Assembly (NCBI GenBank): GCA_030616365.1 | Contig: JAUWXM010000001.1 | Location: forward strand, 1-52,362 | Origin: a bacterium | GTDB taxonomy: Bacteria; UBP18; UBA7526 | Direction of reading: 5' to 3' | DNA: 52,362 nt | Part shown: positions 1-52,362 of the stretch, piece after piece | Position numbering within the stretch: position 1 is the first letter of the stretch | How the letters are laid out: every line of letters begins with the position of its first letter | The notes under the pieces: model-generated | Told to the model about the DNA's origin: nothing | What the model saw: the letters and a program-made list of their open reading frames with translations, nothing else | The model's database searches: none | Made by a program: the position numbers and the translations under genes

Positions 1-129
1 AAAATAAGCCAAGCAAGTTGTCTCTTTTACTCGCTTCGCTCATAAAATAAGCCAAGCAAGTTGTCTCTTTTACTCGCTTCGCTCATAAAATAAGCCAAGC
101 AAGTTGTCTCTTTTACTCGCTTCGCTCAT
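1..129. repeat. 43-bp direct tandem repeat, 3 identical units (aaaataagccaagcaagttgtctcttttactcgcttcgctcat); array may continue upstream of the window
   Basis: Units 1-43, 44-86 and 87-129 read identically. There are no spacers. Each unit junction carries TTGTCT-N17-CATAAA (or N19-TAAAAT), a sigma70-like -35/-10 pair. Confidence 0.9.
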
Positions 130-205
130 AAAATAAAGGCAGCAGGTAAAAATTGTTACTTGTTCATTGTTACTTGTAAATTGAAAAGGAAGGGAGGTGA
201 GAAGA

Positions 206-721
206 ATGAAGAGAGGGAAAGGGGATTCACCCCGCACCTTTAAGAAAAGTGCAGGACGAATACAGAAAGGTGCGGGGTTCACCCTGATTGAGTTGATGGT
301 GGTGATAGTCATCATCGGGATCTTATCTGCTGTTGCCCTACCGAGGTTCATGACCCAGCAGAGGAAGGCCAAGGAGGGTGCCGGCTGGGCAGACCTGGAT
401 GGTATGACCACGGCCATGGAGATGTACTACCTGGACTGCGACACCTATCCTACAGGTGGTTCAAAGGACGATGGATCTATTGCTCTGCTGAAGTTAAAGA
501 CTGATACGTCAACCAGCAACTGGGCTGGACCTTACATGAAGTTCAGAAGGGTTGGAGATGGTTCAGGAGGAAGTGGCGATAAGCCTATCGATCCCTGGCT
601 GAGAACCTATGGATGTGAAAGTTCCGCTACCGAATACACCATTTGGTGCCAGGGGCGGGCGGCTGCGTCTTACGTAACCGAGTATATTCCTTACTCAGGT
701 CTCGACTTCAAGAGCCCCTAA
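206..721 (+). CDS. Major pseudopilin / type IV pilin-like protein (GspG/PulG-like)
   Basis: Prepilin signal ...KGAG|FTLIELMVVIVIIGILSAVALPRF. The C-terminal GPY...DPW pattern is typical of GspG. SD gggagg lies 8 nt before ATG 206; the ORF track opens at GTG 197. Confidence 0.85.
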   Translation: MKRGKGDSPRTFKKSAGRIQKGAGFTLIELMVVIVIIGILSAVALPRFMTQQRKAKEGAGWADLDGMTTAMEMYYLDCDTYPTGGSKDDGSIALLKLKTDTSTSNWAGPYMKFRRVGDGSGGSGDKPIDPWLRTYGCESSATEYTIWCQGRAAASYVTEYIPYSGLDFKSP

Positions 722-831
722 AAGTGCCTGCCCCGTAGGCTTGTCCTTCGGGGGAGCGATTCACTTGAGATAAAACCCCGCCCCCAACTGGGAACGGGGT
801 GCAATTATATCTTTATAACAACTCTTACTTG

Positions 832-1314
832 ATGAATAAAAAGCAAGGCTTTTCGATAATAGAGTTATTGGCTGTAATATTTATTATTGCTCTTATGGCC
901 CTGGCGGGCTTTGCCATTTTCAAGGGGTTCCGGGAGACGACGAGCGTCAAGGTAGCCGCCCGGGATGTGGTGAATATCATGCGCCTCGCCCGAAGAAAAG
1001 CGATCACTGAGAGAGTAGAGTATTACGCCTTATATGATAAGGTAAATAATAAGGTATGGGTTCAACCCAAGTCATCTTATCCGCCAAAGAATCCGGATTT
1101 TGGCACAGAGCAGATATTGCCTGAGAAGGCAGTCATAGACCGTGTGACGAGCGGAGGGGGTAGCAACCCCTATCACCACACCTTTACTCCCAAGAGTACC
1201 CTGGCCCATGGTAGCGGAGGGGTATACTTAAGGGATGAGGGGGAAAAGATAAAATACCGGGTGACGGTCATAAATACTACTGCCCGGGCGAGAATCTATG
1301 ACAGCTGGCCATAA
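832..1314 (+). CDS. Minor pseudopilin, GspH/FimT-like (set A)
   Basis: MNKKQG|FSIIELLAVIFIIALMALAGF N-methylation motif. Paralogous to 3514..4275 (ARDVVNIMRLARRKA.. / ..YRVTVINTTARARIYDSW). The ORF track opens at GTG 799. Confidence 0.75.
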   Translation: MNKKQGFSIIELLAVIFIIALMALAGFAIFKGFRETTSVKVAARDVVNIMRLARRKAITERVEYYALYDKVNNKVWVQPKSSYPPKNPDFGTEQILPEKAVIDRVTSGGGSNPYHHTFTPKSTLAHGSGGVYLRDEGEKIKYRVTVINTTARARIYDSWP

Positions 1315-1317
1315 TGA

Positions 1318-1448
1318 GTAATGAAACGGAGAAAGTGGGTAGGTGAAACAGTGAAACGGAGAAGGGGAGAAACGGAGAGGGGGAGAAACGGAGAAAAAAA
1401 GAAGCTCACCGATTCACCGATTCCCCGATTCCCCGATTCCCCGATTCG
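1318..1448 (+). repeat. Dispersed repeat copy A: gaaacggaga words plus the octanucleotide c[a/c]ccgatt x5 (1407-1446)
   Basis: Aligns by eye with 3509-3610. It lies inside the 5' end of ORF 1321..1875 and is translated as ...GETERGRNGEKKKLTDSPIPRFPDSPIR. Confidence 0.8.
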
Positions 1449-1875
1449 TTTTCAGACGGGCTTCAGTCTCTTAGAGGTCATGGTTGCTGTAGTTGTCCTG
1501 GGCTTCGGCCTCCTGGCTATCATGCACCTCTTCCCCATTGGCTTAAGGGCAAGCAAGATATCCCAGGATACTACTACGGCTTCCTTCTTAGCCCAGCAGA
1601 AGATAGAGGGATTGAAGAATGTGACCTTTACTGGGGGAGGATTTGCTGATGGGGTAACCACAGAGGGTTACGATCCACCCATTCAGATTACGGTTGATAA
1701 AGTGACCTATTCCTATCCAGGATTCAAAAGGGTAACCACCATCCAAACCAAAGAAGCTGATGAACCGATACTCAAGAGGATTACGACAGAGGTCTTCTAT
1801 AAACCCTATGGTGGGGAGCGGAGCGTAAAACTGGTTACCTTGAGAACAAACTATAAAAAGACAATGAAAAAATGA
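1321..1875 (+). CDS. Minor pseudopilin, GspI/PilV-like (set A), with an unusually long basic leader; start uncertain
   Basis: ...FQTG|FSLLEVMVAVVVLGFGLLAI prepilin motif. Paralogous to 4376..4765. The only canonical in-frame starts (ATG 1321, GTGs up to about 1351) give a leader of 37 aa or more. Confidence 0.7.
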   Translation: MKRRKWVGETVKRRRGETERGRNGEKKKLTDSPIPRFPDSPIRFQTGFSLLEVMVAVVVLGFGLLAIMHLFPIGLRASKISQDTTTASFLAQQKIEGLKNVTFTGGGFADGVTTEGYDPPIQITVDKVTYSYPGFKRVTTIQTKEADEPILKRITTEVFYKPYGGERSVKLVTLRTNYKKTMKK

Positions 1876-2492
1876 AGGCCAGAGGAGTTACCTTAGTTGA
1901 ACTTTTGGTCGCGGTTACCCTACTCTCCTTAATAATGGTCGCTTTCTATACTGTCTTTAAGATGGGAACCAGGGCCTACCGGACCGGAGAGGAGAGAGTA
2001 GAACTAATTCAGAACGCGCGTATTGCCCTGGATATGATGGCCTCCCAGATACGTCAGGCCCTCCCTGAAGACGATGGCGCCGTTCCGCGCATTGAGTTTG
2101 AGATTGAGGGAGGAACGGGCAGGGAAGGCCCCCAGATCAGGTTCTCGTCCCCCATAGATAACACTTCTGGGGCAGAGGAGATTACCTTTTATCTCAACGA
2201 CTCCAATCACACCCTATATAAGAAAGTGAATAACCCTTGGGCAAAGGGGAGTGATCCTGGGTACAGCTTTCAGCAGATAACGGCTGACCTCCCTATCACA
2301 GAGACAGAGGGGGTTGTTAGCTATCTATGGTTTAATGAGAAGGAACCGGTAGGGGTGGCTCACTCCGGGATGATAAGGATTACCCTGACAGTCAAAGCCG
2401 ACCCCACAGATGATAGTGACCCCGGGACTACCCTGCACGCCATTGTCAAGAGTGCCTTCTGCTATGGAGTGGGTCTGAGCGGCGAGTTCTGA
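1872..2492 (+). CDS. Minor pseudopilin, GspJ/PilW-like (set A)
   Basis: MKARG|VTLVELLVAVTLLSLIMVAF motif. ATGA overlap with the upstream gene. Paralogous to 4778..5491. Confidence 0.75.
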   Translation: MKARGVTLVELLVAVTLLSLIMVAFYTVFKMGTRAYRTGEERVELIQNARIALDMMASQIRQALPEDDGAVPRIEFEIEGGTGREGPQIRFSSPIDNTSGAEEITFYLNDSNHTLYKKVNNPWAKGSDPGYSFQQITADLPITETEGVVSYLWFNEKEPVGVAHSGMIRITLTVKADPTDDSDPGTTLHAIVKSAFCYGVGLSGEF

Positions 2493-3448
2493 TGAAGGAA
2501 GAAAAGGGAGTGGCGGTAATCATGGCCATGTGGCTCTTAGCTGTCCTGGCCATCATCGGCACTACCTTCATCTTCATGATGCGCTTAGAACCCATCATCG
2601 CCCGCACCCATCGGGATGATATGAAAGCCCTCTACGTTGCCCAGGCGGGAATAGACCATGCGGTCTATATCCTGAAGCAGGACGTTGGGGGAGATATCGA
2701 CCATCTGGGCGACCCCTGGGCAGGTGGATTTACCGATCAGCTGCTTCTGGATGAGGCGGGGTATAGCGTAGGATATTATACGGTAGAGGTCCAGGATGAA
2801 TCGGGCAAGACAAACCTCAATACCGCCCCCAAGCCCCATCTTATGGGATTGAATCTTATGACTGAGGTACGGGCAGATGCCATCATCACTTATCGGAGTG
2901 GAGACCATGGACTCCTTGAGACCGTCGATGAGTTCTTATGTGTTCCAGAAATCACCCAGACAGTCTTTGATAGGAACCGGGAGATAATCACTGTCTATAC
3001 TGATGGATTGGTAAATCTCAATACCGCTTCCTATTCGGTACTCATGGGGATAAAGGATGGAGCAGCGAGCAGCCTGGATGCTACTGATGTAACCTCCATT
3101 ATCACCTATCGTGAAGGGGCATACAGCCCCTATGATACCCTAACCCCTCCTCCTGCCGAGCCCACGGAGAAGGCCACCGAGGTGAATAATGCCAGCGAGA
3201 TTGATAATACCGAGACAGAGTATCTCACGGGAGAGGATGCCGATGGTGGAGGAGTGGCCGCGGGCGCCGAAAAGAGGGTGGATGTCAAATCGAATGGTCT
3301 CTTTACTATAATATCGCTGGGAGAGATAAAGGACGCTTCCGGGAATACCATCGCCCAGAAGAAGATAAGGGTGGTGGTCAATCGGGAGAAGGTAACGCCG
3401 TCTGTGGAAAGCAGGGTTGAGTACTACCGAGAGGTCCCAGAGGACTAA
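2492..3448 (+). CDS. GspK/PilX-like minor pseudopilin (set A)
   Basis: N-terminal hydrophobic helix GVAVIMAMWLLAVLAIIGTTF without a G|F site. YVAQAGIDHAV motif and NLNTA helix-hairpin-helix motifs typical of GspK. TGATG overlap with the upstream gene. Confidence 0.7.
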   Translation: MKEEKGVAVIMAMWLLAVLAIIGTTFIFMMRLEPIIARTHRDDMKALYVAQAGIDHAVYILKQDVGGDIDHLGDPWAGGFTDQLLLDEAGYSVGYYTVEVQDESGKTNLNTAPKPHLMGLNLMTEVRADAIITYRSGDHGLLETVDEFLCVPEITQTVFDRNREIITVYTDGLVNLNTASYSVLMGIKDGAASSLDATDVTSIITYREGAYSPYDTLTPPPAEPTEKATEVNNASEIDNTETEYLTGEDADGGGVAAGAEKRVDVKSNGLFTIISLGEIKDASGNTIAQKKIRVVVNREKVTPSVESRVEYYREVPED

Positions 3449-3508
3449 CGCCAACTGGGAAGCTGAGCAGGATCAAGTACTACAAGGAAGAACCAGAGGA
3501 CTGATGAG

Positions 3509-3610
3509 GTGAAATGGAGAAAGTGAACAGGCGGGCAGGTGAAACAATGAGACGGAGAAAGGGAGAGACGGAGAAAGGGAGAAAGCTCACCGATTCCCCG
3601 ATTCCCCGAC
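3509..3610 (+). repeat. Dispersed repeat copy B (same family as 1318-1448; octanucleotide present in about 3 units)
   Basis: aggtgaaacaatgagacggagaaagggagagacggagaaagggagaaagctcaccgattccccgattccccgac aligns with copy A. Confidence 0.8.
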
Positions 3611-4275
3611 TTGCCCCGTTGGAAGCCGAAGGCTTTCCTTCGGGGTTCCCCGATTCAAAGAAAAAGGGTTTTAGTCTCCTGGAACTTATGATGGTAATCA
3701 CCATTATGGGCATTCTAATTACTTCTTCCCTCTTATTTGGGAATAATTTTTTGAATAGTACTGCGGCGAAGAATGCTACCCGGGATATCGCTTCTGTTAT
3801 GCGCATGGCGCACAGCAAGGCCATGACCCTGAGAACTAATTATTATGTGGTCTATGATGCCACTAATAAAATAGTCTGGGTTCAGGATCTCAGAGGTCCC
3901 GATGGCAAGCCGGGCGTAAAGAATGTTGATGATGATAATAATGGTGTTGTCGATGAGACCGGGGAACTGGGCTGGGCCGGTTCTGACGACTTCAATATCA
4001 ATGATCCCAATACCTGGAACCCGCTCTTTGGTAGTGAAAGAAAACTTTCCAGAAGGGTGGAGATAGATAGCGTAAACGTCGAACCTGAAGATTATGGGGG
4101 CAAAAGTGATTACCAGACAGTGACGGGAGGCTCGGGCATCGGCTATCTTCCTTTCCGTTGGAATGGGACCTCCGTCTCTGGTTCGGTCAGACTGCAGGAT
4201 AGCAGAGGCAATAATCAATATTCGGTAACGGTTATGTACACTACCAGCCGGATCAGGTTATACAGTTTTTGGTGA
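3514..4275 (+). CDS. Minor pseudopilin, GspH/FimT-like (set B), long leader; start uncertain
   Basis: ...DSKKKG|FSLLELMMVITIMGILI motif. C-terminal YSVTVMYTTSRIRLYSFW matches set A GspH. An alternative in-frame TTG at 3619 would give a 17-aa leader. Confidence 0.7.
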   Translation: MEKVNRRAGETMRRRKGETEKGRKLTDSPIPRLAPLEAEGFPSGFPDSKKKGFSLLELMMVITIMGILITSSLLFGNNFLNSTAAKNATRDIASVMRMAHSKAMTLRTNYYVVYDATNKIVWVQDLRGPDGKPGVKNVDDDNNGVVDETGELGWAGSDDFNINDPNTWNPLFGSERKLSRRVEIDSVNVEPEDYGGKSDYQTVTGGSGIGYLPFRWNGTSVSGSVRLQDSRGNNQYSVTVMYTTSRIRLYSFW

Positions 4276-4375
4276 GATTGAATGATAGGTAATGGGTTTG
4301 CCTGTTCTCCGGTTTGCCTGTTCTCCGGTTTTGAACTGGTTAACTGGATAACGAAATCACCTATCGGAGGATAGC

Positions 4376-4765
4376 GTGTTAAGGAGTAGCAAAGGGTTTA
4401 CCATTCTGGAGGTCATGATTGCTCTGGTTCTCTTGGCGTTTGGTATACTGGCTCTCCTGCGGGTGATGCCCGTATCCCTCCAAGCGAGCAAGAGGGCAGA
4501 GGAGACCACCATTGCCACCCTATTGGCCCAGCAGCAGTTAGAGAAGTGGCGGGCGTGTGATAAAGATCCCGATGCTGGAGCAACATCCTTGGGAAGCAAT
4601 GGTTCTTTCCCTGCTCCCTATGATAAGTATGAATGGTCAATAGTCACCACCAACATTGTTACCGATGTCTGGGTCTCCTCTGTAAACGTCTGGTGGCCGG
4701 TGGGGAAACCCCGAGAAGAACAGAGGGTGGTCAACCTGACGACCTATATGTTTGTTTTCCCCTAA
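4376..4765 (+). CDS. Minor pseudopilin, GspI/PilV-like (set B)
   Basis: MLRSSKG|FTILEVMIALVLLAFGILAL, then LQASKRAEETTIATLLAQQQLE parallel to the set A protein. GTG start 5 nt after ggagga. Confidence 0.75.
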   Translation: MLRSSKGFTILEVMIALVLLAFGILALLRVMPVSLQASKRAEETTIATLLAQQQLEKWRACDKDPDAGATSLGSNGSFPAPYDKYEWSIVTTNIVTDVWVSSVNVWWPVGKPREEQRVVNLTTYMFVFP

Positions 4766-4777
4766 GGAGTTTTTTTG

Positions 4778-5491
4778 ATGTCTAAAAACCGTTTGAAGCG
4801 TTTCCTATCTCCAACGGGGTTTACCCTAATGGAACTCTTAGTAGCCATGGTTATTACGGTTCTCTTAGTAGCAGCGCTCTTTAATGTCTTTGACTTAGCG
4901 GGCCGTGCCTGGCAGAAAGGAGAGGCCCGTACCCAGAGATACCAGAACCTCCGGCAGGCCCTGGACAGGATGAGCGATGATATTCGTAGTGCTATCCTGC
5001 TCAGCATTGGCAATAATCCGGGTAAGGAAGATGGTATTAAATTCTATGGCGAGAATGATTTTAATTCTGAGGGGGATAGATTGAGCTTCATCCCCGTCTC
5101 CCATCCTCCGGATGGCTGGGATTATGGAAGCGACTATGGTGTTTCTCCTCCTGAACTATGTTTTGACTGCTGTGAGATAGGCTACAATGTCACGGGAACT
5201 ACACTCTATAGGAGGAAGCAGGAGAAGAGTGTCCCGGATGGCGAAGTCACCAACGGCGGAAGATCTGATCCACTGGCGGAACATATTACGAGATTAGATT
5301 TTACCTACTATGAGGCGGACGGCACCGAACATAACACCTGGGATTCCAGTCCTGCTGGAGCTTCCTATTGTCAAGACAAACTGCCCACCAGAGTCAGGAT
5401 TGAACTTACGGCTCAGGCAGACCTGGCCCGGGAGCAGAAGGAAGAGACTTTCACCACCGAGGTCTGGCTGGGCCAGGCTAATTTCCAGTAG
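4778..5491 (+). CDS. Minor pseudopilin, GspJ/PilW-like (set B)
   Basis: ...SPTG|FTLMELLVAMVITVLLVAALF, then RQALDRMSDDIRSA parallel to the set A GspJ-like protein. The ORF track opens at TTG 4775. Confidence 0.75.
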   Translation: MSKNRLKRFLSPTGFTLMELLVAMVITVLLVAALFNVFDLAGRAWQKGEARTQRYQNLRQALDRMSDDIRSAILLSIGNNPGKEDGIKFYGENDFNSEGDRLSFIPVSHPPDGWDYGSDYGVSPPELCFDCCEIGYNVTGTTLYRRKQEKSVPDGEVTNGGRSDPLAEHITRLDFTYYEADGTEHNTWDSSPAGASYCQDKLPTRVRIELTAQADLAREQKEETFTTEVWLGQANFQ

Positions 5492-5506
5492 ATTAAGGAG
5501 GTTAAG

Positions 5507-7006
5507 ATGAAGATGCTAAAGAGAGAGAAGAAGAAAGGGATAGCCCTTATTATGGCCCTCTGGATAATGGTCGCTCTTCTGGTCATCTGCTCTTCTTTTG
5601 TCTATATGATGCGCATAGAGTTGCGCATCGCCAAGGACTACACCCATGGGGTCCAGGCCCATTACTTAGCCAGGGCCGGGATAGCCCGCGCCCTGGGGGA
5701 ACTCAATGCAGATAATGTTGATGCCCCACCCAATTATATAAAAACGGATAGTCTGCATGAGAACTGGTTCACTACTTTTAGTGAAAACTTTGGATATACT
5801 ACTGCAGACTATGATGAAATGGTCTGGGACGAGACGTGGTTTCCTCTGGGGGAGGGGGGTTATCAGGTCCGTCTACTAGACGAGTCCGGGATGCACAATA
5901 TTAATGCTATGGAGGGAGGGATACTCCATCCCACTAGTACGGTTGGTATGGATGACCTATTTGGAGAGACAGTAGCAGGCGAGCATAAGGCGTGTAGGAT
6001 TCGTGATTACCGGGATGACGACATCATTGCCATGAGTAATACTGGTAGTGGAACTGGCTGGGATAGTCCTGACTGCAAAAATAAACCCTATGATACCATA
6101 AGAGAGATTCAGAAGGTAAAGGATATCAATGTCGATATGAGTGGAGATGGTATCGATGATAATCCTCTGGCCCTGTATACCAATGAACTGACCGTTCATT
6201 CCCAGGATTATGATACTGACCTAGACGGCGCGGCAAGGCTAAATCTCAATCTCGCCACCCAAGCCGAGATTGCGTTTGTCCTAAATAACCCCGGCGAAGA
6301 CGCCGACCCCACCGAGGCAGCACTCTCTATATGGAATGGGATTCCCTGGTCAACTGTGGGATGTATCGATGTAGAGCTAACCGGGACTACTGATGAGAGA
6401 TCAATAACAATGAAAAAGGTTGCCGATAAGTTCACCGTAGCCCCTCCTGTCGCCGGTGCGATATATTATAAACCGGACACTCTCCCCAATGTTATTTTAG
6501 GGCCCATCAATATTAATACTGCCCCTAAGAAGTCACTTTGCTCTCTAATCTATATTGGCCCGACATGTGCAAAATATATCATTGAGACACGGCATTATTA
6601 TGGGGGCAGAGAACCCTCCGCCGCAAGGAAAGAAGATGCTGTAGGGAGTCCCACCTTTACCTATGGCGTTGCCAACAGCGGAGAGTATGGAAGAGGGGAG
6701 CTTGTATTAACTTATTGGATTGGTTCCCTCACCTTTGACCACATGTCTGACCAGGTTACGGTAAGGTCCGACCGCTTCAGAATCGTCTCCACAGGAAGAG
6801 TGGGCACTGATGGGAATGGCGATGGCAAGATTGACCCCGGTACTGCAGCGGATACCGTTTTAGCCCAGAGAAAGATTGAGGTCGTGGTGGACCGCCACTA
6901 CCATGATCAAAATCCAACGGCTAGCGGAATTGATACTGGGGTTTTCCATACCATGGGCCCCTTTGAAATCCTCTACTGGTCGGAGACCGTGCCGGAGTTG
7001 TTTTGA
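5507..7006 (+). CDS. GspK/PilX-like minor pseudopilin (set B, enlarged, 499 aa)
   Basis: GIALIMALWIMVALLVICSSFVYMMRIELRIA...YLARAGIARA parallels the set A GspK-like N-terminus. LNLNLATQ and ININTAPKKSL HhH-type motifs. Confidence 0.7.
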   Translation: MKMLKREKKKGIALIMALWIMVALLVICSSFVYMMRIELRIAKDYTHGVQAHYLARAGIARALGELNADNVDAPPNYIKTDSLHENWFTTFSENFGYTTADYDEMVWDETWFPLGEGGYQVRLLDESGMHNINAMEGGILHPTSTVGMDDLFGETVAGEHKACRIRDYRDDDIIAMSNTGSGTGWDSPDCKNKPYDTIREIQKVKDINVDMSGDGIDDNPLALYTNELTVHSQDYDTDLDGAARLNLNLATQAEIAFVLNNPGEDADPTEAALSIWNGIPWSTVGCIDVELTGTTDERSITMKKVADKFTVAPPVAGAIYYKPDTLPNVILGPININTAPKKSLCSLIYIGPTCAKYIIETRHYYGGREPSAARKEDAVGSPTFTYGVANSGEYGRGELVLTYWIGSLTFDHMSDQVTVRSDRFRIVSTGRVGTDGNGDGKIDPGTAADTVLAQRKIEVVVDRHYHDQNPTASGIDTGVFHTMGPFEILYWSETVPELF

Positions 7007-7096
7007 GATTTCTCTATTCCAACCATTGCTTAAGCCGCGAATGGCAACCGCCAAGACTCCTGTCCGCCGCACATAGTGTGCTATGGAAGGCGGGCT

Positions 7097-7149
7097 AAAT
7101 TTTCCGCCAAAGGCGGATCAGCCTCGGGCTGAAACTGGAAGACGCAAAA
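7097..7149 (-). repeat. Inverted copy of the 52-nt element found at 36673-36724
   Basis: The reverse complement of 36673-36724 matches at 49 of 52 positions by eye. It contains the hairpin ccgccaaaggcgg. Confidence 0.85.
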
Positions 7150-7204
7150 ATAGGAGAAACAACGCGAATAAGAATTTGAATAGTCTATTAAAAAGGAAAA
7201 AGAT

Positions 7205-9049
7205 TTGAAGAAGATTTCTCTATTCAAGACCTTAGGTAAGGCCAAGGCGGTCCTTGGCCTGGACGTCGGAACCAGTTCCCTAAAGGCCATTCTATTGAAG
7301 GTGACCAAGGAGGAGGTGGAACTGGCCAACGTTGGGATGGTGGAGCTTCACCTTGATCCTGCCATAGAAGATAAGGAGAAGAGGGCCAAGGTCATTGAGG
7401 GAATAAAGAAATTACTGGAAGAGAATGAGATAAAGACCAGGGAGGTGGTCATCGCGGTCCCCGGCCAGTCAGTGATCATAAGACACCTGAAACTCCCTGC
7501 CGGAGCCCGGGAGAGGATCGCTCAGGTGATTAAGTTCGAGGCCCAGAGCCAGATCCCCTTCCCCCTGGATAAGGTGGGCATGGACTATCAGGCTCTGCCC
7601 GGTAAGGAGGGGGAGGAGGTAAAGGTCATCCTGGCCGCCATGAAGCAGGAACTCATCGATGACCGTCTGGCTCTGGTTGAGGAGGCGGAGCTTAGATGTG
7701 AGGCCATGGACATCTCCTCCCTGGCTCTCTACAATGCCTTGAGGTTCAAGAGGCCCTCTAAGGAAGCAGAGGTGGTGGCCCTCATTGATATCGGGGCAAC
7801 GACCACAGACATCAGCATCCAACGGGATGGGATGCTGGAGTTCACCAGGAGCGCACCGGTAGCCGGGAATGATTTAACCGAGACCATTCAGACCAAGCTC
7901 GGGGTATCCTTTAGTGAGGCGGAGAGGTTGAAGAGGGAGGAAGGGGATGCTCTCTTTGAAATGCTTGAAAGACCTCCCGAAGTTCCTCCGTCTCCAGAGA
8001 AACCACCTGAAAAGCCACCAGAAATTCCTCCGTCTCCAGAGAAACCACCTGAAAAGCCGCCAGAAATTCCTCCGGTACCAGAGAAACCACCCGAGATACC
8101 CCCTGCTCCTGAAAAGCCACCAGAGACCCCTCCCGCTCTCAACCCCACCTCCCAGGTAGCCAGCGCCCTCTCTCCCATACTGGAGAACCTATTCGCTGAG
8201 ATTCGACGCTCCCTGAACTACTATAGGAGCCAGCCAGGGGGGGCGGAGATTACCAAGGTCATTCTCTCTGGAGGGAGCGCCCGACTCAAGAACTTGGAGA
8301 AATTCCTATCCCAGAGGCTAAGGGTTCCGGTTGAGATTGCCGATCCCCTCTCCCAGATTAAGTATGATCCCACTACCTTCAAACTGGAGGAGATACTGCC
8401 CTCCCTTAGCGTGGTCGTGGGATTGGCCTTGCGTGCCATCGAACTGGGCGAGATAAGGATAAGCCTCCTTCCCCAGATTGTAAGGGAGAGGGTACTCATC
8501 CGGGCCAGGAGGAGGAACCTTATGATTGCTGCTGGTCTGGGAGCGACGATTATTTTCCTCATTGGCCTGCTCTTCTTACAGAGGCTCCAGCAGAAAGAGA
8601 CCAGGTTGAACTATGTCGAAGCGGAACTGGAGAAGGTAAAGGAGATCGTTCCCAAGGTGAAGAAGCTCAAGAGAGAGAAGGCCGCGGCGGAGAAGAGAGA
8701 AAAGGTCATTACTGGGTTACTTACTGAGAAAGCCAGATGGCTCGATGTCCTTTTGGAGATGACCCGGGTCTTCCCTTCCTCTGTCTGGCTCAAGAGCCTC
8801 TCCCTGCCAGCAAAGGATAGCGCCAGCATCTCTGCCCAGGCGAGTTCTGTAGAGGCGGTCTCCAACCTCATGGTGAGGCTCAAGAGCTCGCCCTACTTTG
8901 AGGATCCAGATCTGGGGAGCATAACTACCTCTCCAGAAGGGGGAGTAAGCTTCCCCATGAGCTGGAAGATTAAGAAGGTAACGGAAAGGATTGAGAAGAA
9001 ACCTGCAACCGCAAAGGTCGCAAAAGAGGCCGCAAAGGTCGCAGAGTAA
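7205..9049 (+). CDS. PilM-PilN fusion protein with a proline-rich insertion
   Basis: N-terminal actin-like ATPase fold (LGLDVGTSSLKAILL, IDIGATTTDISI, ILSGGSARLKNLEKFL). After about 420 aa come the PilN signature ISLLPQ, a TM helix (LMIAAGLGATIIFLIGLLFL), a coiled coil and the PilN C-domain. TTG start. Confidence 0.8.
   Translation: MKKISLFKTLGKAKAVLGLDVGTSSLKAILLKVTKEEVELANVGMVELHLDPAIEDKEKRAKVIEGIKKLLEENEIKTREVVIAVPGQSVIIRHLKLPAGARERIAQVIKFEAQSQIPFPLDKVGMDYQALPGKEGEEVKVILAAMKQELIDDRLALVEEAELRCEAMDISSLALYNALRFKRPSKEAEVVALIDIGATTTDISIQRDGMLEFTRSAPVAGNDLTETIQTKLGVSFSEAERLKREEGDALFEMLERPPEVPPSPEKPPEKPPEIPPSPEKPPEKPPEIPPVPEKPPEIPPAPEKPPETPPALNPTSQVASALSPILENLFAEIRRSLNYYRSQPGGAEITKVILSGGSARLKNLEKFLSQRLRVPVEIADPLSQIKYDPTTFKLEEILPSLSVVVGLALRAIELGEIRISLLPQIVRERVLIRARRRNLMIAAGLGATIIFLIGLLFLQRLQQKETRLNYVEAELEKVKEIVPKVKKLKREKAAAEKREKVITGLLTEKARWLDVLLEMTRVFPSSVWLKSLSLPAKDSASISAQASSVEAVSNLMVRLKSSPYFEDPDLGSITTSPEGGVSFPMSWKIKKVTERIEKKPATAKVAKEAAKVAE
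7985..8134 (+). repeat. In-frame 42-nt tandem repeat encoding PPSPEKPPEKPPEI (2 near-identical units plus degenerate units)
   Basis: Units 7985-8026 and 8027-8068 differ at one position by eye. Degenerate continuation runs to about 8134. Confidence 0.85.
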
Positions 9050-9411
9050 AAGGCAGGCGGGCCCCGACGAGCGAGGAGCTGGGAATCGGGGTCTCCGCTT
9101 CGCTCCGAAAAGTGAGCAGGTGGGGAAAGGTATAGAAACTGGTTTAAGGGTATAGAAACTCGTATCGAGACTCATATCAAATAATATAACGCAATATCAA
9201 AAATCAAAATGCAAAAATTAAAATGACAATGCAAAATGTAAAATTTTGAATTTTAATCTGTAATTTTGATATTTAATTCTTAATGTTTGATTTTCTTAAA
9301 CGTTACGAGCATCGACAACGACAAACTTTTATTGACGATAAACGGTAGATTTGCAAAAGTTAAGTAATAATGTAAATTGCTCAATGTTCAATGTAGAGAG
9401 AGGAGTAGATT

Positions 9412-9957
9412 ATGAAGCTCAGTCCCCGGGATAGGAAATTGCTCATCTTTATGGGAGTGATTATTATCTTAGCCGCGGGCTACTATTTTTTATATATGAC
9501 CGAGGGGTCCCCGGCCGATAGGTGGAACGAGGTCAATGAGAAGTTAGCCAAGCAGGAGGCCCAGCTCAAGGAGGCCCGGGCAGCAGCCAGGATGGAGGAG
9601 AAGTTGGAGAGGGACTACCTCGAAGCCCAGACCAGGCTGAAGTTTGCCAAGGGAAGACTACCTGTGGAGGAGGAGGAAAGATTACCTCAACTATTAAAGG
9701 ACGTCTATAAGATGGGAAGGGATTCGGGAGTAACCATTTCTTCCTCCAGCCCTGGGACTCTCCAGGCAAAGGAATATTATAAGATTCGACCCATATCCTT
9801 GAACCTGACGTGCGATCTCCCTTCCCTGGTCAAGTTTCTTTATAAGATTGAGAAGTCGGAGCGGCTACTCGATGTTCAGAATATAAGCATATCATCTGAT
9901 GAAAAGGGAAACCTGAGCGTTACTCTTCACCTGGCCACCTTTGTCTATCTGGAATAA
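9412..9957 (+). CDS. PilO-like pilus assembly protein
   Basis: N-terminal TM (LLIFMGVIIILAAGYYFL), a coiled coil, and a C-terminal ferredoxin-like segment (LPSLVKFLYKIEKSERLLDVQNISIS). Sits after pilMN. SD gaggag. Confidence 0.7.
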   Translation: MKLSPRDRKLLIFMGVIIILAAGYYFLYMTEGSPADRWNEVNEKLAKQEAQLKEARAAARMEEKLERDYLEAQTRLKFAKGRLPVEEEERLPQLLKDVYKMGRDSGVTISSSSPGTLQAKEYYKIRPISLNLTCDLPSLVKFLYKIEKSERLLDVQNISISSDEKGNLSVTLHLATFVYLE

Positions 9958-10128
9958 TCAAACAGTTAGTTAGCAGTTAGCACGGCAACTCCGTTGCCTA
10001 TAGTTGGTTAGTAAAAGAATAAGAAAAACAAATTTTTCCATTAAAGACCTTCAACTAACAACTAAAGCGAGCGAAGTGAGCGTGCTAACCGACTAACAAA
10101 CTAACTATCTGAGCGGAGCGAGGAAAAA

Positions 10129-11106
10129 ATGGCAGTAGATATTAAAAAGGTCCTTACCAGTCTCAAGGAGAGAAAGGAGACCACGCTCGTCTGGGGATTG
10201 GGAGCGGTTGCCCTCTGCCTGGGAGTCTTTCTCTTTATCGGTTTTATGAGAGGGGTTTCTCCTCCAGCCAGCCTGGAGGCGATTATCAAAAGAACGAAAT
10301 CCCCGGAGAGTAGGGAAGAGATTGCAGAAAAGGTCGTCGCTAAACTCAAGGAGACCCAGAAGATACCCCCCTTCATTGATTATCAGGATATCCTGACCAG
10401 AAGCCTCTTTATCAAGTCACGAGTCGGAATAGGTATAGGGGAACCTGGAGAAGGAACGGGTGTCTTTGAACTGAAGGGGCTTATTGAGATACCAGATAAG
10501 GTCAAGGCCTTTATCAATGATCCTGCGGGCAAGCCCCATCTGGTAGGGAAGGGCCAGATGATCGGCACCACAGGAGTAAAAGTAGGCGCAATTGATTTCA
10601 AGAACCAGAGCGCTACTCTAATACATAAGGATTGGACGAAGCCCCGGGTCATCAGGATGGCCAGAGAAGAGATAGAGAAAGCGGGAGACATGATAACCTT
10701 CAAACCAAGCGAAAAGAAGAAAGCAGCAGAAAAACCGAAAGGGGTCACAGAAGAGGAGGCGAAGAAGGCCATAGCAGAGGCAAAAAAAGCGTTGAGCGAT
10801 GCAAGCGATGTTATTCTTACCGCCCGCTCGGAGGGAGGGGATACTGATGAGGCCGAAGACCGGCGGGATGATGCCAAGGTCAAACTTCAGGATGCTCAGG
10901 AGGCGATGAAGGAGAAGGATTACAAGAGGGCTAAGGAGTCGGCCAAGAGTGCTCAGGCTCTTGCCCGGGAGGCAAAGAGATTGGCTGGCGAGGCAGAAGA
11001 GGAAAAGGAGGAGGAAGAAAGAAGAGAAGAAGAGAGAAGAGAAGACGAAGAAGATGAAGAAGAGGAAGAGGAGCCCGAAGGGCCGGGAGAGGAGCCCGCC
11101 TTTTAA
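10129..11106 (+). CDS. PilP/GspC-like membrane-anchored protein with a long charged coiled-coil and poly-acidic tail
   Basis: TM helix LVWGLGAVALCLGVFLFIGF. Beta-rich core FELKGLIEIPDKVKAFINDPAGKPHLVGKGQMIGTTGVKVGAIDF resembles the PilP/GspC HR domain. The last ~45 residues (from about 10970) are dominated by E, R and D. Confidence 0.5.
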   Translation: MAVDIKKVLTSLKERKETTLVWGLGAVALCLGVFLFIGFMRGVSPPASLEAIIKRTKSPESREEIAEKVVAKLKETQKIPPFIDYQDILTRSLFIKSRVGIGIGEPGEGTGVFELKGLIEIPDKVKAFINDPAGKPHLVGKGQMIGTTGVKVGAIDFKNQSATLIHKDWTKPRVIRMAREEIEKAGDMITFKPSEKKKAAEKPKGVTEEEAKKAIAEAKKALSDASDVILTARSEGGDTDEAEDRRDDAKVKLQDAQEAMKEKDYKRAKESAKSAQALAREAKRLAGEAEEEKEEEERREEERREDEEDEEEEEEPEGPGEEPAF

Positions 11107-11131
11107 AATGAATATAAATAAGGAGAAATTA

Positions 11132-12379
11132 ATGAAAATGAAGAAGAGAATAGGATTAGTGGGAATTTTGTTTGCCATTTTGATTCTTCCTGTTCATAGT
11201 TGGGCAGGAAAGGAAGTAATAATATCCCCAGCAGCTCTGGATCATTTTGTCCTGGAGGGCCCGCAGAAGACCATTGCTGGGGAGGAATTTACCCTGGTCA
11301 TCACTGCTCAGGATGCCTTCGGCAATGTGATTATTGATTACTCCCTAAGTGGTAAGGGGATAGAGATCACCACCGATGGGGTGGGGAAGATCTCACCAAA
11401 TAAGGTGCTTCCCGCACAGTTTAAAGATGGCTGGGCAGAGATCCTGCTCACCTATGATAAGGCCCAGGATATTATTCTCACTTGTAGAGAGATTGAAGGG
11501 AGGGCTTTGGGAAAGAGCGAGAGGATTGCTGTCTTTCCTGCGGGATTAGACCACTTTGTCTTGACCGCACCAAAGGAGGCTATAGCTGGGGAGTCCTTTG
11601 ACCTATGGATCAGTGCTCAGGATACCTATCGGAATACCATTCCTGATTATACTACTTCAGGGAAGGGAGTAACCATTAGCGCTTCTGGGGAGGAAAAGAT
11701 ATCACCCAGTAAGGTGGCGGCCACTCAATTTATAAATGGTGTTGCCCGGGTAAGCCTCTCTTATAACAGGGCGGAGACCATTACCCTCTCTTGTAAGGAG
11801 GAGATGGGGGAGGCTAAAGGAGAGAGTTCCCTCTTAACCATAAAGCCCGCCTCTTTAGACCACTTCCTTCTTTCTACAGCACCTACGGCCACTGCGGGAA
11901 AGAAGTTCCAGGCCACAATTACTGCCTGCGACTCCTTTGGAAATATCGTTACTGACTATGGTCAGAAGGGAAAGGGGGTTTTGCTCTTGACCAGGGGAAA
12001 GGGCCATTTGAGTCCCTCTTCCATCCCCGCCTCCCAGTTCCAGGATGGAGTAGCAAAGATAGAACTGGCCTACGATAAAGCAGAGCCCATTACCATTGAA
12101 GTGAATGAGGCAACCCCGGTTAGTAAGGTACTTCCTCCGGAAGAGATCAAGCCCCGGGTAGTCCTACCAAAAGTAACCATTCTTGTCGCTGGAAAGAAAA
12201 TCCCGGTGGAGCGCATAGATAGCGCCAATGGCTGGGCCTATGTCAGGGATGAGATCAGGTATGTCAATATCAGAATAAGGGGAGATAAGGCCGATATCTG
12301 GAGGGAGGTTCCCAGGGGAAGGACCCCGGAGACCTATCAGGCCATCCAGAGACTCTTGAGGAAGAGAGGGATGGAATGA
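11132..12379 (+). CDS. Secreted protein with three 103-aa Ig-like repeats (function unknown)
   Basis: Signal peptide MKMKKRIGLVGILFAILILPVHSWA. P[AS][AGS]LDHF[VL]L repeat starts at 11228, 11537 and 11846, an exact 309-nt period. SD aaggag lies 6 nt before ATG 11132. The ORF-track extension to 10949 overlaps the acidic tail of the previous gene. Confidence 0.7.
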   Translation: MKMKKRIGLVGILFAILILPVHSWAGKEVIISPAALDHFVLEGPQKTIAGEEFTLVITAQDAFGNVIIDYSLSGKGIEITTDGVGKISPNKVLPAQFKDGWAEILLTYDKAQDIILTCREIEGRALGKSERIAVFPAGLDHFVLTAPKEAIAGESFDLWISAQDTYRNTIPDYTTSGKGVTISASGEEKISPSKVAATQFINGVARVSLSYNRAETITLSCKEEMGEAKGESSLLTIKPASLDHFLLSTAPTATAGKKFQATITACDSFGNIVTDYGQKGKGVLLLTRGKGHLSPSSIPASQFQDGVAKIELAYDKAEPITIEVNEATPVSKVLPPEEIKPRVVLPKVTILVAGKKIPVERIDSANGWAYVRDEIRYVNIRIRGDKADIWREVPRGRTPETYQAIQRLLRKRGME

Positions 12380-13587
12380 GAAGAGTAACTATTCTTTTCC
12401 TAATCATTACCTTTACTCTTCTTCTCGCCGTTTCTGCTTTTACCCTGACAAAGGAGGAGCAAGCCTGGAAGGAGGATATCCTCACCCTCCTCTCCCTGGT
12501 GAAAAGGCTTGGGGATTACTCAGAAGCGGTGGAACTCATCGAGGTTGCTCCAGCATTAAAAGGGGACCCGGAGATAAGAAAGGCATTTGTTACCTTTGCT
12601 CCTCCGGGAGCCACCCCTCCTGAATGGGCGAGAGAAGAAAAGGAGGCTCCTCCTGTCAAGATAGAGGTTCCGGAGAAGATTGCAATCGCAGAAGCGGCCC
12701 GTAAAGCTCTGGAAGAGCAACGGGCCAAGCAGAAGGAGAAAGAAAGACGCGAAATGAAGGAAGGGGAAGTAAAAGATTACTACCGGGTGGGGAAGAAATA
12801 TTATTGTGCCGCTGACTATCAAAAAGCAATAGGAGAGTTTGAGAAGGCCTTAAAAATCAATCCCCTTCATAAGAAGGCGAAGAAATATCTCATTAAAAGC
12901 TATTATGAAATGGGTGAAAAATTTTATAGGAATCAGGCCTACCGCCAGGCGAGTATCGAGTTTAAAGAAGTACTGGCTCTGGAGCCAGGACATAAGAAGG
13001 CCAAAGAGTTTTTAAGTAAATGTCAGGCTAAGGTGGGAGTAGAAGTGGTCAAGGAAATTCCTGAAGAGAAAAAAGTCGAGATTGTTAAAGGAGAACCGAA
13101 GATCGAAGCTCCCCGGGAGGCTGAAATAGTAACTGAAGGTCCTCCGGAGAAGATTGTAACCGCAGAAGCGCAAAAGGAAAAAGAAAGACGCGAAAGGGAA
13201 GAAGGAATTGAGGAAGAGTTAGGAATTATACCCACCCCCCTTCCCAAGGGAGCCAAGGTTATCTACTCTACGGATGTGGTGAGCGGGGTGAAGGCTGAGA
13301 TGGTTGGGGGGAAGATGAGGGTGACCATCGCCCTCTCTGGCGAGAGGGAGTATAAGGTATCCGAAAGAACTCGGCCACCGAGCATTGTCATTAATATTCC
13401 CCATACCATAAACGCTATCGCTCCCGAGACCATCCCAATAAATAAAGGATGCCTGAGAATGATTAAGGCCACTCAGCATAGGCATCTTCCTGTTGCTGAG
13501 GCAAGAATAACGGTCATCCTCAATCGTTGGACAGAGTACCGGGTAACCCACAGGAATAATGAGATATACATCGATTTTGAAGAATAG
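12376..13587 (+). CDS. Signal-anchored TPR protein with a C-terminal AMIN domain
   Basis: TPR pairs (YYRVGKKYYCAADYQKAIGEFEKALKINP; AYRQASIEFKEVLALEP). The C-terminal KMRVTIALSGEREYKV...SIVINIPHT...RITVILNRWTEYRV...NEIYIDFE matches the AMIN pattern. ATGA overlap upstream. Confidence 0.65.
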   Translation: MRRVTILFLIITFTLLLAVSAFTLTKEEQAWKEDILTLLSLVKRLGDYSEAVELIEVAPALKGDPEIRKAFVTFAPPGATPPEWAREEKEAPPVKIEVPEKIAIAEAARKALEEQRAKQKEKERREMKEGEVKDYYRVGKKYYCAADYQKAIGEFEKALKINPLHKKAKKYLIKSYYEMGEKFYRNQAYRQASIEFKEVLALEPGHKKAKEFLSKCQAKVGVEVVKEIPEEKKVEIVKGEPKIEAPREAEIVTEGPPEKIVTAEAQKEKERREREEGIEEELGIIPTPLPKGAKVIYSTDVVSGVKAEMVGGKMRVTIALSGEREYKVSERTRPPSIVINIPHTINAIAPETIPINKGCLRMIKATQHRHLPVAEARITVILNRWTEYRVTHRNNEIYIDFEE

Positions 13588-14143
13588 ACTCATACTCATC
13601 TTGAGTATGCTATTGCTGGCCACTTCCCTTTTGGCCCAGGATGAGGATGTTACCATTATTATTGGAGAGAGAAAGGCTCTCCAGGATGAGGGAGAGGAGG
13701 ATTTTCAGCTAATCCTCCAACCGGAAATAAATATTGAGCCGGAAATAAACATCGAGTGGAAAACAAATATCGAATCCCCCCAGTTAGAGATCTCAAAGGA
13801 AATAAATAATCAGAAATTTTTCTTATCTTTATTACAGGATAAGAACCCCTGGAACCGAGCAGAGGCAGCAAAAGCCCTGGGGGAGATAGGCAGCCAGGAG
13901 GCAGTCCCTTTTCTAGGTAAGATTTTGAAGAAGGATAAAAACCACTATGTGCGCTATAGGGTTGCCTGGGCCCTGGGAGAGATTGGAGGCAAGGAATCCC
14001 TCGTTACTTTAAAAAAAGCTCTTAAGAGGGAAAAGGATCGGCAGGTAAAGGAAATGATTGAAAAGGGTATAAAAAAGATAGAATCTGGCCCCTTTATCAG
14101 CCCCGAGGCACACTACCAGAATTTCTTAAGGAGGAAGAGATGA
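13559..14143 (+). CDS. Exported HEAT-repeat protein
   Basis: Signal peptide RLILILSMLLLATSLLAQ. Two PBS-lyase-type HEAT repeats (RAEAAKALGEIGSQEAVPFL; YRVAWALGEIGGKESLVTL). Overlaps both neighbours. Confidence 0.6.
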   Translation: MRYTSILKNRLILILSMLLLATSLLAQDEDVTIIIGERKALQDEGEEDFQLILQPEINIEPEINIEWKTNIESPQLEISKEINNQKFFLSLLQDKNPWNRAEAAKALGEIGSQEAVPFLGKILKKDKNHYVRYRVAWALGEIGGKESLVTLKKALKREKDRQVKEMIEKGIKKIESGPFISPEAHYQNFLRRKR

Positions 14144-16218
14144 GAATACATCTGAGATGGATAATGGGCGGTTTAACGGTCCTTTTAATCCTGGGAATGG
14201 TAGGAGGTATTCTCCTTGCCCAGGAGGAAGAGGCCTATTCACCTGAAGAAGAGGCCGCCTATTCACCAGAGGAGGTCATCCCGGTTGTGGAACCCGTGGT
14301 TCCGGTTCCCGCCAGGCCAACCAATGCTGTTCAGAATATTGAGGTGGTAGATTTACCGGAGAAGGTGAGAATCATCATCCATACCACCCAGCCGGCAGAG
14401 TATATTATCGGTAAGCTCTATAAGCCAAAGATGCTCTATATCGATATCTTAAACTCGGTGAACGACCTCCCCAGAAAAAGGTTCCGGGTGAAGAAGGGAC
14501 CAGTAAAGAGGATAAGATCCAGCCAGTACCATGTCCTTCCCACAGAGATTTCAAGGATTGTGATAGACCTTGATAAGTGGGTGAAGCATGAGGTAGCGAA
14601 AGAAGGGAATAAGTTATACTTAGAGTTCTATAAACCAGAGGTCTTAATGGCCAAGGCCCCACCAGAGGAGAAGGCCCCTCCCGAGGAAGAGAAGGTCCCC
14701 CCTGAAGAAGAGGAGAAGGCTCCCCCTCCTGGGGAAAGGTTAATCAGCCTCTCTTTTACTGATGCTCCTATGTCTGCGGTATTGAACTTCCTGGCCGAGA
14801 TGAGTGGCTACAATATCGTGGCCAGCGCTGAAGTAATTGAGGGAACGGTGACCATAAACCTGAAGGATGTTCCGGTCATGACCGCTCTGGATATCATACT
14901 GAAGACCAAGGATCTGTGGTATACCGAGGAGAAGAATATCATCATGGTTCTGACCATGACCGAGTTCCTGGAGAGCATCAAGGCCAAGGCAGAACTCACC
15001 AAGATCTATCCCCTGCAGCATGCCATTGCTGAGGATTTGGCCCAGACCCTGAACGAGGTCCTGGGAGGAGCGGTGAAAAGGGAAATTTCCCCAAAAATCA
15101 AAACCGTATATGTCGATACCCCTCACGCAATAGAGGCCATGAAGTCGGTTTCCTTCACGGGGAAGACCTTTGTCATTCCGGAGAAAAGGACCAACTCCCT
15201 CATCATCACTACCGATACTCCCTCCAACTTTATCATGCTTGAGATGCTCATTAAGAAACTCGATACCCCCACCCTTCAGGTGCTAATCGAGACCCAGATC
15301 GCAGAAGTGAAATTAACCGACCAGTTTAAATTTGGAATAACCTGGCTCTGGAGGAAGATGGGCATTGAGCCCGCCCTTGATGCCCAAGGCATTATGAGGT
15401 TCGATGACGCCGAAACTATGCTCTCTGAGGTCGAGGGGATGACATTCACGGGAACCAGAAGGATGTATGATCCCGCGACTGGAGAATGGATTAATGTTTA
15501 CTTCGAGGACAAACCCTATCCAATGAAGACAATTAGCCCCCTAACCACGGAGAGCATGGCGGGTTATAATTTTCTCATTCTCAACAGGCACCTGGATGTG
15601 CTACTTCAGCTGACAAGAAGCATCTCAGATCTTGATATTGTCTCCAATCCCAAGATTGTGACCGCCAATCACATCGGAGGTCATATCTTTGTCGGCGAAA
15701 GGATCCCCATTATATACGGTACCGGTAGAGGTCAGTGGACCTGGAAGTGGGAGGAGGTGGGAGTGACCCTCGATGTCACCCCTCACATCAACGACCAGGG
15801 GGAGACCACCCTGGAAACAAGGACCCACGTGAGTGAGCTTGGAGAGTATCGTACTCTTTATGATGTCCCCTCCATCATTACCCGAACGGTGTCTACCAAG
15901 GTAGTGGTGCCCAGTGGCTATACCCTGATCATCGGAGGGATGATGAGGAATAAGGTAACCGTAGGCAGAACCGGGATCCCGGGACTGATGAGAATCCCCC
16001 TCCTTAAGTATCTCTTCAGCAGCAAGACAGAAGATAAGGAAAAGGTGGAGTATATCTTCTTCCTTACCCCGCGGATCATAATGGCGGGAAGGGAGGTAAG
16101 ACCAGAAGATATCCCAGCGATGAGCGAGGCACCTACCCGATTAGAATCCTCTCCTCCCGCCGAGGTGAGGGAGATTAAACCCATTAAGGAGAAAGAGAAA
16201 AGCAAAAAGAGGAAGTAA
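14140..16218 (+). CDS. pilQ: Type IV pilus secretin PilQ with an N-terminal AMIN domain
   Basis: AMIN domain (VQNIEVVDLPEKVRIIIHT...SRIVIDLDKW...KLYLEFY). N0/STN domain (ISLSFTDAPMSAVLNFLAEMSGYNIV). Secretin core (VSNPKIVTANHIGGHIFVG...GVTLDVTPHINDQG...GIPGLMRIPLLKYLF). Confidence 0.9.
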   Translation: MRIHLRWIMGGLTVLLILGMVGGILLAQEEEAYSPEEEAAYSPEEVIPVVEPVVPVPARPTNAVQNIEVVDLPEKVRIIIHTTQPAEYIIGKLYKPKMLYIDILNSVNDLPRKRFRVKKGPVKRIRSSQYHVLPTEISRIVIDLDKWVKHEVAKEGNKLYLEFYKPEVLMAKAPPEEKAPPEEEKVPPEEEEKAPPPGERLISLSFTDAPMSAVLNFLAEMSGYNIVASAEVIEGTVTINLKDVPVMTALDIILKTKDLWYTEEKNIIMVLTMTEFLESIKAKAELTKIYPLQHAIAEDLAQTLNEVLGGAVKREISPKIKTVYVDTPHAIEAMKSVSFTGKTFVIPEKRTNSLIITTDTPSNFIMLEMLIKKLDTPTLQVLIETQIAEVKLTDQFKFGITWLWRKMGIEPALDAQGIMRFDDAETMLSEVEGMTFTGTRRMYDPATGEWINVYFEDKPYPMKTISPLTTESMAGYNFLILNRHLDVLLQLTRSISDLDIVSNPKIVTANHIGGHIFVGERIPIIYGTGRGQWTWKWEEVGVTLDVTPHINDQGETTLETRTHVSELGEYRTLYDVPSIITRTVSTKVVVPSGYTLIIGGMMRNKVTVGRTGIPGLMRIPLLKYLFSSKTEDKEKVEYIFFLTPRIIMAGREVRPEDIPAMSEAPTRLESSPPAEVREIKPIKEKEKSKKRK

Positions 16219-16323
16219 CAGCACAGATTAGCGCGGATGAAAAAAGACACGGATGAGTACGGATTAAATCTGTGCTAATCAGTTTTAATTAATCAGTGCT
16301 AATCAGTGTCTAAAGGAGGTAAG

Positions 16324-17532
16324 ATGAAAAGAAGACTAATAAAAAGTAGTTTAATTCTTATGCTCATGCTAGTCATTTTAGCATCCACTGGCTACTCTTT
16401 GAGTCGGGAGGCAAGGAAACATAGGGATTTGGGCTACCAGTATTATGAACAGAGAAAATTCAGAGAGGCGGCCAAGGAATTAGAGAAAGCCATGGAATTG
16501 GGCGATGCTGGAGCGCGCACCACTATCTGGCTACAGAATTGCTACCAGGAAATTAGAAAAACAATTAAACTCATTACGGAACAGTCGCTCAAGGAAGCGA
16601 TTACCCAGAACCCGGATGATATCCAGGCCCACTGGCAGCTCGCCTTCTTATACAAAAAGAGGGGTTATACTAGTATGGCGGCTGATGAGTTTAAAGAAGT
16701 GATCAGAATAAACCCCCGCGTCACCGAGGCCTATTACCAGTTAGGGAGTTACTATGAAAGCATTAATAACCCAGAGGAGGCGATTAGGGAGTATGAGAAG
16801 GTCTTAGAGATAGAGCCCAGTTATAGTAAGAAGGGGAGAGTTCAGGGAGCACTCTTTACTCTCTACTATAATCAGGGAGTAGATTACTACAACGAAAGAA
16901 GATTTCAGGAGGCAAGAGAAGAATTTCAGAAAGCCCTAAAGATCAAACCACAAGACAAAAAAGCCCAGGCGATGCTTAAGGAAACAAAGCCTCATCTGGA
17001 GCCCGTAGTTGTCCCAGAGATTTCTGGCAAGACCCAGGATTATCTGGATAAAGGAGTCAGCTACTATAATTTTGGCCAGCATGACGCGGCTATTGCTGAG
17101 TTTCAAAAGGCAATTAAGATAGAACCCCGGTCTTTAGATGCCCATCTCTACTTGGCCTGGGTCTATGAGAAGAAGGGAGAGCAGAAGAAGGCCATTAGGG
17201 AGTATCAAAAAGTAACCGAGATCGATCCCGATCATCTGGATACCCATTATCGGTTGGGAATCTATTATGATAGTGTAGGCAGGAAGGCGGAGGCTATAAA
17301 AGAGTATGAAAAGGTTCTATCTTTGAAACCGCGTAAGGAGAAACTTGAGAAAATCTCCCCGGTTCTCTATGCCTTCTACTATGAACAGGGGATAAAGTCC
17401 TATAAGAAGGGGAAATACCAACAAGCAAAAGAGAGTTTCCAGAAAGCGCTGAAGGTCAAACCGGGTGATTCCGAGGCTACTGAGATGCTTTCTACAGTGA
17501 AGATGTTTATCGAGGAGAAAGGAAAAGAGTAA
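16324..17532 (+). CDS. Exported TPR-repeat protein (PilF/PilW-like candidate)
   Basis: Signal peptide MKRRLIKSSLILMLMLVILAST. Multiple TPRs (AIREYEKVLEIEP, AREEFQKALKIKP, AIAEFQKAIKIEP, and others). SD aaggagg before ATG 16324; the ORF track opens at GTG 16306. Confidence 0.7.
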   Translation: MKRRLIKSSLILMLMLVILASTGYSLSREARKHRDLGYQYYEQRKFREAAKELEKAMELGDAGARTTIWLQNCYQEIRKTIKLITEQSLKEAITQNPDDIQAHWQLAFLYKKRGYTSMAADEFKEVIRINPRVTEAYYQLGSYYESINNPEEAIREYEKVLEIEPSYSKKGRVQGALFTLYYNQGVDYYNERRFQEAREEFQKALKIKPQDKKAQAMLKETKPHLEPVVVPEISGKTQDYLDKGVSYYNFGQHDAAIAEFQKAIKIEPRSLDAHLYLAWVYEKKGEQKKAIREYQKVTEIDPDHLDTHYRLGIYYDSVGRKAEAIKEYEKVLSLKPRKEKLEKISPVLYAFYYEQGIKSYKKGKYQQAKESFQKALKVKPGDSEATEMLSTVKMFIEEKGKE

Positions 17533-17538
17533 GAAGAG

Positions 17539-18771
17539 ATGCCAAAAAAGTTCGCTCTGAGATTAGAAGATAGGCTCATCATCCTGGTGGTGGTCCTGAT
17601 CCTCGCCATCATGACTGCCGTAACTATAGTTATCATCAGACATGAGCAGCAGGGGTCGGAACTGAACTTGAGGGTCAAGGCAAAGGCCCATTCCGAGATC
17701 TTGGCAATAAGCAATGTGGAACAACTCCTCAAGAAGGACTACGTCGCCCTGGGGAGTGCGGTAGAAGAGGTAATCAAGAGGGATCCGGATATTGCCTATG
17801 TTGCCATCTATGATGAGGATGGTCACACCATGGCACGCAGCCGCAGCGCCGTCCTAAGCGAGGAGACCTTCCAATCAATCAATAGACTACTCAAGGAATC
17901 CATTAAGATTACCCTGGCGAGCAAGATGGAGAAGATCCAGATAGGAAAGGGAGAAGCCCTCTATGATACTATTGTTCCCATCAAGGTTCCTGAGTTGAAG
18001 ATAGCGCCAGTAGGGGCGGTGCGCATCGGGTTCACCACGGCGCGCATCCAGGAGAAGGCTAACGAGATCCGGAATCGGAGTATCATGCTTACTGTGATCT
18101 TCGTCTGTCTGGGTATGGTGGGGGCCCTAATTTTGGGAAAGATAATGAATAAGCAGATCAGCCAGGAGATCGCTGCCCGCACCGCCTCCCGGGAAGAGCC
18201 TGTTCCGGGAGGGGAATACGATCTGGAGAAGGAACTGAAAAAGTATCTCCCGGAGTATGGGGACAGATTCGATGAAGCATACAAAAAACTCTCCCCCCAA
18301 GATCTCTTTGCTCTCTTCAAGGCAGCCAGGGAGATACCGACTGCCCTGCATCTCAAAGAGGCCCTAAGACTCAGCGCCCAGACCATCTCGGACCTCATGA
18401 AGGTCTCGGAACTCATCATCTTCTTACACGATGAGAAGACTAAGGAATTGAAGGCTAGGATGGGCTATGACGCCCAAGGTTCCATGAGTAAAGAGGCTTT
18501 AGAAGACATCAAGGTAGAGGAAGGAAGGGGGGAGGTCTGGATGGCCTCGGAGTTCGGAACCTCCTCTCTCATTGATACTCCCAAGCCAGGAAGTGGCATC
18601 GTCTCCCCCTTAGCGAGCAAGGGAAAGACCGTGGGAGTGATTGAGGTCAGGAACCGGCTGTCCGGGGAGCCCTTCAGAGAGAAAGATCAATTACTCTTAG
18701 AACTTCTTGGGGGACTCATCGCTACTTCCATTGAGAAGGCGCAGGCCATAGAAGAGAGAAAGAAGAAATAG
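17539..18771 (+). CDS. Two-TM membrane protein with a periplasmic loop and a cytoplasmic GAF-like domain; no recognisable output domain
   Basis: TM1 LIILVVVLILAIMTAVTIVII and TM2 IMLTVIFVCLGMVGALILG. C-terminal ELIIFLHDEKTKELKA...GKTVGVIEVRN...FREKDQLLLELLGGLIATSIE fits a GAF fold. Confidence 0.5.
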   Translation: MPKKFALRLEDRLIILVVVLILAIMTAVTIVIIRHEQQGSELNLRVKAKAHSEILAISNVEQLLKKDYVALGSAVEEVIKRDPDIAYVAIYDEDGHTMARSRSAVLSEETFQSINRLLKESIKITLASKMEKIQIGKGEALYDTIVPIKVPELKIAPVGAVRIGFTTARIQEKANEIRNRSIMLTVIFVCLGMVGALILGKIMNKQISQEIAARTASREEPVPGGEYDLEKELKKYLPEYGDRFDEAYKKLSPQDLFALFKAAREIPTALHLKEALRLSAQTISDLMKVSELIIFLHDEKTKELKARMGYDAQGSMSKEALEDIKVEEGRGEVWMASEFGTSSLIDTPKPGSGIVSPLASKGKTVGVIEVRNRLSGEPFREKDQLLLELLGGLIATSIEKAQAIEERKKK

Positions 18772-18801
18772 CCCTCCTGAGCCCAGGCAGGGAAAGTAAT
18801 T

Positions 18802-18829
18802 AAAAAAAAGGGGGGAAACCCCCCTTTTT
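18802..18829 (+). terminator. Rho-independent terminator (bidirectional type)
   Basis: A8-GGGGGG-aaa-CCCCCC-T5, 30 nt after the stop at 18771. Confidence 0.85.
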
Positions 18830-18867
18830 AATATCAAGAATAGTCAGCATAGAGGAAAGAAAGGGAA

Positions 18868-20493
18868 ATGATTCGCTTTGAGAAGATAATCCCCCTTATC
18901 CAGAAGTTTATCAGTGATCTTTTACTCCGGGGAGCAGTGAGATTAAGTTATGCTAAAATCAGCACCTACAGTCAGTGCCCCTTAAAGTATAAGTACCAGT
19001 ATATTGAGAAAAGACCCACCAAACCCAGTCCTTACTTAGACTTTGGCTCCACCATCCATAATACCCTAAGGGATTATCACAGAGACTTTGACCCTAAGCA
19101 AGCTAAGTTAGAGGGTCTGATGGCTGCTTATCAGAGGAACTGGATTGCTAAGGCCTATAATCAGGATAAAGAGGAAGAAGAGGCCTTCAGGGAACGCGGT
19201 AGACGCATCCTGGAGGCCTATTATGAGAAGGCCAAGGTAGACCCTAATCAAATCTTATACCTTGAGGAGTTCTTTCGGGTGAAGATCGGGGATTATGAAC
19301 TGGTGGGGAAGATAGACAGAATAGATAGGCTCCCTGATGGGGGATGGGAGATTATCGATTATAAGACTTCCCCTAAGGTCAAGGATGAGAGTGAATTGGA
19401 GAGCCCCCTCCATCCCACTGAGGTCCAGGAGACCCTGCAGCTCGATATCTATTATATTGCCTGCCAGGAGAACTGGAGGAGGGAACCGAAGAGGCTCTCT
19501 ATCTACTACCTTGCTGCCCAGGAGAACGGTCAATATCGACCGCGCAAGGTAAGCGTCTCCCGTAGCGGGGGAGAGGCCCCAAGAATAAAAGCCCTTAAAC
19601 GGGCCATCCACAATATCGCCCAGGGCATCCAGAAGGAGGACTTCTCGCCCAAGATCGGCCCCCTCTGTGGCTGGTGCGATTATAAAGAGCTCTGCCCGGA
19701 GTTCAAGGAGATCCCGGATGCTAAGGAGAGGTTGCGCCTCAGTTACTCCAAGATGAGTATGTTCCAGAGATGCCCCGCTCAGTATAAGGCGGTCTATATC
19801 GATAAGCTTCCCATGAAGCCCAAGTTCTTCTTTTCCTTTGGCTCCAGCATCCATGCTACTTTTGAGGAGTTCTACGATTATGATGGTCTCTTCACCACAC
19901 CCTCCCTGCGCTACCTCTTGAAACTCTATAATAAGCACTGGATCCCGGTCGGTTATCGGGATAAGAAAGAGGAGGAGAGGTACTATCAGGATGGGCTGAA
20001 GATGATGAAGGATTACTACCAGAAATTCATCAAGAAAGGCTTCCAGCGAGCCAGGTATTTAGAGAAGTACTTTGAGTTACCTATTGGGCAGAAAGCCATT
20101 ATGAGCGGTTATATGGACCGGGTGGACGAACTTCCCGATGGTAGCCACATATTAATCGATTACAAGACCGAGCCCCGCGAGCCTACCCAGGAGGACTTGG
20201 ATAACGACCTCCAGTTTACCACCTACTACTGGGCGGCCCCCATTGTCCTGGGCTTCACCTTCGATCATTTATACTTCGATTACCTGAGGTTTGGCAAGAG
20301 ATTCGAGACCAAAAGAACCCAGGAGGATATGGAGCGGCTCATCATTACTGTGGACCAGGCAGCAGAGGATATCCGACTGGCTACAGAACTGAATGATTTT
20401 CCCAGAAAGATGAATAAATACTGCGTAAGCTGCGACTTAGAGTGCCCCTACCAGGAAGAAGCAATAAAGATATACGGAGACTTAGAGGTCTAA
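18868..20493 (+). CDS. Tandem double PD-(D/E)XK (RecB/Cas4/AddB-type) nuclease, each half with a 4-Cys cluster
   Basis: Half 1: QCPLKYKY, GKIDRIDRLPDGGWEIIDYKTS, LQLDIYY, CGWCDYKELC. Half 2: RCPAQYKA, GYMDRVDELPDGSHILIDYKTE, LQFTTYY, CVSCDLEC. Confidence 0.8.
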   Translation: MIRFEKIIPLIQKFISDLLLRGAVRLSYAKISTYSQCPLKYKYQYIEKRPTKPSPYLDFGSTIHNTLRDYHRDFDPKQAKLEGLMAAYQRNWIAKAYNQDKEEEEAFRERGRRILEAYYEKAKVDPNQILYLEEFFRVKIGDYELVGKIDRIDRLPDGGWEIIDYKTSPKVKDESELESPLHPTEVQETLQLDIYYIACQENWRREPKRLSIYYLAAQENGQYRPRKVSVSRSGGEAPRIKALKRAIHNIAQGIQKEDFSPKIGPLCGWCDYKELCPEFKEIPDAKERLRLSYSKMSMFQRCPAQYKAVYIDKLPMKPKFFFSFGSSIHATFEEFYDYDGLFTTPSLRYLLKLYNKHWIPVGYRDKKEEERYYQDGLKMMKDYYQKFIKKGFQRARYLEKYFELPIGQKAIMSGYMDRVDELPDGSHILIDYKTEPREPTQEDLDNDLQFTTYYWAAPIVLGFTFDHLYFDYLRFGKRFETKRTQEDMERLIITVDQAAEDIRLATELNDFPRKMNKYCVSCDLECPYQEEAIKIYGDLEV

Positions 20494-20584
20494 AGGAGAA
20501 TAACGCAGAAACGCTGAAGGAGTAGAAGCGCAGAGGCGCCAAAATAAGAAGGGGTTCTGTTTTCTCTGCGTTTTTCAGTTCCAT

Positions 20585-20611
20585 TTTGCGTTTCGGCGGT
20601 TGCAAGGGAGG
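20585..20611 (+). promoter_or_regulatory. Conserved SD-fused box, ttttgcgtttcggcggttgcaagggagg
   Basis: Same box as at 26611-26632, 28953-28983 and 36722-36749, with a degenerate copy at 50077-50095. It ends in the Shine-Dalgarno sequence, 9 nt before ATG 20621. Confidence 0.6.
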
Positions 20612-20620
20612 ATAGAGAAG

Positions 20621-20788
20621 ATGAGAACCATGGAGCGCCGGGATATTCTGCGTCTCTTGCTAGTAACTTTCTTGGTCGGTTTTGTAGTATTAATCGTGGC
20701 CAAATTCAAGAGGGACTTTGCTTACGATATAAAGAGCAACCTGCGCAGCAACCGCAACTACTATCCTGCAGTCCAGGTGGAGAAATAA
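20621..20788 (+). CDS. Small single-TM protein (55 aa), unknown function
   Basis: MRTMERRDILRLLLVTFLVGFVVLIVAKFKRD... follows the conserved box. The ORF-track start at TTG 20600 lies inside the box. Confidence 0.45.
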   Translation: MRTMERRDILRLLLVTFLVGFVVLIVAKFKRDFAYDIKSNLRSNRNYYPAVQVEK

Positions 20789-20882
20789 GAACCTGCGCTA
20801 CGCGCAGAACCTTGTTTCTTCGTTAACACTCAGAAATAAGAAAGCCTTTCGCTATCGCTCAAGAACCTTGTTTTGCTTATTG
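20782..20882 (+). repeat. Two tandem copies of the AATAAGAAAGCC-hairpin-AGAACCTTGTT element
   Basis: Copy a is 20782-20824 (hairpin ctgcgc-tac-gcgcag). Copy b is 20833-20882. Copy a supplies the TAA stop of the upstream small ORF. Confidence 0.75.
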
Positions 20883-21028
20883 AAGTTCCGATACCTCAAA
20901 ATAGATTTAGAGTAATAGTGATCAGTGATCGGTAATCGGTCAGTTAAAAAAATTAACTATTCAACATTTTAACTCATTAACTTGTTAACTTATCAACTTG
21001 TTAACTATCCGAGCAAAGCGAGGGTGAG

Positions 21029-24000
21029 ATGGTTGAGGCCTATGGAGCAAAGCCAATTGAGGAGAAACCAACTGGTAAGGGGATGGGATTAAAGGAGAAG
21101 AAAATAATCCTCTGCTGCTGGATCTTCATCTTAGGGGTGGCCTTGGCCACGGCCTTCTTCCATGGGGTTAGTTTTCGGGGCCGGGAGATTATTCCTCCCG
21201 AATCCTTCCTCATCCTCCCCCAATATCTCCCCATGGCCTGGGTTGCGGTTGTTCTTCTGGCGGCTCTGACCGCCTTTTTCTTTTATAGGAAGATGAGATG
21301 GGCCACTCATTCCTTACTCATCTTAGCCCTCCTCTTGAGTATCGCTTGCTATACCAATAAGGTAGATACCTCCCCTCCCAATCATCTAGTCCGTTTCCTG
21401 AGCAAGGATTTTGGGGAGAAGAGGGTGGTCATAGGAAAGATCTGGAAAGAGCCCGAGGTAAGGTATCATACCGATCCGGAAACAGGGAAGATGGAGCAGA
21501 AAGATACCCGAATCCTCATACGACCCACTAAGATTCAACTCGAACCCCCGGATGGCCCTTTCTATAAAGTCAAGAGAGGAGATATCTTAGTAAAGATCGT
21601 TCCCATGATTGGATGGGAAATCTATAACAGGCTATCCTCATCCGAGGCCCTGGGCTATACCGTCAAGTTACACGCTCCGCTACTTGAACCGCAACCCGCT
21701 ACCAATCCGGGAACCTTTGACTATAAAAAATACCTGACCAATAGCGGGGTCTATGCCACTTCCCCGCTCACCTATCCCAGTAGATGGGCCCCTCCCATTG
21801 AGATTCTGAAGGAGACCAGGGGAAGACTCTGGGTAGAGACCGCCCTGTTTATCAAGAAGAGGATGCTTACGCTCATTAAGAAGAGCATGCCCTATCCAGA
21901 GAGTGCCTTCCTGGGTGGGGTTACTCTGGGTCTGCGCCATGGACTGATGAAGCTCCATTATCAAGGTCATCCCTTAAGTGTGGAGAATGCCTTCAAGTGG
22001 TCAGGGACCTTCCATGTCTTGGCGGTCTCTGGCCTTCACGTAACGGTAATCGCTGGCCTCCTCTTCGGCCTCTCCCTTCTTCTGATCAAGTCAAGAGAGA
22101 AAGCGGCGGCCCTCACCCTCTTCTTCATGATCTTTTTCGCCCTGATGATATTCACCGCCCTTACCGGGGCCCGTCCCTCCACCATGCGCGCCTTCATCAT
22201 GGTCTCCATCGCCCTCCTTCTCTGGGCAATGGGTATTGGTCTGCGCTACTCCATCCTTCTATCCATCCCCATTGCGGGCACCGCCATCCTTCTCCTCAAC
22301 CCCCTGGTCCTGACCGAGGCCAGTTTCACCCTCTCCTTCGGTGCTGTTTTATCCTTAGGGCTGATTACCGGCCCCACTATGAAGTATTTAAGGCGGAAGG
22401 ACCTGAAGGGTCTACCTTCCGTAGCTCTTTTAGCTCTTGCCCTTATCTTTCCCATTATCTCCTATTTCCATAAAGAGGCCTTCAAAGAACTCTACACTAC
22501 CGGACAGTTCATCATCCTCGCTTTCCTACTTCTGGTACTCTCCTACGTCATTCAGAGACGCTATCGCTTTGGAAGGTTCCGGAGGGTAGAGAATATTATT
22601 ACCTATCGTGAGAAGCAGGGGGGCTTTAAGAGCATAGAGGAACTTGCTCAGGTTCCGGGCATAGATAGAGGAACTTCCTTAAGACTCAAGAAAAAGATGG
22701 AGAAGCCGGGGAAAGATATTAATACCATCTCTCCCTACGCCTTAGAGAATTTAATGCCGGGAGGACCCCTCTTCAGGTTTGGCCTGGGCAGTGGGAACCC
22801 CTTCTTTCTTGCCCGGTGGTTCTTTGCTTTCCTCTGTGCCCAGGTAGCCATTAACTTAGGGATGATGCTCCCCCTCTCCCTCTACTACTTCAAGCACATT
22901 CCCTATGCCGGTCCCTATGCCAACTTCATGGCTATTCCTCTGATTACCACTATCATCCCTTTAGGGATAATGGCGGGCATCCTGGGGATGATTATCCCTG
23001 GCTTGGGTCAGTACTTAGCCTTACTCATCAATGCGGGCAACTGGCTTCTGGTTAGATTCTTCCTCTGGCTTTCCTATACCGCCACCAATATCTTCCGCTA
23101 TCCTTTTGAGAAAACCCCTACGGTCTATCAGTTAGCTGGCTATTTCTCCCTCCTTCTGGTCTATGTTTATTTCGATGACCTGCATGGTCGTCTGGTCCGT
23201 GGGAGATTTAAGGAGAAGATGCGTGCCGGGATAATCATGGGCCTCGTTGCCCTCCTCTTCTTCATCGGTTCTCTATCCGCCCAGAGAAAGCCTCTTCTGA
23301 AGGTCCTCTATCTCTCCGTGGGATATGGGGACTCCATCTTAATCCAGACCCCCCAGGGAAAGAATATCCTCATTGATGGGGGATACCCCAGCCCCGACTG
23401 GGAGACCATCGCCCCGGTCTTAGTGAAGGAGGGGATTAAGAGATTGGATACCGTATTACTCACCAATCCCAGCCTGGAACATATGGGAGGATTGATCTCC
23501 GTCATTAAGAACTTTGAGGTCAACCAATTCATCGATAGCCTGGGTCCTGACCGGGTGAGCCCAGATATCTCCTATGATGAATTCCTCACCCTCTTAAATG
23601 AGAAGTATTTTTTGGAGAATAGAGATAAAGAATATGTCCGAGAGACCTATGAGACCTATCTAAAACTCTTAAGAGTCCTGAAGGAGAGGATGGTCATCCA
23701 TAAGAAGGGGAGCTATGGGACAATCATCGCTAAAGAGAGATTCCGGGGTAAGGATTTAGAGTTCTATATCCTGAACCCCATGGAACCTAAGATCGATTAT
23801 GCCTACTCCAACCTCTCGGCCAATTCCATAGTGACCAGGCTCATCTATGGTAATAACACCTTTTTATTTACCTCCAACCTTGGCCCAGAAGGAGAAGCGA
23901 GATTAGTGGCTTCCGGGAATGTCTTAAGAGGCGCCATTTTACAGATTCCCGCTCATGGGAACATCCATTCCAGCACCTCTGGTTTCTTAAGGGCGGTCAA

Positions 24001-24259
24001 TCCCCGGGTAGCCGTCCTCTGCTATGGAAGTGCCAAGTATTCTGGCCGGGATAAGAGAGAGGCCACACGACTCAAGAAGGAGATGCAACAGACCTTAGCC
24101 AAGTATCGAGGAGAGGTGGAGAGGTGCTACACTACAGACCGCTACTCTGAGAGTGCGGATATGGCGGTCATTATCACCTCCAATGGGAGAGAATATAGTA
24201 TAGAGACTATGCGTGGTCGCTCAAGGCATGAGAGACCATTAGTTATGAGGGCGCGCTAA
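21029..24259 (+). CDS. comEC: ComEC/Rec2 paralogue 1 (1076 aa): DUF4131-like OB region, competence membrane domain with an inserted ComEA-like HhH module, and an MBL domain with a degenerate metal motif
   Basis: FHVLAVSGLHVTVIAGLLFG competence motif. Insert IITYREKQGGFKSIEELAQVPGIDRGTSLRLKKKM (about 22586-22700). MBL region VGYGDS...LLTNPSLEHMGG...IPAHGNIHSS. Confidence 0.85.
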   Translation: MVEAYGAKPIEEKPTGKGMGLKEKKIILCCWIFILGVALATAFFHGVSFRGREIIPPESFLILPQYLPMAWVAVVLLAALTAFFFYRKMRWATHSLLILALLLSIACYTNKVDTSPPNHLVRFLSKDFGEKRVVIGKIWKEPEVRYHTDPETGKMEQKDTRILIRPTKIQLEPPDGPFYKVKRGDILVKIVPMIGWEIYNRLSSSEALGYTVKLHAPLLEPQPATNPGTFDYKKYLTNSGVYATSPLTYPSRWAPPIEILKETRGRLWVETALFIKKRMLTLIKKSMPYPESAFLGGVTLGLRHGLMKLHYQGHPLSVENAFKWSGTFHVLAVSGLHVTVIAGLLFGLSLLLIKSREKAAALTLFFMIFFALMIFTALTGARPSTMRAFIMVSIALLLWAMGIGLRYSILLSIPIAGTAILLLNPLVLTEASFTLSFGAVLSLGLITGPTMKYLRRKDLKGLPSVALLALALIFPIISYFHKEAFKELYTTGQFIILAFLLLVLSYVIQRRYRFGRFRRVENIITYREKQGGFKSIEELAQVPGIDRGTSLRLKKKMEKPGKDINTISPYALENLMPGGPLFRFGLGSGNPFFLARWFFAFLCAQVAINLGMMLPLSLYYFKHIPYAGPYANFMAIPLITTIIPLGIMAGILGMIIPGLGQYLALLINAGNWLLVRFFLWLSYTATNIFRYPFEKTPTVYQLAGYFSLLLVYVYFDDLHGRLVRGRFKEKMRAGIIMGLVALLFFIGSLSAQRKPLLKVLYLSVGYGDSILIQTPQGKNILIDGGYPSPDWETIAPVLVKEGIKRLDTVLLTNPSLEHMGGLISVIKNFEVNQFIDSLGPDRVSPDISYDEFLTLLNEKYFLENRDKEYVRETYETYLKLLRVLKERMVIHKKGSYGTIIAKERFRGKDLEFYILNPMEPKIDYAYSNLSANSIVTRLIYGNNTFLFTSNLGPEGEARLVASGNVLRGAILQIPAHGNIHSSTSGFLRAVNPRVAVLCYGSAKYSGRDKREATRLKKEMQQTLAKYRGEVERCYTTDRYSESADMAVIITSNGREYSIETMRGRSRHERPLVMRAR

Positions 24260-24275
24260 AGCTTGCCCCCTCTAC

Positions 24276-24327
24276 TAAGGAAGCCCGAATAACAAGGTTC
24301 TCCGATGAAATCGGAGGCTTCCTTATT
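24276..24327 (-). repeat. Reverse-orientation copy of the AATAAGRAAGCC-hairpin-AGAACCTTGTT element
   Basis: The reverse complement reads aataaggaagcc-tccgatttcatcgga-gaaccttgttattcg. An outer stem taaggaagcc/ggcttcctta is also possible. Confidence 0.7.
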
Positions 24328-24345
24328 ATGAAAGGTAGTTAAAAA

Positions 24346-24765
24346 ATGAATTTTATCACCCTTATGAGTTTTGGCATGGTGCTGGTCATCCTCTTCTTAT
24401 TCCTTGAGAAGAGGTTATGGGAAAAGGAGCTGGAGCAGAAAAAGATTCTCTCCACCAAAAAAGGGGAGAAGGTCCAGTCCTCTGGTGAGGTGAGGATTGC
24501 TGACTGGCTCTTCGAGCATAATATTGAGTATGAATATGATCAGGAAAAAGAAATTGCTTCTGAGTTCATCCGTCCCGACTTCTATCTTCCCAGAGAGAAT
24601 GTGGTCATCGAATACTGGGGAATCATGACCGACCCCAGTTATCGACGACAGAGGGAAAGGAAAGAAAACCTATATCGCATGGAAGGAATGACTCTCATCT
24701 CCATCGAGAATATAGGGAGTATTGACAGTATCCTTTCTTCCAACCTTGAAAAAGAAGGAGTGTAA
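24346..24765 (+). CDS. Membrane-anchored small protein with a PD-(D/E)XK-like (restriction-endonuclease-fold) domain
   Basis: N-terminal TM FITLMSFGMVLVILFLFL. SSGEVRIADWL...YEYDQ...IRPDFYLPRENVVIEYWG...LYRMEGMTLISIE resembles the E...PDF...hhE.xG pattern of Vsr/DUF559/helicase-IV-N-type nucleases. Assignment is from motif memory only. Confidence 0.4.
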   Translation: MNFITLMSFGMVLVILFLFLEKRLWEKELEQKKILSTKKGEKVQSSGEVRIADWLFEHNIEYEYDQEKEIASEFIRPDFYLPRENVVIEYWGIMTDPSYRRQRERKENLYRMEGMTLISIENIGSIDSILSSNLEKEGV

Positions 24766-24770
24766 AGTAA

Positions 24771-25319
24771 ATGTCCCTTTCTTCTGGCCAGAGACTAATA
24801 GTCATTATCCTCTTCCTGGCCTTTCTCTCTGGGGGAGGGGTTCTGGGCTATAAAATATCACAGGAGTATCCGGAATTTGCCCCAGCCGCTGAGATAGAGA
24901 AGCCTATTATTAAAGAAGCGGTTCCATCCCGACCAATAGTAGTGACAGAGAAGACTCCCATTGAGAAATTAGCTAAAAAGGAGAAAAAAAAACTTAAAGC
25001 CGCCTTAGCGATAAATATCAATACCGCCTCTTCAAAAGAATTGCAGAAGCTATCCTATGTCGGTCCCAAAACGGCAGAGAAGATCATCGCTGGTCGACCC
25101 TACGGAAGGAAAGAAGATATCATGAGGGTTAGTGGTATTTCCGAGGGGCGCTACCAGCAGATAAAGGATTACATCACTGTGAGCGGCAAGGGCTTAGAGG
25201 ATTATAAACCTCCCACAGAAAAGGCTAAGGTCCCAGCGGAAGAAAAGAAACTAAAAATCGTTAAAGTAGATACCGATGGGGACGGGATTCTCGATACCTG
25301 GATTACCAAACCCCAGTAA
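24771..25319 (+). CDS. ComEA-type HhH DNA-binding protein, membrane anchored, with a C-terminal DxDxDG motif
   Basis: TM LIVIILFLAFLSGGGVLGY. ININTASSKELQKLSYVGPKTAEKIIAGRPYGRKEDIMRVSGISEGRYQQIKDYITV. C-terminal VDTDGDGILD. Confidence 0.8.
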   Translation: MSLSSGQRLIVIILFLAFLSGGGVLGYKISQEYPEFAPAAEIEKPIIKEAVPSRPIVVTEKTPIEKLAKKEKKKLKAALAININTASSKELQKLSYVGPKTAEKIIAGRPYGRKEDIMRVSGISEGRYQQIKDYITVSGKGLEDYKPPTEKAKVPAEEKKLKIVKVDTDGDGILDTWITKPQ

Positions 25320-25435
25320 GAAGTAACAAGTTAACAAGGATACAAGTTAACAAGTTCCAAGTCGTCCCAAAACTTATTGACTTATTAACTAATCAACTTG
25401 TTAACGTATTAACTCGCGACCGAAGGGAGCGTGGG

Positions 25436-26491
25436 ATGGTTGAGGCCTATCAAGTAGAGAAAGAGCCAGAGAAACCAAAGGAAGTAAACCCCGCCCCTAT
25501 GAGGGGCGGGGTAAAGAGGTCGAATAAGGGTTTCTTCTCTTCAGTCATTATTCTACTTTTGCTTGCTTCCTCTGCCTGGGGATTGGCATTAAATGCCAAT
25601 TGGCGCCAAGCGCTCTATGCCTCCTTTAAGGAGGCCTCTCTTCCCACTCCCGTAGAGACCAAAGAAGCATATCGACCGCCTAAAGAATTGACTATTACCT
25701 ACTTCGACGTTGGCCAGGGATTGGGCCATCTCATTCAGATTCCTTCAGGAAAGGTGATTATGTATGATGCGGGAGAGGGAGCGGACCCGGACAATAAGTA
25801 TAGCAAGTATCGGGGTGCGGGGGGAAAGGCTGTTCTCCCGGTCTTAAGAGGAGAGCATATTAAAAAGATTGATGTTATCGTTAGTTCCCATCCCCATAGC
25901 GATCACCAGGGAGGATTCCTTTCCATATTGAGTAGCGATGAGTTTGAGATAGGGGAAGTATTAGACCCGGGTATGGTCCATCCCACCCCCACCTATAACG
26001 CCTTTCTGGAACTGATAGAGGCAAAAGGGATACCCTATCGCATTGTGAGGGATGGGGAGATACTGGACTGGGGCCCGGAGGTCTTTGTCCAGGTCCTCTC
26101 TCCTCCTAAAGGCCAGTTATGGACTCATGCCAATGATAACTCAGTGACTATAAAGTTAATCTATGGCAAGACCAGTTTCCTTTTCACGGGAGATATTGAG
26201 AAGTTAGCCATCAATAGACTCATCAATGAGTATGGCCCGAGAATAAAGGCAGACGTGGTTCAGGTTCCCCATCATGGCTCCAATACCTCAAACGATAGGA
26301 ACTTCCTTAGATTAGTAGGGGCCTCCCATGCCGTGACCAGTGGTACTGGAGGACCACCATTTGGTCATCCCACCCCAGAGACCGTGAAGAGGTGGAGAGA
26401 GATCGGGGCCCAGGTGCATCAGACCCATCTGGATGGAGATATTACCATCATCAGTGATGGAAAGAATATAAGAGTAAAGACCTTGAGGTAA
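25436..26491 (+). CDS. Free-standing membrane-anchored/exported metallo-beta-lactamase, ComEC C-terminal-domain type, metal motif intact
   Basis: TM FFSSVIILLLLASSAWGLAL. ITYFDVGQG...VSSHPHSDHQGG...FTGDIE...VPHHGSNTSN...FGHP. An alternative ATG exists at 25499. Confidence 0.8.
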   Translation: MVEAYQVEKEPEKPKEVNPAPMRGGVKRSNKGFFSSVIILLLLASSAWGLALNANWRQALYASFKEASLPTPVETKEAYRPPKELTITYFDVGQGLGHLIQIPSGKVIMYDAGEGADPDNKYSKYRGAGGKAVLPVLRGEHIKKIDVIVSSHPHSDHQGGFLSILSSDEFEIGEVLDPGMVHPTPTYNAFLELIEAKGIPYRIVRDGEILDWGPEVFVQVLSPPKGQLWTHANDNSVTIKLIYGKTSFLFTGDIEKLAINRLINEYGPRIKADVVQVPHHGSNTSNDRNFLRLVGASHAVTSGTGGPPFGHPTPETVKRWREIGAQVHQTHLDGDITIISDGKNIRVKTLR

Positions 26492-26526
26492 GTTAGGAAA
26501 AGAATTTAATTTTGCGCCTTTGCGTT
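26484..26526 (+). repeat. 43-nt repeat spanning the last 2 codons, the stop and the downstream spacer (copy 1)
   Basis: tgaggtaaGttaggaaaagaatttaattttgcgcctttgcgtt equals 28910-28952 except for one base. Confidence 0.9.
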
Positions 26527-26610
26527 TAAGCGCCAAGTCGCTAAAGTTTAAAACAAAAACGCCAAATTATTTTGGCGCTTTTGCGAACTTTTAGCGCTTT
26601 AGCGTTTAGC

Positions 26611-26632
26611 GCTTTGGCGGTTGCAAAGGAGG
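26611..26632 (+). promoter_or_regulatory. Conserved SD-fused box gctttggcggttgcaaaggagg
   Basis: Identical to 28962-28983. Followed in both loci by tgaagaga. Confidence 0.6.
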
Positions 26633-28917
26633 TGAAGAGAACGAGAAAAATATTTTTGGTATTATTCATTTTATTCATTAGTGCTTTATTTCTATTGCCA
26701 GAAGCCCAGGCAAAAGAGGAGTTTGTTAAGGCTTTAGTATTGAGCGCCCGGAATGAGAAGGGTCCCATCGAAAGGAACCTCTTTTACTATCCCGCCCAGA
26801 CCCAACACCTTTCCCTTAAGGTTCTGGGGGGCGTTCATAAGGGAAAGATAATCGATCTTGAGAATCACCTCGTTGGTCAGCGGGGATACGATACTCTCTT
26901 AGAAACTAAAGAAAAGGCCCTCATCCAGATTGCCACTACTCCTCAGGGGAAGATTTCTCATATTACCCTGGTTAGTTATCTCAGGGATAAGTTCATCTAT
27001 CTTCTTTTAGCGGTCTTTCTATTTTTTCTTATCCTGATCGGGGGATTGAGGAAGGGATTACGAACGGTAACCGCTCTCATGATTACCGTGGGCTTAATCT
27101 TCTTCGTTATGTTCCCCCTCTTTAAGATAGGTTCTCCTCCTTTATTGACCGGTATTATCATCTCTCTTCTGGTTAGTATCATTGTTCTCTATTTAGTGGG
27201 GGGTGGCGGGGTGAAGAGCCTCTCCGCCATCTTAAGCACCATCATCGGCGTAGCCATTGTTGCTGGGATAGCCTTATTGGGCGCTCACTTCATGCGCCTT
27301 AACGGTTATCATATGGAGGAGTCGAAGACCCTGGTCTTTTTACTCCGTCATACCCCTCACTGCGCTCTGAGCGACTTACGAGGGTTACTCTTAGTGGGGA
27401 TCATCATCGGCGGCTTGGGGGTGATGATGGATGTGGCCATCTCTGTCGCTTCCGCAGTCTATGAGATAAGGGATGCCCATCCCGGAATTGACCAGAAGGA
27501 ACTAATGGGAAGGGGAATGAATGTGGGCAAAGATATCATGGCCACCATGGCCAATAGCCTCATCTTAGCCTATCTTGGCCTCACCCTCCCTCTCATCTTA
27601 GCCTTCCGGGTCCTGCATACCCCGTTCTCGCGCATCTCTAACTGGGCCTTCTTAGATATTGAGGTCCTGGCCGCTTTGGCAGGAAGTATTGGCTTTGTCT
27701 TAGTAATCCCTTTAACTGTAGTAATAACTACCAGCCTCTTATTTAAGAGAATCCCTTTCCCCAAGACTAAAGTAGCCGGGGTCATTCTTTTACTATTTCT
27801 ATCTTTAGGAGTGGGTTTTAGCGGTGCCCAGGCTTCTCATCAGGAGGAACTCCTGCCCGACTCCGATCTGCGCAGTCATCCCCTGGTCTTCGTTTATGAG
27901 AGAGGGGACGAGTTCGCTAAGGGAAGGGTCCTGGAGATAGAGAAAAGGGGAGAGGACCAGGAGCTTATTACCTTTAAGGTCTTAGAAGGAAGGCATAGAG
28001 ATAAGATAGTAACCATACCAAATTATCTATCTGGAAAACCACAGTATGACTTTATCTTTCAAAAGAATGACTCTGCCCTTCTCCAGGTATCCCAGGGGGA
28101 GTTCTATATCGCAGACTATGTCCGGGATAGGTTCTTGATTATTCTATCAGGTATATTTCTCGTTCTCCTCATCCTGGTGGGAAGATTGAAGGGTCTGCGT
28201 ACCGCCTTAGCCTTAGGACTAACTTTGGCTCTGATTCTTTTTCTTTTCCTGCCTCTTATCGAGGCCGGTCATTCTCCAATATTAATAAGTATCCTGGTCT
28301 CTATCTTAGCCACTTTCATTACCCTTTATCTGGTAGCCGGTTTTGGGATTAAGGCCACCAGTGCCATTCTGGGCACCTCGCTTAGCATCTTCATGGTGGC
28401 CGGACTATCGCTACTGGCCGGGCATCTCCTGAGAATCACGGGCTTTAGTTCTTCCGGCATCCGGATGCTCAACTACTTCTCCCGCCATTATGGAAAGGGT
28501 CTGATCAACGATATGCCCGGGATTGTTACCTCAGTAATTATCATCGGTGCCTTGGGGGTAGTTATGGATGTGGCCATTAGTGTCTCCTCCAGCATTCAGG
28601 AGATAAAGGGGGCCTCTCCCCGGATTAGTCAGGGGGAACTGATTAGAAGGGGATTCAATGTGGGAAGGGACATCATGGCTACTATGGCCAATAGCCTCAT
28701 CTTAGCCTATATCGGAGGAAGCCTATTATTAGTAATGGTCTACCTAGTAGGAGAGTTCCCTTTCCTTCAAATAATCAATACCGAGTTCATTGCCTTAGAA
28801 ATAACCCGCGGCCTGATAGGGAGTCTGGGCTTTGTCTCTGTTATCCCGGCTACCGCTATTATCAGCGGTATGTGGCTATCAAGGTCCGCGGGATATAAAA
28901 CAAAGACCGTGAGGTAA
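26632..28917 (+). CDS. Duplicated (tandem-fused) YibE/F-family membrane protein
   Basis: Two halves, each with a soluble N-domain then a polytopic YibE/F core (GVMMDVAISVASAVYEI...GKDIMATMANSLILAYLG and GVVMDVAISVSSSIQEI...GRDIMATMANSLILAYIG). Start uncertain (GTG 26632, TTG 26614 or TTG 26572). Confidence 0.8.
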   Translation: MKRTRKIFLVLFILFISALFLLPEAQAKEEFVKALVLSARNEKGPIERNLFYYPAQTQHLSLKVLGGVHKGKIIDLENHLVGQRGYDTLLETKEKALIQIATTPQGKISHITLVSYLRDKFIYLLLAVFLFFLILIGGLRKGLRTVTALMITVGLIFFVMFPLFKIGSPPLLTGIIISLLVSIIVLYLVGGGGVKSLSAILSTIIGVAIVAGIALLGAHFMRLNGYHMEESKTLVFLLRHTPHCALSDLRGLLLVGIIIGGLGVMMDVAISVASAVYEIRDAHPGIDQKELMGRGMNVGKDIMATMANSLILAYLGLTLPLILAFRVLHTPFSRISNWAFLDIEVLAALAGSIGFVLVIPLTVVITTSLLFKRIPFPKTKVAGVILLLFLSLGVGFSGAQASHQEELLPDSDLRSHPLVFVYERGDEFAKGRVLEIEKRGEDQELITFKVLEGRHRDKIVTIPNYLSGKPQYDFIFQKNDSALLQVSQGEFYIADYVRDRFLIILSGIFLVLLILVGRLKGLRTALALGLTLALILFLFLPLIEAGHSPILISILVSILATFITLYLVAGFGIKATSAILGTSLSIFMVAGLSLLAGHLLRITGFSSSGIRMLNYFSRHYGKGLINDMPGIVTSVIIIGALGVVMDVAISVSSSIQEIKGASPRISQGELIRRGFNVGRDIMATMANSLILAYIGGSLLLVMVYLVGEFPFLQIINTEFIALEITRGLIGSLGFVSVIPATAIISGMWLSRSAGYKTKTVR

Positions 28918-28952
28918 ATTAGGAAAAGAATTTAATTTTGCGCCTTTGCGTT
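28910..28952 (+). repeat. 43-nt repeat spanning the last 2 codons, the stop and the downstream spacer (copy 2)
   Basis: See 26484-26526. Confidence 0.9.
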
Positions 28953-28983
28953 AAATTTTGCGCTTTGGCGGTTGCAAAGGAGG
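28953..28983 (+). promoter_or_regulatory. Conserved SD-fused box aaattttgcgctttggcggttgcaaaggagg
   Basis: Same box as 36722-36749 and 26611-26632. ATG 28992 follows 8 nt later. Confidence 0.6.
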
Positions 28984-28991
28984 TGAAGAGA

Positions 28992-29657
28992 ATGAGAAAG
29001 AGCATTGTTTTGATGGGAATTTTGGCTCTGGGTCTCATCCTCTTGGCAGGATGTCGCCAGAGACCGCAGGAAGTGGAACTGGAGAAGAAGGAATTGGTCC
29101 CTCTTGAGGAGATGGTTCCTTTGGAACCTATGGCAGAAAAGGCCCCTATGGTTGCTGAGGCACCTCCTGCTGTAGCACCAACCCCAGTCGCACCAGCTGC
29201 TGTGACCGGAAAGATAAACATCAACACCGCCACTTCCTCTCAATTAGAGAGCTTGCCCGGTATCGGACCAGTCAAGGCTCAGGGCATCATCGCTGGCCGT
29301 CCTTACTCAAGCATCGAAGACCTGGATAAAGTTCCCAGAATCGGACCCAAGACCATAGAGAATCTGAGGCCCTACATTACTGTTGGAGAAGCTGCTGCCC
29401 CGGCAGCGGCACCAACCATTGCTCCGGCTGTTATTCCAACCGTTGCTCCTGCTGTGGCACCAGCTGTTGTGGCCGGAAAGATAAACATCAATACCGCCAC
29501 TCAGGCCCAGCTGGAGAGTCTTCCCGGTATCGGACCAGTCAAGGCCCAGGGCATCATCGCTAATCGACCTTACTCAAGCATCGAAGACCTGGATGAAGTT
29601 CCCAGAATCGGACCCAAGACCATAGAGAATCTGAGGCCCTACATCACTGTCGAGTAA
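28992..29657 (+). CDS. Lipoprotein with two tandem ComEA-type HhH modules
   Basis: Lipobox MRKSIVLMGILALGLILLAG|C. KININTAT..QLESLPGIGPVKAQGIIA.RPYSSIEDLD.VPRIGPKTIENLRPYITV occurs twice. The ORF-track start 28938 lies in the repeat box. Confidence 0.85.
   Translation: MRKSIVLMGILALGLILLAGCRQRPQEVELEKKELVPLEEMVPLEPMAEKAPMVAEAPPAVAPTPVAPAAVTGKININTATSSQLESLPGIGPVKAQGIIAGRPYSSIEDLDKVPRIGPKTIENLRPYITVGEAAAPAAAPTIAPAVIPTVAPAVAPAVVAGKININTATQAQLESLPGIGPVKAQGIIANRPYSSIEDLDEVPRIGPKTIENLRPYITVE
29208..29651 (+). repeat. Intragenic duplication: 177-nt HhH-coding unit at 29208-29384 and 29475-29651 (period 267 nt)
   Basis: Long identical runs, for example gttcccagaatcggacccaagaccatagagaatctgaggccctacat in both copies. 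Confidence 0.9.
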
Positions 29658-29937
29658 CACGCCTGCCTGCCGGTAGGCAAGGATGATCGTGGATTAAAGG
29701 CACGGATGGTCACGGATAATAAATACTGGATGCTGGGTCCTTAGATCTTTGTTCTTGGTCACGTCTGTCTTTTAGATCTGTGATCTGTGCCAATGCTTAA
29801 TATTAAACAGCGCACTTCGTTCTCTGCCGTTGATGATTAAATATTAGTCAATTTGATGCTCTCTAGGATGCCAGCGAAGTGCATCCTGTAATCTGTTTCT
29901 TATCTGTGTAAATCTGTGTTAAAAAGGAGGGAGAAGT

Positions 29938-30615
29938 ATGTTCAAATTATCCACTCAGGAATCGATTATCGTCCTCTGCCTAATCGGTGCCATTCTCTTG
30001 GGGGGTGTCATCATGCTGACCAGAAGACCCCCTCCCATCCCACCCGAAGCAGAACATCTGGTAACCCTGGAGAGTATTGCGGCCGGCCCAAGGAAGACCA
30101 TCATCCACATTACCGGAGCGGTGAATAAGCCCGGGGTCTATCAGTTTGATGAGGGAACCCGGGTGATCGAAGCCATCAAGGTCGCCGGAGGGGCGAAGAA
30201 GGGAGCCATCCTGGATATTCTGAACCTTGCCCAACCCCTGATTGATGGTTCAAAGATTGTTGTTCCCCAGAAGTTTGACGTAGCGGCCTTCCGAAAGAAA
30301 CTCCTCTCCTATGGCCCAGAGCATGTCTATACCACAGAGGAATTGAAGTTAGCCTATCTTGACCTTGAAAAGGAGGAAGAGAGGAAGGAGGAAGAGAAGA
30401 AGAAAACAAAGAAGAAAGCCAAGGCAGAGGCCGGGAAGATAAACATCAATACCGCCAGCCCGGCCCAGCTGGAATCCCTACCCGGTATCGGGCCCAAGAG
30501 AGCCCAGGCCATCATTGCCAATCGACCCTATTCCAGCCCGGAGGAGATTACCAAGGTCCATGGGATCGGTCCCAAGATCTATGGGGCGTTGAAGGATAAG
30601 ATTACTGCGAACTGA
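29938..30615 (+). CDS. comEA: Canonical ComEA (TM + SLBB + HhH)
   Basis: TM IIVLCLIGAILLGGVIML. SLBB IHITGAVNKPGVYQFDEGTRVIEAIKVAGG. HhH KININTASPAQLESLPGIGPKRAQAIIANRPYSSPEEITKVHGIGPKIYGALKDKI. Confidence 0.9.
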   Translation: MFKLSTQESIIVLCLIGAILLGGVIMLTRRPPPIPPEAEHLVTLESIAAGPRKTIIHITGAVNKPGVYQFDEGTRVIEAIKVAGGAKKGAILDILNLAQPLIDGSKIVVPQKFDVAAFRKKLLSYGPEHVYTTEELKLAYLDLEKEEERKEEEKKKTKKKAKAEAGKININTASPAQLESLPGIGPKRAQAIIANRPYSSPEEITKVHGIGPKIYGALKDKITAN

Positions 30616-30670
30616 AGAGACGCGCCCGCCTGCCGGCGAGGCAGGAATCAACGCGAATAAGGAGACACGA

Positions 30671-33052
30671 ATCAACGCGAATCTAAAACAGGAATATTCG
30701 CGAATAAGATACCCGCTTGTCGCTATTATCCTCGTCTATATCTCAGGAATCATCCTGGGGCATCTATTAGACATCTCCCTCCCTTCTCTACTCTCCATTC
30801 TCGCTCTCCTTTTAATCCTTTTCTTCCTTGCTTTCTGGAGGAAGAAACCTACCATCTCCACTCTTCTCTTGGGTATTCTGCTTCTTCTCGCCAGCCTCCT
30901 CTACCATGACATTACTCTCGAGCGTATCACCAGAGGAGAGATAACCCCCTTTCTCAATAAAGGCTGGGTTGAGATTTTAGGTACTATCGATCGTCTGCCC
31001 GAGATTAAAAAAGATAGAATCCATTTAATCGTTAAGACAGAGAAGATATCGTTCAAGAAGAAAGAATTCTCAGTCAGAAGCAGAATCCGGGTATCTCTCC
31101 CGAAAGGTAAGACCTCCCTTAATTATGGAGACAGGCTCAGGATCAGGGGAGAATTAATCTCTCCTCCTGGAGCCAGGAATCCCGGAGGCTTCAGTTACCG
31201 GAATTACTTAGCAACCCAGAAGATATCTGCTTTAGTAAATCTGGTCGTTGATGAGCAGATAGAAAATATTGGAAAAGCAAGGGTCAATCCCTTCTTCAGG
31301 ATTGCTTTCTATCTCCGGAAGCGCTTGGTTGAGACCATTGACCATACCCTCCCTTCCCGCGAAGGCTCGGTATTAAAGGGTATCCTTTTAGGAGAAAGAG
31401 GAGAGCTCCCTTCCACCCTTCGCCAGGCATTCATTGCTACTGGAGTGGCTCATGTCTTAGCAGTCTCTGGCCTCCACGTTGGCCTCATCGTGATCTTCTT
31501 CCATTATGGTCTCTTTCGTCTGTTTCGTCTACCCAACAAGGGAAGTGCTCTCCTTACCCTCTTCATCATTATTCTCTACTGCTTTATGACCGGTTGTCGG
31601 CCCCCTGTGGTGCGCGCCACGATTATGTTCGGTCTTTTTCTGCTTGCCTCTTGCCTGGGACGAAAAAGAGAGGTCTATACTACCTTAGCCCTGGCTGGTC
31701 TGGTCATCCTCTTAATCAATCCCCTTACCCTGTTCGACCTTAGATTCCAGCTCTCTTTTGCTGCCGTGCTTTCCATTCTATATCTCTATCCCAGGATCTG
31801 GTCCAGACTAAAGTTCCTCTCCTCCTATCCCGCAGGTTTGATAAGTGTCTCCCTTGCTGCCTGGGTAGGGGTAGTCCCCTTAGTTGCCTATCACTTCAAC
31901 TATTTTACTCCGGTAACCATCTTAGCCAATCTCTTTGTCATTCCTTTAGTTACCATTGTCGCCGCCTTAGGCTTTCTAGCCACCATCTGCTCCTTCTTTC
32001 TTCCCTTGGCCCAGCTCTTCTCTTCCTCTAACTGGCTCTTTCTCACTATCCTAATAAAGGTCATCCATCTCTTCAGCCACTTTCCCGGAGCCGGGATAAG
32101 AGTTGTTACCCCTTCTCTTTCTTTCATTAGTATCTATTACTTAGGCATTGTCGGGCTAATAAATTTTAAACGTTCCCTTTTAATAAGAAAAGCAATCTCT
32201 ACGGGAGCCCTGTGCCTGATAGCCATCTTCGTCTGGGGAAATATCTTTGCCTCTCAAGATAAGTTACTGAAGGTTACTTTCTTAGATGTTGGTCAGGGGG
32301 ATTCAGCCTTCATCCAGTTCCCTGATAGAAAGAGTATGCTCATTGACGGAGGAGATGGTAGGCTTGATATTCTACCTTCTTATCTCTGGGATGAGAGAAT
32401 AAGGAGAATCGATTACTTAGTATTAACCCATCCCCATGCCGATCATGTGACCGGACTCATCAACGTTCTCTCCTATTTCAAGGTAGGCGAGGTCTGGGAC
32501 AGTGGTCAGGAATTTACTTCACCAGAATATGAGAAATTTTTGAGGATTATTGACGACAAAAAAATTGCCTACAAAATAGTCCGGGCGGGTCAGAGGCTAT
32601 CCATAATGCCTGGGGTGGGGATGGATATCCTCCATCCTCAAGAAAGATTCCTGAAGGGTGGCGGTTCAGAACCAAATAATAACTCCATAATAATAAGACT
32701 CCTCTATAAAAAGGTAAGCCTTCTCTTTACCGCTGATATTGAGAAAGAAGCAGAGGATCTTTTAGAGAGAAAATATGGTACTCAACTACATAGCACTATC
32801 CTTAAGGTTCCCCATCAAGGATCTAAGACCTCAAGCACTTTAAAATTTTTAGAGAAAGTTTCCCCAGAATGTGCTATAATCAGCGTTGGTGCCCGGAATC
32901 CCTTCGGTCATCCCAATCCCGCAGTCCTCAAGAGATACCAGAAGATGAAGATTAAGACATATCGAACGGATGAGCGTGGGGCAATAATCATAACCACAGA
33001 CGGGGAGAAATACTGGGTGAGGACCATCTCCCAGACCTGGAGGAATAGATGA
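30671..33052 (+). CDS. comEC: ComEC/Rec2 paralogue 2 (OB region + competence domain + intact MBL domain); start codon unresolved
   Basis: GVAHVLAVSGLHVG. LKVTFLDVGQGDS...LVLTHPHADHVTG...VPHQGSKTSS...FGHP. The ORF track starts at TTG 30869, but the frame is open from 30593. Positions 30710-30868 encode two further hydrophobic helices. ATC 30671 lies 6 nt after AAGGAG. Confidence 0.85.
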   Translation: MNANLKQEYSRIRYPLVAIILVYISGIILGHLLDISLPSLLSILALLLILFFLAFWRKKPTISTLLLGILLLLASLLYHDITLERITRGEITPFLNKGWVEILGTIDRLPEIKKDRIHLIVKTEKISFKKKEFSVRSRIRVSLPKGKTSLNYGDRLRIRGELISPPGARNPGGFSYRNYLATQKISALVNLVVDEQIENIGKARVNPFFRIAFYLRKRLVETIDHTLPSREGSVLKGILLGERGELPSTLRQAFIATGVAHVLAVSGLHVGLIVIFFHYGLFRLFRLPNKGSALLTLFIIILYCFMTGCRPPVVRATIMFGLFLLASCLGRKREVYTTLALAGLVILLINPLTLFDLRFQLSFAAVLSILYLYPRIWSRLKFLSSYPAGLISVSLAAWVGVVPLVAYHFNYFTPVTILANLFVIPLVTIVAALGFLATICSFFLPLAQLFSSSNWLFLTILIKVIHLFSHFPGAGIRVVTPSLSFISIYYLGIVGLINFKRSLLIRKAISTGALCLIAIFVWGNIFASQDKLLKVTFLDVGQGDSAFIQFPDRKSMLIDGGDGRLDILPSYLWDERIRRIDYLVLTHPHADHVTGLINVLSYFKVGEVWDSGQEFTSPEYEKFLRIIDDKKIAYKIVRAGQRLSIMPGVGMDILHPQERFLKGGGSEPNNNSIIIRLLYKKVSLLFTADIEKEAEDLLERKYGTQLHSTILKVPHQGSKTSSTLKFLEKVSPECAIISVGARNPFGHPNPAVLKRYQKMKIKTYRTDERGAIIITTDGEKYWVRTISQTWRNR

Positions 33053-33101
33053 GAGAGAAGCGAGGAGGGAGGCGAAGCTTCAGGGCAAGCCCGTTGTCCA
33101 G

Positions 33102-33611
33102 GTGCAGGAAGGCCGGCCGGTGAAGAAGGAAAGAGAGGTAGAAGAAAAGAGGTTACTAGAGGAAAAGGGAAAATTAGAGGAGACCTCTCTTCAGGAAGAA
33201 GAGCGATTGAGGAAAGCGGCCCTGGAGAGGGAGAAAGAGGTCCGGGTAGCGGAGGCGAGGAGAAAGTTAGAGGAGTTACGCAAGAAAGAGGAAGAGCAGA
33301 GAAGAGTCGCCATTGAGGCTTCTCGCAAGGTACAGGAGGCACGCCAAGCGAGAGAAACGGAAGAAAAGAGACTAAAACTGAGAATAATAGAACTGGAAAA
33401 GGCCAAGAAAGTTCCAGAGAAGAAAGTTTCTGCCCCCCTACCGGTTTTTAAAAAGGAAGAAGCGACTCCACCGCCTACTCCAAAGAAAAGAAAAGCCGAA
33501 GCCCCAACAGTAGCAAAGGCCACACCTCCTATCCTTTTTTTGAAAATCACAATTGCTATTGCCCTTATCCTGATCAATATCCTTATCTGGAGAGCATTAT
33601 TTACTAAATAA
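33102..33611 (+). CDS. Tail-anchored E/K/R-rich coiled-coil protein, unknown function
   Basis: Charged heptad-like sequence, a proline-rich linker, and a C-terminal TM ILFLKITIAIALILINILIW. GTG start, weakly supported. Confidence 0.4.
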   Translation: MQEGRPVKKEREVEEKRLLEEKGKLEETSLQEEERLRKAALEREKEVRVAEARRKLEELRKKEEEQRRVAIEASRKVQEARQARETEEKRLKLRIIELEKAKKVPEKKVSAPLPVFKKEEATPPPTPKKRKAEAPTVAKATPPILFLKITIAIALILINILIWRALFTK

Positions 33612-33624
33612 TGAGGAGGTGTTT

Positions 33625-34143
33625 ATGAGCATTTTAACCAGAGGAGAGATTCTGAAGGAGATTAAAAAGGGAAGAATAAAGATCGAGCCCTTCGACGAGT
33701 CAAAGGTAGGGCCAGGCTCCGTTGATCTTCACCTGGGGAATGAGTTCCGGGTATTCAAGAAGGTGCATAATGTAGTTCATGTATCAGAGAAAACTTCCCA
33801 TGAGCAGGTAACAGAGGTAATCAAGGTAAAGAAATACTTTGTCTTGATGCCTGGGGAGACGATACTGGGGATAACAAAAGAGAAAATTACCCTACCCAGT
33901 GACATCTGTGGCTGGCTTGAGGGAAGATCGAGATTCGCCAGATTTGGTCTTCTGGTCCACATCTCGGCCAGTTTCATGCATCCCGGGATCGCCAATCACC
34001 AGGTCCTGGAGATCTCAAATTTTAGCCCCATGCCCCTGGCCATCTATCCTGGAACACCCATCTGCCAGTTCATCTTTCAGAGAACGATTGGCAAGGCAAA
34101 ATATCACGGGAAATATAAGGCTCAGGATGAGACGAACTTTTAG
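33625..34143 (+). CDS. dcd: dCTP deaminase
   Basis: GSVDLHLGNEFRVF...ILGITKEKITLPSDICGWLEGRSRFARFGLLVH...HQVLEISN...PICQFIF. SD gaggagg before ATG 33625. Confidence 0.85.
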   Translation: MSILTRGEILKEIKKGRIKIEPFDESKVGPGSVDLHLGNEFRVFKKVHNVVHVSEKTSHEQVTEVIKVKKYFVLMPGETILGITKEKITLPSDICGWLEGRSRFARFGLLVHISASFMHPGIANHQVLEISNFSPMPLAIYPGTPICQFIFQRTIGKAKYHGKYKAQDETNF

Positions 34144-35083
34144 CGCCTCTTCCTTTGATGCTAACTTACCCTTTAGATTTGAGGGAAAAGTCCACAGCAT
34201 CTTTTCTAAGGCCCTCAATATTAAAATAGAACAAAATGAACTTATCTCTATCGTAGCAGCGGAAAAGTTAAATGGTCCCAATCGTATTCTCCTTCAACTT
34301 CCCGAAGATGAAGATTTCTTTTCCTTTGGAATAAAAAAGGAAGCGAGAACAGTAGGAACTACTCAGAAGATAAGTATTGATAACGGAAATTTCCTCATCT
34401 CTTTAAGAGAAGCGAAGAAATGGTCGCCTAAAATTGAGATAAAAGGAAAGACATCAAGTGCTCGGGTAAGAGACAACCTTACGTTTCTGAGCAAAAGCGA
34501 AGAAAGAGACAACTTGTTTGGCTCATTTCTCCAAAAAGATTTTTCAACCAAACAAGAAAGAAATAAGAAAGCCCCCCCGATAACTCGGGGAGAACCTTGT
34601 TTTCTCACTTCGTTCGAAAATAACATTTCTCAGGAATTAAGAATCCGTATTCAAGAATTAACTGGATCCATTAAAGAAAGAGATCCTTCCAAAATTTCAA
34701 AAAAGGTCAAGAGGCTCATCGGCTTTGGAGAAGGCCTCACCCCTTCTGGCGACGATTTTTTAGTGGGTCTTATCGTCTCTCTTTACTTCTTAAATGATTC
34801 AAGATTTGAACACCTCTCAAAGAAGATAAAAAAGGTTGTTGAGTTAGGAAAGAAAAGGACAACTTTCCTGAGTGAGAAGTTTTTAGAGTACGCCTGTCAG
34901 GGTAGATTCCCAGAAACCGTCCTCGATCTATTAGAGACAATTTTTTCTGGGGATAGCGTGGGGGTAAAAAAAGCGGCCAGAAGATGTTTAGACTTTGGCG
35001 CCACTTCAGGAAGAGATACCCTCTTAGGGGTAGTAAGAGGCTTAGATTTAATAGTCCAAGGTCCATTGTTCACCGATCACTGA
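34127..35083 (+). CDS. DUF2877 (YlbF-like) protein
   Basis: LIGFGEGLTPSGDDFLVGLIV motif, and position next to FdrA. The ORF-track extension to 33899 overlaps dcd out of frame. Confidence 0.65.
   Translation: MRRTFSASSFDANLPFRFEGKVHSIFSKALNIKIEQNELISIVAAEKLNGPNRILLQLPEDEDFFSFGIKKEARTVGTTQKISIDNGNFLISLREAKKWSPKIEIKGKTSSARVRDNLTFLSKSEERDNLFGSFLQKDFSTKQERNKKAPPITRGEPCFLTSFENNISQELRIRIQELTGSIKERDPSKISKKVKRLIGFGEGLTPSGDDFLVGLIVSLYFLNDSRFEHLSKKIKKVVELGKKRTTFLSEKFLEYACQGRFPETVLDLLETIFSGDSVGVKKAARRCLDFGATSGRDTLLGVVRGLDLIVQGPLFTDH
34560..34616 (+). repeat. In-frame intragenic copy of the AATAAGAAAGCC-hairpin-AGAACCTTGTT element
   Basis: gaaataagaaagcc-ccccga-taac-tcgggg-agaaccttgttttctcacttcgttcg, translated as RNKKAPPITRGEPCFLTSF. 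Confidence 0.7.
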
Positions 35084-35090
35084 GGCAAAG

Positions 35091-36632
35091 ATGATTTTAA
35101 AGAATATTGTTAAGAAAAACACCTATCAGGATTCTGTCTTCTTGATGTCCATTGCCCATAGAGTAAAGTCTTTAGAAGGTATAGAGGAAGTATCCTGCCT
35201 AATGGGGACCCCGGAGAATAAGAAACTATTGGCAGAGGTAAATCTTTTAACTAAGGAGGGAGAAGAAGCAAAGCCCAATGACCTCTTGATTGCTATTTCT
35301 GCCCGGGACAAGAGGGCTATTGAAAAGACATTGAAGGAGATCAAAAAATTATTGGCGGAGAAAGAGGTTAGAAAAAAAGAAGGTGAGGCAATTTTACCTA
35401 AGAGCCTGGGTTCTGCCCTTGACCAGTTGCCGGGTGCCAATCTGGTTCATATCTCCATTTCCGGAAGGTATGTGAGATGGGAAGCGGAGAAGGCCTTGGA
35501 AAGAGGTTTAAATCTCTTCATCTTCAGCGACAATGTTCCTGTAGAGGATGAGTTAGAGTTAAAAAAGATAGCCCGGAAGAAGAACTTATTAGCCATGGGT
35601 CCGGACTGCGGAACAGCGATCATTAATGGTGTGGCCTTGGGCTTTGCCAATGTGGTCAGAAGAGGGGATATTGGGATTGTCGCAGCCGCAGGAACTGGCC
35701 TACAGGAGGTTTCGGTATTGATTCATAAAGCTGGCTTAGGAATCTCTCAGGGGATTGGAACTGGAGGAAGGGACCTGTCAAAGGAAATAGGCGGGATTAC
35801 CATGCTTCAGGGAATTAAAGCCCTGGAGAATGATCTGGATACCAGGATAATCGTTTTAATCTCCAAGCCTCCTGCTAAGGAAGTGGCAGATAGAATAATA
35901 AAAGAGGTAAAGAGGAGTAAGAAGCCCTTTGTCGTAAACTTTCTGGGAACTAGGCCAGAAAGAGAGAGTAAAAAAATATACTTTGCTTCTACCTTAGAGG
36001 AGACCGCTTATAAGGCAGTAGCTCTGAGAAAGAAAAAAGCGTATAAATCTAAAGTATTCAGCGAGAAGAAAGAGAGAATAATCTCTTTAGCGAAGAAAGA
36101 ATCCTCAAAATTAAAAGAGAGACAGAAGTATATTCGGGGACTATTCTCTGGGGGAACACTATGTGATGAGGCCATGCTCATTTTAAAGGATTTGATTGGC
36201 GATATCTATTCTAATCTTCCCCTAAAACCCTTTCTGAAGTTAAAGGACAGTAGACTCAGTCAAGAAAATTCTCTGGTTGACCTGGGAGATGATGAGTTCA
36301 CCAAGGGAAGACCCCATCCCATGATCGACTTTACTTTAAGAAATGAGAGGATTATTCAGGAGGCAGCCGATCCCCGAACAGCGGCAATCCTTCTGGATAT
36401 TGTCTTGGGTTATGGCGCCCATCCCCATCCGGCGAATGTATTAAGCCCTGCCCTTAAAGAGGCAAAAAAAAGGGGCGTTTCAATTGTCGCCTCTTTATGT
36501 GGCACAGAGGACGACCCCCAGGATTATAAGAGACAGAAGAGAGAGTTAGAGAAGATGGGAGCAATCATTATGCCCTCCAATGCCCAGGCAGCAAGGTTCG
36601 CTGCCCTAGTTGTAAGGAGAGGCAAAACGTAG
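35091..36632 (+). CDS. fdrA: FdrA-family protein (CoA-ligase/succinyl-CoA-synthetase-alpha-like), lacking the usual C-terminal module
   Basis: NTYQDSVFLMSIA...CLMGTPENKKLL...MGPDCGTAIINGVALGFANV...GIVAAAGTGLQE...GIGTGGRDLS...LISKPP...LGDDEFTKGRPHPMID. Confidence 0.8.
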   Translation: MILKNIVKKNTYQDSVFLMSIAHRVKSLEGIEEVSCLMGTPENKKLLAEVNLLTKEGEEAKPNDLLIAISARDKRAIEKTLKEIKKLLAEKEVRKKEGEAILPKSLGSALDQLPGANLVHISISGRYVRWEAEKALERGLNLFIFSDNVPVEDELELKKIARKKNLLAMGPDCGTAIINGVALGFANVVRRGDIGIVAAAGTGLQEVSVLIHKAGLGISQGIGTGGRDLSKEIGGITMLQGIKALENDLDTRIIVLISKPPAKEVADRIIKEVKRSKKPFVVNFLGTRPERESKKIYFASTLEETAYKAVALRKKKAYKSKVFSEKKERIISLAKKESSKLKERQKYIRGLFSGGTLCDEAMLILKDLIGDIYSNLPLKPFLKLKDSRLSQENSLVDLGDDEFTKGRPHPMIDFTLRNERIIQEAADPRTAAILLDIVLGYGAHPHPANVLSPALKEAKKRGVSIVASLCGTEDDPQDYKRQKRELEKMGAIIMPSNAQAARFAALVVRRGKT

Positions 36633-36672
36633 ACATGCTAAATTGCCAGAAAGTCCGCCACGATGCCAAGAT

Positions 36673-36724
36673 TTTGCGTCTTTCAGTTTCAGCCAGAGGC
36701 TGATCCGCCTTGGGCGGAAAATTT
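36673..36724 (+). repeat. 52-nt dispersed element (direct copy; inverted partner at 7097-7149)
   Basis: ttttgcgtctttcagtttcagccagaggctgatccgccttgggcggaaaattt. Confidence 0.85.
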
Positions 36725-36749
36725 TGCGCTTTGGCGGTTGCAAGGGAGG
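36722..36749 (+). promoter_or_regulatory. Conserved SD-fused box ttttgcgctttggcggttgcaagggagg
   Basis: Followed by ATG 36754. The ORF-track start 36643 reads through repeat DNA. Confidence 0.6.
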
Positions 36750-36753
36750 AGAT

Positions 36754-37836
36754 ATGGACTATTTAATTAAGAAGGTCAGGAAAAGAGACTTTTCTCTCTA
36801 CAGGATAGACCCGGATGGGAAGGGAGTGAGAAGATACATCATTTCTACTCCCCAGACGCGAAAGATATGTAATATTCCGGAGATCATGGGTTTCGAATAT
36901 ATAAGCACCCTCCAGGAAGGGATGAAGAAGATTCTGAAGAACCTTCCTTTCCATCGCTTCGATGATAAAAGTGTCTCTGTCTTACACTTCTTAAGAGGAG
37001 GACTCAACTTCGGCCTCCCTTTTCTCCTTCACAAGGTCTATGGCTTTAATAGGCACTTCTCTTCCTTCATTACCTCCCAGAGATATAAGAAAAGAGGAAA
37101 ATGGTCCATAAAGTTAGACCAGTATCGGAAGTTTTCTATTCCTAAGGATACCAATATCTTCTTGGGGGATGTCATCGCTACCGGAACCACCTTAGAGAAT
37201 GGATTGGGGATACTTTATAGGAGATGTTTGGAAGAGAAGAAGAATATCAGGAACTTCATCGTCTTCACTATCGGTTGTCATAAAGCAGAGAAAATCTTAG
37301 AGAGATTCGATAGACTCTTCAGGACATCATTCGACTATCAAAACACCTATCTCTATTATTTAGAAGGGAGGTTCGGTCTTCCAGAGAAGAGGAAGGATTT
37401 TAGGATCTGTATTCCGGGAACAGACCTCATTCGCCATCCCGCCCTTCTCTCCCCAGAGTTTGAACTATTCCAATATGAAAAAATATCTTATCCCTTGGAG
37501 AGATGCGCTATTTATGATGTGGGCTCTCGCTCCTTTGAGTGCCTTACTCACTTAAAGGATGTCATTGACTACTGGGAGAAATTGTCAAATACAGAAATGA
37601 CTCTCTATGAGGCGTATAAAGAGAGATGGCCGGAGAGGGAATATAGTTCGTTTGCGAGACTGAGAGAAACAAAGAGAAAAACCTGGAGGAATATGGATTC
37701 AAAGTTAATTAAGAACCTTTACCAGGCATACCAAAGGAGATGGACTCCAAAGAGAATAAGAGAGGCCAAGAAGAAAAACGCCCTCAAAAAATTCTGTAAT
37801 CAAAGAATAAAAGAAATAAAGAAACTGATGAAATGA
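36754..37836 (+). CDS. Uracil-phosphoribosyltransferase-like (PRTase fold) protein with a C-terminal extension of about 150 aa
   Basis: VLHFLRGGLNFGLPF...SSFITSQRYKKRGKW...IPKDTNIFLGDVIATGTTLENGL parallels the UPRT RAGLG / PRPP-loop (D-x-x-x-A-T-G) layout. Confidence 0.55.
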   Translation: MDYLIKKVRKRDFSLYRIDPDGKGVRRYIISTPQTRKICNIPEIMGFEYISTLQEGMKKILKNLPFHRFDDKSVSVLHFLRGGLNFGLPFLLHKVYGFNRHFSSFITSQRYKKRGKWSIKLDQYRKFSIPKDTNIFLGDVIATGTTLENGLGILYRRCLEEKKNIRNFIVFTIGCHKAEKILERFDRLFRTSFDYQNTYLYYLEGRFGLPEKRKDFRICIPGTDLIRHPALLSPEFELFQYEKISYPLERCAIYDVGSRSFECLTHLKDVIDYWEKLSNTEMTLYEAYKERWPEREYSSFARLRETKRKTWRNMDSKLIKNLYQAYQRRWTPKRIREAKKKNALKKFCNQRIKEIKKLMK

Positions 37837-37994
37837 AGAAATTACTTGGCAAGAAATTAAAGGTTATCGATCTGGGGCTGGAGTCCTTTCATGATTCATT
37901 AAAGGAGCAGGGAGTGGATGTTCTGCACGTTGACTGGAGACCACCCGCTGGTGGAAATAAGAGACTAATGGAAATCCTGAAGAAACTAAAGTGA
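37833..37994 (+). CDS. 53-aa ORF resembling the detached C-terminal module of FdrA
   Basis: KVIDLGLESFHDSLKEQGVDVLHVDWRPPAGGNKRLMEILKKLK. As I recall it, E. coli FdrA ends ...INIGLRSFALEL...VVHYQWSPVAGGNKKLARLLERLQ. ATGA overlap with the upstream gene. Below the ORF-track size cut-off. Confidence 0.55.
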   Translation: MKKLLGKKLKVIDLGLESFHDSLKEQGVDVLHVDWRPPAGGNKRLMEILKKLK

Positions 37995-38146
37995 AGAAGA
38001 AATTATTTTCTATTTTAATTATAGCCTTTCTTTTCTTAAGCTTTGATGGAGAAACTAAATCTTCTCTTTGGTTGAATAAAGTAGAGGGAAGGGTTATCTC
38101 ACAGTCGGGGGAGTATTCTCTTATTATGAGTTTTCCCATCCTATAG
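37991..38146 (+). CDS. Possible 51-aa exported peptide (GTGA-coupled); may be the frameshifted 5' part of a longer gene
   Basis: VKKKLFSILIIAFLFLSFDGE... looks like a signal peptide. A second open frame, 38080-38241, ends in an ATGA overlap with the next gene. Confidence 0.25.
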   Translation: MKKKLFSILIIAFLFLSFDGETKSSLWLNKVEGRVISQSGEYSLIMSFPIL

Positions 38147-38237
38147 GAGACCGCTTAACAGATAAGAAATGGCAGACGATGTTAAAAGAAGGTAGGGAGC
38201 CGCCACTGCCCATCTGGACGAAGACTTTTATTGAGAA

Positions 38238-39251
38238 ATGATAAAAAGAATATTTCTTATTGCGCTTATTCTATGTCTCTTTCTTGTTTCTGCTGCCTAT
38301 CCAGAGGATATTACCCTGGTGGCCGTAGGAGATATCATGCTGGGAAGATACATCGCTAAAGACTTAGCAAGAAAGGGCTACTCCTTTCCTTACCAAAAAG
38401 TTCAGGGCATCCTCTCTTCTGCTGATGTCACTTTTGGCAACTTAGAATGTTCTATCTCTAAGAGGGGCAAGACGACAGGAAAAGGGTATTTCTTTCGTGC
38501 TTCTCCTGAAGCAGCCCCAGGATTGGCCCGGGCGGGATTCGATATCCTATCCTTAGCCAATAACCACAGTATGGACTATGGAGCCTTGGCCCTTCAGGAT
38601 ACTATTGAGATATTGAATAAAAATCACATTCTACCTATAGGCGCCGGCAAAAATTTGACCGAGGCCAGAAAACCAATAATTATTGAAGTGAAGAAAAGAA
38701 AAATAGCCTTTTTGGCCTATTCTTTTGTCTATCCTGAAACCTACTGGGCAGGAAAAGACCGCGCGGGAACCTCTCCCGGGAAAATAGAATTCATTTGCCA
38801 GGACATAAAAAGAGCCCAGAGACTCTCTGATCTGGTTATCGTCTCTTTTCACTGGGGGAAGGAGTATAGTGAAGTGCCGAGTGACTACCAGATAAGGATT
38901 GCCCATCAAGCAATCGATGCCGGTGCTGATCTGATTATTGGTCACCATCCCCATGTGCTCCAGGGGATAGAGTTCTATAAAGAAAAACCGATTCTTTATA
39001 GCCTGGGTAATTTTATTTTTGATCAAGCATTCGGCAATACCAGAAAGGGCATTATTCTGAAGTGTATTTTTTCTGATGGTAATAAGTTGAAAACCATAAT
39101 CGGCATCCCCATCTCGCGCACCTATGCCACCTACTACCCCCAGATTGCTCAAGAGAAAGAGAAGGAAGAAATTATATCTCATTTTTTAGGGGTTTCAAAA
39201 TCACTCAATAAAGAACAAGAGAACTTGAGTAGATTACGATTCAAAGAGTAA
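38238..39251 (+). CDS. Exported CapA/PgsA-family metallophosphoesterase
   Basis: Signal peptide IFLIALILCLFLVSAAYP. VAVGDIMLGR...FGNLECSIS...LSLANNHSMDYG...SFHWGKEY...IIGHHPHVLQG...YSLGNFIFDQ. Confidence 0.8.
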   Translation: MIKRIFLIALILCLFLVSAAYPEDITLVAVGDIMLGRYIAKDLARKGYSFPYQKVQGILSSADVTFGNLECSISKRGKTTGKGYFFRASPEAAPGLARAGFDILSLANNHSMDYGALALQDTIEILNKNHILPIGAGKNLTEARKPIIIEVKKRKIAFLAYSFVYPETYWAGKDRAGTSPGKIEFICQDIKRAQRLSDLVIVSFHWGKEYSEVPSDYQIRIAHQAIDAGADLIIGHHPHVLQGIEFYKEKPILYSLGNFIFDQAFGNTRKGIILKCIFSDGNKLKTIIGIPISRTYATYYPQIAQEKEKEEIISHFLGVSKSLNKEQENLSRLRFKE

Positions 39252-39267
39252 ATTAAGGAGCGCGCCT

Positions 39268-40518
39268 ATGACCAGGAGGGGAAAGATTATAAATAGGGCG
39301 AATGGGAAAGCGGTCAAGAGGATGATCGATTCCCAGCCGATACTGGTAGATATTAAGCAGGCCAAGGATGTCATTCCGGAAATGACCAAGAGGACTATCC
39401 TTCATGCCGGACCTCCTATAGAATGGAAGAGGATGTGCGGACCGGTAAGGGGAGCCATAATGGGTGCCCTAATCTATGAGGGATTGGCAAGAAACCCCGA
39501 AGAGGCGAAAAAATTAGCGGCATCTGGGAAAATAAAATTTTCTCCCTGCCACCACCATAATGCGGTGGGCCCTATGGCCGGAGTAGTCTCAGCCTCTATG
39601 TATGTCTTTGTAGTCAAGAACGAGAAATTTGGAAATTATGCCTACTGCACCTTGAATGAGGGATTAGGAAAGGTATTGAGGTTTGGGGCCTATAGTGAAG
39701 AGGTAATCGAGAGGCTTAGGTGGATGGAAAAGGTCCTTGCTCCGGGCTTGAAGAAGGCGGTTAAGAAATCGGGAGGGATAAATATCAAGAACCTGACCGC
39801 TCAAGCACTTCAGATGGGTGACGAGTGCCATAATAGAAATGTTGCTGCAACATCATTATTTATAAAGGAGATTACTCCTTACTTCCTCAAGACCGATCTG
39901 GATAAGAAAATAATAAGAGAGATAATTGAGTTTATCTCGGGGAATGTTCACTTCTTTCTGAATATCTCCATGGCGGCCTGTAAGGCAACCGCAGATACTA
40001 TCCTTGGTTTTAAGAATAGTTCCTTAGTGAGCGCCATGGCCAGGAATGGGACAGAGATTGGAATAAGGGTGGCAGGATTAGGAAAGAAGTGGTTTACGGC
40101 AAAGGCCGGAATGCCCAAGGGGTTATACTTTGCGGGATATAGTGAAAAGGACGCCAATCCAGACTTAGGAGATTCCACAATATCAGAGGTCGCAGGCATC
40201 GGGGGATTTGCTATGGCCTCTGCCCCGGCTATCGTTCAGTTCATCGGAGGAAGTCCTCAGGATGCCATAAAATACACCAAAGAGATGTATGAGATTACTA
40301 TTTCCCAACATAGCACTTATAAGATTCCTTCCCTTGACTTTATGGGGACTCCTATTGGTATCGATATCAGAAAGATAGTTGAGACCGGGATTACTCCGTT
40401 TATCAATACTGGAATTGCCCATAAGAGACCGGGCATCGGCCAGATAGGAGCTGGCATCCTGCGCGCCCCCATGAGCATCTTCGAAGAGGCCTTGGTTGCC
40501 TTAAGTTTACCCCGTTAG
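39268..40518 (+). CDS. DUF1116 (YlbE-like) protein
   Basis: ILHAGPPIEWKRMCGPVRGAIMGALIYEGLA...HHHNAVGPMAGV... The family normally accompanies FdrA and DUF2877. Confidence 0.7.
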   Translation: MTRRGKIINRANGKAVKRMIDSQPILVDIKQAKDVIPEMTKRTILHAGPPIEWKRMCGPVRGAIMGALIYEGLARNPEEAKKLAASGKIKFSPCHHHNAVGPMAGVVSASMYVFVVKNEKFGNYAYCTLNEGLGKVLRFGAYSEEVIERLRWMEKVLAPGLKKAVKKSGGINIKNLTAQALQMGDECHNRNVAATSLFIKEITPYFLKTDLDKKIIREIIEFISGNVHFFLNISMAACKATADTILGFKNSSLVSAMARNGTEIGIRVAGLGKKWFTAKAGMPKGLYFAGYSEKDANPDLGDSTISEVAGIGGFAMASAPAIVQFIGGSPQDAIKYTKEMYEITISQHSTYKIPSLDFMGTPIGIDIRKIVETGITPFINTGIAHKRPGIGQIGAGILRAPMSIFEEALVALSLPR

Positions 40519-40571
40519 AGATCCTCGTCAGAGACGAGGCAGACGCTTTAGGCGTCTTATCTCTAACGGGG
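40510..40571 (+). other. 62-nt three-way-junction palindromic element (copy 1) overlapping the stop codon
   Basis: Outer stem ccccgttagagat/atctctaacgggg. Inner hairpins cctcgtc-aga-gacgagg and agacgc-tttag-gcgtct. The TAG stop (40516-18) lies in the 5' arm. Confidence 0.8.
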
Positions 40572-40714
40572 CAGGGCATAATTTTCCTTTCTTTTCCGCT
40601 GAATTTGAAGTATAATGTTTATATTAAACGAGGCAAGCGAAGCGCGTCGTTATAATACTCGTTGTATTAGAAGGGGCAAGCGATGGGGCGTCTTCATACT
40701 TTTAGGGGAGACAA

Positions 40715-42613
40715 ATGATGAGTAAATATAAAGGATATAATGGGAAGTATATCCGGGTTGACCTGACAAAAGAGGAGATTAAAATCCTGGACCTCCCGGA
40801 TGATTTCATTGAGAATTATCTGGGAGGGAATGGCTTTGGGACAAAGATACTCTGGGATGAGGTCCCTCCAGAAGTAGATGCCTTAAACCCGGAGAATAGG
40901 CTCATTTTTGCTACCGGTGCCTTGACTGGAACCCTCTGGCCCTGTTCTGGTCATTTAGAGGTGATCAGTAAATCCCCTCTAACCGGGATCTATGGGGATG
41001 CCAATGCTGGCGGGTTCTTTGCTCCAGAACTGCGCTTTGCTGGCTACGACATGATCGTCTTTCAGGGAAAGGCAGAGAGACCGCTCTATCTATGGATTAA
41101 AGATGATAAGATTGCATTAAGGGATGCTAAGCATCTCTGGGGGAAGAATACCCCCTCTACTCAGAGGATGGTCAGGGAAGAATTGGGGGATGAGAAGATT
41201 AAGGTGGCTAGTATCGGGCCAGCAGGAGAGAATCTGGTGAGATTTGCCTGTATCGTAGTCACTGAGAATCGTGCTCTTGCTCGAGCAGGAATGGGAGCCG
41301 TAATGGGTTCTAAAAACTTGAAAGCCATTGCCGTAAGAGGAACGAAACAAGTGTCGGTAGATAATCCAGAGGAGTTTAAGAAGGCGGCTTCCCTGGCAAG
41401 AAAAGCCATAAAGGAGAATGAGTTCACTGCGGGAGAGCATAAGTATGGGACGGCAGGATTAGTAAATATTGTCAATGAGGTGGGAAGGTTTCCTACCAGG
41501 AACTTACAGGCCGGACACTTTAAAGAGGCGGATAAGATAAGTGGAGAAGCACTGGATGAGAAGCACTTTGTAAGACATCGCGCCTGCTATCGCTGTCCTA
41601 TTGCCTGTGATAAGGTAATGGAAGTAAGAGAAGGAGAGTATAAGGGAACGGTAACCTCTTCCCTGGAGTATGAGACACTATGTGCTCTTGGTTCAAAGTG
41701 TGGCAATAGCAACCTACCTTCTATTATAAAGATGAATGTCATCTGTGATAGCATGGGAATGGATACCATCTCTGCGGGAGGGGCTATCTCCTGGGCCATG
41801 GAGTGCTATGAGAAAGGCATCCTGACCAAAGAGAATACGGATGGCCTGGATTTATCTTGGGGGAATTATCATTCCATAATTACTCTATTGGAGAAAATTG
41901 CTAAAAGGGAAGGTTTTGGTGATATATTAGCAGAAGGTTGTAAGAAAGCAGCAGAAAAGACTGGCAGGGGTTCGGAGTATTATGCCATGCATGTCAAAGG
42001 AATGGAGATTCCTGCCCAGGATGGAAGGAGTCAGCAGTCCATGGGACTGGCCCATGTAACCTCTAATAGGGGAGCAGACCATCTTAAGGGGTTTCCTACT
42101 ATTGATGAGACTGGTTATCCGGGAGCAGCCATAAAGAGGTATGGAAAGGATAAGATGCCTGAGATAATAGATGGCATTCAGACAAAGCATAAGCCCTTTG
42201 TAGTAAAGGACGGGGAAGAGTTCTGCGCAGTGATTGACTCCGGTGGAATCTGTAAGTTCGGAACATTATTTCCTCCTGCTATCTATTGGGATCTTTTGAC
42301 TCCAGGAATAAAGTATGCTACTGGACTGGATGTCGATGTTCCAAAACTGAAGAAGATTGGGGAGAGGATATATAATCTGCAGAGATGCTACAATATCCTC
42401 TTGGGAATATCGAAGAAGGACGATACCCAGCCAGAGAGACTACTGAAGGAGCCCTCCCCCTCTAAAAGAGCCAAAGGCCATGTGGTCTACTTAGATAAGA
42501 TGTTGCCTGAGTATTATCAATTACGGGAATGGGACAAAAACGGCTATCCCACAAGGAAGAAGTTAGAAGAACTGGGCTTAGGCTTCGCTGCTGATAGACT
42601 TGCACGCAGATGA
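40715..42613 (+). CDS. aor: Aldehyde:ferredoxin oxidoreductase (tungstopterin AOR family)
   Basis: GYNGKYIRVDLTKEEI...NYLGGNGFGTKILWDE...GPAGENLVRFA...HRACYRCPIAC...GADHLKG... Confidence 0.85.
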   Translation: MMSKYKGYNGKYIRVDLTKEEIKILDLPDDFIENYLGGNGFGTKILWDEVPPEVDALNPENRLIFATGALTGTLWPCSGHLEVISKSPLTGIYGDANAGGFFAPELRFAGYDMIVFQGKAERPLYLWIKDDKIALRDAKHLWGKNTPSTQRMVREELGDEKIKVASIGPAGENLVRFACIVVTENRALARAGMGAVMGSKNLKAIAVRGTKQVSVDNPEEFKKAASLARKAIKENEFTAGEHKYGTAGLVNIVNEVGRFPTRNLQAGHFKEADKISGEALDEKHFVRHRACYRCPIACDKVMEVREGEYKGTVTSSLEYETLCALGSKCGNSNLPSIIKMNVICDSMGMDTISAGGAISWAMECYEKGILTKENTDGLDLSWGNYHSIITLLEKIAKREGFGDILAEGCKKAAEKTGRGSEYYAMHVKGMEIPAQDGRSQQSMGLAHVTSNRGADHLKGFPTIDETGYPGAAIKRYGKDKMPEIIDGIQTKHKPFVVKDGEEFCAVIDSGGICKFGTLFPPAIYWDLLTPGIKYATGLDVDVPKLKKIGERIYNLQRCYNILLGISKKDDTQPERLLKEPSPSKRAKGHVVYLDKMLPEYYQLREWDKNGYPTRKKLEELGLGFAADRLARR

Positions 42614-42797
42614 CCGCAGATCAAAACGCAGATGCCGGATGCGCTTCGCTAGCATCCGAGAGAGCTTAAATATTATGCAATGACCGCAGATTATCAGCGG
42701 ATAAGCCTCAAGGTAAACGAAGTGCGTTGAGTATCTGCGTCTAATATACCCACGTAGTAAGCAATACAAAAAAATCCGCGTTTAGGAGGTAAGAAAG

Positions 42798-44045
42798 ATG
42801 ATGGATCTCATTATCAGGAATGCTAGGACAAGAGAAAAGGATGGCAGAGTAGATATTGCCATCAAGGAAACGAAGATTAGAAGAATAGCCAAGAAGTTGA
42901 ATGGTAAGGCGAAGAATGAGATTGATGCTAAAGGAAAATTGGTTACCCCCACATTTATCGATCCCCATCTACATCTGGATAAGGCTCTGATTAGCGAAGT
43001 GGTGAGGGAGAATGTCACCGGAACCTTAACCGAGGCCATTGAGATTATCTGGAATAAGAAGAGGAAATATACTATTAAGGACATTGTGAGTCGGGCAGGG
43101 AAGGCCATTGAATGGGGAGTGGGGAATGGGACAACCATCTTCAGAACCCATGTGGATGTCGATAATATCGGGAAATTGATGCCTCTAAAGGGATTGTTAG
43201 AAGTAAGGAAGGAGTATTCCGATATCTGCGATATCCAGATCGTGGCTTTTCCTCAGGAAGGGATATTAAAGAATGAAGGGACAGAGAAGTTGGTGCGTCA
43301 GGCCATGGAGATGGGGGCAGATGTAGTGGGTGGAATGCCCTATAACGAATATACCTATGATGATTCCAAAAAGCACATCGATATTGCCTTTCGGATTGCC
43401 AAAGAGTTTGATGTGGACATCGATATGCATGTGGATGAGACGGATGATCCGGATGCCCGAACCTTAGAGTACTTAGCAGCCAAAACCATAAAGGAGGGCT
43501 GGCAGGGAAGAGTCACCGCTGGCCATACCTGCGCCTTAGCGGCCTATGATGACCTCTATGCCTCCAAAGTAATCGGGATGATTAAAGAGGCAGAAATGAA
43601 TATGATCACCAATCCGGCTACGAATCTCATGATTCAAGGAAGATTTGATAAAGAGCCTAAAAGAAGAGGAATTACCCGGGTGAAAGAACTTTTGGCGGCT
43701 GGAATAAATGTCTGCTATGGCCAGGACTGCCTGAAGGACACCTTCTATCCCACCTGGGGAAGGGAGGATATGTTAGAGGTGGGCCTCATCACCGCCCACG
43801 CGGCACAGTTTACTATGCCAAAAGAGATCGAGGTGCTGTTCGATATGCCTACCATAAATGCTGCCAGGGTATTGAGACTTAAGAAGTATGGGATAAAGGT
43901 GGGAAATCCGGCCAGTCTTAACATTATCGATGCCCACAATGTCCAGGAGGCCTTCCGCACTCAGGCAGATAGGCTCTATGTGATAAGAAAAGGAAAGGTC
44001 ATCGCCCGCACCAAGACCATCTCAGAGCTCTTCAGGAAGAGATAG
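42798..44045 (+). CDS. codA: Cytosine deaminase-like amidohydrolase
   Basis: FIDPHLHLD...RTHVDVD...IQIVAFPQEGIL...GADVVGGMP...IDMHVDETDD...IQGRFDKEPKRRGITRVKELLAAGINVCYGQD is closely parallel to E. coli CodA as recalled. Confidence 0.8.
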   Translation: MMDLIIRNARTREKDGRVDIAIKETKIRRIAKKLNGKAKNEIDAKGKLVTPTFIDPHLHLDKALISEVVRENVTGTLTEAIEIIWNKKRKYTIKDIVSRAGKAIEWGVGNGTTIFRTHVDVDNIGKLMPLKGLLEVRKEYSDICDIQIVAFPQEGILKNEGTEKLVRQAMEMGADVVGGMPYNEYTYDDSKKHIDIAFRIAKEFDVDIDMHVDETDDPDARTLEYLAAKTIKEGWQGRVTAGHTCALAAYDDLYASKVIGMIKEAEMNMITNPATNLMIQGRFDKEPKRRGITRVKELLAAGINVCYGQDCLKDTFYPTWGREDMLEVGLITAHAAQFTMPKEIEVLFDMPTINAARVLRLKKYGIKVGNPASLNIIDAHNVQEAFRTQADRLYVIRKGKVIARTKTISELFRKR

Positions 44046-44060
44046 AAGGAGGTAAAATAA

Positions 44061-44822
44061 ATGAAGTTAATTGATCTGACTCAGCCCTTGAGTGTTTTGA
44101 CCCCTGCCTGGCCGACCTATGAGCCGTTGCAGGTGAAGTTCTTCAAGAGGTTGGCTCCCAATGGGGCCAATGGACAACTAATCACTACTTCCAACCATGT
44201 GGGGACCCATTTGGATGGTGCCTTACACTTCTGCACCCATGGAAGGGACATCGCCTCCATTCCTTTGGAGGATTTGTATGGGCCGGCAGCGGTGGTTGAT
44301 TTATCAGATATGGCAGAGGATTATGGTATTTATACCTCAAAGGATATTACCGATCGGGTGGAAGTTAAAAAAAGGGATATTTTAATCATCAATACTGGAT
44401 ACCATAAGTATGCCTGGGATCAGCCAGAGGCGGATGAGGTGAGATATATGTGTAAGCATCCTGGACCCACTATGGAGTTTGCTGATTGGTGCAAGAAGAT
44501 GGAGATTAAGTGGATCGGTGTGGACTGCGGAAGTGCCGATCATCCCATGAATACCAAGATAAGGGACTGGATGCCTCGTTTAGCCAAGGAATGCAATGAA
44601 TACTTTAAGAAGAAGCGTAAGAAGAGCATTGAGGAGATCTTTCCTTCTGACCATTATCAGCTGATGCACATTCAATTATTCCCTCATGACATCATCCATG
44701 CAGAGAACTTAGGGGGAGAGATAGATAAGGTGTTGAATAAGAGGACCATCGTGGGTTGCTTCCCCTGGAGGTTTATGGGGGGAGAATCCGCATTCTGCCG
44801 TATAGTAGCCTTTGAGAAATAA
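44061..44822 (+). CDS. Cyclase-family hydrolase (kynurenine formamidase / isatin hydrolase-like)
   Basis: MKLIDLTQPL...NHVGTHLDGALHF...IGVDCGSADHP... Confidence 0.7.
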   Translation: MKLIDLTQPLSVLTPAWPTYEPLQVKFFKRLAPNGANGQLITTSNHVGTHLDGALHFCTHGRDIASIPLEDLYGPAAVVDLSDMAEDYGIYTSKDITDRVEVKKRDILIINTGYHKYAWDQPEADEVRYMCKHPGPTMEFADWCKKMEIKWIGVDCGSADHPMNTKIRDWMPRLAKECNEYFKKKRKKSIEEIFPSDHYQLMHIQLFPHDIIHAENLGGEIDKVLNKRTIVGCFPWRFMGGESAFCRIVAFEK

Positions 44823-44832
44823 GGAGGAAATC

Positions 44833-45570
44833 ATGGAAAAAGAGTATCACATTGGGTTGAAGAAGGGAGATGTGGGAAGGTATGTCCTGCTTCCTGGTGA
44901 TCCGGCAAGAACAGAGATAATCGCCAAGCACTTTGAGAATGCTAGAGAAATGGGATTTACCAGGGAGTACCGGACATTCACCGGGACGGTAGATGGGATT
45001 AAGGTCTCTACCACTTCAACTGGAATTGGATGCCCCTCTACCGCTATTGCTATTGAAGAGTTGGCAAAGATCGGGGCGGATACCTTCATCAGGGTGGGAA
45101 CTGCTGGCTCCTTGCAGAAGGAAGTAAAATTAGGAGACGTCGTTATCTCCACTGGGGCGGTGAGGGAGGAGGGGACGACCAGACAGTATGTCCCTCTCAG
45201 TTACCCAGCAGTTGCTGATTTAGATGTAACCCAGGCCTTAGTGGAAGCAGCAAAAAAGTTAGGATTTCCTCATCATACGGGGATCGTCCACTGCAAGGAC
45301 GCCTTCTATACTGAGGGGGCAAAAGATCTGCCCTTGGCCGAACATAATGAGGAGATGTGGAAGGCCTGGTATCGCTCAAATGTCCTGGCCACCTCTATGG
45401 AGTCTAGCGCCTTATTCGTGGTCTCCTCAATAAAGAGGTTGAGGGCCGGAGAGGTATTGGCCATCATCGGCCTCACCTATGCCGATCAGCCTATCGAGAA
45501 GAAGGTAGGGATTACCGAAGCAATAAAGATCGCCATTGAAGCGGTGAAGATACTGGAAAAGGGCAGGTGA
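44833..45570 (+). CDS. udp: Uridine phosphorylase
   Basis: YVLLPGDPARTEIIAKHF...TSTGIGCPSTAIAIEELAKIGADTFIRVGTAGS...PAVADLDVTQALVEAAKKLG...MESSALF. SD aaggagg before ATG 44833. Confidence 0.85.
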   Translation: MEKEYHIGLKKGDVGRYVLLPGDPARTEIIAKHFENAREMGFTREYRTFTGTVDGIKVSTTSTGIGCPSTAIAIEELAKIGADTFIRVGTAGSLQKEVKLGDVVISTGAVREEGTTRQYVPLSYPAVADLDVTQALVEAAKKLGFPHHTGIVHCKDAFYTEGAKDLPLAEHNEEMWKAWYRSNVLATSMESSALFVVSSIKRLRAGEVLAIIGLTYADQPIEKKVGITEAIKIAIEAVKILEKGR

Positions 45571-45681
45571 GCCCCGAAGGACAAGCCTACGGGGCAAGCA
45601 AGCGGGAAAGTGAGCAGGTGAGAGGAGAGTAGTAATACCAATGCAAAATGAAAAACTTAAGATTCCCAGGGAAGTAATTAT

Positions 45682-46512
45682 TTGAAGAGTAAGCAGAGCG
45701 ATTTTTTTAAGCATCTCTTTGGCGGAGAAAAGTCATCACCGAAGATAGAGAAGAGACCCTTGGTCCTGAGCTATTCCCAGATAAGCACCTATCAGCAGTG
45801 CTCCCTCAAGTATAAGTTTCAGTATATAGAGAGAAGACCCACCAAGCCCAGCCCTCACTTAGACTTCGGAAATACCATCCATGATACCCTGAAAGACTTC
45901 CACAAAGAATTTGATCCTAAGAGAACAATCTTGGAAGATCTATTGAATCTCTATGAGAAGAACTGGGTGGCCGAGGGATACGAAAGCCAGGAGCAGGAAG
46001 AGGAGTTTAGGAAAGAGGGAGAGAGGATGCTCAGGGATTATTATCAGACAGCAATAAAGAACCCCAATCTTCCTCTTTATTTGGAGGAAAGCTTTAAGTT
46101 TCGCATGGGGGATTGCGAGATCTGGGGAAAGATCGATAGGATCGATAGGCTTCCTGATGGGGGATGGGAGATCATAGACTATAAGGCGGGTAAGAGAAGA
46201 ATAGACGAGGTAGGATTAGAAGCCGATCTAAATCCTTTAGAGATCGATGAGAACTTTCAGTTATCCCTCTATTATCTGGGCTGTAAGGAGAAGTTCAAGA
46301 AGGTTCCAAAGAAGGTGAGCCTCTACTATCTGAAGTATAATCAGAAGCTAAGTGCCACCAGGAGACCGGAGCAGTTAAGGGATGTGGAAAAAATCGTAGG
46401 TGAGGTTGCCTCCCAGATCAGGGAGAAGAAGTTTGAACCGAAGAAAGGTCCCTTATGTCCCTGGTGTGATTATAAAGAAATCTGTCCGACCTTCAAGGAA
46501 GGCCCCCGTTAA
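45682..46512 (+). CDS. Single-domain PD-(D/E)XK (Cas4/AddB-type) nuclease with a 4-Cys cluster; close paralogue of half 1 of 18868..20493
   Basis: QQCSLKYKFQYIERRPTKPSPHLDFGNTIHDTL, GKIDRIDRLPDGGWEIIDYKAG, FQLSLYY, CPWCDYKEIC. TTG start. Confidence 0.8.
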   Translation: MKSKQSDFFKHLFGGEKSSPKIEKRPLVLSYSQISTYQQCSLKYKFQYIERRPTKPSPHLDFGNTIHDTLKDFHKEFDPKRTILEDLLNLYEKNWVAEGYESQEQEEEFRKEGERMLRDYYQTAIKNPNLPLYLEESFKFRMGDCEIWGKIDRIDRLPDGGWEIIDYKAGKRRIDEVGLEADLNPLEIDENFQLSLYYLGCKEKFKKVPKKVSLYYLKYNQKLSATRRPEQLRDVEKIVGEVASQIREKKFEPKKGPLCPWCDYKEICPTFKEGPR

Positions 46513-46571
46513 AGACTCAGTTTCTTTTTTTCTCGCCATTTTATTTCCCCTTTAATTTTTTTGGAGATTCT

Positions 46572-49238
46572 ATGTCCCAGAAGAGATTCTTTTTGATCGA
46601 TGGGAATGCCTATATCCATAGGGCCTTTCATGCCCTGCCTCCCCTCACTACCTCTCGAGGAGAGATGGTGAATGCGGTCTATGGCTTTATCAGGATGCTA
46701 CTAAAGATCCTACGGAAGGAGTCTCCGGATTATATGGCGGTATGCTTCGACTATCCGGCACCTACCTTCCGCCATAAGGAGTATAAGGAGTATAAGGCGA
46801 CCAGGAAGAGGGCCCCGGATGAACTGAAGAGCCAGATTCCTCTGACCCATGAGGTTGTCAGAGCATTAAACTTAGTCCTCTTTGAGCAGGAAGGATATGA
46901 GGCAGATGACCTAATTGCCACCCTTTCTGAAAGAGCAAAGAAGGAAGGGATAGAGACCGTCATCGTCACTGGGGATAAGGATGCCTTACAGCTGGTCGAT
47001 AAATCTATCTCAGTCTTAAATGAGTCCAAGGATATCTCGTATGACGAGGAGGAGGTAAAAGAAAGAACAGGTGTTACTCCTAGACAGATAACTGATTTTA
47101 TGGCCCTTATGGGTGATCAATCGGATAATGTTCCCGGAGTAAGAGGGGTAGGATCCAAGACCGCTACCCAACTCATCCAGAGGTTCGGAAGCATTGAGAA
47201 TCTATATCAACATTTAGACGAGGTAAAGGGGAAATTAAAAGAAAGGCTAAAGGATTCAAAAGAGGAGGCCTTTCTCTCGAAGAGATTAGTTATCTTAGAA
47301 AAGGACGTTCCTTTAAAGTTTGAGATCTCTCATTGTGAGATGAAGCCGTTCAAGCGAGAAGAACTTCTGGGTCTTCTCCACAGGTTGGAATTCCGGAGCC
47401 TCATCGCGGAATTGGTCACCACTAAAGAGGAGAAGAAAGTAAACTACTCTACTGTTCTTTCTGAAAAAGATTTTGAGAAGCTATTGAAGGATTTGGAAAA
47501 AGCCCCCTTAGTCTCTATTGATTTTGAGACCACGGGAAAGGACCCCATGGCCGCCTCTCTGGTAGGCATCGCTCTATCTCTAAAGCCCCTCTCTGCCCAT
47601 TACATGCCCCTTGGCCATTCCTACTTAGGTGCTCCCAAACAATTGAATAGGAAATATGTATTAGGAGAATTGAAACCTATCCTGGAGAATGAGAGAATAA
47701 GGAAGTATGGACAGAATATAAAATATGAGATTATTCTCTTAAAGAGGGAAAGAATAGATTTAAAAGGAATATATTTTGATACCATGGTGGCCTCCTATCT
47801 TCTGAATCCCGCGAAGTTAAACCACAACTTAGGCGATATCGCCATTGAATACCTGGGCCATAAGATGACCCCGATAAGTGAGCTCATCGGTAAAGGCAAG
47901 AAAGAAATTACTATGGATGAGGTGGAGATCGAGAGGGTCACTCCCTATGCCTGCGCCGATGCGGATATCGTTCTCCGTCTGGCAGAGATCATGGAGCCGA
48001 AGTTAAAGAAGAAAGGCTTAGAGAGCCTCTATCATAAAGTGGAAATGCCTCTGGTAAAGGTACTGGCAGAGATGGAGAGGGACGGGGTTCTTATTGACAA
48101 GGAATATCTTGAATCTCTATCAAAGGAATTTGCTTTAGAGCTCAAAAAATTGGAGAAAAGAATCTACTCCCTGGTAGGGGAGGAGTTTAATATTAATTCT
48201 CCCAAGCAGCTTTCCTATGTCCTATTTGAAAAGCTAAAGCTTCCCGTAATAGAGAAGACCAAGACAGGATACTCTACAAAAGAAGCAGTCCTAAGGGAAT
48301 TAACCCCAAGTCATAAATTACCCAGCCTACTTATCAAATATCGGGAACTGGCCAAACTCAAGTCAACCTACATCGATGCTTTACCTTTACTTATCAATCC
48401 TATAGATGGAAGGGTCCACACCTCCTTTAATCAGACTGTAACCGCTACCGGAAGGCTCTCCTCCTCTGAGCCCAACCTGCAGAACATTCCCATAAGGACA
48501 AAGTTGGGAAGGAAGATCAGGAAGGCCTTCATTCCCAAAGAGGGCTCTATTCTATTATCTGCCGATTATTCCCAGATAGACCTCAGGGTCTTGGCTCATA
48601 TCTCGAAAGACAAGAGTTTGAGAGACGCCTTCTTCAAGGATGAGGATATTCACTCCCGAACAGCCTGTGAAATCTTCGGCATCCTGAAGAAAGAGGTTAC
48701 TCCAGAACTACGCAGGATTGCCAAGACCGTGAACTTCGGTCTCTCCTATGGCATGAGCCCTTTTGGCCTCTCTAAAGACTTAGGCATCCCTTTGAAAGAA
48801 GCCGAGAAGTACATCACAAAGTATTTTAAGAGATATAGCGGAGCGAAGAAGTATATTGAGGAGATCATCGAAGAGGCGAAAAAGAAGGGCTACGTTACCA
48901 CGTTACTTAAAAGGAGAAGATATATTCCAGAAATAAATCACCCGGACCCCAGGCTCTCCAACTTTGCTAAAAGAGTAGCCATCAATACCCCCATACAAGG
49001 GACCTCTGCAGATATCATTAAGGTAGCCATGCTTGAGATAAGCGAGAGACTGAAGAAAGAGGCACTGAAGTCCAAGATGATCATTCAGATCCACGATGAG
49101 CTCCTCTTTGAGGTTCCGCAAGATGAGGTGAAGAGAGTATCCAAATTAGCAAAGGAAATCATGGAAAAGGCAATAGAGTTAGAGGTCCCTATAAAGGTCG
49201 ATATAAAGACGGGAAAGAACTGGACAGAACTCCACTAA
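46572..49238 (+). CDS. polA: DNA polymerase I
   Basis: 5'-nuclease N-terminus (FLIDGNAYIHRAFHAL), 3'-5' exonuclease (SIDFETTG), and polymerase motifs A, B and C (LLSADYSQIDLRVLAH; RRIAKTVNFGLSYGMS; IQIHDELLFE). Confidence 0.95.
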   Translation: MSQKRFFLIDGNAYIHRAFHALPPLTTSRGEMVNAVYGFIRMLLKILRKESPDYMAVCFDYPAPTFRHKEYKEYKATRKRAPDELKSQIPLTHEVVRALNLVLFEQEGYEADDLIATLSERAKKEGIETVIVTGDKDALQLVDKSISVLNESKDISYDEEEVKERTGVTPRQITDFMALMGDQSDNVPGVRGVGSKTATQLIQRFGSIENLYQHLDEVKGKLKERLKDSKEEAFLSKRLVILEKDVPLKFEISHCEMKPFKREELLGLLHRLEFRSLIAELVTTKEEKKVNYSTVLSEKDFEKLLKDLEKAPLVSIDFETTGKDPMAASLVGIALSLKPLSAHYMPLGHSYLGAPKQLNRKYVLGELKPILENERIRKYGQNIKYEIILLKRERIDLKGIYFDTMVASYLLNPAKLNHNLGDIAIEYLGHKMTPISELIGKGKKEITMDEVEIERVTPYACADADIVLRLAEIMEPKLKKKGLESLYHKVEMPLVKVLAEMERDGVLIDKEYLESLSKEFALELKKLEKRIYSLVGEEFNINSPKQLSYVLFEKLKLPVIEKTKTGYSTKEAVLRELTPSHKLPSLLIKYRELAKLKSTYIDALPLLINPIDGRVHTSFNQTVTATGRLSSSEPNLQNIPIRTKLGRKIRKAFIPKEGSILLSADYSQIDLRVLAHISKDKSLRDAFFKDEDIHSRTACEIFGILKKEVTPELRRIAKTVNFGLSYGMSPFGLSKDLGIPLKEAEKYITKYFKRYSGAKKYIEEIIEEAKKKGYVTTLLKRRRYIPEINHPDPRLSNFAKRVAINTPIQGTSADIIKVAMLEISERLKKEALKSKMIIQIHDELLFEVPQDEVKRVSKLAKEIMEKAIELEVPIKVDIKTGKNWTELH

Positions 49239-49361
49239 AGATAGTTACTACGTCCTGCTAAGCGGGACTGTTACCATAGGTTACTACGCTTCGCTGTTAC
49301 CAACGGTTGCTTTTGCACTAATCGGTTTGTAACTGTTAGTAACCTTTTGCAGGAGCAAGAA

Positions 49362-49976
49362 ATGCTGGTCGTTGGCCTGACAGGTGGTATGGCATCTGGG
49401 AAGAGTGTGGTAAGCAAGACTCTTAGAGAACTTGGTCTGCCCATAATCGATGCTGATCTAATCGCTAGAGAAAGGGTGAGGCCGAATGAAATAGGTTATA
49501 AAGAAATCGTAGATCATTTTGGAGAAGGAATCCTCAATCCAGACCAGACCATTCATAGAAGAAGATTGGCTAAGATAATCTTTAGCGATTATAAAGAAAG
49601 GGAAAGACTCAACTCCATCCTTCATTCCAGAATAGTTGAAGAGATCAAAAAAAGAATAGGGGATTTTAAAGAAAAGGAAGAGAAGATAGTCATTGTGGAT
49701 GCTGCCCTCTTAATCGAGGCCGGGCAATTACCTTTGGTTGATGAACTCATTGTAGTTACCGTGAGTCCTAAGATTCAAGTCAAACGCCTGGCCCAAAGGG
49801 ATCATTTGACAGAGCAAGAGGCCAGGGAGAGAATCGCCACCCAGATGCCCTTATCTGAAAAGGCGAAACTAGCTGATTATATCATTGATAATAGTAGTTC
49901 AGTTAAGAAAACCATAAAGAGAACAAAAGAGGTCTATCATAAACTACAATTGACAGTCAGCGCTGAAAAAGAGTAA
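49362..49976 (+). CDS. coaE: Dephospho-CoA kinase
   Basis: LVVGLTGGMASGKSVV...IIDADLIARE. SD aggag lies 6 nt before ATG 49362. Confidence 0.85.
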   Translation: MLVVGLTGGMASGKSVVSKTLRELGLPIIDADLIARERVRPNEIGYKEIVDHFGEGILNPDQTIHRRRLAKIIFSDYKERERLNSILHSRIVEEIKKRIGDFKEKEEKIVIVDAALLIEAGQLPLVDELIVVTVSPKIQVKRLAQRDHLTEQEARERIATQMPLSEKAKLADYIIDNSSSVKKTIKRTKEVYHKLQLTVSAEKE

Positions 49977-50099
49977 AATATTATACCACTGAGAACACAG
50001 AGGAAAACCACAGAAGACACAGAAAAAATTATTGAGAATACAAGACTCTGTGACCTCTATAAATCTCTGTGAATTCTGTGGTTGCAATTGGGGTGAAAG

Positions 50100-51353
50100 A
50101 TGGATATTGTTGCCTTGAAAGAAAAAACCATCTCTGAGTTGAGTGACGTGGCGAAGAAGATGAGGATTCCTGGAATAGGCAATTTGAGGAAGCAAGAGCT
50201 CATCTTCAAGATATTAGAGGCCCAGACGAAGAAGGAGGGTCTTTTATTTGGGGAAGGGGTCTTGGAGATCCTTCCCGACGGCTTCGGCTTCCTGCGTTCC
50301 CCCAATACTAACTACCTGCCCGGCCCAGATGACATCTACGTCTCTCCCTCTCAGATAAGGCGCTTCAGCCTCAGGAAAGGGGATACTGTCTCCGGCCAGA
50401 TTCGGCCCCCAAAAGAGAGTGAAAAGTTCTTCGCTTTACTTAAGGTTGAGGCAGTAAACTTTGAAAACCCAGAACTGGCTAAGGAGAAGATACTATTCGA
50501 TAACCTCACCCCCCTATACCCTAAGGAGAAGATTAGACTGGAGACGGGAGCCGATACTATCTCAGAGAGGGTCATGGACCTCTTAACTCCTATCGGGAAA
50601 GGTCAGAGGGGCCTAATCGTCTCTCCTCCCAGGGCAGGAAAGACCATTCTATTGCAGAAGACCGCTAATTCCATCACCACCAACCATCCAGAGATAATCT
50701 TGATTGTTCTCTTGGTTGGAGAAAGGCCAGAAGAGGTGACGGATATGGAGCGAAGCGTCAAAGGAGAGGTAGTCTCCTCCACCTTTGATGAACCGGCCAC
50801 CCGCCATGTCCAGGTGGCAGAGATGGTATTGGAGAAGGCCAAGAGGCTTGTGGAGTATAAGAAGGACGTGGTCATTCTCTTGGACTCTGTCACCAGGTTG
50901 GCCCGGGCATATAATACTATTTGCCCCCATTCGGGAAAGATACTGACTGGAGGGGTGGATGCCAATGCCTTACCCAAGCCTAAGAGGTTCTTTGGTTCGG
51001 CACGCAACATTGAAGAGGGTGGTTCCCTAACCATTCTGGCTACGGCGCTCATTGATACGGGAAGTAAGATGGATGAAGTAATCTTTGAGGAGTTCAAGGG
51101 AACGGGGAATATGGAACTGGTCCTCGATAGAAGGCTGGTGGATAAGAGGATATTTCCCGCCATTGATATCTCGCGAAGCGGGACGAGAAAAGAAGAACTC
51201 TTACTGGATAAGGAGGATTTGAACAAGGTCTGGGTCTTGAGGAAGGTATTGAGTCCGCTCGATGTTGTTGAGAAGATGGAACTCCTAATTGAAAGGCTGA
51301 AAAAGACTAAGACCAATAAGGAATTCTTAGCGTCCATGAATTCACCCCGTTAG
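50100..51353 (+). CDS. rho: Transcription termination factor Rho
   Basis: N-terminal [20 protein letters not shown], an RNA-binding domain (GFGFLRSP), Walker A ([12 protein letters not shown]), and a C-terminal [22 protein letters not shown]. Confidence 0.95.
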
Positions 51354-51406
51354 AAGTCCACACCGCTGGTGTGGCACCCGCCTGAGGCGGCTTACTTCTA
51401 ACGGGG
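51345..51406 (+). other. 62-nt three-way-junction palindromic element (copy 2) overlapping the rho stop codon
   Basis: Outer stem ccccgttagaagt/acttctaacgggg. Inner hairpins ccacac-cgctg-gtgtgg and ccgcc-tga-ggcgg. The TAG stop lies at 51351-53 in the 5' arm. Confidence 0.8.
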
Positions 51407-51524
51407 CAAGGGAGGGCGCCGGGTGCGACGAATATAAGGAGCACCGACTGAAGCGATGGCACAAGGAAAGGCGCGGGCGCGAGTCGGTGAGCGCCCCGGG
51501 TCGACGACTAAAAGGAGGAGACAA

Positions 51525-51746
51525 ATGAAGAAGGAGATTCATCCTAAGTATGTAGACTGCACCATTACCTGTGCCTGTGGGAACGTCATCCATACCAGAG
51601 CGACCAAGCCCAGCATCAGAGTGGAGATCTGCTCTGCCTGCCATCCCTTCTTCACGGGAAAGCAGAAACTGGTTGATACTGCGGGAAGAGTAGAGAGGTT
51701 CAAAAGGAAGTATGGATTGGGCGAGAAAAAAGAAGAGAAGAAATGA
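51525..51746 (+). CDS. rpmE: 50S ribosomal protein L31 (Cys-containing type A)
   Basis: [21 protein letters not shown]...[18 protein letters not shown] aaaggagg before ATG 51525. The ORF-track extension to 51456 is not supported. Confidence 0.9.
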
Positions 51747-52362
51747 GGGTAAGAGTTGGAGGGCAGGCGGTCATTGAGGGGGTGATGATGAGAACCCCCC
51801 ATGCCTTGGCCATTGCCCTAAGAAAAGAGGATGGAGAGATTCTGGTAAAGAAGGAGATCCTTCCTTCCCGCCATCATCTCTTAAAGAAGCCCATAGGCCG
51901 AGGGGCAATTGCCCTATGGGAGGCACTAGTCATCGGCTATAAGGCCTTAGCTTTCTCTGCCAAGAAGAGTGCCGGGAAGGAGGAGAATGAGATATCAGGT
52001 TTTGCTCTGGGCTTTACCATGATCTTCGCTTTTGGTTTAGCAGTTCTCTTCTTTATCCTCTTGCCCGCCTTCCTAACTAGTTTATTTCAGATTAAAAGTA
52101 GCATTCTCTTTAATCTGGTGGATGGTCTCATTCGCCTTCTCCTCTTCTTCGGTTATCTCTGGGCTATCTCTCGGCTAAAAGAGATTAAGAGATTATTTGC
52201 TTATCATGGGGCAGAGCATAAGGTGGTCTATACTTACGAGACGGGAGAAGATTTAACTATAGAGAATGCCAGAAGTAAAAGCACCCTTCATCCCAGATGT
52301 GGGACGAACTTCATCCTCATCTTCTTAATCATGAGTATCCTGCTATTCTCTCTATTGGGAAG
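51743..52362 (+). CDS. DUF1385 (YqhQ-like) membrane protein, 3'-truncated by the window edge
   Basis: [17 protein letters not shown]...YHGAEHKVV...[12 protein letters not shown] overlap with the rpmE stop. Absent from the ORF track because no stop falls within the window. Confidence 0.75.

Follow-up and report, generated by a model that had tools for sequence, protein, structure and literature searches.

The region from 197 to 33052 of the window, which is the complete 52-kb contig analysed here (52,362 nucleotides, from an uncultured bacterium of the candidate phylum UBP18), consists of three modules set side by side: a block resembling a type IVa pilus locus, a module centred on a long ComEC, and a canonical comEA-comEC pair (Table 1). 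All 27 plus-strand ORFs of the preliminary description were found at the coordinates given there, and HMM searches with Pfam, NCBIfam and PADLOC upheld nearly all of its domain assignments, the exception being a "PilP-like" gene. Comparison with related genomes shows that the linkage is conserved: the gene order of the window recurs in loci L001, L002 and L005 and partly in L003, L004/L007 and L006, and the genes from PilO through the second ComEC keep their order in relatives whose long ComECs are 70-83% identical. The clustering exceeds chance within the UBP18 lineage. Its co-directionality is no special trait, because the entire contig, including polA, coaE, rho and rpmE, is encoded on the plus strand. 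The earlier view of one expanded machine thus holds for the linkage among UBP18 relatives, and part of the accessory layer is linked across divergent lineages, but the region resolves into three modules and adjacent pilus and ComEC genes were seen in UBP18 only.

Table 1 Features of the region 197-33052 and its three modules.
Feature	Coordinates	Strand	Basis or remark
g1, major prepilin, GspG-like, cleavage motif G|FTLIE	197..721	+	Pfam T2SSG 6.4e-10, N_methyl 3.6e-8
g2-g5, minor prepilin set 1 (H-, I-, J-, K-like); g5 with PilX_N and T2SSK/HHH_3	799..3448	+	N_methyl matches, T2SSK 2.6e-7
g6-g9, minor prepilin set 2 (weak GspH, I-like, T2SSJ, K-like of 499 aa)	3514..7006	+	Pfam
g10, PilM-PilN fusion with Pro-rich tandem insert	7205..9049	+	PilM_2 3e-59, PilN 2e-12
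g11, PilO	9412..9957	+	PilO 4e-17
g12, single-pass membrane protein in PilP position (candidate identity only)	10129..11106	+	position
g13, secreted protein, three Ig-like repeats	11108..12379	+	weak Big_1 match; signal peptide read from sequence
g14 (TPR + AMIN) and g15 (HEAT-repeat), accessory proteins	12376..14143	+	conserved in L001, L002
g16, PilQ-type secretin, AMIN-STN-Secretin_N-Secretin	14140..16218	+	Secretin 5.5e-37, AMIN 2.7e-10
g17, TPR protein, PilF/PilW-like position	16306..17532	+	TPR families; conserved in L001, L002
g18, sCache + GAF sensor protein, variable	17539..18771	+	Pfam; absent in L001
11-bp G+C hairpin then T-run, intrinsic-terminator-like	18803..18829	.	between pilus and ComEC blocks
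g19, tandem Cas4/AddB-type PD-(D/E)XK nuclease, two 4-Cys clusters	18868..20493	+	two PDDEXK_1 stretches, 2.7e-62
55-aa single-pass membrane protein	20621..20788	+	invariant Gly in TM helix, (S)N-x-x-(Y/F)-Y motif
TTAACT octamer array, ~7 repeats, just 5' of g20	20953..21008	+	
g20, long ComEC, 1076 aa (OB/DUF4131, Competence domain, C-terminal MBL fold)	21029..24259	+	Pfam, NCBIfam
g21, N-terminally membrane-anchored PD-(D/E)XK-like (T7 endonuclease I-like) domain, 139 aa	24346..24765	+	conserved in L001-L007
g22, membrane-anchored HhH protein, ComEA-type DNA-binding	24771..25319	+	HHH_3 3.3e-14; TM segment
TTAACT octamer array, ~5 repeats, just 5' of g23	25377..25416	+	
g23, signal-anchored exported stand-alone ComEC-type MBL	25436..26491	+	catalytic motifs all intact (HPHSDH, GDIE, PHHGS)
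g24, duplicated YibE/F membrane protein	26572..28917	+	YibE_F 1e-133
g25, lipoprotein (LAGC), two HHH_3 modules	28992..29657	+	HHH_3 7e-39, two stretches
g26, canonical ComEA: TM + SLBB + HhH	29938..30615	+	SLBB 5.6e-11, HHH_3 7e-17
g27, canonical ComEC, intact MBL (HPHADH)	30671..33052	+	TIGR00361 302.5 bits vs cut-off 190; start probable

The pilus block begins with a GspG-like major pilin, whose homologues carry the GspG annotation, followed by eight prepilin-type genes that fall into two sets, colinear with and paralogous to each other (g2/g6, E 9e-25; g3/g7, 9e-17; g4/g8, 4e-14; g5/g9, 5e-16). The T2SSG and N_methyl matches, together with this pairwise paralogy, confirm the major pseudopilin and two minor sets proposed earlier; PilM-N, PilO and the AMIN-secretin PilQ are likewise supported by Pfam (PilM_2, PilN, PilO, AMIN, STN, Secretin_N, Secretin), and the PilM-PilN fusion is also present in L093. 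The "PilP-like" g12 can be so named from its position only, and neither a Pfam PilP match nor a PDB match was obtained for it; a 343-aa gene occupies the equivalent position in L001. PilB, PilT and PilC had been described as absent. Relatives, however, encode PilB-PilT-PilB-PilC-PhnD-like genes directly 5' of the pilin gene, so that this absence is a contig-end artefact: the block is truncated at the contig start, with the ATPases and the platform protein just beyond. PilD, DprA and ComF, also described as missing, are indeed not seen, and neither ComM nor RecA is encoded anywhere on the 52-kb contig.

The functional parts list is that of the type IV pilus-dependent DNA translocators of Thermus thermophilus, Neisseria and Vibrio (PilA-type pilins, PilMNOPQ, PilB/PilT, ComEA, ComEC), with pilins and minor-pilin sets, PilM/N/O, AMIN-secretin, a TPR accessory protein, ComEA (SLBB + HhH) and ComEC (OB-Competence-MBL) all shared. 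Nevertheless, those systems are distributed over several loci with single-copy ComEC and ComEA, whereas the genes are contiguous here, and the window differs further in its GspG-like major pilin, duplicated minor-pilin set, PilM-PilN fusion and second ComEC system, and in the missing PilD, DprA and ComF. The block also resembles the type II secretion pseudopilus (GspG-H-I-J-K) in its T2SSG, T2SSJ and T2SSK matches and in the order G then H-I-J-K. It departs from type II secretion in having a PilM/N/O-type assembly platform, a secretin with AMIN and STN domains and, in relatives, a PilT-like ATPase; GspC and GspL were not found in it, and GspM is represented only by weak T2SSM/T2SSM_b matches that overlap the PilO match.

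All 27 ORFs are on the plus strand, as the description of an uninterrupted array implied, but the strong hairpin with its U-run at 18803-18829 splits pilus and ComEC blocks. This hairpin is not conserved, and the GAF and PDDEXK genes of L002 overlap, which couples the two blocks translationally. The content of the junction varies, L001 being devoid of the GAF gene and L002 carrying extra genes, and pilus genes lie beside ComEC in the UBP18 clade only (0 of ~75 non-UBP18 ComEC loci, within 10 kb). The restriction to one clade, the variable junction, the terminator-like hairpin, the GspG-like major pilin and the single orientation of the contig, housekeeping genes included, are what an incidental neighbourhood would produce, with a pilus block serving adhesion, motility or type-II-like secretion, unrelated to the ComEC genes, and the supercluster being a gene-order accident. 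We consider this unlikely, as the junction is retained at 70-83% long ComEC identity, with the gene overlap in L002, and relatives encode a PilT-type retraction ATPase. The TTAACT octamer arrays, which may represent repetitive DNA and not an operator, also speak against it, occurring 5' of g20 and g23, which share their first five codons (MVEAY), and 5' of pilB in L093. To our knowledge, type IV pili, ComEA and ComEC act together in all Gram-negative transformation systems studied.

The HMM searches agree that the region encodes two ComEC paralogues (21029-24259 and, as first delimited, 30869-33052). A single copy is indeed the norm and two in one genome are unusual: Pimentel & Zhang 2018 (PMC6299819) reported that most proteomes (89%) and genomes (96%) encode a single Competence-domain protein or fragment. 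Both g20 and g27 have the OB fold, Competence channel and C-terminal MBL fold of the Neomoorella/Moorella ComEC structures (cryo-EM 32ks/30bu/30bt; MBL domain 9ic4; PMC13539106, PMC8579336). Unlike these, g20 is ~275 aa longer, scores just under the TIGR00361 cut-off (186.4 vs 190.05), and has lost its metal ligands (NPSLEH instead of HPDADH, then SNLG and PAHG, without the Asp and His of motifs 4 and 5). The catalytic motif H-x-[HD]-x-D-H occurs in none of the 120 long ComEC family members examined, and the degenerate motif is itself conserved as P-E-[RH]. The fold is retained, since the C-terminal domain of g20 superposes on 9ic4 with a TM-score of 0.80 (AF2 model pLDDT 79.8; >90 in the MBL fold). 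Another difference is a 163-aa insertion in the Competence domain (aa 442-604, two TM helices and an HhH) between NS5 and TM8, a site that is periplasmic in the solved structure, and the predicted TM helices that it contributes are even in number. By the positive-inside rule alone, the HhH loop would be cytoplasmic. In UBP18, this insertion may give the channel a built-in HhH element on its periplasmic face.

The loss of catalytic motifs and the sub-threshold TIGR00361 score could also indicate a decaying or neofunctionalised paralogue that transports no DNA (acting, for example, as a scaffold in the membrane or moving some other polymer), within a nuclease-based defence or DNA-degradation island, given that g19, g21 and g23 match the defence-associated PADLOC models Cas4, HEAT_CxxC_PD-DEXK and LmuA/Avs1a MBL. 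Nevertheless, these matches concern generic nuclease domains, not complete systems, and other defence genes and mobility genes are absent. The family is old and constrained, with invariant channel-domain residues common to at least six lineages and the conserved P-E-[RH] motif, and the g20 model is confident. We regard such a paralogue as very improbable.

No partner accompanies the long ComEC more constantly than the 55-aa membrane protein. Of 14 long loci, 10 have a small membrane ORF directly 5' of ComEC, as against none of 59 canonical loci (Fisher p = 1.6e-9). The preliminary description overlooked the two most telling features of the locus, namely this small conserved partner and the degenerate MBL domain of the long ComEC. 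A second association is with an intact stand-alone MBL, found in 7/17 long ComEC loci and 0/65 canonical loci (p = 5e-6); these partner MBLs have intact motifs in six lineages. In the window this is g23, whose best NCBIfam matches are to the ComEC C-terminus and whose earlier identification as a free-standing exported ComEC-type MBL is thereby corroborated. An HhH protein is encoded between long ComEC and MBL in L012, L015, L023, L024, L026 and L030. Long ComECs of ~1150 aa (L014, L018, L021, L022) show the small ORF wherever upstream DNA is available, and no adjoining MBL or HhH gene. The long loci represent independent lineages, because their ComECs are only 27-37% identical.

The tandem Cas4-like nuclease g19 was correctly recognised, as PDDEXK_1 matches and the structural model agree (AF2 pLDDT 90.6; Foldseek matches to ACE1, AddB, AdnAB/AddAB and Cas4). 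It shares with the Fe-S nucleases of the Cas4/AddB/ACE1 family the fold, the D...D/E-x-K and QxxxY motifs and a 4-Cys cluster in each half, the eight Cys being invariant across 51 homologues. It differs in being a covalent two-domain tandem with no helicase or Cas partner, in scoring under the TIGR00372 cut-off, and in being linked with ComEC in each of three lineages (UBP18, Lindowbacteria L011, and L024, in differing order). With no signal peptide or TM segment, g19 is presumably cytoplasmic. In Riflebacteria, Tritonobacter and one JGI lineage, its homologues are found away from ComEC, in unrelated or DNA-repair contexts, one beside polA and fpg. The membrane-anchored PD-(D/E)XK-like protein g21 is also substantiated, its family profile matching T7 endonuclease I at E 9e-4 and, in PADLOC, the HEAT_CxxC_PD-DEXK nuclease domain at 1e-19, with Trp at the canonical catalytic Lys position (IEYWG). 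The YibE/F protein g24 was correctly identified but is no member of the system: it is missing from L001, L002 and L005, is found in this window only, is flanked by a duplicated intergenic segment (direct repeats, 94-95% identical), and is a recent window-specific insertion. Of the proposed accessory layer (18868-29657), the long ComEC, HhH protein, MBL and sometimes the tandem Cas4-like nuclease are thus linked across lineages, but YibE/F is window-specific and tandem-PDDEXK homologues lie elsewhere in three lineages. This linkage across deeply divergent lineages argues for long ComEC, HhH protein, exported MBL and, in some loci, the tandem nuclease forming a functional unit.

The third module, g26-g27, represents a comEA-comEC pairing that recurs in ~20 unrelated loci. 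Three HhH proteins are present, as stated previously, but only the one at 29938-30615 has the SLBB + HhH architecture of ComEA. The ORF of g27 had been listed from a TTG at 30869, and an in-frame ATC at 30671 follows AGGAG; this ATC is most likely the start, which would restore the N-terminal TM helices and give 793 aa, as in relatives. The pair, followed by a (deoxy)cytidine-nucleotide deaminase gene also in L001 and L002, recalls the comE operon of Bacillus subtilis (comEA-comEB-comEC). The deaminase is, however, a dCTP deaminase (DCD, dUTPase-like fold) and not the dCMP deaminase ComEB, and its gene comes after comEC instead of between comEA and comEC.

We hypothesize that three modules lie side by side in this lineage which, together, would probably be able to bring DNA from the medium into the cytoplasm. 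A type IVa-pilus-like filament machine, with its GspG-like major pilin, two paralogous sets of minor pilins at the tip, PilMN, PilO and AMIN-secretin, would capture double-stranded DNA and retract it through the secretin. In the canonical pair, periplasmic ComEA would bind DNA, as in studied competent bacteria, and the MBL domain of g27 would degrade one strand while the other passes through the Competence-domain channel. The long-ComEC module may constitute a second, "split" importer, in which the exported MBL g23 would provide strand degradation in trans and the dead MBL domain of the long ComEC would act as a scaffold or DNA guide. In Streptococcus pneumoniae, EndA is a separately encoded, membrane-anchored extracytoplasmic nuclease that degrades the non-transported strand for the ComEC channel. 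EndA belongs to the beta-beta-alpha-Me nucleases and is not related to MBLs. The likeness is in concept only, a separately encoded trans nuclease for a ComEC channel; the proposed nuclease here is a ComEC-type MBL, and the channel retains a dead copy of the same fold.

The module might instead import DNA for transformation and not for scavenging, as a redundant or differently regulated second channel, with the nucleases as ordinary trimming enzymes of repair and recombination. Its channel residues are strongly conserved (50 invariant Competence-domain columns in 30 sequences at ~30% identity), its HhH and MBL partners parallel ComEA and ComEC functions, and Cas4/AddB-family enzymes are end-processing nucleases of recombination. 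We regard this as possible but rather doubtful, given that a pyrimidine-nucleoside phosphorylase gene lies directly 5' of the module in L012, L023 and L030, joined by DeoC in L012, that a DHH-like phosphoesterase gene (DHH match under the Pfam threshold) lies beside it in four loci, that dCTP deaminase, PNP and AllFGH-type genes follow g27 in the window, and that DprA, RecA or SSB is linked in no locus examined.

The long-ComEC module, found again in several other uncultured phyla, appears not to have been described before, and its adjacency to the pilus genes may be a historical accident, since it is limited to one clade. More speculatively, the nucleases recurring beside the module, namely the tandem Cas4-like enzyme of the window, Lindowbacteria and L024, the membrane-tethered T7-endonuclease-I-like protein of the window and the DHH-like protein of other loci, might process the imported strand. 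Such nucleases, with pyrimidine-nucleoside phosphorylase and DeoC as neighbours, suggest that the module may route DNA to degradation or salvage and not to recombination.

The preliminary description read the 27 genes between positions 197 and 33052 (g1 to g27) as one 33-kb DNA-uptake supercluster combining a pilus, two ComECs and a nuclease and membrane layer. Its domain calls were reproduced nearly line by line by Pfam, NCBIfam and PADLOC searches, the exception being g12, whose PilP-like identity is favoured only by its position, the protein matching no PilP in Pfam or the PDB. The window is a complete NCBI contig of 52,362 bp, and its closest named relatives are three MAGs, "bacterium UBP18_UBA7526", which NCBI files under unclassified candidate phyla, HyVt-354 and KR13_S3.mb.88. 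The parts of the cluster and their linkage are conserved within UBP18, as synteny comparison shows the same order in three loci of the clade: L001 (a 449-kb JGI contig, long ComEC 70% identical to g20, the long ComEC of the window), L002 (an ENA contig, 78%) and L005. In L001 and L002, this order is PilO, the gene in the PilP position, TPR/AMIN, HEAT, secretin, TPR, GAF (missing in L001), tandem PDDEXK, a 55-aa ORF, long ComEC, a 134-141-aa membrane protein, a helix-hairpin-helix (HhH) protein, a metallo-beta-lactamase (MBL), one or more HhH proteins, ComEA, ComEC, dCTP deaminase, and AllH. L005 keeps it from the secretin to the second ComEC, parts of it are found in L003, L004/L007, and L006, and L002 has extra genes that separate TPR/AMIN from HEAT within the pilus block. 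At the junction between the GAF gene (g18) and the tandem PDDEXK gene (g19), the window has a GGGGGGAAACCCCCC hairpin followed by a U-run, and the two genes overlap in L002.

The genes of the array are all on the forward strand, which is nothing special to the cluster: all sizeable ORFs of the contig are on this strand, including polA, coaE, rho, rpmE, aldehyde:ferredoxin oxidoreductase, dCTP deaminase, AllH/AllG, and a CoA-ligase gene (AllF-type in relatives), so co-directionality is a trait of the contig and not of the cluster. The duplicated YibE/F protein (g24), included in that array, does not belong to the system, being absent from L001, L002, and L005. Copies of the g23-g25 intergenic segment, 94-95% identical and with the Shine-Dalgarno included, flank it on both sides, which points to a recent insertion; the upstream copy has ACG in place of the g25 ATG. 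No tRNA or Rfam family was found in the window. A mobile island was rejected, given the lack of integrase, transposase, and tRNA and the even GC content, and so was a defence island, since the PADLOC matches are generic nuclease domains only.

Coordinates of the features discussed in the text
Feature	Contig or locus	Position
43-nt tandem repeat	window	1-147
Purine-rich octamer repeats before g3	window	1314-1444
Purine-rich octamer repeats before g6	window	3502-3609
g10, PilM-PilN fusion	window	7205-9049
55-aa membrane protein ORF	window	20621-20788
TTAACT array (g20)	window	20953-21008
g20, long ComEC	window	21029-24259
TTAACT array (g23)	window	25377-25416
Duplicated intergenic segment, first part	window	26476-26529 / 28902-28955
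Duplicated intergenic segment, second part	window	26605-26648 / 28956-28999
Region holding the g27 N-terminal TM segment	window	30596-30868
Candidate ATC start of g27	window	30671
dCTP deaminase	window	33619-34143
dCTP deaminase	L001	19177-19695
dCTP deaminase	L002	19685-20203
Single-domain PDDEXK_1 paralogue	window	45682-46512
polA-coaE	window	46572-49976
polA-rhomboid-fpg-PDDEXK-coaE row	L010	1667-8407
TTAACT array	L006	3149-3172
TTAACT array	L093	2361-2392
~210-nt element	L006	~2825-3095
~210-nt element	L094	~1700-1905
DHH-like protein	L012	14649-15983
DHH-like protein	L024	15628-16956
DHH-like protein	L026	15491-16771
DHH-like protein	L023	5504-6088
T9SS-sorted MBL protein	L019	3-2555

The pilus block (g1 to g18) starts with a prepilin (g1, Pfam T2SSG/N_methyl), followed by two colinear sets of H-, I-, J-, and K-like prepilins (g2-g5 and g6-g9) which pair one to one (g2/g6 9e-25, g3/g7 9e-17, g4/g8 4e-14, g5/g9 5e-16); a sequence search of the PDB with g9 gave no match. 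These are followed by a PilM-PilN fusion (g10), PilO (g11), an AMIN-STN-Secretin_N-Secretin protein (g16), accessory TPR/AMIN, HEAT, and TPR proteins (g14, g15, and g17, respectively), and a Cache + GAF protein (g18). The PilM part of g10 carries a proline-rich tandem insertion (PPEKPPEIPPSPEK...) at about residues 255-310, within the actin-like fold. The block therefore has PilM, PilN, PilO, and a PilQ secretin with AMIN, as type IVa pili do. A type II secretion system would instead have GspC, GspL, GspM, and a GspD secretin limited to N0-N3; here the secretin has AMIN and STN, and the only T2SSL and T2SSM matches are sub-threshold and overlap stronger PilM and PilO matches, T2SSM_b attaining its cut-off but inside the PilO match.

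PilB, PilT, PilC, and PilD are indeed absent from the window, as was first reported, but for PilB, PilT, and PilC this is probably an assembly artefact, as only 196 nt of the contig precede the pilin gene. The upstream context was taken from two relatives, L093 and L094, whose pilins are 53-66% identical to g1 (the pilin homologue of the 449-kb JGI contig is not among the g1 search matches). Directly upstream of the orthologous pilin, these loci carry PilB (MshEN + T2SSE), a 354-aa PilT-type ATPase, a second PilB, PilC/GspF, and a PhnD-like binding protein. PilD was found neither in the window nor in the ~10 kb of upstream DNA of L093/L094. The window opens with a perfect 43-nt tandem repeat of ~3.4 copies (AAAATAAGCCAAGCAAGTTGTCTCTTTTACTCGCTTCGCTCAT), just upstream of the pilin gene, and the assembly probably broke between the pilC/phnD-like genes and the pilin gene because of it. 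Given the PilB-PilT-PilB-PilC row in relatives, the description that best fits the system, from its gene content, would be that of a retractile type IVa-like pilus whose pilin is GspG-like, and not that of a T2SS pseudopilus.

The ComEC block (g19 to g27) also encodes a 139-aa membrane-anchored protein (g21), an anchored HhH protein (g22), an anchored stand-alone MBL (g23), and a lipoprotein that has two HhH modules (g25); its last two genes form a canonical pair. The ComEC encoded by g27 scores 302.5 bits against TIGR00361, well above the cut-off of 190.05 for ComEC/Rec2 membership. Its conserved N-terminal helices are encoded upstream of the listed TTG start, and an in-frame ATC, six bases past AGGAG, yields a 793-aa protein, the length seen in relatives; this ATC appears to be the only plausible start. 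The N-terminal TM region is in frame upstream of the first ATG/GTG/TTG. The upstream sequence is similar to the N-terminus of relatives in another frame, after a small duplication (ESTRI...ESTRI), and this suggests a local frameshift or duplication plus a rare start codon. The g26 product has the ComEA architecture, with a TM segment, SLBB (5.6e-11), and HHH_3 (7e-17), but scores 76 against TIGR01259, below the cut-off of 152 for that subfamily; g22 and g25 have HhH modules only, without SLBB. Canonical loci elsewhere show an overlapping comEA-comEC pair, as g26-g27. In three genomes, a dCTP deaminase gene comes right after the canonical comEC, then AllH/AllG, a CoA-ligase gene (AllF-type; oxamate carbamoyltransferase), PNP, amidohydrolase, and cyclase genes. 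The position of the deaminase recalls comEB (dCMP deaminase) in the comE operon of Bacillus, although the fold differs.

The other ComEC, g20 (1076 aa), scores 186.4 bits against TIGR00361, narrowly under the cut-off of 190.05. Both the channel and the OB fold are recognized (Competence 3.4e-35, DUF4131 8.6e-16), and g20 matches the ComEC structure 30bt at 9e-40 (phmmer). Sequence searches return a small close clade, then hundreds of ComECs of 930-1170 aa with ~30% identity, those with named hosts being from Lindowbacteria, Elusimicrobia, Dependentiae, Hydrogenedentota, and Kiritimatiellia. In the C-terminal alignment, the metal ligands of g27 and of the exported stand-alone MBL, g23, are in HPHADH or HPHSDH, then [AG]DIE, then PH[QH]GS. 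At those positions g20 has NPSLEH, SNLG, and PAHG, and it lacks the catalytic signature (H-x-[HD]-x-D-H, motif-4 Asp, motif-5 His). We scored the first motif by alignment as H-x-[HD]-x-D-H, as ComEC uses HxDxDH too, and several canonical ComECs without HxHxDH are intact when scored in this way. None of 120 long homologues has this motif, typical replacements being SPLPER and SFKPEH; the degeneracy of this domain is conserved in long ComECs. In the AF2 model of g20 (pLDDT 79.8), the C-terminal domain superposes on 9ic4, a ComEC MBL crystal structure, with a TM-score of 0.80. Since the ligands are lost yet the fold is kept, the C-terminal domain of long ComECs appears, from this model, to be a conserved pseudo-enzyme.

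Aligned with the Neomoorella ComEC structure, g20 shows an insertion of 163 residues between NS5 and TM8, made up of a pair of predicted TM helices plus an HhH element (HHH_3, 29.2 bits). In the solved topology, the OB fold and the MBL domain are periplasmic, TM4 is directed inward, and a cytoplasmic helix lies between TM10 and TM11 (PMC13539106). The insertion point maps to the periplasmic side and the number of added helices is even, which argues for a periplasmic HhH insert, whereas hydropathy and the positive-inside rule alone put it on the cytoplasmic side; we tentatively prefer the periplasmic placement despite this charge bias. The HhH part is present only in the UBP18 clade, and Lindowbacteria-type proteins have a 90-residue, 2-TM insertion without HhH.

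Three kinds of neighbor are statistically associated with long ComECs: a small membrane protein, HhH proteins, and an exported MBL whose motifs are intact. JGI metagenomes were scanned with a profile of 30 long ComECs, the ORFs of 92 loci (L001-L092) were searched with the window proteins, and each ComEC was classed as long or canonical by its higher score against g20 or g27. Outside UBP18, this gave 17 long-type and 65 canonical loci. The long-type ComECs are mostly 27-37% identical to each other, so these loci represent independent lineages. Where upstream DNA exists, the small ORF precedes 10 of 14 long ComECs and 0 of 59 canonical ones (Fisher p = 1.6e-9), and an intact stand-alone MBL occurs in 7/17 long and 0/65 canonical loci (p = 5e-6). 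L012 has the row small ORF, long ComEC, 2xHhH, and MBL, and L026 the row small ORF, long ComEC, HhH, HhH, and MBL. L015, L023, and L030 show long ComEC, HhH, and MBL, and L024 the same with tandem PDDEXK added; HhH and MBL precede the long ComEC in L020, the MBL is 4 kb downstream in L025, and L011, from Lindowbacteria, has tandem PDDEXK, small ORF, and long ComEC. All the partner MBLs have intact motifs in the alignment. The protein encoded by the small ORF spans the membrane once; its helix contains an invariant Gly, and it has a (S)N-x-x-(Y/F)-Y motif. In a subgroup of long ComECs of ~1150 aa (L014, L018, L021, L022), the small ORF is present wherever upstream sequence is available, and no MBL or HhH gene is adjacent.

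Other neighbors recur. A pyrimidine-nucleoside phosphorylase gene directly precedes the module in L012, L023, and L030, and L012 has DeoC there as well. Four long loci of other lineages encode, downstream of the stand-alone MBL, a ~440-aa membrane-anchored DHH-like protein for which the window has no homologue; it has the motifs H-x-D-x-D-G ... D ... DHH (DNH in L012), and Pfam DHH matches it at only 24.5 and 18.5 bits, under threshold. In L019, an 850-aa T9SS-sorted protein with MBL, fn3/Ig (Big_5), and Por_Secre_tail domains is encoded upstream of the long ComEC, and a canonical ComEC starts 1.7 kb downstream of the latter, so that both types stand side by side with a secreted MBL.

The tandem nuclease g19 has two complete Cas4/AddB-type domains, each with D...D/E-x-K, QxxxY, and four invariant Cys (eight in total). 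It scores 48.6 bits against TIGR00372 (Cas4), below the cut-off of 65, and its predicted fold (AF2 pLDDT 90.6) matches ACE1, the AdnAB/AddAB nuclease domains, Cas4, Exo5, RecE, and Dna2; it appears to be a member of the wider Cas4 family and not a Cas4 orthologue. Neither a signal peptide nor a TM segment is present, so that g19 is presumably a cytoplasmic protein. Its homologues are widespread, and we rejected it as an obligate ComEC partner, since all three homologue contexts looked up (L008-L010) were unrelated to ComEC. The tandem PDDEXK abuts a long ComEC in UBP18, Lindowbacteria, and L024, in differing arrangements; this linkage is real yet sporadic. A single-domain Cas4-like PDDEXK_1 paralogue is located immediately upstream of polA-coaE in the window, and L010, of an unrelated lineage, has a tandem version in a polA-rhomboid-fpg-PDDEXK-coaE row. 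These polA/coaE neighborhoods suggest a housekeeping repair role for the family.

The C-terminal domain of g21, encoded after g20, is a common module (2053 representatives at E < 1e-3), elsewhere fused to UvrD, SF1, and DEAD helicases. Its family profile matches T7 endonuclease I, with E48, D78, and E89 aligned with E20, D55, and E65; a Trp occupies the position of Lys67 of the T7 enzyme, and a nearly invariant K106 is found downstream. It also matches the PADLOC HEAT_CxxC_PD-DEXK nuclease domain. From the charge distribution, the globular domain is probably cytoplasmic.

Stretches of ~85 nt that precede g20 and g23 share ~79% identity, both with arrays of a TTAACT octamer, and the first five codons of the two genes (MVEAY) are common. 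The octamer has seven matches in the window, with zero expected, and arrays also occur upstream of the long ComEC start in L006 and of the pilB start in L093. They could indicate a common regulon with a shared operator or, equally, a dispersed MITE-like repeat, and we counted them for neither. A ~210-nt element with internal inverted repeats, without Rfam match, is essentially 100% identical in two MAG contigs, where it lies upstream of the long ComEC (L006) or of pilB (L094); the L006 copy has a 66-nt palindrome nested in it. The element may be MITE-like or a shared leader. The leaders of g20, g23, and pilB were rejected as structured RNAs (folding z-scores -0.4 to -2.3, no Rfam match). Before g3 and g6, two intergenic or 5' regions are made of purine-rich octamer tandem repeats, (GAAACGGA/GAGAAAGG)n then (CGATTCCC)n, which when translated in frame give both prepilin ORFs unusual N-terminal extensions, RRRGETERGR...LTDSPIPRFPDSP, that are ~45 residues long and precede the cleavage site between G and F. 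Other octamer arrays are found in intergenic regions of L005 and L006, and period-8 repeat arrays seem to be a trait of the UBP18 lineage.

By analogy with competence systems, the pilus would bring dsDNA through the secretin, the HhH proteins would hold it in the periplasm, and g27 would act as a standard ComEC. For g20, g23 would supply the nuclease step in trans, the dead domain serving as a scaffold. More speculatively, the cytoplasmic or membrane-proximal nucleases and the nucleoside-catabolic neighbors seen in other lineages may indicate that the long system delivers DNA to degradation or salvage. In the window, the cluster is followed by dCTP deaminase, AllFGH, PNP, and amidohydrolase genes, which would fit the salvage idea if they are linked to the cluster. 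We tentatively raise the possibility, which we consider rather doubtful, that long ComEC, 55-aa protein, HhH proteins, and trans MBL form an undescribed and widespread "DNA-as-food" importer, distinct from the coexisting transformation ComEC. The channel of such an importer would keep its pseudo-nuclease domain and hand the imported strand to membrane-proximal cytoplasmic nucleases and nucleoside-catabolic enzymes. The module is seen in UBP18, Lindowbacteria, and several metagenomic lineages. Proteins related in sequence to the long ComEC also carry annotations from organisms of the Elusimicrobia, Kiritimatiellia, and Hydrogenedentota types.

The transformation machines of Thermus, Neisseria, and Vibrio, which depend on type IV pili, have the same parts list, here with a comE-like pair in addition. 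The contiguity of pilus, ComEA, and ComEC is unusual, but limited to one clade. The closest conceptual precedent for a trans MBL is pneumococcal EndA, a trans-acting transformation nuclease, the fold of which is unrelated. ComEC, to our knowledge the sole universal component of natural transformation, is usually viewed as a self-contained protein, present in single copy, that is both channel and nuclease. In a published survey, 89% of proteomes and 96% of genomes have just one Competence-domain protein or fragment, known ComECs range from 417 to 872 aa, and the list of co-occurring domains does not include HHH_3 (Pimentel & Zhang, PMC6299819). Two ComECs per genome are uncommon. Our literature search found no account of a motif-less or pseudo-MBL long ComEC family, its small partner, or a trans MBL, which is not proof of novelty.

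The large, deeply branching ComEC family of uncultured phyla departs from this self-contained, single-copy picture: a dead nuclease fold is conserved, catalytic MBL and HhH are encoded separately, and the family has an almost obligatory companion in a tiny membrane protein. If true, this would be a natural "split" ComEC, useful for dissecting the cooperation of MBL domain, OB fold, and ComEA, which is now under structural study (PMC12455585, PMC13539106), and the small membrane protein would be a candidate new DNA-channel subunit. The contiguous pilus-ComEA-ComEC genes offer a compact set for heterologous reconstruction. Finally, whether extracellular DNA serves as a nutrient in sediments and subsurface habitats has long been debated, and with the two ComEC types present in the same genome, the long system would offer a molecular route for such use that can be tested.

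Follow-up and report, generated by a model that had tools for sequence, protein, structure and literature searches.

An 8-nt microsatellite ahead of a minor pilin cleavage site is one arm of a dispersed palindromic repeat and probably a stable, translated insert

The 8-nt microsatellite that precedes the prepilin cleavage site of a PilV/GspI-like minor (pseudo)pilin gene is the C-rich arm of a dispersed, bipartite and imperfectly palindromic repeat, with a purine arm (GNGAAACG)n and a C-rich arm (CCGATTCN)n. The anatomy of this repeat, its dispersal and the conservation of its frame and copy number were read directly from the window, i.e., the whole stretch of 52,362 nucleotides analysed here, and from related sequences. 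Judging from these sequences, the microsatellite looks evolutionarily stable, and the phase-variation switch proposed by an earlier sequence-only reading is not supported. The explanation that we hold to be probable is that a selfish-like repeat is tolerated in frame in the cleavable leader of the pilin, where it would be translated and stable and would not act as a hypermutable switch.

The window starts, on the + strand, with a type IV filament gene cluster. This cluster comprises a GspG-like major pilin, a PilM-PilN fusion, PilO, a secretin with AMIN domains and ComEC, together with two sets of minor (pseudo)pilins, each in H-I-J-K order. The ORF 1321..1875 encodes the PilV/GspI-like protein of set A, and the ORF 3514..4275 a GspH-like protein. 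The ORF list, Pfam and the sequence agree that both carry repeat-encoded leaders before the G|F site, as had been described. The N-methylation motif lies far from the ORF start, at aa 44-67 in 1321..1875 and at aa 48-71 in 3514..4275 (Pfam N_methyl, E = 8e-6 and 2e-7, respectively), and the NCBIfam model IV_pilin_GFxxxE scored 21.7 and 28 bits in the two pilins, for a cut-off of 16.3. Both proteins (G|FSLLEVMVAVVVLGFGLLAI, G|FSLLELMMVITIMGILI) show the hallmarks of type IV prepilins, i.e., G at position -1, then F or M at +1, Glu at +5 and a hydrophobic stretch that spans some 20 residues as a helix. For the mature part of 1459..1875, PilV and GspI were the best NCBIfam matches, both under the equivalog cut-offs. 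The mature pilin proteins are clearly constrained, which indicates that the pilin genes are expressed.

A database search returned 34 homologues for the GspI-like protein of set A. All homologues came from uncultured bacteria, and the nearest public genomes were the MAGs "bacterium CSMAG_2758", "bacterium CSMAG_2709" and UBP18_UBA7526. The comparison set consists of few independent genomes, all of them MAGs or metagenome contigs, across which the orthology of set A and set B is approximate. Exact-protein look-ups with the GspI-like and GspJ-like proteins of the window found no other contig encoding identical proteins.

The features of the first copy of the repeat (copy A) and of the pilin that follows it are:
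1321..1350, + strand: 30-nt upstream duplicate of the start module, with ATG 1321; no SD (pairing -2.2 kcal/mol)
1341..1353, + strand: SD AGGTGA (1341-1346), 4-nt spacer and GTG start (1351-1353), forming the conserved module AGGTGAAACA[G/A]TG
1345..1396, + strand: purine-rich 5' arm, GAAACGGA x6.5 or 16-nt unit GAAACGGAGAAGGGGA x2.7 (TRF), encoding KRRRGETERGRNGEK
1394..1401, + strand: A7 run (1394-1400), then G; in the zero frame 1395-1401 reads A_AAA_AAG
1407..1446, + strand: C-rich 3' arm, i.e., the 8-nt microsatellite of five units c[a/c]ccgatt (sequence, TRF), encoding TDSPIPRFPDSPI
1447..1464, + strand: junction ..CGT TTT CAG ACG, then the cleavage-site codons GGC TTC at 1459-1464 (sequence)
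1459..1875, + strand: mature PilV/GspI-like minor (pseudo)pilin (Pfam N_methyl; NCBIfam IV_pilin_GFxxxE above cut-off)

Sequence and TRF confirmed the five units at exactly 1407-1446 and the A7 run at 1394-1400. TRF described the microsatellite as CCGATTCC x4.9 (1409-1447, 96% matches), with 3.9 perfect units, and the pattern CCGATTCMCCGATTC occurs 6 times in the 52-kb window, for 0.31 expected, always at the two pilin loci. The purine-rich stretch before the A7 run, which the earlier description had passed over, is itself a tandem array. When this purine array was compared with the reverse complement of the C-rich array, 27 of 38 positions matched in register, a value equalled by 5 of 2000 shuffles; the two arrays are thus arms of a single, imperfect palindrome that has a period of 8 nt. 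The junction exists in another form, AAAGAAAGCG, in L001, L102 and the second copy of the window (copy B), and the A7 run is kept in L097, L098, L099 and L001 and missing from copy B. The module AGGTGAAACA[G/A]TG is also found at 3537-3549, in L102 and in L002, while the 30-nt duplication of the start module recurs in L102, and twice in L097 before a GspH-like gene. ATG 1321 opens the longest ORF, yet it is probably not the main start. No promoter was found within the arrays on the + strand.

A_AAA_AAG is the classical bacterial -1 slippery heptamer, and the one at 1395-1401 stands, within 1378-1401, with GGGGGAG 9 nt upstream, an arrangement like that of dnaX. The heptamer is kept in L097, L099 and L001, reads AAC in L098 and is missing from copy B. 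A programmed -1 frameshift at this site would lead into a frame that encodes nothing recognizable (our own reading), and copy B has no such run.

That the repeat is dispersed over both pilin loci had been noticed before and was borne out, with a second copy at about 3537-3609 and both copies in frame before G|F. The second locus reads as follows:
3537..3609, + strand: copy B of the element, with SD AGGTGA at 3537-3542 and ATG 3547 (TRF and pattern search)
3610..3645, + strand: 36-nt hairpin CTTGCCCCGTTGGAAGCCGAAGGCTTTCCTTCGGGG, nested in the C array in frame (12 codons), with an inner 7-bp stem CCGAAGG/CCTTCGG
3646..4275, + strand: last array unit, junction (DSKKK), G|F at 3667 and mature GspH-like pseudopilin (sequence, Pfam, NCBIfam)

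In copy B the purine arm (3549-3585) is followed by AAGCTCA and by 2.5 units of CCGATTCC (3590-3609). Copies A and B share about 100 nt, roughly 1336-1436 vs 3532-3609, with an identity of ~85% by eye; the C arm of copy B is far shorter than that of copy A and is broken by the separate 36-nt hairpin element. Hairpins of this type were counted seven times (36, 42 or 63 nt, the 63-nt form being 36 + 27 nested) in the C arrays of the window, L001, L101, L102 and L103, and the 36-nt element was found within such arrays at five further loci. The 36-nt hairpin is bordered by 8-nt direct repeats; the same picture is expected from insertion into the array without any target-site duplication. The idea that the 8-nt period is a target-site-duplication footprint was dropped, since such repeats are expected in an 8-nt array and an 8-bp duplication breaks the multiple of 3.

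Two further pilin leaders of the window contain an insert or match one:
206..277, + strand: leader of the GspG-like major pilin, with a 54-nt in-frame hairpin insert at ~221-274 (RNA fold z = -3.1)
4778..4822, + strand: leader of the GspJ-like pilin of set B, MSKNRLKRFLSPTG|F, in which 4790-4823 matches the right end of the GIY-YIG-bearing insert of L003

Among 200 shuffles of the GspG leader hairpin, one folded as well, and the orthologue leaders read MKREKG|F. The match of the GspJ-like leader is complete (window 4790-4823 vs L003 2007-2040, 34/34 nt identical). In L003 (1700-2040), the G|F codons of a GspI-like gene are the site of a ~280-nt cassette with the ends CCCCGTTGGAG / CTCCAACGGGG. 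The gene that it carries is a frameshifted GIY-YIG nuclease, which Pfam recognizes with E = 2e-5 once the frame is corrected. Upstream of the cassette, an MKKG.. start survives as a remnant, and the pilin leader is now provided by the right end of the cassette (..RLKRFLSPTG|F). The left end of the same cassette lies directly past a G|F in L102 (5760-6083). No transposase was identified; this decayed GIY-YIG gene in a related insert was the only candidate. Also, 39-nt hairpins occur in frame at G|F, where they regenerate a second G|F, in L018 (1460-1500), L019 (1530-1605), L097 (3290-3333) and L102 (3095-3135). The L018 hairpin has a 16-bp stem by our own reading, e.g., ACCCCGCACCATTTTT-GGTTG-AAAAATGGTGCTGGGT, and L019 carries two of them in tandem.

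The leaders of the relatives fall into three groups. Those of the first are short and canonical, e.g., MKRRMGETG|F (L020) or MGNKG|F, those of the second contain the element of the window (L097, L098, L099, L001, L017, L102), and those of the third consist of other 8-mer arrays (CACCGATA, CTTTCTCA, GGTAATCA) or of the 39-nt hairpins (L018, L019). L020 is an orthologue without insert (ATGAAACGGAGAATGGGAGAAACG-GGTTTT, read as MKRRMGETG|F), and the leader of the window corresponds to the L020 sequence plus 84 nt placed between GAAACG and the G codon. The contigs L097, L098 and L099 end just upstream of the leader, so that the 5' context is absent; these breaks are probably due to the repeat.

Copies of the element precede GspH-, GspI- and GspJ-like genes in L001, L002 and L097-L103, and over 40 nt copy B shows 97.5% identity with the leader found in a GspI homologue whose protein identity is only 47%. 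An exhaustive HMMER search with the leader peptide retrieved three representatives, namely the orthologue cluster, the prepilin P0036 and an ABC-transporter ATPase, P0037, while a word-indexed search gave one match, a spurious ORF of 48 aa. In P0037, from another organism, the bipartite element GGTGAAACGGAGAAACGGGG...CCGATTCCC...CCCGATTCCCC lies in frame in the stretch from the N-terminal strand to Walker A. This element-bearing ABC-ATPase gene also has a second bipartite purine/pyrimidine array right after Walker A GRNGAG (L104, 1780-1960); the second insert replaces the next residues and shifts the frame, which suggests a possible pseudogene.

Translation most likely starts at GTG 1351 and at ATG 3547 and reads through the repeats, which would give leaders of 36 and 40 residues. 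SD pairing reached -12.3 kcal/mol at GTG 1351 and -12.4 kcal/mol at ATG 3547, whereas the genes of the window have a median of -8.3 and the background has its 5th percentile at -10.6, and the only SD-supported canonical starts sit at the 5' end of the arrays. P0001 (174 aa), an independent gene call from the database, begins at GTG 1351. If the longest ORFs were used in place of the SD-supported starts, the leaders would measure 46 and 51 aa. By our own count, this hydrophilic leader has a net charge of about +6 in copy A.

The sequence-only reading had rightly stated that no in-frame ATG, GTG or TTG lies between the tract and the G codon at 1459. It had also pointed to an in-frame ATT as a possible start; this codon is present, but at 1444-1446 and not at 1445-1447. 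If initiation took place at this non-canonical ATT 1444 (MRFQTG|F), the arrays would be 5' UTR and the extension of the ORF an accident of stop-poor composition. We regard this alternative as highly improbable, even though arrays with a period of 7 or 8 are common in clearly non-coding DNA of the window (150-183, 4295-4352, 20920-21006, 25324-25414, 26570-26619), and the arrays are T-poor and hence have few stop codons. Short-unit direct repeats right before start codons are also known elsewhere (PMC4679880), and the in-frame ATT is kept in L099 and L002, with an ATG at position -2 in L097 and L098. However, ATT 1444 shows no SD pairing (-1.8 kcal/mol, as for ATT 1420 and TTG 3619), while most genes here have an SD, and a conserved SD and start module stands at the 5' end of the arrays. 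Also, the L001-type genes and copy B carry the same arrays and have no in-frame ATG, GTG, TTG or ATT past the last array unit, so that their initiation must lie upstream of the arrays. The in-frame TTG 3619 of copy B falls inside the nested hairpin element.

The lengths of the inserts argue against a 5' UTR as well. Every measured leader insert is a multiple of 3 nt with no stop in the gene frame, for about one third expected if they were untranslated: 36, 42 and 63 nt for the nested hairpins, 39 and 2 x 39 nt in L018 and L019, 54 nt in GspG of the window, 57 nt in GspH of L018 and L020, 75 nt in L001 and 84 nt in copy A of the window. Differences in unit number are compensated, as L001 and L102 combine 4 units with a 10-nt junction (42 nt) and the window 5 units with an 11-nt junction (51 nt). 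In L099, the purine arm is longer by 8 nt, which shifts the old start out of frame; the array of L099 contains a new SD and GTG that are in frame. With motif-defined starts, 6 independent leaders were in frame and 3 were not (binomial p ~0.04 by our own estimate, from few independent events); two of these three have a replacement start, and one gene is disrupted. The composition of the repeat by itself leaves two of the three frames almost stop-free.

Slipped-strand phase variation, in which the GspI-like pilin of set A is toggled at high frequency whenever an 8-nt unit, or an A within the A7 run, is added or deleted, appears quite improbable to us. Its premises on the tract itself hold. A change of 8 nt in the C-rich tract would indeed break the frame, as had been claimed, since there is no downstream start, and would abolish the protein; also, 8-nt indels do happen in the purine arm on evolutionary time scales (L099). 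There is a precedent, as repeats lie within the signal-peptide coding regions of Neisseria opa and pilC. Like these contingency loci (CTCTT/CTTCT in opa, poly-G in pilC), our locus has a tandem unit that is not a multiple of 3 between the start and the mature surface protein. With five units of 8 nt, 3.9 of them perfect, placed such that a change of unit number alters expression, the microsatellite also exceeds the in-silico cut-off for phase-variable tracts, which is at least 3 units for units of 6-9 nt (PMC5953494).

Unlike in the Neisseria loci, however, the copy number is fixed here. Exactly five units, along with the A7 run, are seen in the window and in each of L097, L098 and L099, whereas true contingency tracts of similar unit length span 3-22 or 5-25 units between strains (PMC5953494). 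The number of C-arm units did not vary across these four divergent orthologues, which are all in frame, so that the variable copy number and the ON and OFF alleles of a contingency locus were not found among them. The leader DNA of the window is 94% identical to that of L097 and L098, gapless over 108 nt, and 87% identical to that of L099, while in the same comparisons the mature parts share 66-67% DNA identity and the TM-helix segment, the best conserved, 81-83%. Neighbouring genes are ~69-80% identical. More distant copies have decayed by substitution and not by unit turnover: L001 and L102 have 4 units and a junction shorter by 1 nt, with point substitutions in L001. None of ~15 related leaders had its C array out of frame. 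Finally, the array is an arm of a dispersed element that is also present in non-surface genes.

The leader appears to be conserved as DNA or RNA more than as protein. Between the window and L097, the leaders have 6 differences, 1 of them synonymous (counted by eye). A nucleotide conservation above that of a merely tolerated peptide suggests either a role at the DNA or RNA level or a recent copying of the element. Two readings fit: the element family may be copied or homogenized, in line with its presence before GspH-, GspI- and GspJ-like genes and with the 40-nt match of copy B, or pairing of the arms may regulate the gene by hiding the SD and start codon in a hairpin. According to the latter, the element would be a cis-regulatory RNA, possibly also translated, whose C arm pairs with the purine arm holding the SD and start codon, and translation of the minor pilin would depend either on the melting of this long, mismatched hairpin or on a protein with affinity for the repeated ACGGA / GGA motifs. 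In register, the two arms show significant complementarity, and the SD/start region is paired with the C arm in the MFE fold. Nevertheless, the fold energy equals that of dinucleotide shuffles (z = 0.17 and -0.15 for the two arrays), and the duplex energy is only ~1 sd better than shuffles. The identity of the leader DNA (94%, window vs L097/L098) surpasses that of the best coding part (82-83%), its differences being mostly non-synonymous, but the sequences are too alike for covariation. Rfam gave weak matches of the hairpin type (miRNA precursors) at 1357-1443, all sub-threshold, and no family at gathering score, and the C arm of copy B is much shorter and is interrupted by another element. 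As the fold is not above shuffles and no Rfam family was matched, we rank the regulatory hairpin as a minor and non-exclusive rival, rather unlikely overall.

We therefore return to the tolerated, translated insert as the probable explanation. The bipartite repeat and the other small hairpin elements of the lineage would occupy the leader before G|F, the part of the pilin that is discarded after synthesis. The purine arm would provide the SD and the start codon (GTG 1351; ATG 3547), and ribosomes would read through both arms in frame. The resulting leader, basic at its N-terminus and proline-rich near the cleavage site, would be removed by the prepilin peptidase. We infer translation itself, the cleavage of such long leaders and the neutrality of the insert from these sequence comparisons. 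The insert would then be old and stable and held in frame by selection, as selfish DNA tolerated in a dispensable coding segment.

A more specific proposal, which we put forward tentatively, is that, in this lineage, small mobile elements of several kinds insert preferentially at the GGN TTY ACC/AGT codons where the prepilin is cleaved. This guild would comprise the 8-mer bipartite palindromes, the 36-42-nt and 39-nt hairpins and the CCCCGTTGGAG/CTCCAACGGGG GIY-YIG cassette. The host gene would survive either through an insert length that is a multiple of 3, or through an SD, start and leader donated by the element together with a regenerated G|F. The leader would be a safe harbour for selfish DNA, and most minor-pilin leaders here would be derived from elements.

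The closest known systems are the Rickettsia palindromic elements (RPEs), which are small, palindromic, dispersed repeats inserted in frame in unrelated genes and translated as extra segments (PMC10969869). Like RPEs and intragenic MITEs, the element and its hairpin relatives are multi-copy and dispersed, have an inverted-repeat architecture and lie in frame in otherwise intact ORFs, i.e., in several pilin genes and in an ABC-ATPase gene. In contrast to RPEs, whose arms are of unique sequence, the element here has arms made of 8-nt tandem units and carries an SD and a start codon of its own; in those pilin operons that were examined, all copies fall within the cleavable leader, immediately before G|F. 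The likeness is one of behaviour, and we claim no sequence relationship.

The leaders resemble class III (type IV prepilin) signal peptides in being hydrophilic and positive and in their terminal Gly, after which come F and a hydrophobic helix containing Glu5. However, reviewed class III leaders measure 6-26 aa (PMC4471445), whereas those described here would reach 36 and 40 aa, and up to 76 aa in relatives. The window also shares with other bacteria the presence of tandem 7-8-nt arrays in many intergenic regions: short-unit direct repeats, such as the TAACTGA heptamers of Beggiatoaceae, cyanobacteria and Bacteroidetes and the cyanobacterial STRR heptamers, occur many times per genome upstream of genes, with no known mechanism (PMC4679880). 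Unlike in these families, the unit varies here by site, the arrays are often inverted pairs, and some have entered coding sequence. Three features are new here: the arms made of 8-nt tandem units, the SD and start borne by the element, and the accumulation of several classes of elements exactly at the cleavage-site codons, with very long leaders.

If translation does run through these leaders, their length (36-76 aa, 2-3x that of any reviewed case) must be tolerated by prepilin peptidase and during membrane insertion, and the discarded leader would be an evolutionary safe harbour where repeat DNA accumulates without killing the gene. Our data also indicate that a repeat tract which passes in-silico phase-variation filters can still be evolutionarily static. 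For annotation, gene callers are inconsistent on such leaders. The database calls of P0023 (L100, 216-572) and P0034 (L101, 319-666) begin at an internal Met past the cleavage site. In the DNA of L100 and L101, the G|F sites are intact and preceded by in-frame, repeat-derived leaders of 43 and 76 codons. The array of the L100 leader has a 7-nt unit, CGACCCG, in ~4 units.

The pile-up of elements at G|F codons, along with the intergenic arrays of period 8, points to an uncharacterized process that generates or targets repeats in an unstudied phylum. In the window, tandem arrays of 7-8-nt units were observed in intergenic or 5' UTR positions at 150-183, 4295-4352, 9196-9290, 20920-21006, 25324-25414, 26570-26619 and 37798-37842. 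Their units differ by site (AACTTGTT, GGTTTGCC/TGTTCTCC, TTTAGCGC, AAAATGC...), and those at 25324-25414 form an inverted pair, TAACAAGT x4 followed by AACTTATT x5.5. Intergenic autocorrelation peaked at lags 7-8, with an excess that is modest once the regions of the two pilin loci themselves are removed. Upstream of the GspG gene, positions 1-136 consist of a perfect 43-nt unit (AAAATAAGCCAAGCAAGTTGTCTCTTTTACTCGCTTCGCTCAT) x3.2; this repeat has no spacers and is not CRISPR-like, and it may mark a contig end inside a repeat. Also, two MITE-like elements of ~65 nt were found at 40507-40575 and 51342-51407. Their termini are the inverted repeats CCCCGTTAGAG / CTCTAACGGGG, between which lie two hairpins. 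Both elements extend over the 3' end of the gene before them, including its stop codon, and related copies are present in L022 and L102.

What the first reader, a model, noticed from the sequence alone, without database searches (positions are those of the whole stretch)
18868..45570. The DNA-uptake/nuclease block directly abuts a pyrimidine-salvage and ring-cleavage block: a possible 'DNA as food' island
Seen: immediately downstream of ComEC-2 come dcd, a UPRT-like PRTase, an exported CapA-type metallophosphoesterase, a CodA-like cytosine deaminase, a cyclase-family amidase and uridine phosphorylase. The FdrA/DUF1116/DUF2877 triad and a tungsten AOR sit among them. Upstream there are more nucleases than transformation needs: an exported MBL, a membrane PD-(D/E)XK-like protein and a double Cas4-like nuclease. 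Established: CodA, Udp, Upp and Dcd are pyrimidine salvage/interconversion enzymes. Competence machinery has been proposed as a nucleotide-scavenging route in reduced-genome bacteria. Inference: the locus may couple DNA import and degradation to base/nucleoside salvage. The duplicated YibE/F protein is a candidate transporter for degradation products; that last point is pure speculation.
Basis: inference. Interest (0 to 1): 0.7.

Follow-up and report, generated by a model that had tools for sequence, protein, structure and literature searches.

The report
DNA-uptake genes abutting a pyrimidine-breakdown operon
In one uncultured sediment lineage, DNA-uptake genes run straight into an operon that handles pyrimidine nucleosides and probably cleaves ureides, but the two sets sit together in no other lineage sampled, so "DNA as food" remains plausible and untested.

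Summary
All genes lie on the + strand. The upstream part holds two ComEC genes, four ComEA-like HhH proteins, a stand-alone ComEC-type MBL, a doubled YibE/F protein and Cas4-like nucleases. The downstream part runs dcd, AllH(DUF2877), FdrA, UPRT-fold protein, CapA, AllG(DUF1116), AOR, CodA-like, cyclase, Udp.

Three corrections apply:
- The FdrA/DUF1116/DUF2877 triad is now known in E. coli as AllFGH, oxamic transcarbamylase. The block therefore looks catabolic (ureide to carbamoyl phosphate), not only salvage.
- CapA, YibE/F and AOR are variable insertions. CapA actually splits allG in this genome.
- The metabolic core recurs in many phyla with xanthine-dehydrogenase-type hydroxylases, xanthine/uracil permeases, carbamate kinase, MdcA or Udp, and never with ComEC.

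The ComEC2-to-dcd junction is kept in seven close relatives (UBP18-like MAGs). The gap is only 10 nt in one of them, and dcd overlaps allH by 17 nt. Those relatives are collinear throughout, so this is inherited synteny. None of about 70 distant FdrA loci or 78 dcd loci shows the junction.

Verdict: two modules juxtaposed in one lineage. Functional coupling is possible (about 0.25) but unproven. De novo nucleotide synthesis could not be checked.

The parts
18868..20493 (+). Double PD-(D/E)XK (Cas4/AddB-like) nuclease, 541 aa; each half has a 4-Cys motif
   Evidence: PF12705, two stretches, 2.7e-62. Cys motifs and (E/L)IDYK read from the translation.
20621..20788 (+). Small TM ORF (about 55 aa) preceded by a copy of the leader cassette (core 20595-20612)
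21029..24259 (+). ComEC1: DUF4131 + Competence + HhH insert + MBL
   Evidence: TIGR00361 186.4 bits against a cutoff of 190.05
24346..24765 (+). 139-aa single-TM protein, possibly PD-(D/E)XK fold
   Evidence: No Pfam hit. AF2 pLDDT 76; best PDB match is the I-Bth0305I nuclease domain, E 3e-3. Kept in L076.
24771..25319 (+). ComEA-like HhH protein with an N-terminal TM helix
   Evidence: PF12836 3.3e-14
25436..26491 (+). Membrane-anchored stand-alone MBL, paralogue of the ComEC C-terminal nuclease domain
   Evidence: PF00753. 38% identity to ComEC2 residues 465-720, E 6e-53.
26572..28917 (+). Doubled YibE/F membrane protein. A variable insertion flanked by two leader-cassette copies (cores 26616-26633 and 28967-28984).
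   Evidence: PF07907, two stretches, 1e-133. Absent from L002 and L076. Cassettes.
28938..29657 (+). ComEA-like protein with two HhH_3 domains (likely start ATG 28992)
29938..30615 (+). ComEA (SLBB + HhH_3)
30869..33052 (+). ComEC2, the canonical ComEC/Rec2
   Evidence: TIGR00361 302.5 bits against a cutoff of 190
33102..33611 (+). K/E-rich protein with a C-terminal TM helix (g169); a variable filler at the junction
   Evidence: No family. Present in L003 and L004 only.
33619..34143 (+). dCTP deaminase (dcd); its last 17 nt overlap the allH start
   Evidence: TIGR02274 148.6 bits against a cutoff of 92.8. Overlap. Same overlap in L076.
34127..35083 (+). AllH-like subunit (DUF2877)
   Evidence: PF11392 4e-27. 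Start inferred.
35091..36632 (+). FdrA/AllF-like subunit
   Evidence: NF004760 510 bits against a cutoff of 433
36751..37836 (+). UPRT-fold type I PRTase-like protein with a C-terminal helical extension. The leader-cassette core 36733-36750 lies just upstream.
37833..37994 (+). AllG N-terminal fragment (53 aa), split off by the CapA insertion
   Evidence: Alignment to the AllG N-termini of L001, L002, L005 and L076. ORF.
37991..39251 (+). Insertion inside allG: a 51-aa signal-peptide ORF plus an exported CapA/PGA_cap metallophosphoesterase-family protein (38238-39251)
   Evidence: PF09587 6e-84. Absent from all relatives..
39268..40518 (+). AllG-like subunit (DUF1116), C-terminal 416 aa
   Evidence: PF06545 2e-100
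40715..42613 (+). Aldehyde:ferredoxin oxidoreductase family enzyme; variable (absent in L076)
   Evidence: PF02730 + PF01314
42798..44045 (+). CodA-family amidohydrolase. Metal and catalytic residues are kept; the E. coli D314 position is Cys.
44061..44822 (+). Cyclase-family (kynurenine-formamidase-like) metal hydrolase, the conserved partner of AllFG across phyla
   Evidence: PF04199. Metal motif. 53-78% identity next to AllG in more than 25 loci.
44812..45570 (+). Uridine phosphorylase
   Evidence: TIGR01718 294.9 bits against a cutoff of 280.3
45682..46512 (+). Single-domain Cas4-like PD-(D/E)XK nuclease, followed by polA (46572-49238)
   Evidence: conserved in L002 and L076

Best explanation
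Two separate functional modules lie head to tail in one narrow, uncultured lineage (UBP18-like MAGs).

Module 1 (about 1-33 kb) is a type IV pilus/competence supercluster. It holds pseudopilins, PilMNOQ, two ComEC genes, four ComEA-like HhH proteins, a free ComEC-type MBL nuclease domain and Cas4-like nucleases. It binds and imports DNA.

Module 2 (33.6-45.6 kb) is a lineage variant of a widespread anaerobic module for breaking down N-heterocycles or ureides. Its core is an AllF/AllG/AllH-type carbamoyltransferase plus a cyclase-family ring amidohydrolase.

Inferred mechanism of module 2:
1. Udp releases uracil from uridine.
2. The CodA-family enzyme deaminates a cytosine-type base.
3. The cyclase-family hydrolase opens a cyclic amide to give an acyl-ureide. 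This may happen directly or after oxidation. Other phyla carry a xanthine-dehydrogenase-type hydroxylase for that step; here it could be the AOR-family enzyme.
4. The AllFGH-like enzyme phosphorolyses the ureide to carbamoyl phosphate, which yields NH3, CO2 and ATP through a carbamate kinase encoded elsewhere.
5. dcd and the UPRT-fold protein are pyrimidine-interconversion genes riding in the same operon.

What is shown: gene identities, operon-like spacing, the distribution of the module across phyla, and the restriction of the junction to one clade. What is inferred: substrates, the direction of flux, and any flow of imported DNA into module 2.

The juxtaposition is best read as inherited synteny that may allow co-transcription. 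It is not a demonstrated 'DNA as food' island.
For: -
- AllFGH was shown biochemically to be oxamic transcarbamylase in E. coli (PMC11326118).
- Across 75 FdrA loci, the AllH-FdrA-AllG core travels with a cyclase in more than 25 loci and with a three-subunit XDH-family hydroxylase in about 19. It also travels with a xanthine/uracil permease (6 loci), carbamate kinase (6), MdcA (4, passing TIGR01110), Udp (6) and CodA-family amidohydrolases.
- L076 carries the conserved unknown protein u245 (70% identity) and an amidohydrolase 75% identical to the one beside AllG and the cyclase in a Myxococcales MAG.
- In an NJ tree, the window's AllG groups with the Udp-, PRT- and MdcA-linked forms and apart from the carbamate-kinase-linked E. 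coli type.
- No ComEC, ComEA, MBL or dcd lies within 8-10 kb of FdrA in about 70 distant loci, and none lies near dcd homologues of 73% identity or less.
- The window and L076 are collinear over all shared genes.
- CapA, YibE/F, AOR and g169 are indels.
Against: - ComEC2, dcd and allH are packed as in a single operon. The ComEC2-dcd gap is 10 nt in L005, and the dcd/allH overlap of 17 nt is kept in L076.
- The block is flanked on both sides by DNA-processing genes (ComEC upstream; a Cas4-like nuclease and PolA downstream).
- A roughly 30-nt leader cassette precedes three DNA-uptake-block genes and the PRT-like gene, and precedes dcd in L079.

These features are what a real functional coupling would look like.

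- The catabolic mechanism has gaps in this lineage. The window holds no hydroxylase of the XDH type and no carbamate kinase, and allG is split.
Confidence: 0.55

Rival explanations
1. One reading: a true 'DNA as food' supra-operon. DNA captured by the pilus and ComEA is imported by ComEC and degraded by the extra nucleases. The resulting pyrimidine nucleotides and nucleosides are then channelled to dcd, Udp, CodA, the PRTase and ring cleavage, for salvage and for energy and nitrogen.
For: - The junction is conserved in all seven relatives.
- The ComEC2-dcd gap is 10 nt in L005, and dcd overlaps allH.
- A shared leader cassette occurs in both blocks.
- The block sits between ComEC and a Cas4-like nuclease with PolA.
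- There are precedents for using DNA uptake for nutrition (PMC8513845, PMC11784314).
Against: - No independent recurrence in any other lineage.
- The relatives are collinear everywhere, so the kept junction is uninformative.
- CapA, YibE/F and AOR are not conserved.
- The block has no nucleotidase, thymidine phosphorylase or deoxyribose-phosphate enzymes.
- Udp is primarily a ribonucleoside enzyme (established knowledge of the family).
- The leader cassette is absent from most relatives.
Confidence: 0.25
2. Nucleotide-pool support for transformation and repair. In this view dcd, and perhaps Udp, CodA and the PRTase, adjust dNTP/dUTP pools for recombination and gap-filling by the adjacent PolA. 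This parallels the dCMP deaminase gene comEB inside the B. subtilis comE operon. The AllFGH genes would be unrelated passengers.
For: - A deoxycytidylate deaminase gene sits inside a comE operon in B. subtilis, where it is dispensable for transformation and acts mainly through translational coupling (bioRxiv 10.1101/2020.12.30.424838).
- dcd lies directly after ComEC2.
- PolA and a nuclease lie downstream.
Against: - dcd is translationally coupled to allH, not to comEC.
- Udp, the CodA-family enzyme and the cyclase travel with AllFG in other phyla that have no competence genes.
Confidence: 0.1
3. Module 2 is a bona fide oxalurate/oxamate transcarbamylase operon for anaerobic purine or allantoin breakdown, as in E. 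coli. The pyrimidine genes would be only neighbours.
For: - All three subunits match the AllF/AllG/AllH families.
- E. coli AllFGH has this activity (PMC11326118).
- Parabanate ring opening would give oxalurate, so a cyclic amidohydrolase could feed the enzyme. This point is inference.
Against: - The window and L076 hold no allB, allC, allD or carbamate kinase.
- AllG falls in a different NJ clade from the carbamate-kinase-linked E. coli type.
- Linkage to Udp recurs in three lineages, and linkage to MdcA (malonate) in four loci.
Confidence: 0.1

Closest known systems
E. coli allFGHK operon (oxamic transcarbamylase AllF-AllG-AllH plus carbamate kinase AllK; PMC11326118, PMC9843812)
   Same: The same three protein families are present: FdrA (NF004760 passed), DUF1116 and DUF2877. 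They lie in one co-directional cluster in an anaerobe-type context.
   Different: - There is no allK and no allB/C/D here.
- The gene order is allH-allF-(PRT-like)-allG.
- allG is split by an insertion.
- The partners are a cyclase-family hydrolase, a CodA-family amidohydrolase and Udp.
- AllG lies in a separate NJ clade, so the substrate may not be oxalurate.
B. subtilis comEA-comEB-comEC operon
   Same: A cytosine-nucleotide deaminase gene lies in the same tightly packed array as comEA and comEC.
   Different: - ComEB is a zinc dCMP deaminase placed upstream of comEC and translationally coupled to it.
- Here the gene is a dCTP deaminase (dUTPase-like fold) placed downstream of comEC and overlapping allH.
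DNA as a nutrient through competence-gene homologues (E. coli, from my own knowledge of Finkel and Kolter 2001; Liberibacter PMC8513845; Deinococcus PMC11784314)
   Same: The idea is the same: pilus/ComEC import supplies nucleotides or nutrients.
   Different: Those cases rest on phenotypes or on missing biosynthetic genes, not on linkage between com genes and catabolic genes. Here only the linkage is known.
Oxidative pyrimidine pathway (uracil dehydrogenase, barbiturase, ureidomalonase; established biochemistry, from my own knowledge)
   Same: - In other phyla the module pairs a Mo-hydroxylase, a ring-opening amidohydrolase and a ureide-cleaving enzyme, sometimes with malonate-handling MdcA.
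- Ureidomalonate is the one-carbon homologue of oxalurate.
   Different: - The ring opener here is a cyclase-family enzyme, not an AtzD-type barbiturase.
- The ureide would be phosphorolysed rather than hydrolysed.
- None of this is tested, and the window itself lacks the hydroxylase.

Membership tests
ComEC/Rec2 DNA-import channel | DUF4131 + Competence + MBL domains, scoring above the TIGR00361 equivalog cutoff | tested here: met
   ComEC2 scores 302.5 bits against a cutoff of 190. ComEC1 scores 186.4, just below the cutoff, with all domains plus an HhH insert.
AllFGH oxamic transcarbamylase | All three subunit families are encoded together | tested here: met
   PF11392 (AllH), NF004760 (FdrA, 510 bits against 433) and PF06545 (AllG). 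AllG is split into 53-aa and 416-aa ORFs.
AllFGH oxamic transcarbamylase | Operon context of the characterised enzyme: carbamate kinase allK and the allantoin genes allB/C/D | tested here: not met
   None is present in the window or within 10 kb in L076 and L002. Carbamate kinase is found in only 6 distant loci.
AllFGH oxamic transcarbamylase | Oxalurate + Pi <-> oxamate + carbamoyl phosphate activity | not testable with these tools
   This needs purified enzyme. The NJ tree places the window's AllG outside the carbamate-kinase-linked E. coli-type clade (no bootstrap support).
Uridine phosphorylase | TIGR01718 equivalog score above cutoff | tested here: met
   294.9 bits against a cutoff of 280.3
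dCTP deaminase | TIGR02274 equivalog score above cutoff | tested here: met
   148.6 bits against a cutoff of 92.8
Cytosine deaminase CodA | Family score above cutoff, and E. coli CodA metal and substrate residues kept (H61, H63, Q156, H214, E217, H246, D313, D314) | tested here: inconclusive
   NF005748 scores 432 bits against a cutoff of 438. All residues are kept except D314, which is Cys, and H312, which is Gln. L076 has a 41%-identical paralogue in the same slot.
Type I phosphoribosyltransferase (UPRT-like) | PRTase fold with a PRPP-binding loop | tested here: inconclusive
   - There is no Pfam hit above threshold (PRTase-CE 19.7 bits against 27).
- The PDB profile hit to UPRT has E 0.29.
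- The AF2 model (pLDDT 88.8) matches UPRTs best, with E 5e-6 but TM only 0.5-0.56.
- Invariant D140, A143, T144 and G145, and the LRGGL motif, are present.
Mobile genomic island | Integrase, tRNA flank, terminal repeats, sharp composition break | tested here: not met
   - No tRNA.
- No integrase among the Pfam hits.
- GC dips only mildly, to 0.42-0.43 at 34-40 kb.
- The block is syntenic in relatives.
Functionally coupled 'DNA as food' locus | Linkage of DNA-uptake and pyrimidine-catabolic genes recurring independently in unrelated lineages | tested here: not met
   None of about 70 distant FdrA loci and none of 78 dcd loci shows it. It occurs only in one collinear clade.
Functionally coupled 'DNA as food' locus | Absence of de novo nucleotide synthesis, and co-expression of the two blocks | not testable with these tools
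   Only 10-kb flanks of relatives could be fetched, and no expression data are available.

The most novel reading that the evidence does not exclude
The AllF/AllG/AllH-like enzyme, together with the cyclase-family hydrolase, a CodA-family amidohydrolase, Udp and the unknown proteins u245 and the UPRT-fold protein, forms an undescribed anaerobic pyrimidine-degradation route. In this route an acyl-ureide, for example ureidomalonate or a related ring-opened uracil derivative, is phosphorolysed to carbamoyl phosphate. That would conserve ATP. In the UBP18-like lineage this route would be co-transcribed with comEC, giving a genuine operon for eating imported nucleic acid.
Probability: 0.15. Interest if true: 0.75.

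Novelty: new variant of a known kind. Interest (0 to 1): 0.45.

Why it matters
If the coupling were real, it would be the first genetic (operon-level) link between the ComEC import machinery and a pathway that consumes nucleobases. That would make the long-debated "competence for food" idea directly testable in an uncultured phylum.

Independently of that, the survey shows something else. The recently assigned oxamic transcarbamylase (AllFGH) has a large set of homologues across anaerobic phyla. They sit in conserved clusters with a cyclase-family hydrolase, XDH-type hydroxylases, uracil/xanthine permeases, Udp, MdcA and carbamate kinase. No paper in the library searched describes these clusters. 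They are a good candidate for an unrecognised, ATP-yielding N-heterocycle degradation pathway.

Tried and rejected
- An exact-protein look-up of the window's FdrA found nothing on record.
- Rfam found no riboswitch or other RNA family in the window, and there are no tRNAs.
- Promoter and terminator scans were at chance level and gave no operon boundaries.
- Literature searches for DUF1116/DUF2877, for ylbE/ylbF with cyclase or XDH, and for ureidomalonate or barbiturase found no description of the extended cluster.
- The leader cassette has no convincing conserved RNA structure (-6.8 kcal/mol), and no flanking repeats mark the CapA insertion.
- The PRT-like family is not obligately linked to AllFG: P0051 stands alone in a 569-kb contig.
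- A mobile-island reading was rejected (no integrase, no tRNA, syntenic in relatives).
- A defence-system reading of the extra nucleases was considered. The MBL and Cas4-like hits to Avs1a, 6A-MBL and cas4 all fall far below their cutoffs.

Full report
**What is in the window.**
All credible genes in the 52-kb window are on the + strand. Pfam and NCBIfam scans give the following layout.
- Eight pseudopilin or minor-pilin genes (197-5491), an HhH protein, PilM-N, PilO, TPR/AMIN/HEAT proteins, a PilQ secretin (14140-16218), a TPR protein and a Cache-GAF sensor.
- The finding's region starts with a 541-aa double PD-(D/E)XK nuclease, each half carrying a Cas4/AddB-type cysteine motif.
- Next come ComEC1 (1076 aa, with an HhH insert), a 139-aa single-TM protein, an HhH protein and a membrane-anchored MBL. 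The MBL is 38% identical to the ComEC2 MBL domain.
- Then a doubled YibE/F protein, two ComEA-like proteins and ComEC2 (passes the TIGR00361 equivalog).
- Downstream lie g169, dcd, AllH, FdrA, a 361-aa protein with no family, CapA, AllG, AOR, a CodA-like amidohydrolase, a cyclase-family hydrolase and Udp.
- After that come a single-domain Cas4-like nuclease, PolA, CoaE and Rho. The last two are named by comparison with L076.

- The "UPRT-like PRTase" has no Pfam family. An AF2 model built on 24 homologues (pLDDT 88.8) matches uracil phosphoribosyltransferases best (E 5e-6, TM 0.5-0.56). The family keeps the LRGGL and D-x-x-A-T-G-x-T motifs.
- The "membrane PD-(D/E)XK-like" protein has only weak fold-level support.

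**Reinterpreting the triad.**
Pfam now names DUF2877 and DUF1116 as AllH and AllG. With FdrA (AllF) they form E. coli oxamic transcarbamylase. That enzyme phosphorolyses oxalurate to oxamate and carbamoyl phosphate, and carbamate kinase AllK then makes ATP (PMC11326118; PMC9843812). The block is therefore centred on a catabolic, ureide-cleaving enzyme, not only on salvage enzymes.

**Operon anatomy.**
- The gaps are ComEC2 to g169 49 nt, g169 to dcd 7 nt, and AllH to FdrA 7 nt.
- dcd overlaps the most likely allH start (ATG 34127, preceded by AAGG..AGG) by 17 nt.
- CodA to cyclase is 15 nt, and cyclase overlaps udp by 11 nt.
- Larger gaps precede the PRT-like gene (118 nt), CapA (401 nt), AOR (196 nt) and CodA (184 nt).
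- Consensus promoter and terminator scans are at chance level. Rfam finds nothing, and there are no tRNAs.

**Relatives.**
A genome-collection scan with FdrA returned 75 loci. Five are close relatives (FdrA 79-86% identical), including bacterium UBP18_UBA7526, an unclassified candidate-phylum MAG. UBP18 is a placeholder phylum seen in marine sediments.

tblastn with all window proteins, a look-up of a 77%-identical PRT-like homologue on a 449-kb contig (L076) and a metagenome scan with dcd gave three results.
- The order ComEA, ComEA, ComEC2, dcd, AllH, FdrA, PRT-like, AllG, (AOR), CodA-family, cyclase, Udp, Cas4-like, PolA is kept in every close relative long enough to show it (L001, L002, L003, L005, L076, L079).
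- In L005 the ComEC2 stop and the dcd start are 10 nt apart. In L076 dcd overlaps allH by 17 nt, as in the window.
- The window and L076 are collinear over all shared genes and differ only by indels, so a kept junction carries little functional information.

**Variable parts.**
- YibE/F is missing from L002 and L076. AOR is missing from L076. g169 is present only in L003 and L004.
- CapA is missing from every relative.
- In relatives, AllG is about 465 aa and begins M..LFGK.LKVIDLGLESFHDSL.EQGV.VLHVDW.
- In the window that N-terminus is a separate 53-aa ORF (37833-37994). It is followed by a 51-aa signal-peptide ORF and CapA. AllG resumes at 39268.
- CapA is thus a roughly 1.3-kb insertion inside allG, not an ancestral pathway member.
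- L076 has, after udp, a 241-aa protein of the conserved unknown family u245. In the CodA slot it has an amidohydrolase only 41% identical to the window's enzyme. That L076 enzyme is 75% identical to one beside AllG and the cyclase in a Myxococcales MAG, and 69-70% identical to ones near AllH-FdrA-AllG-Udp clusters in other phyla.

**The module elsewhere.**
I clustered all ORFs within 8 kb of FdrA in the 75 loci and annotated representative members. This shows a widespread cluster: (u245)-AllH-FdrA-AllG-cyclase-XDH(FAD, 2Fe-2S, Mo subunits)-xanthine/uracil permease. It occurs in Caldisericota, Thermotogota, Spirochaetota, Elusimicrobiota and others.

Variants of it are:
- carbamate kinase (6 loci);
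- Udp directly after AllG (L009-L011, L013, L034);
- the PRT-like gene between FdrA and AllG (four Elusimicrobia loci);
- malonate decarboxylase subunit MdcA (4 loci, one passing TIGR01110);
- AOR (L071).

An NJ tree of AllG has no support values and is only a rough guide. It separates a carbamate-kinase-linked clade (E. coli type), a cyclase/XDH/permease clade, and a third clade. The third clade holds the window together with the Udp-, PRT- and MdcA-linked forms.

None of the roughly 70 distant loci has ComEC, ComEA, a ComEC-type MBL, dcd, a Cas4-like nuclease or PolA within 8-10 kb by tblastn or phmmer. The one exception is an unrelated HhH ORF in L023. dcd homologues of 73% identity or less have neither ComEC nor AllH nearby.

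**Mechanism.**
The context points to breakdown of a pyrimidine or purine-type heterocycle.
- A nucleoside phosphorylase and a CodA-family deaminase deliver the base.
- A hydroxylase (in other phyla) and a metal-dependent cyclic amidohydrolase open the ring. The cyclase keeps its HxGTHxDxxxH motif.
- The AllFGH-like enzyme phosphorolyses the resulting acyl-ureide to carbamoyl phosphate.

Ureidomalonate, the ring-opened form of barbiturate, is the one-carbon homologue of oxalurate, and MdcA linkage fits a malonate product. This is inference; nothing here tests substrates. In the window lineage no XDH-type hydroxylase or carbamate kinase is seen within reach, so the pathway is incomplete as observed.

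**Is it "DNA as food"?**
Points in favour:
- Operon-like packing of ComEC2, dcd and allH.
- DNA-processing genes on both flanks.
- A pyrimidine-centred gene set.
- A roughly 30-nt leader cassette, ATTTTGCGCTTTGGCGGTTGCAA(G/A)GGAGG. It occurs four times in the window against 0.06 expected. Each copy lies directly upstream of a start codon: the small ORF before ComEC1, YibE/F, ComEA239 and the PRT-like gene. One more copy lies upstream of dcd in L079.

Points against:
- The cassette is absent from the other relatives.
- The linkage never recurs outside one collinear clade.
- No nucleotidase or deoxyribose enzymes are present.
- A deoxycytidylate deaminase gene inside a com operon has a precedent that needs no metabolic link (B. 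subtilis comEB).

I put functional coupling at about 0.25, and juxtaposition of two independent modules at about 0.55.

**Novelty and limits.**
No paper in the searched library describes the extended AllFGH-cyclase-XDH/Udp clusters.

Noticed in passing
window 20595-20612, 26616-26633, 28967-28984, 36733-36750 (cores); L079 3785-3801: A roughly 30-60-nt leader cassette (…TTTAGCGCTTTGGCGGTTGCAARGGAGG, then 5-9 nt, then a start codon) precedes a small TM ORF before ComEC1, YibE/F, ComEA239 and the PRT-like gene. In the closest relative it precedes dcd. There are 4 hits against 0.06 expected. It is absent from the other relatives and from 1.8 Mb of other loci, and it has no convincing RNA structure. 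It could be a shared promoter, RBS or operator, or a small mobile repeat.
   Followed up: partly
window 37833-40518: allG (DUF1116) is split. A 53-aa N-terminal ORF (37833-37994) is separated from the 416-aa remainder (39268-40518) by a roughly 1.3-kb insertion. The insertion carries a 51-aa signal-peptide ORF and the CapA-like gene. Relatives have an intact AllG of about 465 aa. No flanking repeats were found.
   Followed up: yes
window 26572-28917: The doubled YibE/F gene is absent from L002 and L076. In the window it is flanked by two copies of the leader cassette. The upstream copy even mimics the first codons of ComEA239 (ACG AGA AAA against ATG AGA AAG). This suggests insertion with duplication of the ComEA239 5' region.
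   Followed up: partly
window 20961-21005, 25346-25405: The motif TCAACTTGTTAAC (contains GTTAAC) occurs three times just upstream of ComEC1 and twice upstream of the stand-alone MBL. There are 7 hits at up to 2 mismatches against 0.78 expected. None lies in front of the metabolic genes. It is a candidate competence-specific operator.
   Followed up: partly
window 42798-44045 (residues about 308-312): The CodA-like enzyme keeps all E. coli CodA metal and catalytic residues but has Cys at the D314 position (GQDCLKD against GHDDVFD). Its best PDB matches are the engineered D314A/S/G variants. This hints at a substrate other than plain cytosine, such as a 5-substituted cytosine (speculative).
   Followed up: partly
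L006-L074 (e.g. L018 3196-14000, L033, L037, L060): A conserved cluster occurs in many anaerobic phyla: u245-AllH-FdrA-AllG-cyclase-XDH(FAD/FeS/Mo)-xanthine/uracil permease. Variants carry carbamate kinase, Udp, MdcA or a thiolase with a DUF35-type OB protein. No paper describing it was found in the library searched.
   Followed up: partly
window 2492-3448 and 5507-7006: Two proteins in the pilin cluster carry ComEA-type HhH_3 DNA-binding motifs: a PilX_N/GspK-like minor pilin, and a 499-aa protein with a sub-threshold HhH_3 match. This suggests a pilus tip that binds DNA directly.
   Followed up: no
window 29658-29700 and 30616-30660: Similar GC-rich hairpins (GCCTGCC..GGCAGG) follow the stop codons of both ComEA genes. 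Several intergenic spacers contain their own short direct repeats, for example ACGAATCAACGCGAAT twice upstream of ComEC2.
   Followed up: no
window 34000-40000: GC drops to 0.42-0.43 over allH, fdrA, the PRT-like gene and CapA, against 0.46-0.51 in the flanks.
   Followed up: no
window 45682-46512 with 46572-49238: A single-domain Cas4-like PD-(D/E)XK nuclease lies immediately upstream of polA. The pairing is conserved in L002 and L076.
   Followed up: no

Follow-up and report, generated by a model that had tools for sequence, protein, structure and literature searches.

What a second ComEC-type protein contributes to a genome that also keeps a complete one is the question raised by this locus. 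A survey of complete genomes found one ComEC-type protein per strain, with a single strain excepted (PMC6299819). The window, by which we mean the whole 52,362-nt stretch analysed, encodes two, ComEC-1 and ComEC-2. An earlier note had read the first of these as a paralogue that lost nuclease activity and gained its own DNA-binding module, a sub-functionalisation between two channels. The explanation we favour, with a probability of about 55%, is that ComEC-1 belongs to an old branch of the ComEC/Rec2 family with a degenerate metallo-beta-lactamase (MBL) domain, that its own lineage added a helix-hairpin-helix (HhH) insert on the cytoplasmic, exit side of the channel, and that a nuclease acts in trans.

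Architecture of ComEC-1

ComEC-1 (Table 1) displays the Pfam order DUF4131, Competence, HHH_3 and Lactamase_B. The DUF4131/OB match spans aa 68–244 (58.5 bits), the Competence domain is split into two stretches (122 bits), and the Lactamase_B match is weak (aa 764–999, 31 bits). In the AF2 model (mean pLDDT 87, pTM 0.87), three helices (21–44, 64–85 and 90–112) precede beta-strands at 132–261, giving the N-terminal OB fold after three transmembrane (TM) helices that is expected of ComEC/Rec2 proteins. The polytopic channel domain (PF03772) and its motifs are likewise in place, with S334–V338 and T379/G380/P383/R387/A388 invariant in a 121-sequence family alignment, and the C-terminal domain has an MBL fold.

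Our reference structures were the cryo-EM structure of N. carbonis ComEC (30bt; PMC13539106), whose TM/NS naming we follow, and the MBL domain of M. glycerini (9ic4; PMC12455585). ComEC-1 aligned with 30bt at E 9e-40, aa 593–750 corresponding to chain residues 385–619. A Foldseek search with the full model recovered the MBL domain as the sole region, in a library that predates full-length ComEC entries. The N. carbonis protein has 11 TMs, of which TM4–9 surround the channel, and its OB and MBL domains are periplasmic (PMC13539106). ComEC-1 shares with canonical ComEC/Rec2 the OB fold, the channel domain with SGLHV and TGxxPSxxRA, the C-terminal MBL fold and the TM order. Unlike canonical members of about 800 aa, it is 1076 aa long, has lost the metal ligands, and carries two extra TM helices and a 63-aa HhH insert in the TM8–TM9 loop, as well as an additional helical insertion in the MBL domain (aa ~849–886).

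Table 1. Features of ComEC-1 and its surroundings in the window.
Feature	Position (nt)	Strand	Residues	Basis or remark
PD-(D/E)XK (PDDEXK_1 / Cas4-like) nuclease, two domains	18868..20493	+		Pfam, 211 bits
Small TM ORF between PD-(D/E)XK gene and ComEC-1	20621..20788	+	55 aa	sequence
Repeated upstream element: 8-nt-period TTAACT-type repeat array and leader including ATG	20939..21052	+		repeat families D2, D9
ComEC-1, long ComEC/Rec2-family protein	21029..24259	+	1076 aa	ORF
OB-fold / DUF4131 domain, periplasmic by homology	21365..21814	+	~113-262	Pfam DUF4131, AF2
Two clade-specific extra TM helices in TM8-TM9 loop	22412..22564	+	TMa 462-480, TMb 488-512	AF2
HHH_3-type insert, 63 aa	22565..22753	+	513-575	Pfam, tandem-array alignment
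Low-confidence linker insert-TM9, GGPLFRFGLG...	22754..22804	+	576-592	pLDDT 55-60
TM9, NS6/NS7, TM10, cytoplasmic helix, TM11	22805..23278	+	593-750	30bt alignment, AF2
C-terminal MBL-fold domain, active site degenerate	23297..24226	+	757-1066	Foldseek, Pfam
VGYGDS motif	23318-23335	+	764-769	sequence
Motif 2, NPSLEH replacing HxHxDH (HPDADH in Moorella)	23465..23482	+	813-818	
Counterpart of motif-3 His (H667)	23774..23776	+	N916	
Counterpart of bridging Asp D700	23876..23878	+	N950	
Motif 5, IPAHGN	23945..23962	+	973-978	A975 = H725, H976 = H726, N978 = S728
Stand-alone ComEC-type MBL, N-terminal hydrophobic segment read as TM anchor	25436..26491	+		candidate trans nuclease
ComEC-2, canonical three-domain ComEC	30869..33052	+		Pfam Competence 217 bits, Lactamase_B 57 bits

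The HHH_3-type insert

The insert passes the gathering cut-off of HHH_3 (PF12836; 27 bits), scoring 29.2 bits in the full protein (aa 521–555, E 1e-6, profile positions 28–62 of 65) and 37.3 bits when scanned alone (E 3e-9). An HHH_3-type segment is thus truly inserted in the membrane domain, as the earlier note had it, and the AF2 helices at 462–480 and 488–512 before it and 593–621 after it bear out the reported position between hydrophobic segments. A phmmer search with a 65-aa segment against 1.84 billion representatives returned 812 matches at E ≤ 1e-3. The nine large and three small matches inspected were all HHH_3/ComEA-type proteins, and none of the nine large ones contained a Competence domain. 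Identity to canonical metagenome ComEA genes reached 53% over aa 11–50.

The segment singled out earlier as the second half of a ComEA module, IITYREKQGG...KKKM, lies at aa 523–557 (nt 22595–22699). The resemblance is real and beyond chance, but the unit is larger. The insert is colinear over 58 residues with the module junction of a tandem-HHH_3 protein (P0123; 36% identity, E 3e-9) whose array repeats every 63 aa, the length of the insert. It therefore corresponds to one full, phase-shifted period rather than merely a second half, running from helix B of HhH-1 through a complete HhH-2 and a linker to helix A and the hairpin start of the next HhH-1. A two-HhH unit in normal linear order was not found; profile positions 27–62 match and the rest follows in permuted order. 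The C-terminal third alone gave no HHH_3 match in a Pfam scan of five orthologues, so the permuted first half rests on the tandem-array colinearity and on a gain of 2–3 bits upon re-permuting the insert in silico, which extended the match to profile positions 3–64.

AF2 places helices at 516–530, 536–540, 547–557 and 569–575 (pLDDT 65–82 in the full protein), with a helix, a 5–6-residue loop and a helix at 536–557. The isolated insert gave a mediocre model (pLDDT 69), for which the best Foldseek match had E 2.2, some of the weak matches being HhH proteins. The insert belongs to the same sequence family as ComEA, tandem proteins included, and its core, ...YREKQGGFKSIEELAQVPGI..., is typical of ComEA. 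Unlike ComEA, it is a single period in a shifted (circularly permuted) register, most orthologues have PGID in the HhH-2 hairpin where GIG is canonical, and it sits within a polytopic membrane protein on the predicted cytoplasmic rather than periplasmic side. Other HHH_3 fusions (P0256, P0154, P0170 and P0128, with MBL, secretin or GmrSD_C domains) likewise join a ComEA-type module to a DNA-uptake or nuclease module; unlike the ComEC-1 insert, they take the form of tandem arrays at the ends of soluble or outer-membrane proteins.

The ComEA module had been counted three times nearby. The three ComEA-like genes are indeed there, and they hold four HHH_3 modules, with two weaker ones in pilin-like genes. 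A recent duplication of these neighbours was considered as the source of the insert and rejected: at the nucleotide level the four local modules make up a repeat family (D1) that excludes the insert, and they are four residues shorter against the profile, a gap that the insert does not share. The GC content of the insert (0.45, against 0.50–0.53 in its flanks) is uninformative.

Sidedness follows from the position in the channel. The TM8–TM9 loop is cytoplasmic in the cryo-EM structure and contains the channel-exit residue D369 (PMC13539106); the gap at chain residues 359–385 of 30bt brackets the insertion and includes this residue. Six K/R residues come directly after TMb, and a RRYRFGRFRR stretch precedes the insert. 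Since the loop is cytoplasmic and the number of added helices is even, homology and helix counting predict a cytoplasmic insert beside the channel exit, about 17 residues before the channel-lining TM9.

Among relatives surveyed for the insertion, the insert is confined to orthologues that are 70% identical or more (P0001–P0007 and two metagenome contigs). It would thus have entered in the narrow lineage of the window, whose relatives include MAGs labelled UBP18_UBA7526, HyVt-354 and KR13, directly after the second extra helix, and it appears to be a recent acquisition restricted to that lineage. One nested relative, P0008, lacks it, which suggests that the insert may be dispensable, though this copy of the gene carries a frameshift as well. 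We rejected P0008 as the ancestral insert-less state: it groups with the insert-bearing P0006 in 172 of 200 neighbour-joining bootstraps, and its junction is a clean deletion between imperfect 10-nt direct repeats, CCTGGGAAGA and CCGGGGAGGA. The PLFRFGLG motif of the linker is present in P0008 too.

The strongest competitor to an exit-side function, though an unlikely one, is that the insert is a tolerated passenger, a tandem-HhH gene fragment lodged in a permissive loop with no DNA-related function, or a mere spacer or gate. Its confinement to a handful of closely related sequences, the clean removal in P0008, the PGID hairpin, the match of only about half the Pfam profile in linear order and the structural search without a significant match would all suit a passenger. 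Against this, the insert is in frame in seven proteins down to 70% identity and is itself 63–84% identical among them, a range comparable with that of the OB domain and the extra-TM segments; GGFxxIEELAQxPG, which makes up the hydrophobic core and hairpin of HhH-2, does not vary across these seven orthologues; the sole insert-less copy within the clade is a frameshifted gene; and the net charge is +6.

The MBL domain and candidate nucleases in trans

The MBL domain of ComEC-1 matches 9ic4 in fold (Foldseek E 2e-15, TM-score 0.83 normalised to the target). Its active site has diverged. Alignment with characterised ComEC MBL domains placed N813, S815, N916, N950 and A975 at Moorella H598, D600, H667, D700 and H725, and E817 at D602, so that the set expected of a nuclease-competent domain (HxHxDH or HxDxDH, the motif-3 His, the motif-4 Asp and HHGS) is missing. 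The degenerate motifs VGYGDS, NPSLEH and IPAHGN are as first reported, with all positions off by a few bases at most. IPAHGN had been set against VPHHGS, which belongs to the free MBL, whereas the motif in ComEC-2 is VPHQGS.

In the Moorella enzyme, H598A and D700A abolished nuclease activity in vitro, H598, D602, H603 and D700 proved important by mutation, and transformation was lost with every mutation that lowered in-vitro activity, S728A excepted (PMC12455585). In ComEC-1 the ligand positions drift among orthologues of 70–90% identity (N/T/I, S/R/N and N/S/D), while the domain overall is 70–91% identical among close orthologues. Judged from these residues, the ComEC-1 MBL domain has probably lost nuclease activity.

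Two genes downstream of ComEC-1 lies a free MBL gene whose motifs are intact (VGQG, HPHSDH at nt 25889–25906, TGD and VPHHGS). Its product matches the ComEC MBL domains of 30bt and 9ic4 (E 3.6e-39, 138 bits) and is closer to that of ComEC-2 (37.5% identity) than to that of ComEC-1 (24%). It shares an upstream element with ComEC-1, a second copy of which occurs at 25371–25459 ahead of the free MBL gene. The position of the gene is kept in three loci (L001, L006 and L008); in Ca. Euphemobacter (L009), too, a free MBL gene comes after the ComEC-like gene, and L030 has one close by. This membrane-anchored MBL is a likely candidate for a nuclease acting in trans. No free MBL was found near the ComEC-like gene in four loci from the three other clade lineages sampled (L002/L031, L004 and L029), so trans-complementation is not general to the clade. 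ComEC-2 carries HPHADH at nt 32429–32446.

Streptococcus pneumoniae offers a parallel. Its ComEC MBL domain lacks predicted metal ligands and is on that account considered inactive, and a separate membrane nuclease degrades the strand (PMC12455585). As with S. pneumoniae ComEC and EndA, a ligand-less ComEC MBL domain here accompanies a separate membrane nuclease, in our case a candidate. Unlike EndA, this candidate is itself an MBL domain of the ComEC type with a TM anchor of its own, and unlike the S. pneumoniae case, the genome also keeps a complete ComEC-2.

A long ComEC branch and a possible role for the insert

The degenerate site predates the insert's lineage. None of the 110 more distant relatives in the family alignment, which by their source names come from several phyla, has the HxHxDH histidines; at the H598 position 97 of them have S and not one has H, and at the H603 position 75 have R. 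A further shared feature, nearly universal in the family, is a pair of additional helices in the TM8–TM9 loop, which in ComEC-1 show mean Kyte-Doolittle hydropathies of 2.19 (TMa) and 1.18 (TMb). This region measures about 85 aa in nearly all family members, against 20–27 aa in the shortest rows, ComEC-2 among them. ComEC-1 scores 272–418 bits against long relatives from multiple phyla, and 140 + 121 bits (28–31% identity) against ComEC-2 of its own genome. By alignment, ComEC-1 is a member of what appears to be an old, multi-phylum ComEC/Rec2 branch with a degenerate MBL domain. Its members (~930–1300 aa) would have retained the MBL fold while losing the metal-ligand residues, and would have gained two TM helices in the cytoplasmic loop at the channel exit, with a PD-(D/E)XK-type nuclease gene and a small TM ORF adjoining. 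Both the shared degenerate site and these scores speak against a local event in which the two channels became sub-functionalised. In the literature searched, we found no account of this branch.

Across the long ComEC clade, the PD-(D/E)XK nuclease gene is a conserved neighbour on the upstream side, with a PDDEXK_1 or NERD gene adjoining the ComEC-like gene in seven loci (L001, L002, L004, L029, L030, L031 and L113). In the window, the nuclease has no N-terminal hydrophobic segment. The 55-aa TM ORF is 62–93% identical in L001 and L006–L008 (tblastn), and other loci of the clade have ORFs of 52–88 aa at this position. Next to ComEC-1 are genes for a type IV pilus and for ComEA.

Under the favoured explanation, these adjacent pilus and ComEA genes would bring DNA in, and one strand would be cut by the membrane-anchored MBL or by ComEC-2. 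The remaining ssDNA would traverse ComEC-1, with its conserved channel motifs intact, and the basic HhH module could hold the emerging strand at the exit, for retention or hand-off toward cytoplasmic partners. Fused to a nuclease, the ComEA HhH domain boosts its action on ssDNA of 50 nt, which indicates that a unit of the HHH_3 type is able to engage ssDNA; we infer that the insert may bind DNA. The 2026 cryo-EM paper describes a wide channel exit without an obvious occluding or handling element, and the cytoplasmic reception of ssDNA from ComEC is poorly defined. A natural ComEC with a DNA-binding-type module at this exit would offer a concrete and testable way into the handling of DNA on the exit side. 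The broader finding may be the more important one: a large cross-phylum ComEC-like branch with an apparently dead nuclease domain, extra helices on the exit side and a conserved nuclease neighbour can coexist with canonical ComEC.

More speculatively, and with somewhat less to recommend it than the passenger reading, the long ComEC branch, its exit helices, the PD-(D/E)XK or NERD nuclease and the small TM protein might form a distinct DNA-import machine parallel to canonical ComEC. Imported ssDNA would be caught at the cytoplasmic exit, here by the HhH insert, and handed to the cytoplasmic nuclease; the import might, for instance, serve to break the DNA down and salvage its nucleotides. The gene context gives hints of this: genes for pyrimidine-nucleoside phosphorylase, DHH and phosphopentomutase flank the Ca. 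Euphemobacter locus, and dCTP deaminase, AllFGH and a nucleoside phosphorylase lie downstream in the window.

In other systems, protein contacts too are made through HhH domains. The insert might accordingly be a docking site, not a DNA binder, that recruits a cytoplasmic partner such as a helicase, a translocase or the adjacent PD-(D/E)XK nuclease, whose conserved linkage would fit such a role. We consider this improbable: the same linkage occurs across the clade in loci without the insert, which is thus not needed for it.

Less probable again is a built-in, ComEA-like periplasmic receptor for dsDNA, arising after a local ComEC duplication in which one paralogue took over binding and the other cutting. 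The genuine HHH_3 match, the loss in ComEC-1 of MBL ligands that ComEC-2 keeps, and the existence of periplasmic HHH_3 fusions to MBL or secretin domains (P0256, P0154 and P0170) lend it some appeal. Yet the periplasmic or extracellular location expected of ComEA, and that the comparison with ComEA had implied, gives way to a predicted cytoplasmic one, with the insert placed by cryo-EM homology in the TM8–TM9 loop after an even number of added helices and flanked by basic residues; the prediction argues against a built-in periplasmic ComEA. Nor does the insert derive from the neighbouring ComEA genes, and the age of the degenerate site and the closeness of ComEC-1 to proteins of other phyla oppose a local duplication.

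Finally, that the MBL domain is still a hydrolase through a remodelled site (N813, E817, H818 and H976) is highly improbable, for although the close subclade conserves E817 and H818, and H976 for the most part, and the domain is well conserved overall, the H598 and D700 equivalents, which vary among close orthologues (N/T/I and N/S/D), fall where alanine mutants are inactive, H976 is R in P0002, and motif 2 of the wider clade reads S-P-x-P-E-R.

Domain composition and proposed role of ComEC-1

The window is a type IV pilus and competence cluster in which the ORF for ComEC-1 encodes a protein of 1076 aa (table). All ComEC-1 motifs named in the earlier note are present, each within a few bases of where it had placed them; VPHHGS, its reference motif, is that of the free MBL, a stand-alone ComEC-type metallo-beta-lactamase gene, and ComEC-2 has VPHQGS. 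An AlphaFold2 model built from a 121-sequence family alignment is confident (mean pLDDT 87, pTM 0.87) and starts with three TM helices, followed by an OB domain rich in beta-strands, the helical channel domain and, at the C-terminus, an alpha/beta domain. This last domain superposes on the nuclease domain of Moorella glycerini ComEC as solved by crystallography (9ic4; E 2e-15, target-normalised TM-score 0.83), and ComEC-1 aligns in sequence with full-length N. carbonis ComEC (cryo-EM entry 30bt, E 9e-40). The channel motifs SGLHV (334-338) and T379/G380/P383/R387/A388 are invariant in the family alignment, so the channel is probably functional. ComEC-1 is thus a ComEC/Rec2 member by domain content, channel motifs and fold, though not by its nuclease site.

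Features of ComEC-1 and its surroundings (nt, window positions; aa, ComEC-1 residues)
Feature	Position	Remark
ComEC-1 ORF	nt 21029..24259 (+)
DUF4131/OB	aa 68-244	Pfam
Competence domain		Pfam, in two stretches
TM8	aa 431-458	then KYLRRKDLKG
TMa	aa 462-480	then short loop
TMb	aa 488-512	then RRYRFGRFRR, insert, 17-residue low-confidence linker
HHH_3	aa 521-555	Pfam 29.2 bits, cut-off 27, profile positions 28-62 of 65
TM9	aa 593-621
Lactamase_B	aa 764-999	Pfam 31 bits, weak
IITYREKQGG...KKKM	nt 22595-22699	exact motif position
VGYGDS	nt 23318-23335	exact motif position
NPSLEH	nt 23465-23482	exact motif position
IPAHGN	nt 23945-23962	exact motif position
Moorella H598	N813	alignment equivalence
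Moorella D600	S815	alignment equivalence
Moorella D602	E817	alignment equivalence
Moorella H603	H818	alignment equivalence
Moorella H667	N916	alignment equivalence
Moorella D700	N950	alignment equivalence
Moorella H725	A975	alignment equivalence
Moorella H726	H976	alignment equivalence
Moorella S728	N978	alignment equivalence
Window gene order 1		pilins and minor pilins; PilM-PilN, PilO, secretin; TPR proteins and sensor
Window gene order 2		PD-(D/E)XK nuclease, 55-aa TM ORF, ComEC-1
Window gene order 3		139-aa ORF, ComEA-like gene, free MBL, YibE/F gene
Window gene order 4		tandem ComEA, SLBB-ComEA, ComEC-2, dCTP deaminase
Pilin-like gene with HHH_3/T2SSK-like module	nt 2492-3448	39 bits
Pilin-like gene with HHH_3/T2SSK-like module	nt 5507-7006	25 bits
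PD-(D/E)XK neighbourhood	nt 18868-20788
Shared ~90-nt element	nt 20939-21052; 25371-25459	before ComEC-1; before free MBL gene
139-aa ORF	nt 24346-24765
YibE/F gene	nt 26572..28917
YibE/F-flanking element	nt 26476-26648; 28902-28999	partial copy at 20584-20627
Open frame upstream of ComEC-2	nt 30617-30868	21-nt direct repeat at 30638-30682
ComEC-2 motif 5, VPHQGS	nt 32807-32824

Taken as a whole, the data are best read, at a probability of roughly 0.55, as a dead-MBL channel with cutting in trans and an HhH unit at the cytoplasmic exit. ComEC-1 would be the channel of a 'dead-MBL' branch of long ComEC-like proteins, strand cutting would fall to the co-located free MBL and possibly to ComEC-2, and the lineage-specific HhH unit would hold or hand off the emerging strand. 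S. pneumoniae, in which the ComEC MBL is thought to be inactive and EndA cuts (PMC12455585), offers a precedent for an inactive ComEC MBL combined with cutting in trans. Fusing a nuclease domain to the ComEA HhH domain raises activity on a 50-nt ssDNA substrate, which by analogy makes ssDNA engagement by the insert plausible. Further work is merited on the predicted location at the channel exit and on the wider branch, in which a nuclease gene is a conserved neighbour.

Extent, origin and distribution of the HhH insert

Alignment of the nine closest homologues delimits a clean 63-aa insertion, aa 513-575 (RFGRFRRVEN...PYALENL). The segment alone scores 37.3 bits against HHH_3, above the cut-off, and a phmmer search of 1.84 billion representative proteins returned 812 matches at E<=1e-3, of which those inspected (nine large and three small) are HHH_3/ComEA-type proteins. 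By these scores the HhH match is not due to chance, and a ComEA-type HHH_3 segment does lie inside ComEC-1, as the earlier note had proposed. Among the best 150 of the 812 matches, only the ComEC-1 orthologue cluster matches the whole insert as a single stretch. The nine largest other matches checked consist of tandem HHH_3 arrays, either by themselves or combined with GmrSD_C, secretin, SLBB or MBL domains, and none of the nine has a Competence domain. In the database proteins P0256, P0154 and P0170, which are stand-alone MBL proteins with three C-terminal HHH_3 modules and a secretin with three, ComEA-type DNA binders are naturally joined to other components of DNA-uptake machinery.

The module had been taken for the second half of a ComEA module. 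Insert residues 9-66 instead align with P0123, a tandem-HHH_3 protein of repeat period 63 aa, colinearly across the module junction and without internal rearrangement (36% identity, E 3e-9; junction rows ENIITYREKQGGFKSIEELAQVPGIDRGTSLRLKKKMEKPGKDINTISPYALENLMPG over QSIIQYREANGPFQSVDELTQVQGIDDQKLQSMQDFVTAEKINLNTASAEELQ-IVPG), which identifies the insert as one full tandem-HHH_3 period in shifted register. Its order is helix B of HhH-1, all of HhH-2, the inter-module linker, the 'INT' motif, and helix A and hairpin start of the next HhH-1. When the sequence is re-permuted in silico, the Pfam match grows to cover profile positions 3-64 and gains 2-3 bits; the C-terminal piece alone gives no HHH_3 detection in a Pfam scan; the permuted 'first half' is therefore assigned by colinearity and has no independent significance. 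Compared with ComEA, the insert belongs to the HHH_3 sequence family but differs in architecture, register and predicted location.

An origin as a copy of the neighbouring ComEA genes was considered and rejected: at the nucleotide level their four modules group as a repeat family to which the insert does not belong, and they are of a shorter type with a four-residue gap relative to the profile.

The insert is present in the orthologues P0001-P0007 (70-100% identity), and a pattern scan of 241 million metagenome records found it together with its flanks on only two further contigs; the remaining metagenome matches are ordinary ComEA genes (aa 11-50, 45-54% identity). In the family alignment the insert is absent from P0008 (QKRYR/RGGPLFRF), P0009 (46% identity) and every more distant member. 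It is confined to a small uncultured lineage, and a literature search found no publication on an HhH insertion in ComEC.

P0008 groups with the insert-bearing P0006 in 172/200 neighbour-joining bootstraps, and its DNA junction CGC CGG GGA GGA CCC joins two imperfect 10-nt direct repeats found on either side of the P0006 insert (CCTGGGAAGA and CCGGGGAGGA). The missing insert looks like a secondary deletion. P0008 is the only insert-less copy inside the insert-bearing clade, and its contig (L112 270-3159) carries a frameshift between the OB domain and channel parts; the gene may be decaying or poorly assembled, and so says little on the dispensability of the insert. Across the seven orthologues the GGFxxIEELAQxPG core is invariant (7/7), the hairpin is PGID in most and GIG in one, and the insert has a net charge of +6. 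Of the alternative readings, a tolerated passenger insert is the likeliest, and an unlikely one. That the insert serves as a protein-docking module is less likely still.

Predicted membrane position, nuclease site and the long branch

N. carbonis ComEC has 11 TM helices; its OB and MBL domains are periplasmic, and a short helix in the cytoplasm separates TM10 from TM11. TM4-9 surround the channel, with D369 among the exit residues (PMC13539106). In the phmmer alignment to 30bt, ComEC-1 residues 441 and 605 correspond to chain residues 359 and 385, so that the added segment takes the place of the cytoplasmic loop between TM8 and TM9, in which D369 lies. Because this loop is cytoplasmic in N. 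carbonis, two added helices keep TM parity, and the basic flanks of the added segment agree with the positive-inside rule, the insert is predicted to be cytoplasmic, beside the DNA-channel exit. This is the main departure from the picture drawn in the earlier note. A stronger form of that model, a built-in periplasmic receptor arising after a local duplication, keeps the kinship with ComEA and is improbable given the predicted topology.

The alignment of ComEC-1 to 30bt and 9ic4 uses numbering identical to the published M. glycerini work and shows most of the active-site positions substituted (table), in agreement with the degenerate site described earlier. In the M. glycerini enzyme the changes H598A, D602A, H603A and D700A leave virtually no activity, D600A lowers it about 5-fold, and H725 and S728 are regarded as putative contacts to DNA (PMC12455585). 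Orthologues that share 70-90% identity with ComEC-1 have N/T/I at the H598 equivalent, S/R/N at that of D600, N/S/D at that of D700 and H/R at that of H726, while the MBL domain overall keeps 70-91% identity despite these drifting ligand positions. On this pattern selection maintains the MBL fold but not the metal site, and we infer a loss of nuclease activity that is well supported by drift within a conserved fold. A remodelled, still active hydrolase site would suit the conserved fold, and the drifting ligands leave it very improbable.

The degenerate site is not special to this window. The 111 more distant rows of the family alignment (110 relatives plus ComEC-2) have S at H598 in 97/111 (the sole H, from all-row counts, being that of ComEC-2), E at D602 in 92/111 and R at H603 in 75/111, with motif 1 reading VGYGS versus VGQGD. 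Their source labels include Elusimicrobia, Kiritimatiellia, Hydrogenedentota, Dependentiae and Lindowbacteria, and Ca. Euphemobacter frigidus (phylum Auribacterota) encodes a relative of 37% identity. Almost all family members have ~85 aa, with two hydrophobic helices, in a region that spans 20-27 residues in the shortest rows, among them ComEC-2 by alignment. ComEC-1 scores 272-418 bits against these relatives, whereas ComEC-2 from the same genome gives only 140 + 121 bits, at 28-31% identity. Being far closer to other-phylum proteins, ComEC-1 represents by sequence an old lineage distinct from ComEC-2 rather than one half of a recent function-splitting duplication, contrary to the sub-functionalisation between two channels proposed before. 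A literature search found no publication on the long branch; a complete-genome survey reported one ComEC-type protein in every strain except one (PMC6299819).

TMa (GLPSVALLALALIFPIISY, 22412-22468) aligns with ComEC-2 TM9 (GLISVSLAAWVGVVPLVAY) in a secondary BLAST segment; TM9 of ComEC-1 itself is at 22805-22891. The clade-specific helix pair may stem from internal duplication of the TM9 region.

Gene neighbourhood and candidate nucleases

The free MBL matches the ComEC nuclease domain (E 3.6e-39) with all five motifs present, and a hydrophobic segment at its N-terminus is taken to be a TM anchor. Its identity is 37.5% to the MBL of ComEC-2 and only 24% to that of ComEC-1. Free, anchored MBLs with intact motifs also lie downstream of the ComEC-like gene in Ca. 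Euphemobacter (L009), after ComEA-like genes, and three genes downstream in locus L030. The same ~90-nt element, five to seven 8-nt-period TTAACT-type repeats followed by a conserved leader including ATGGTTGAGGCCTAT, precedes ComEC-1 and the free MBL gene, whose shared MVEAY N-termini stem from the shared leader. This suggests common regulation, with the TTAACT array as a putative common regulator-binding array.

A PD-(D/E)XK family gene (PDDEXK_1, Cas4-like; NERD in Kiritimatiellia) and a small 52-88-aa ORF adjoin the long ComEC gene in the window, L001, L002, L004, L029, L030, L031 and L113, and so in every sampled lineage but Ca. Euphemobacter (L009). The nuclease-family gene comes immediately before it in the loci of UBP18-like, Kiritimatiellia and Lindowbacteria members, and in L004 and L030 it is next to it or close by; we found no description of this neighbourhood. 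The 139-aa ORF has an N-terminal TM helix, a PD-(D/E)XK-like motif (RPDFYL...VVIEYWG) and no Pfam match, and is conserved in L001 and L006-L008 (61-86% identity). Counting those in the two pilin-like genes, HhH-type modules number at least seven in the locus.

Gene order between the PD-(D/E)XK gene and ComEC-2 is kept in the syntenic loci L001 and L006 and, up to the end of its contig, in L008; the YibE/F gene is missing from all three. In the window this gene is flanked on both sides by a duplicated 100-170-nt intergenic element and looks like an insertion between the copies. Since the element has an RBS and start, the listed N-termini 'ALAVAKEVKR..' are probably untranslated.

ComEC-2, though 'canonical', deviates at one active-site position by alignment, its motif 5 having Gln where HHGS normally has its second His (H726 equivalent). 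Its reading frame continues open before the listed TTG start, through a stretch that would add two TM helices (YPLVAIILVYISGIILGHLL, LPSLLSILALLLILFFLAFW) but has no ATG, GTG or TTG; the L001 orthologue is called at 790 aa.

In Ca. Euphemobacter frigidus (L009 4431-14233), a 1299-aa ComEC-like gene precedes the ComEA-like genes and free MBL, and its product lacks the HhH insert, has a degenerate MBL and carries large insertions in the OB and MBL domains. Pyrimidine-nucleoside phosphorylase, DHH phosphoesterase and phosphopentomutase flank the set, which hints at DNA uptake for nucleotide salvage.
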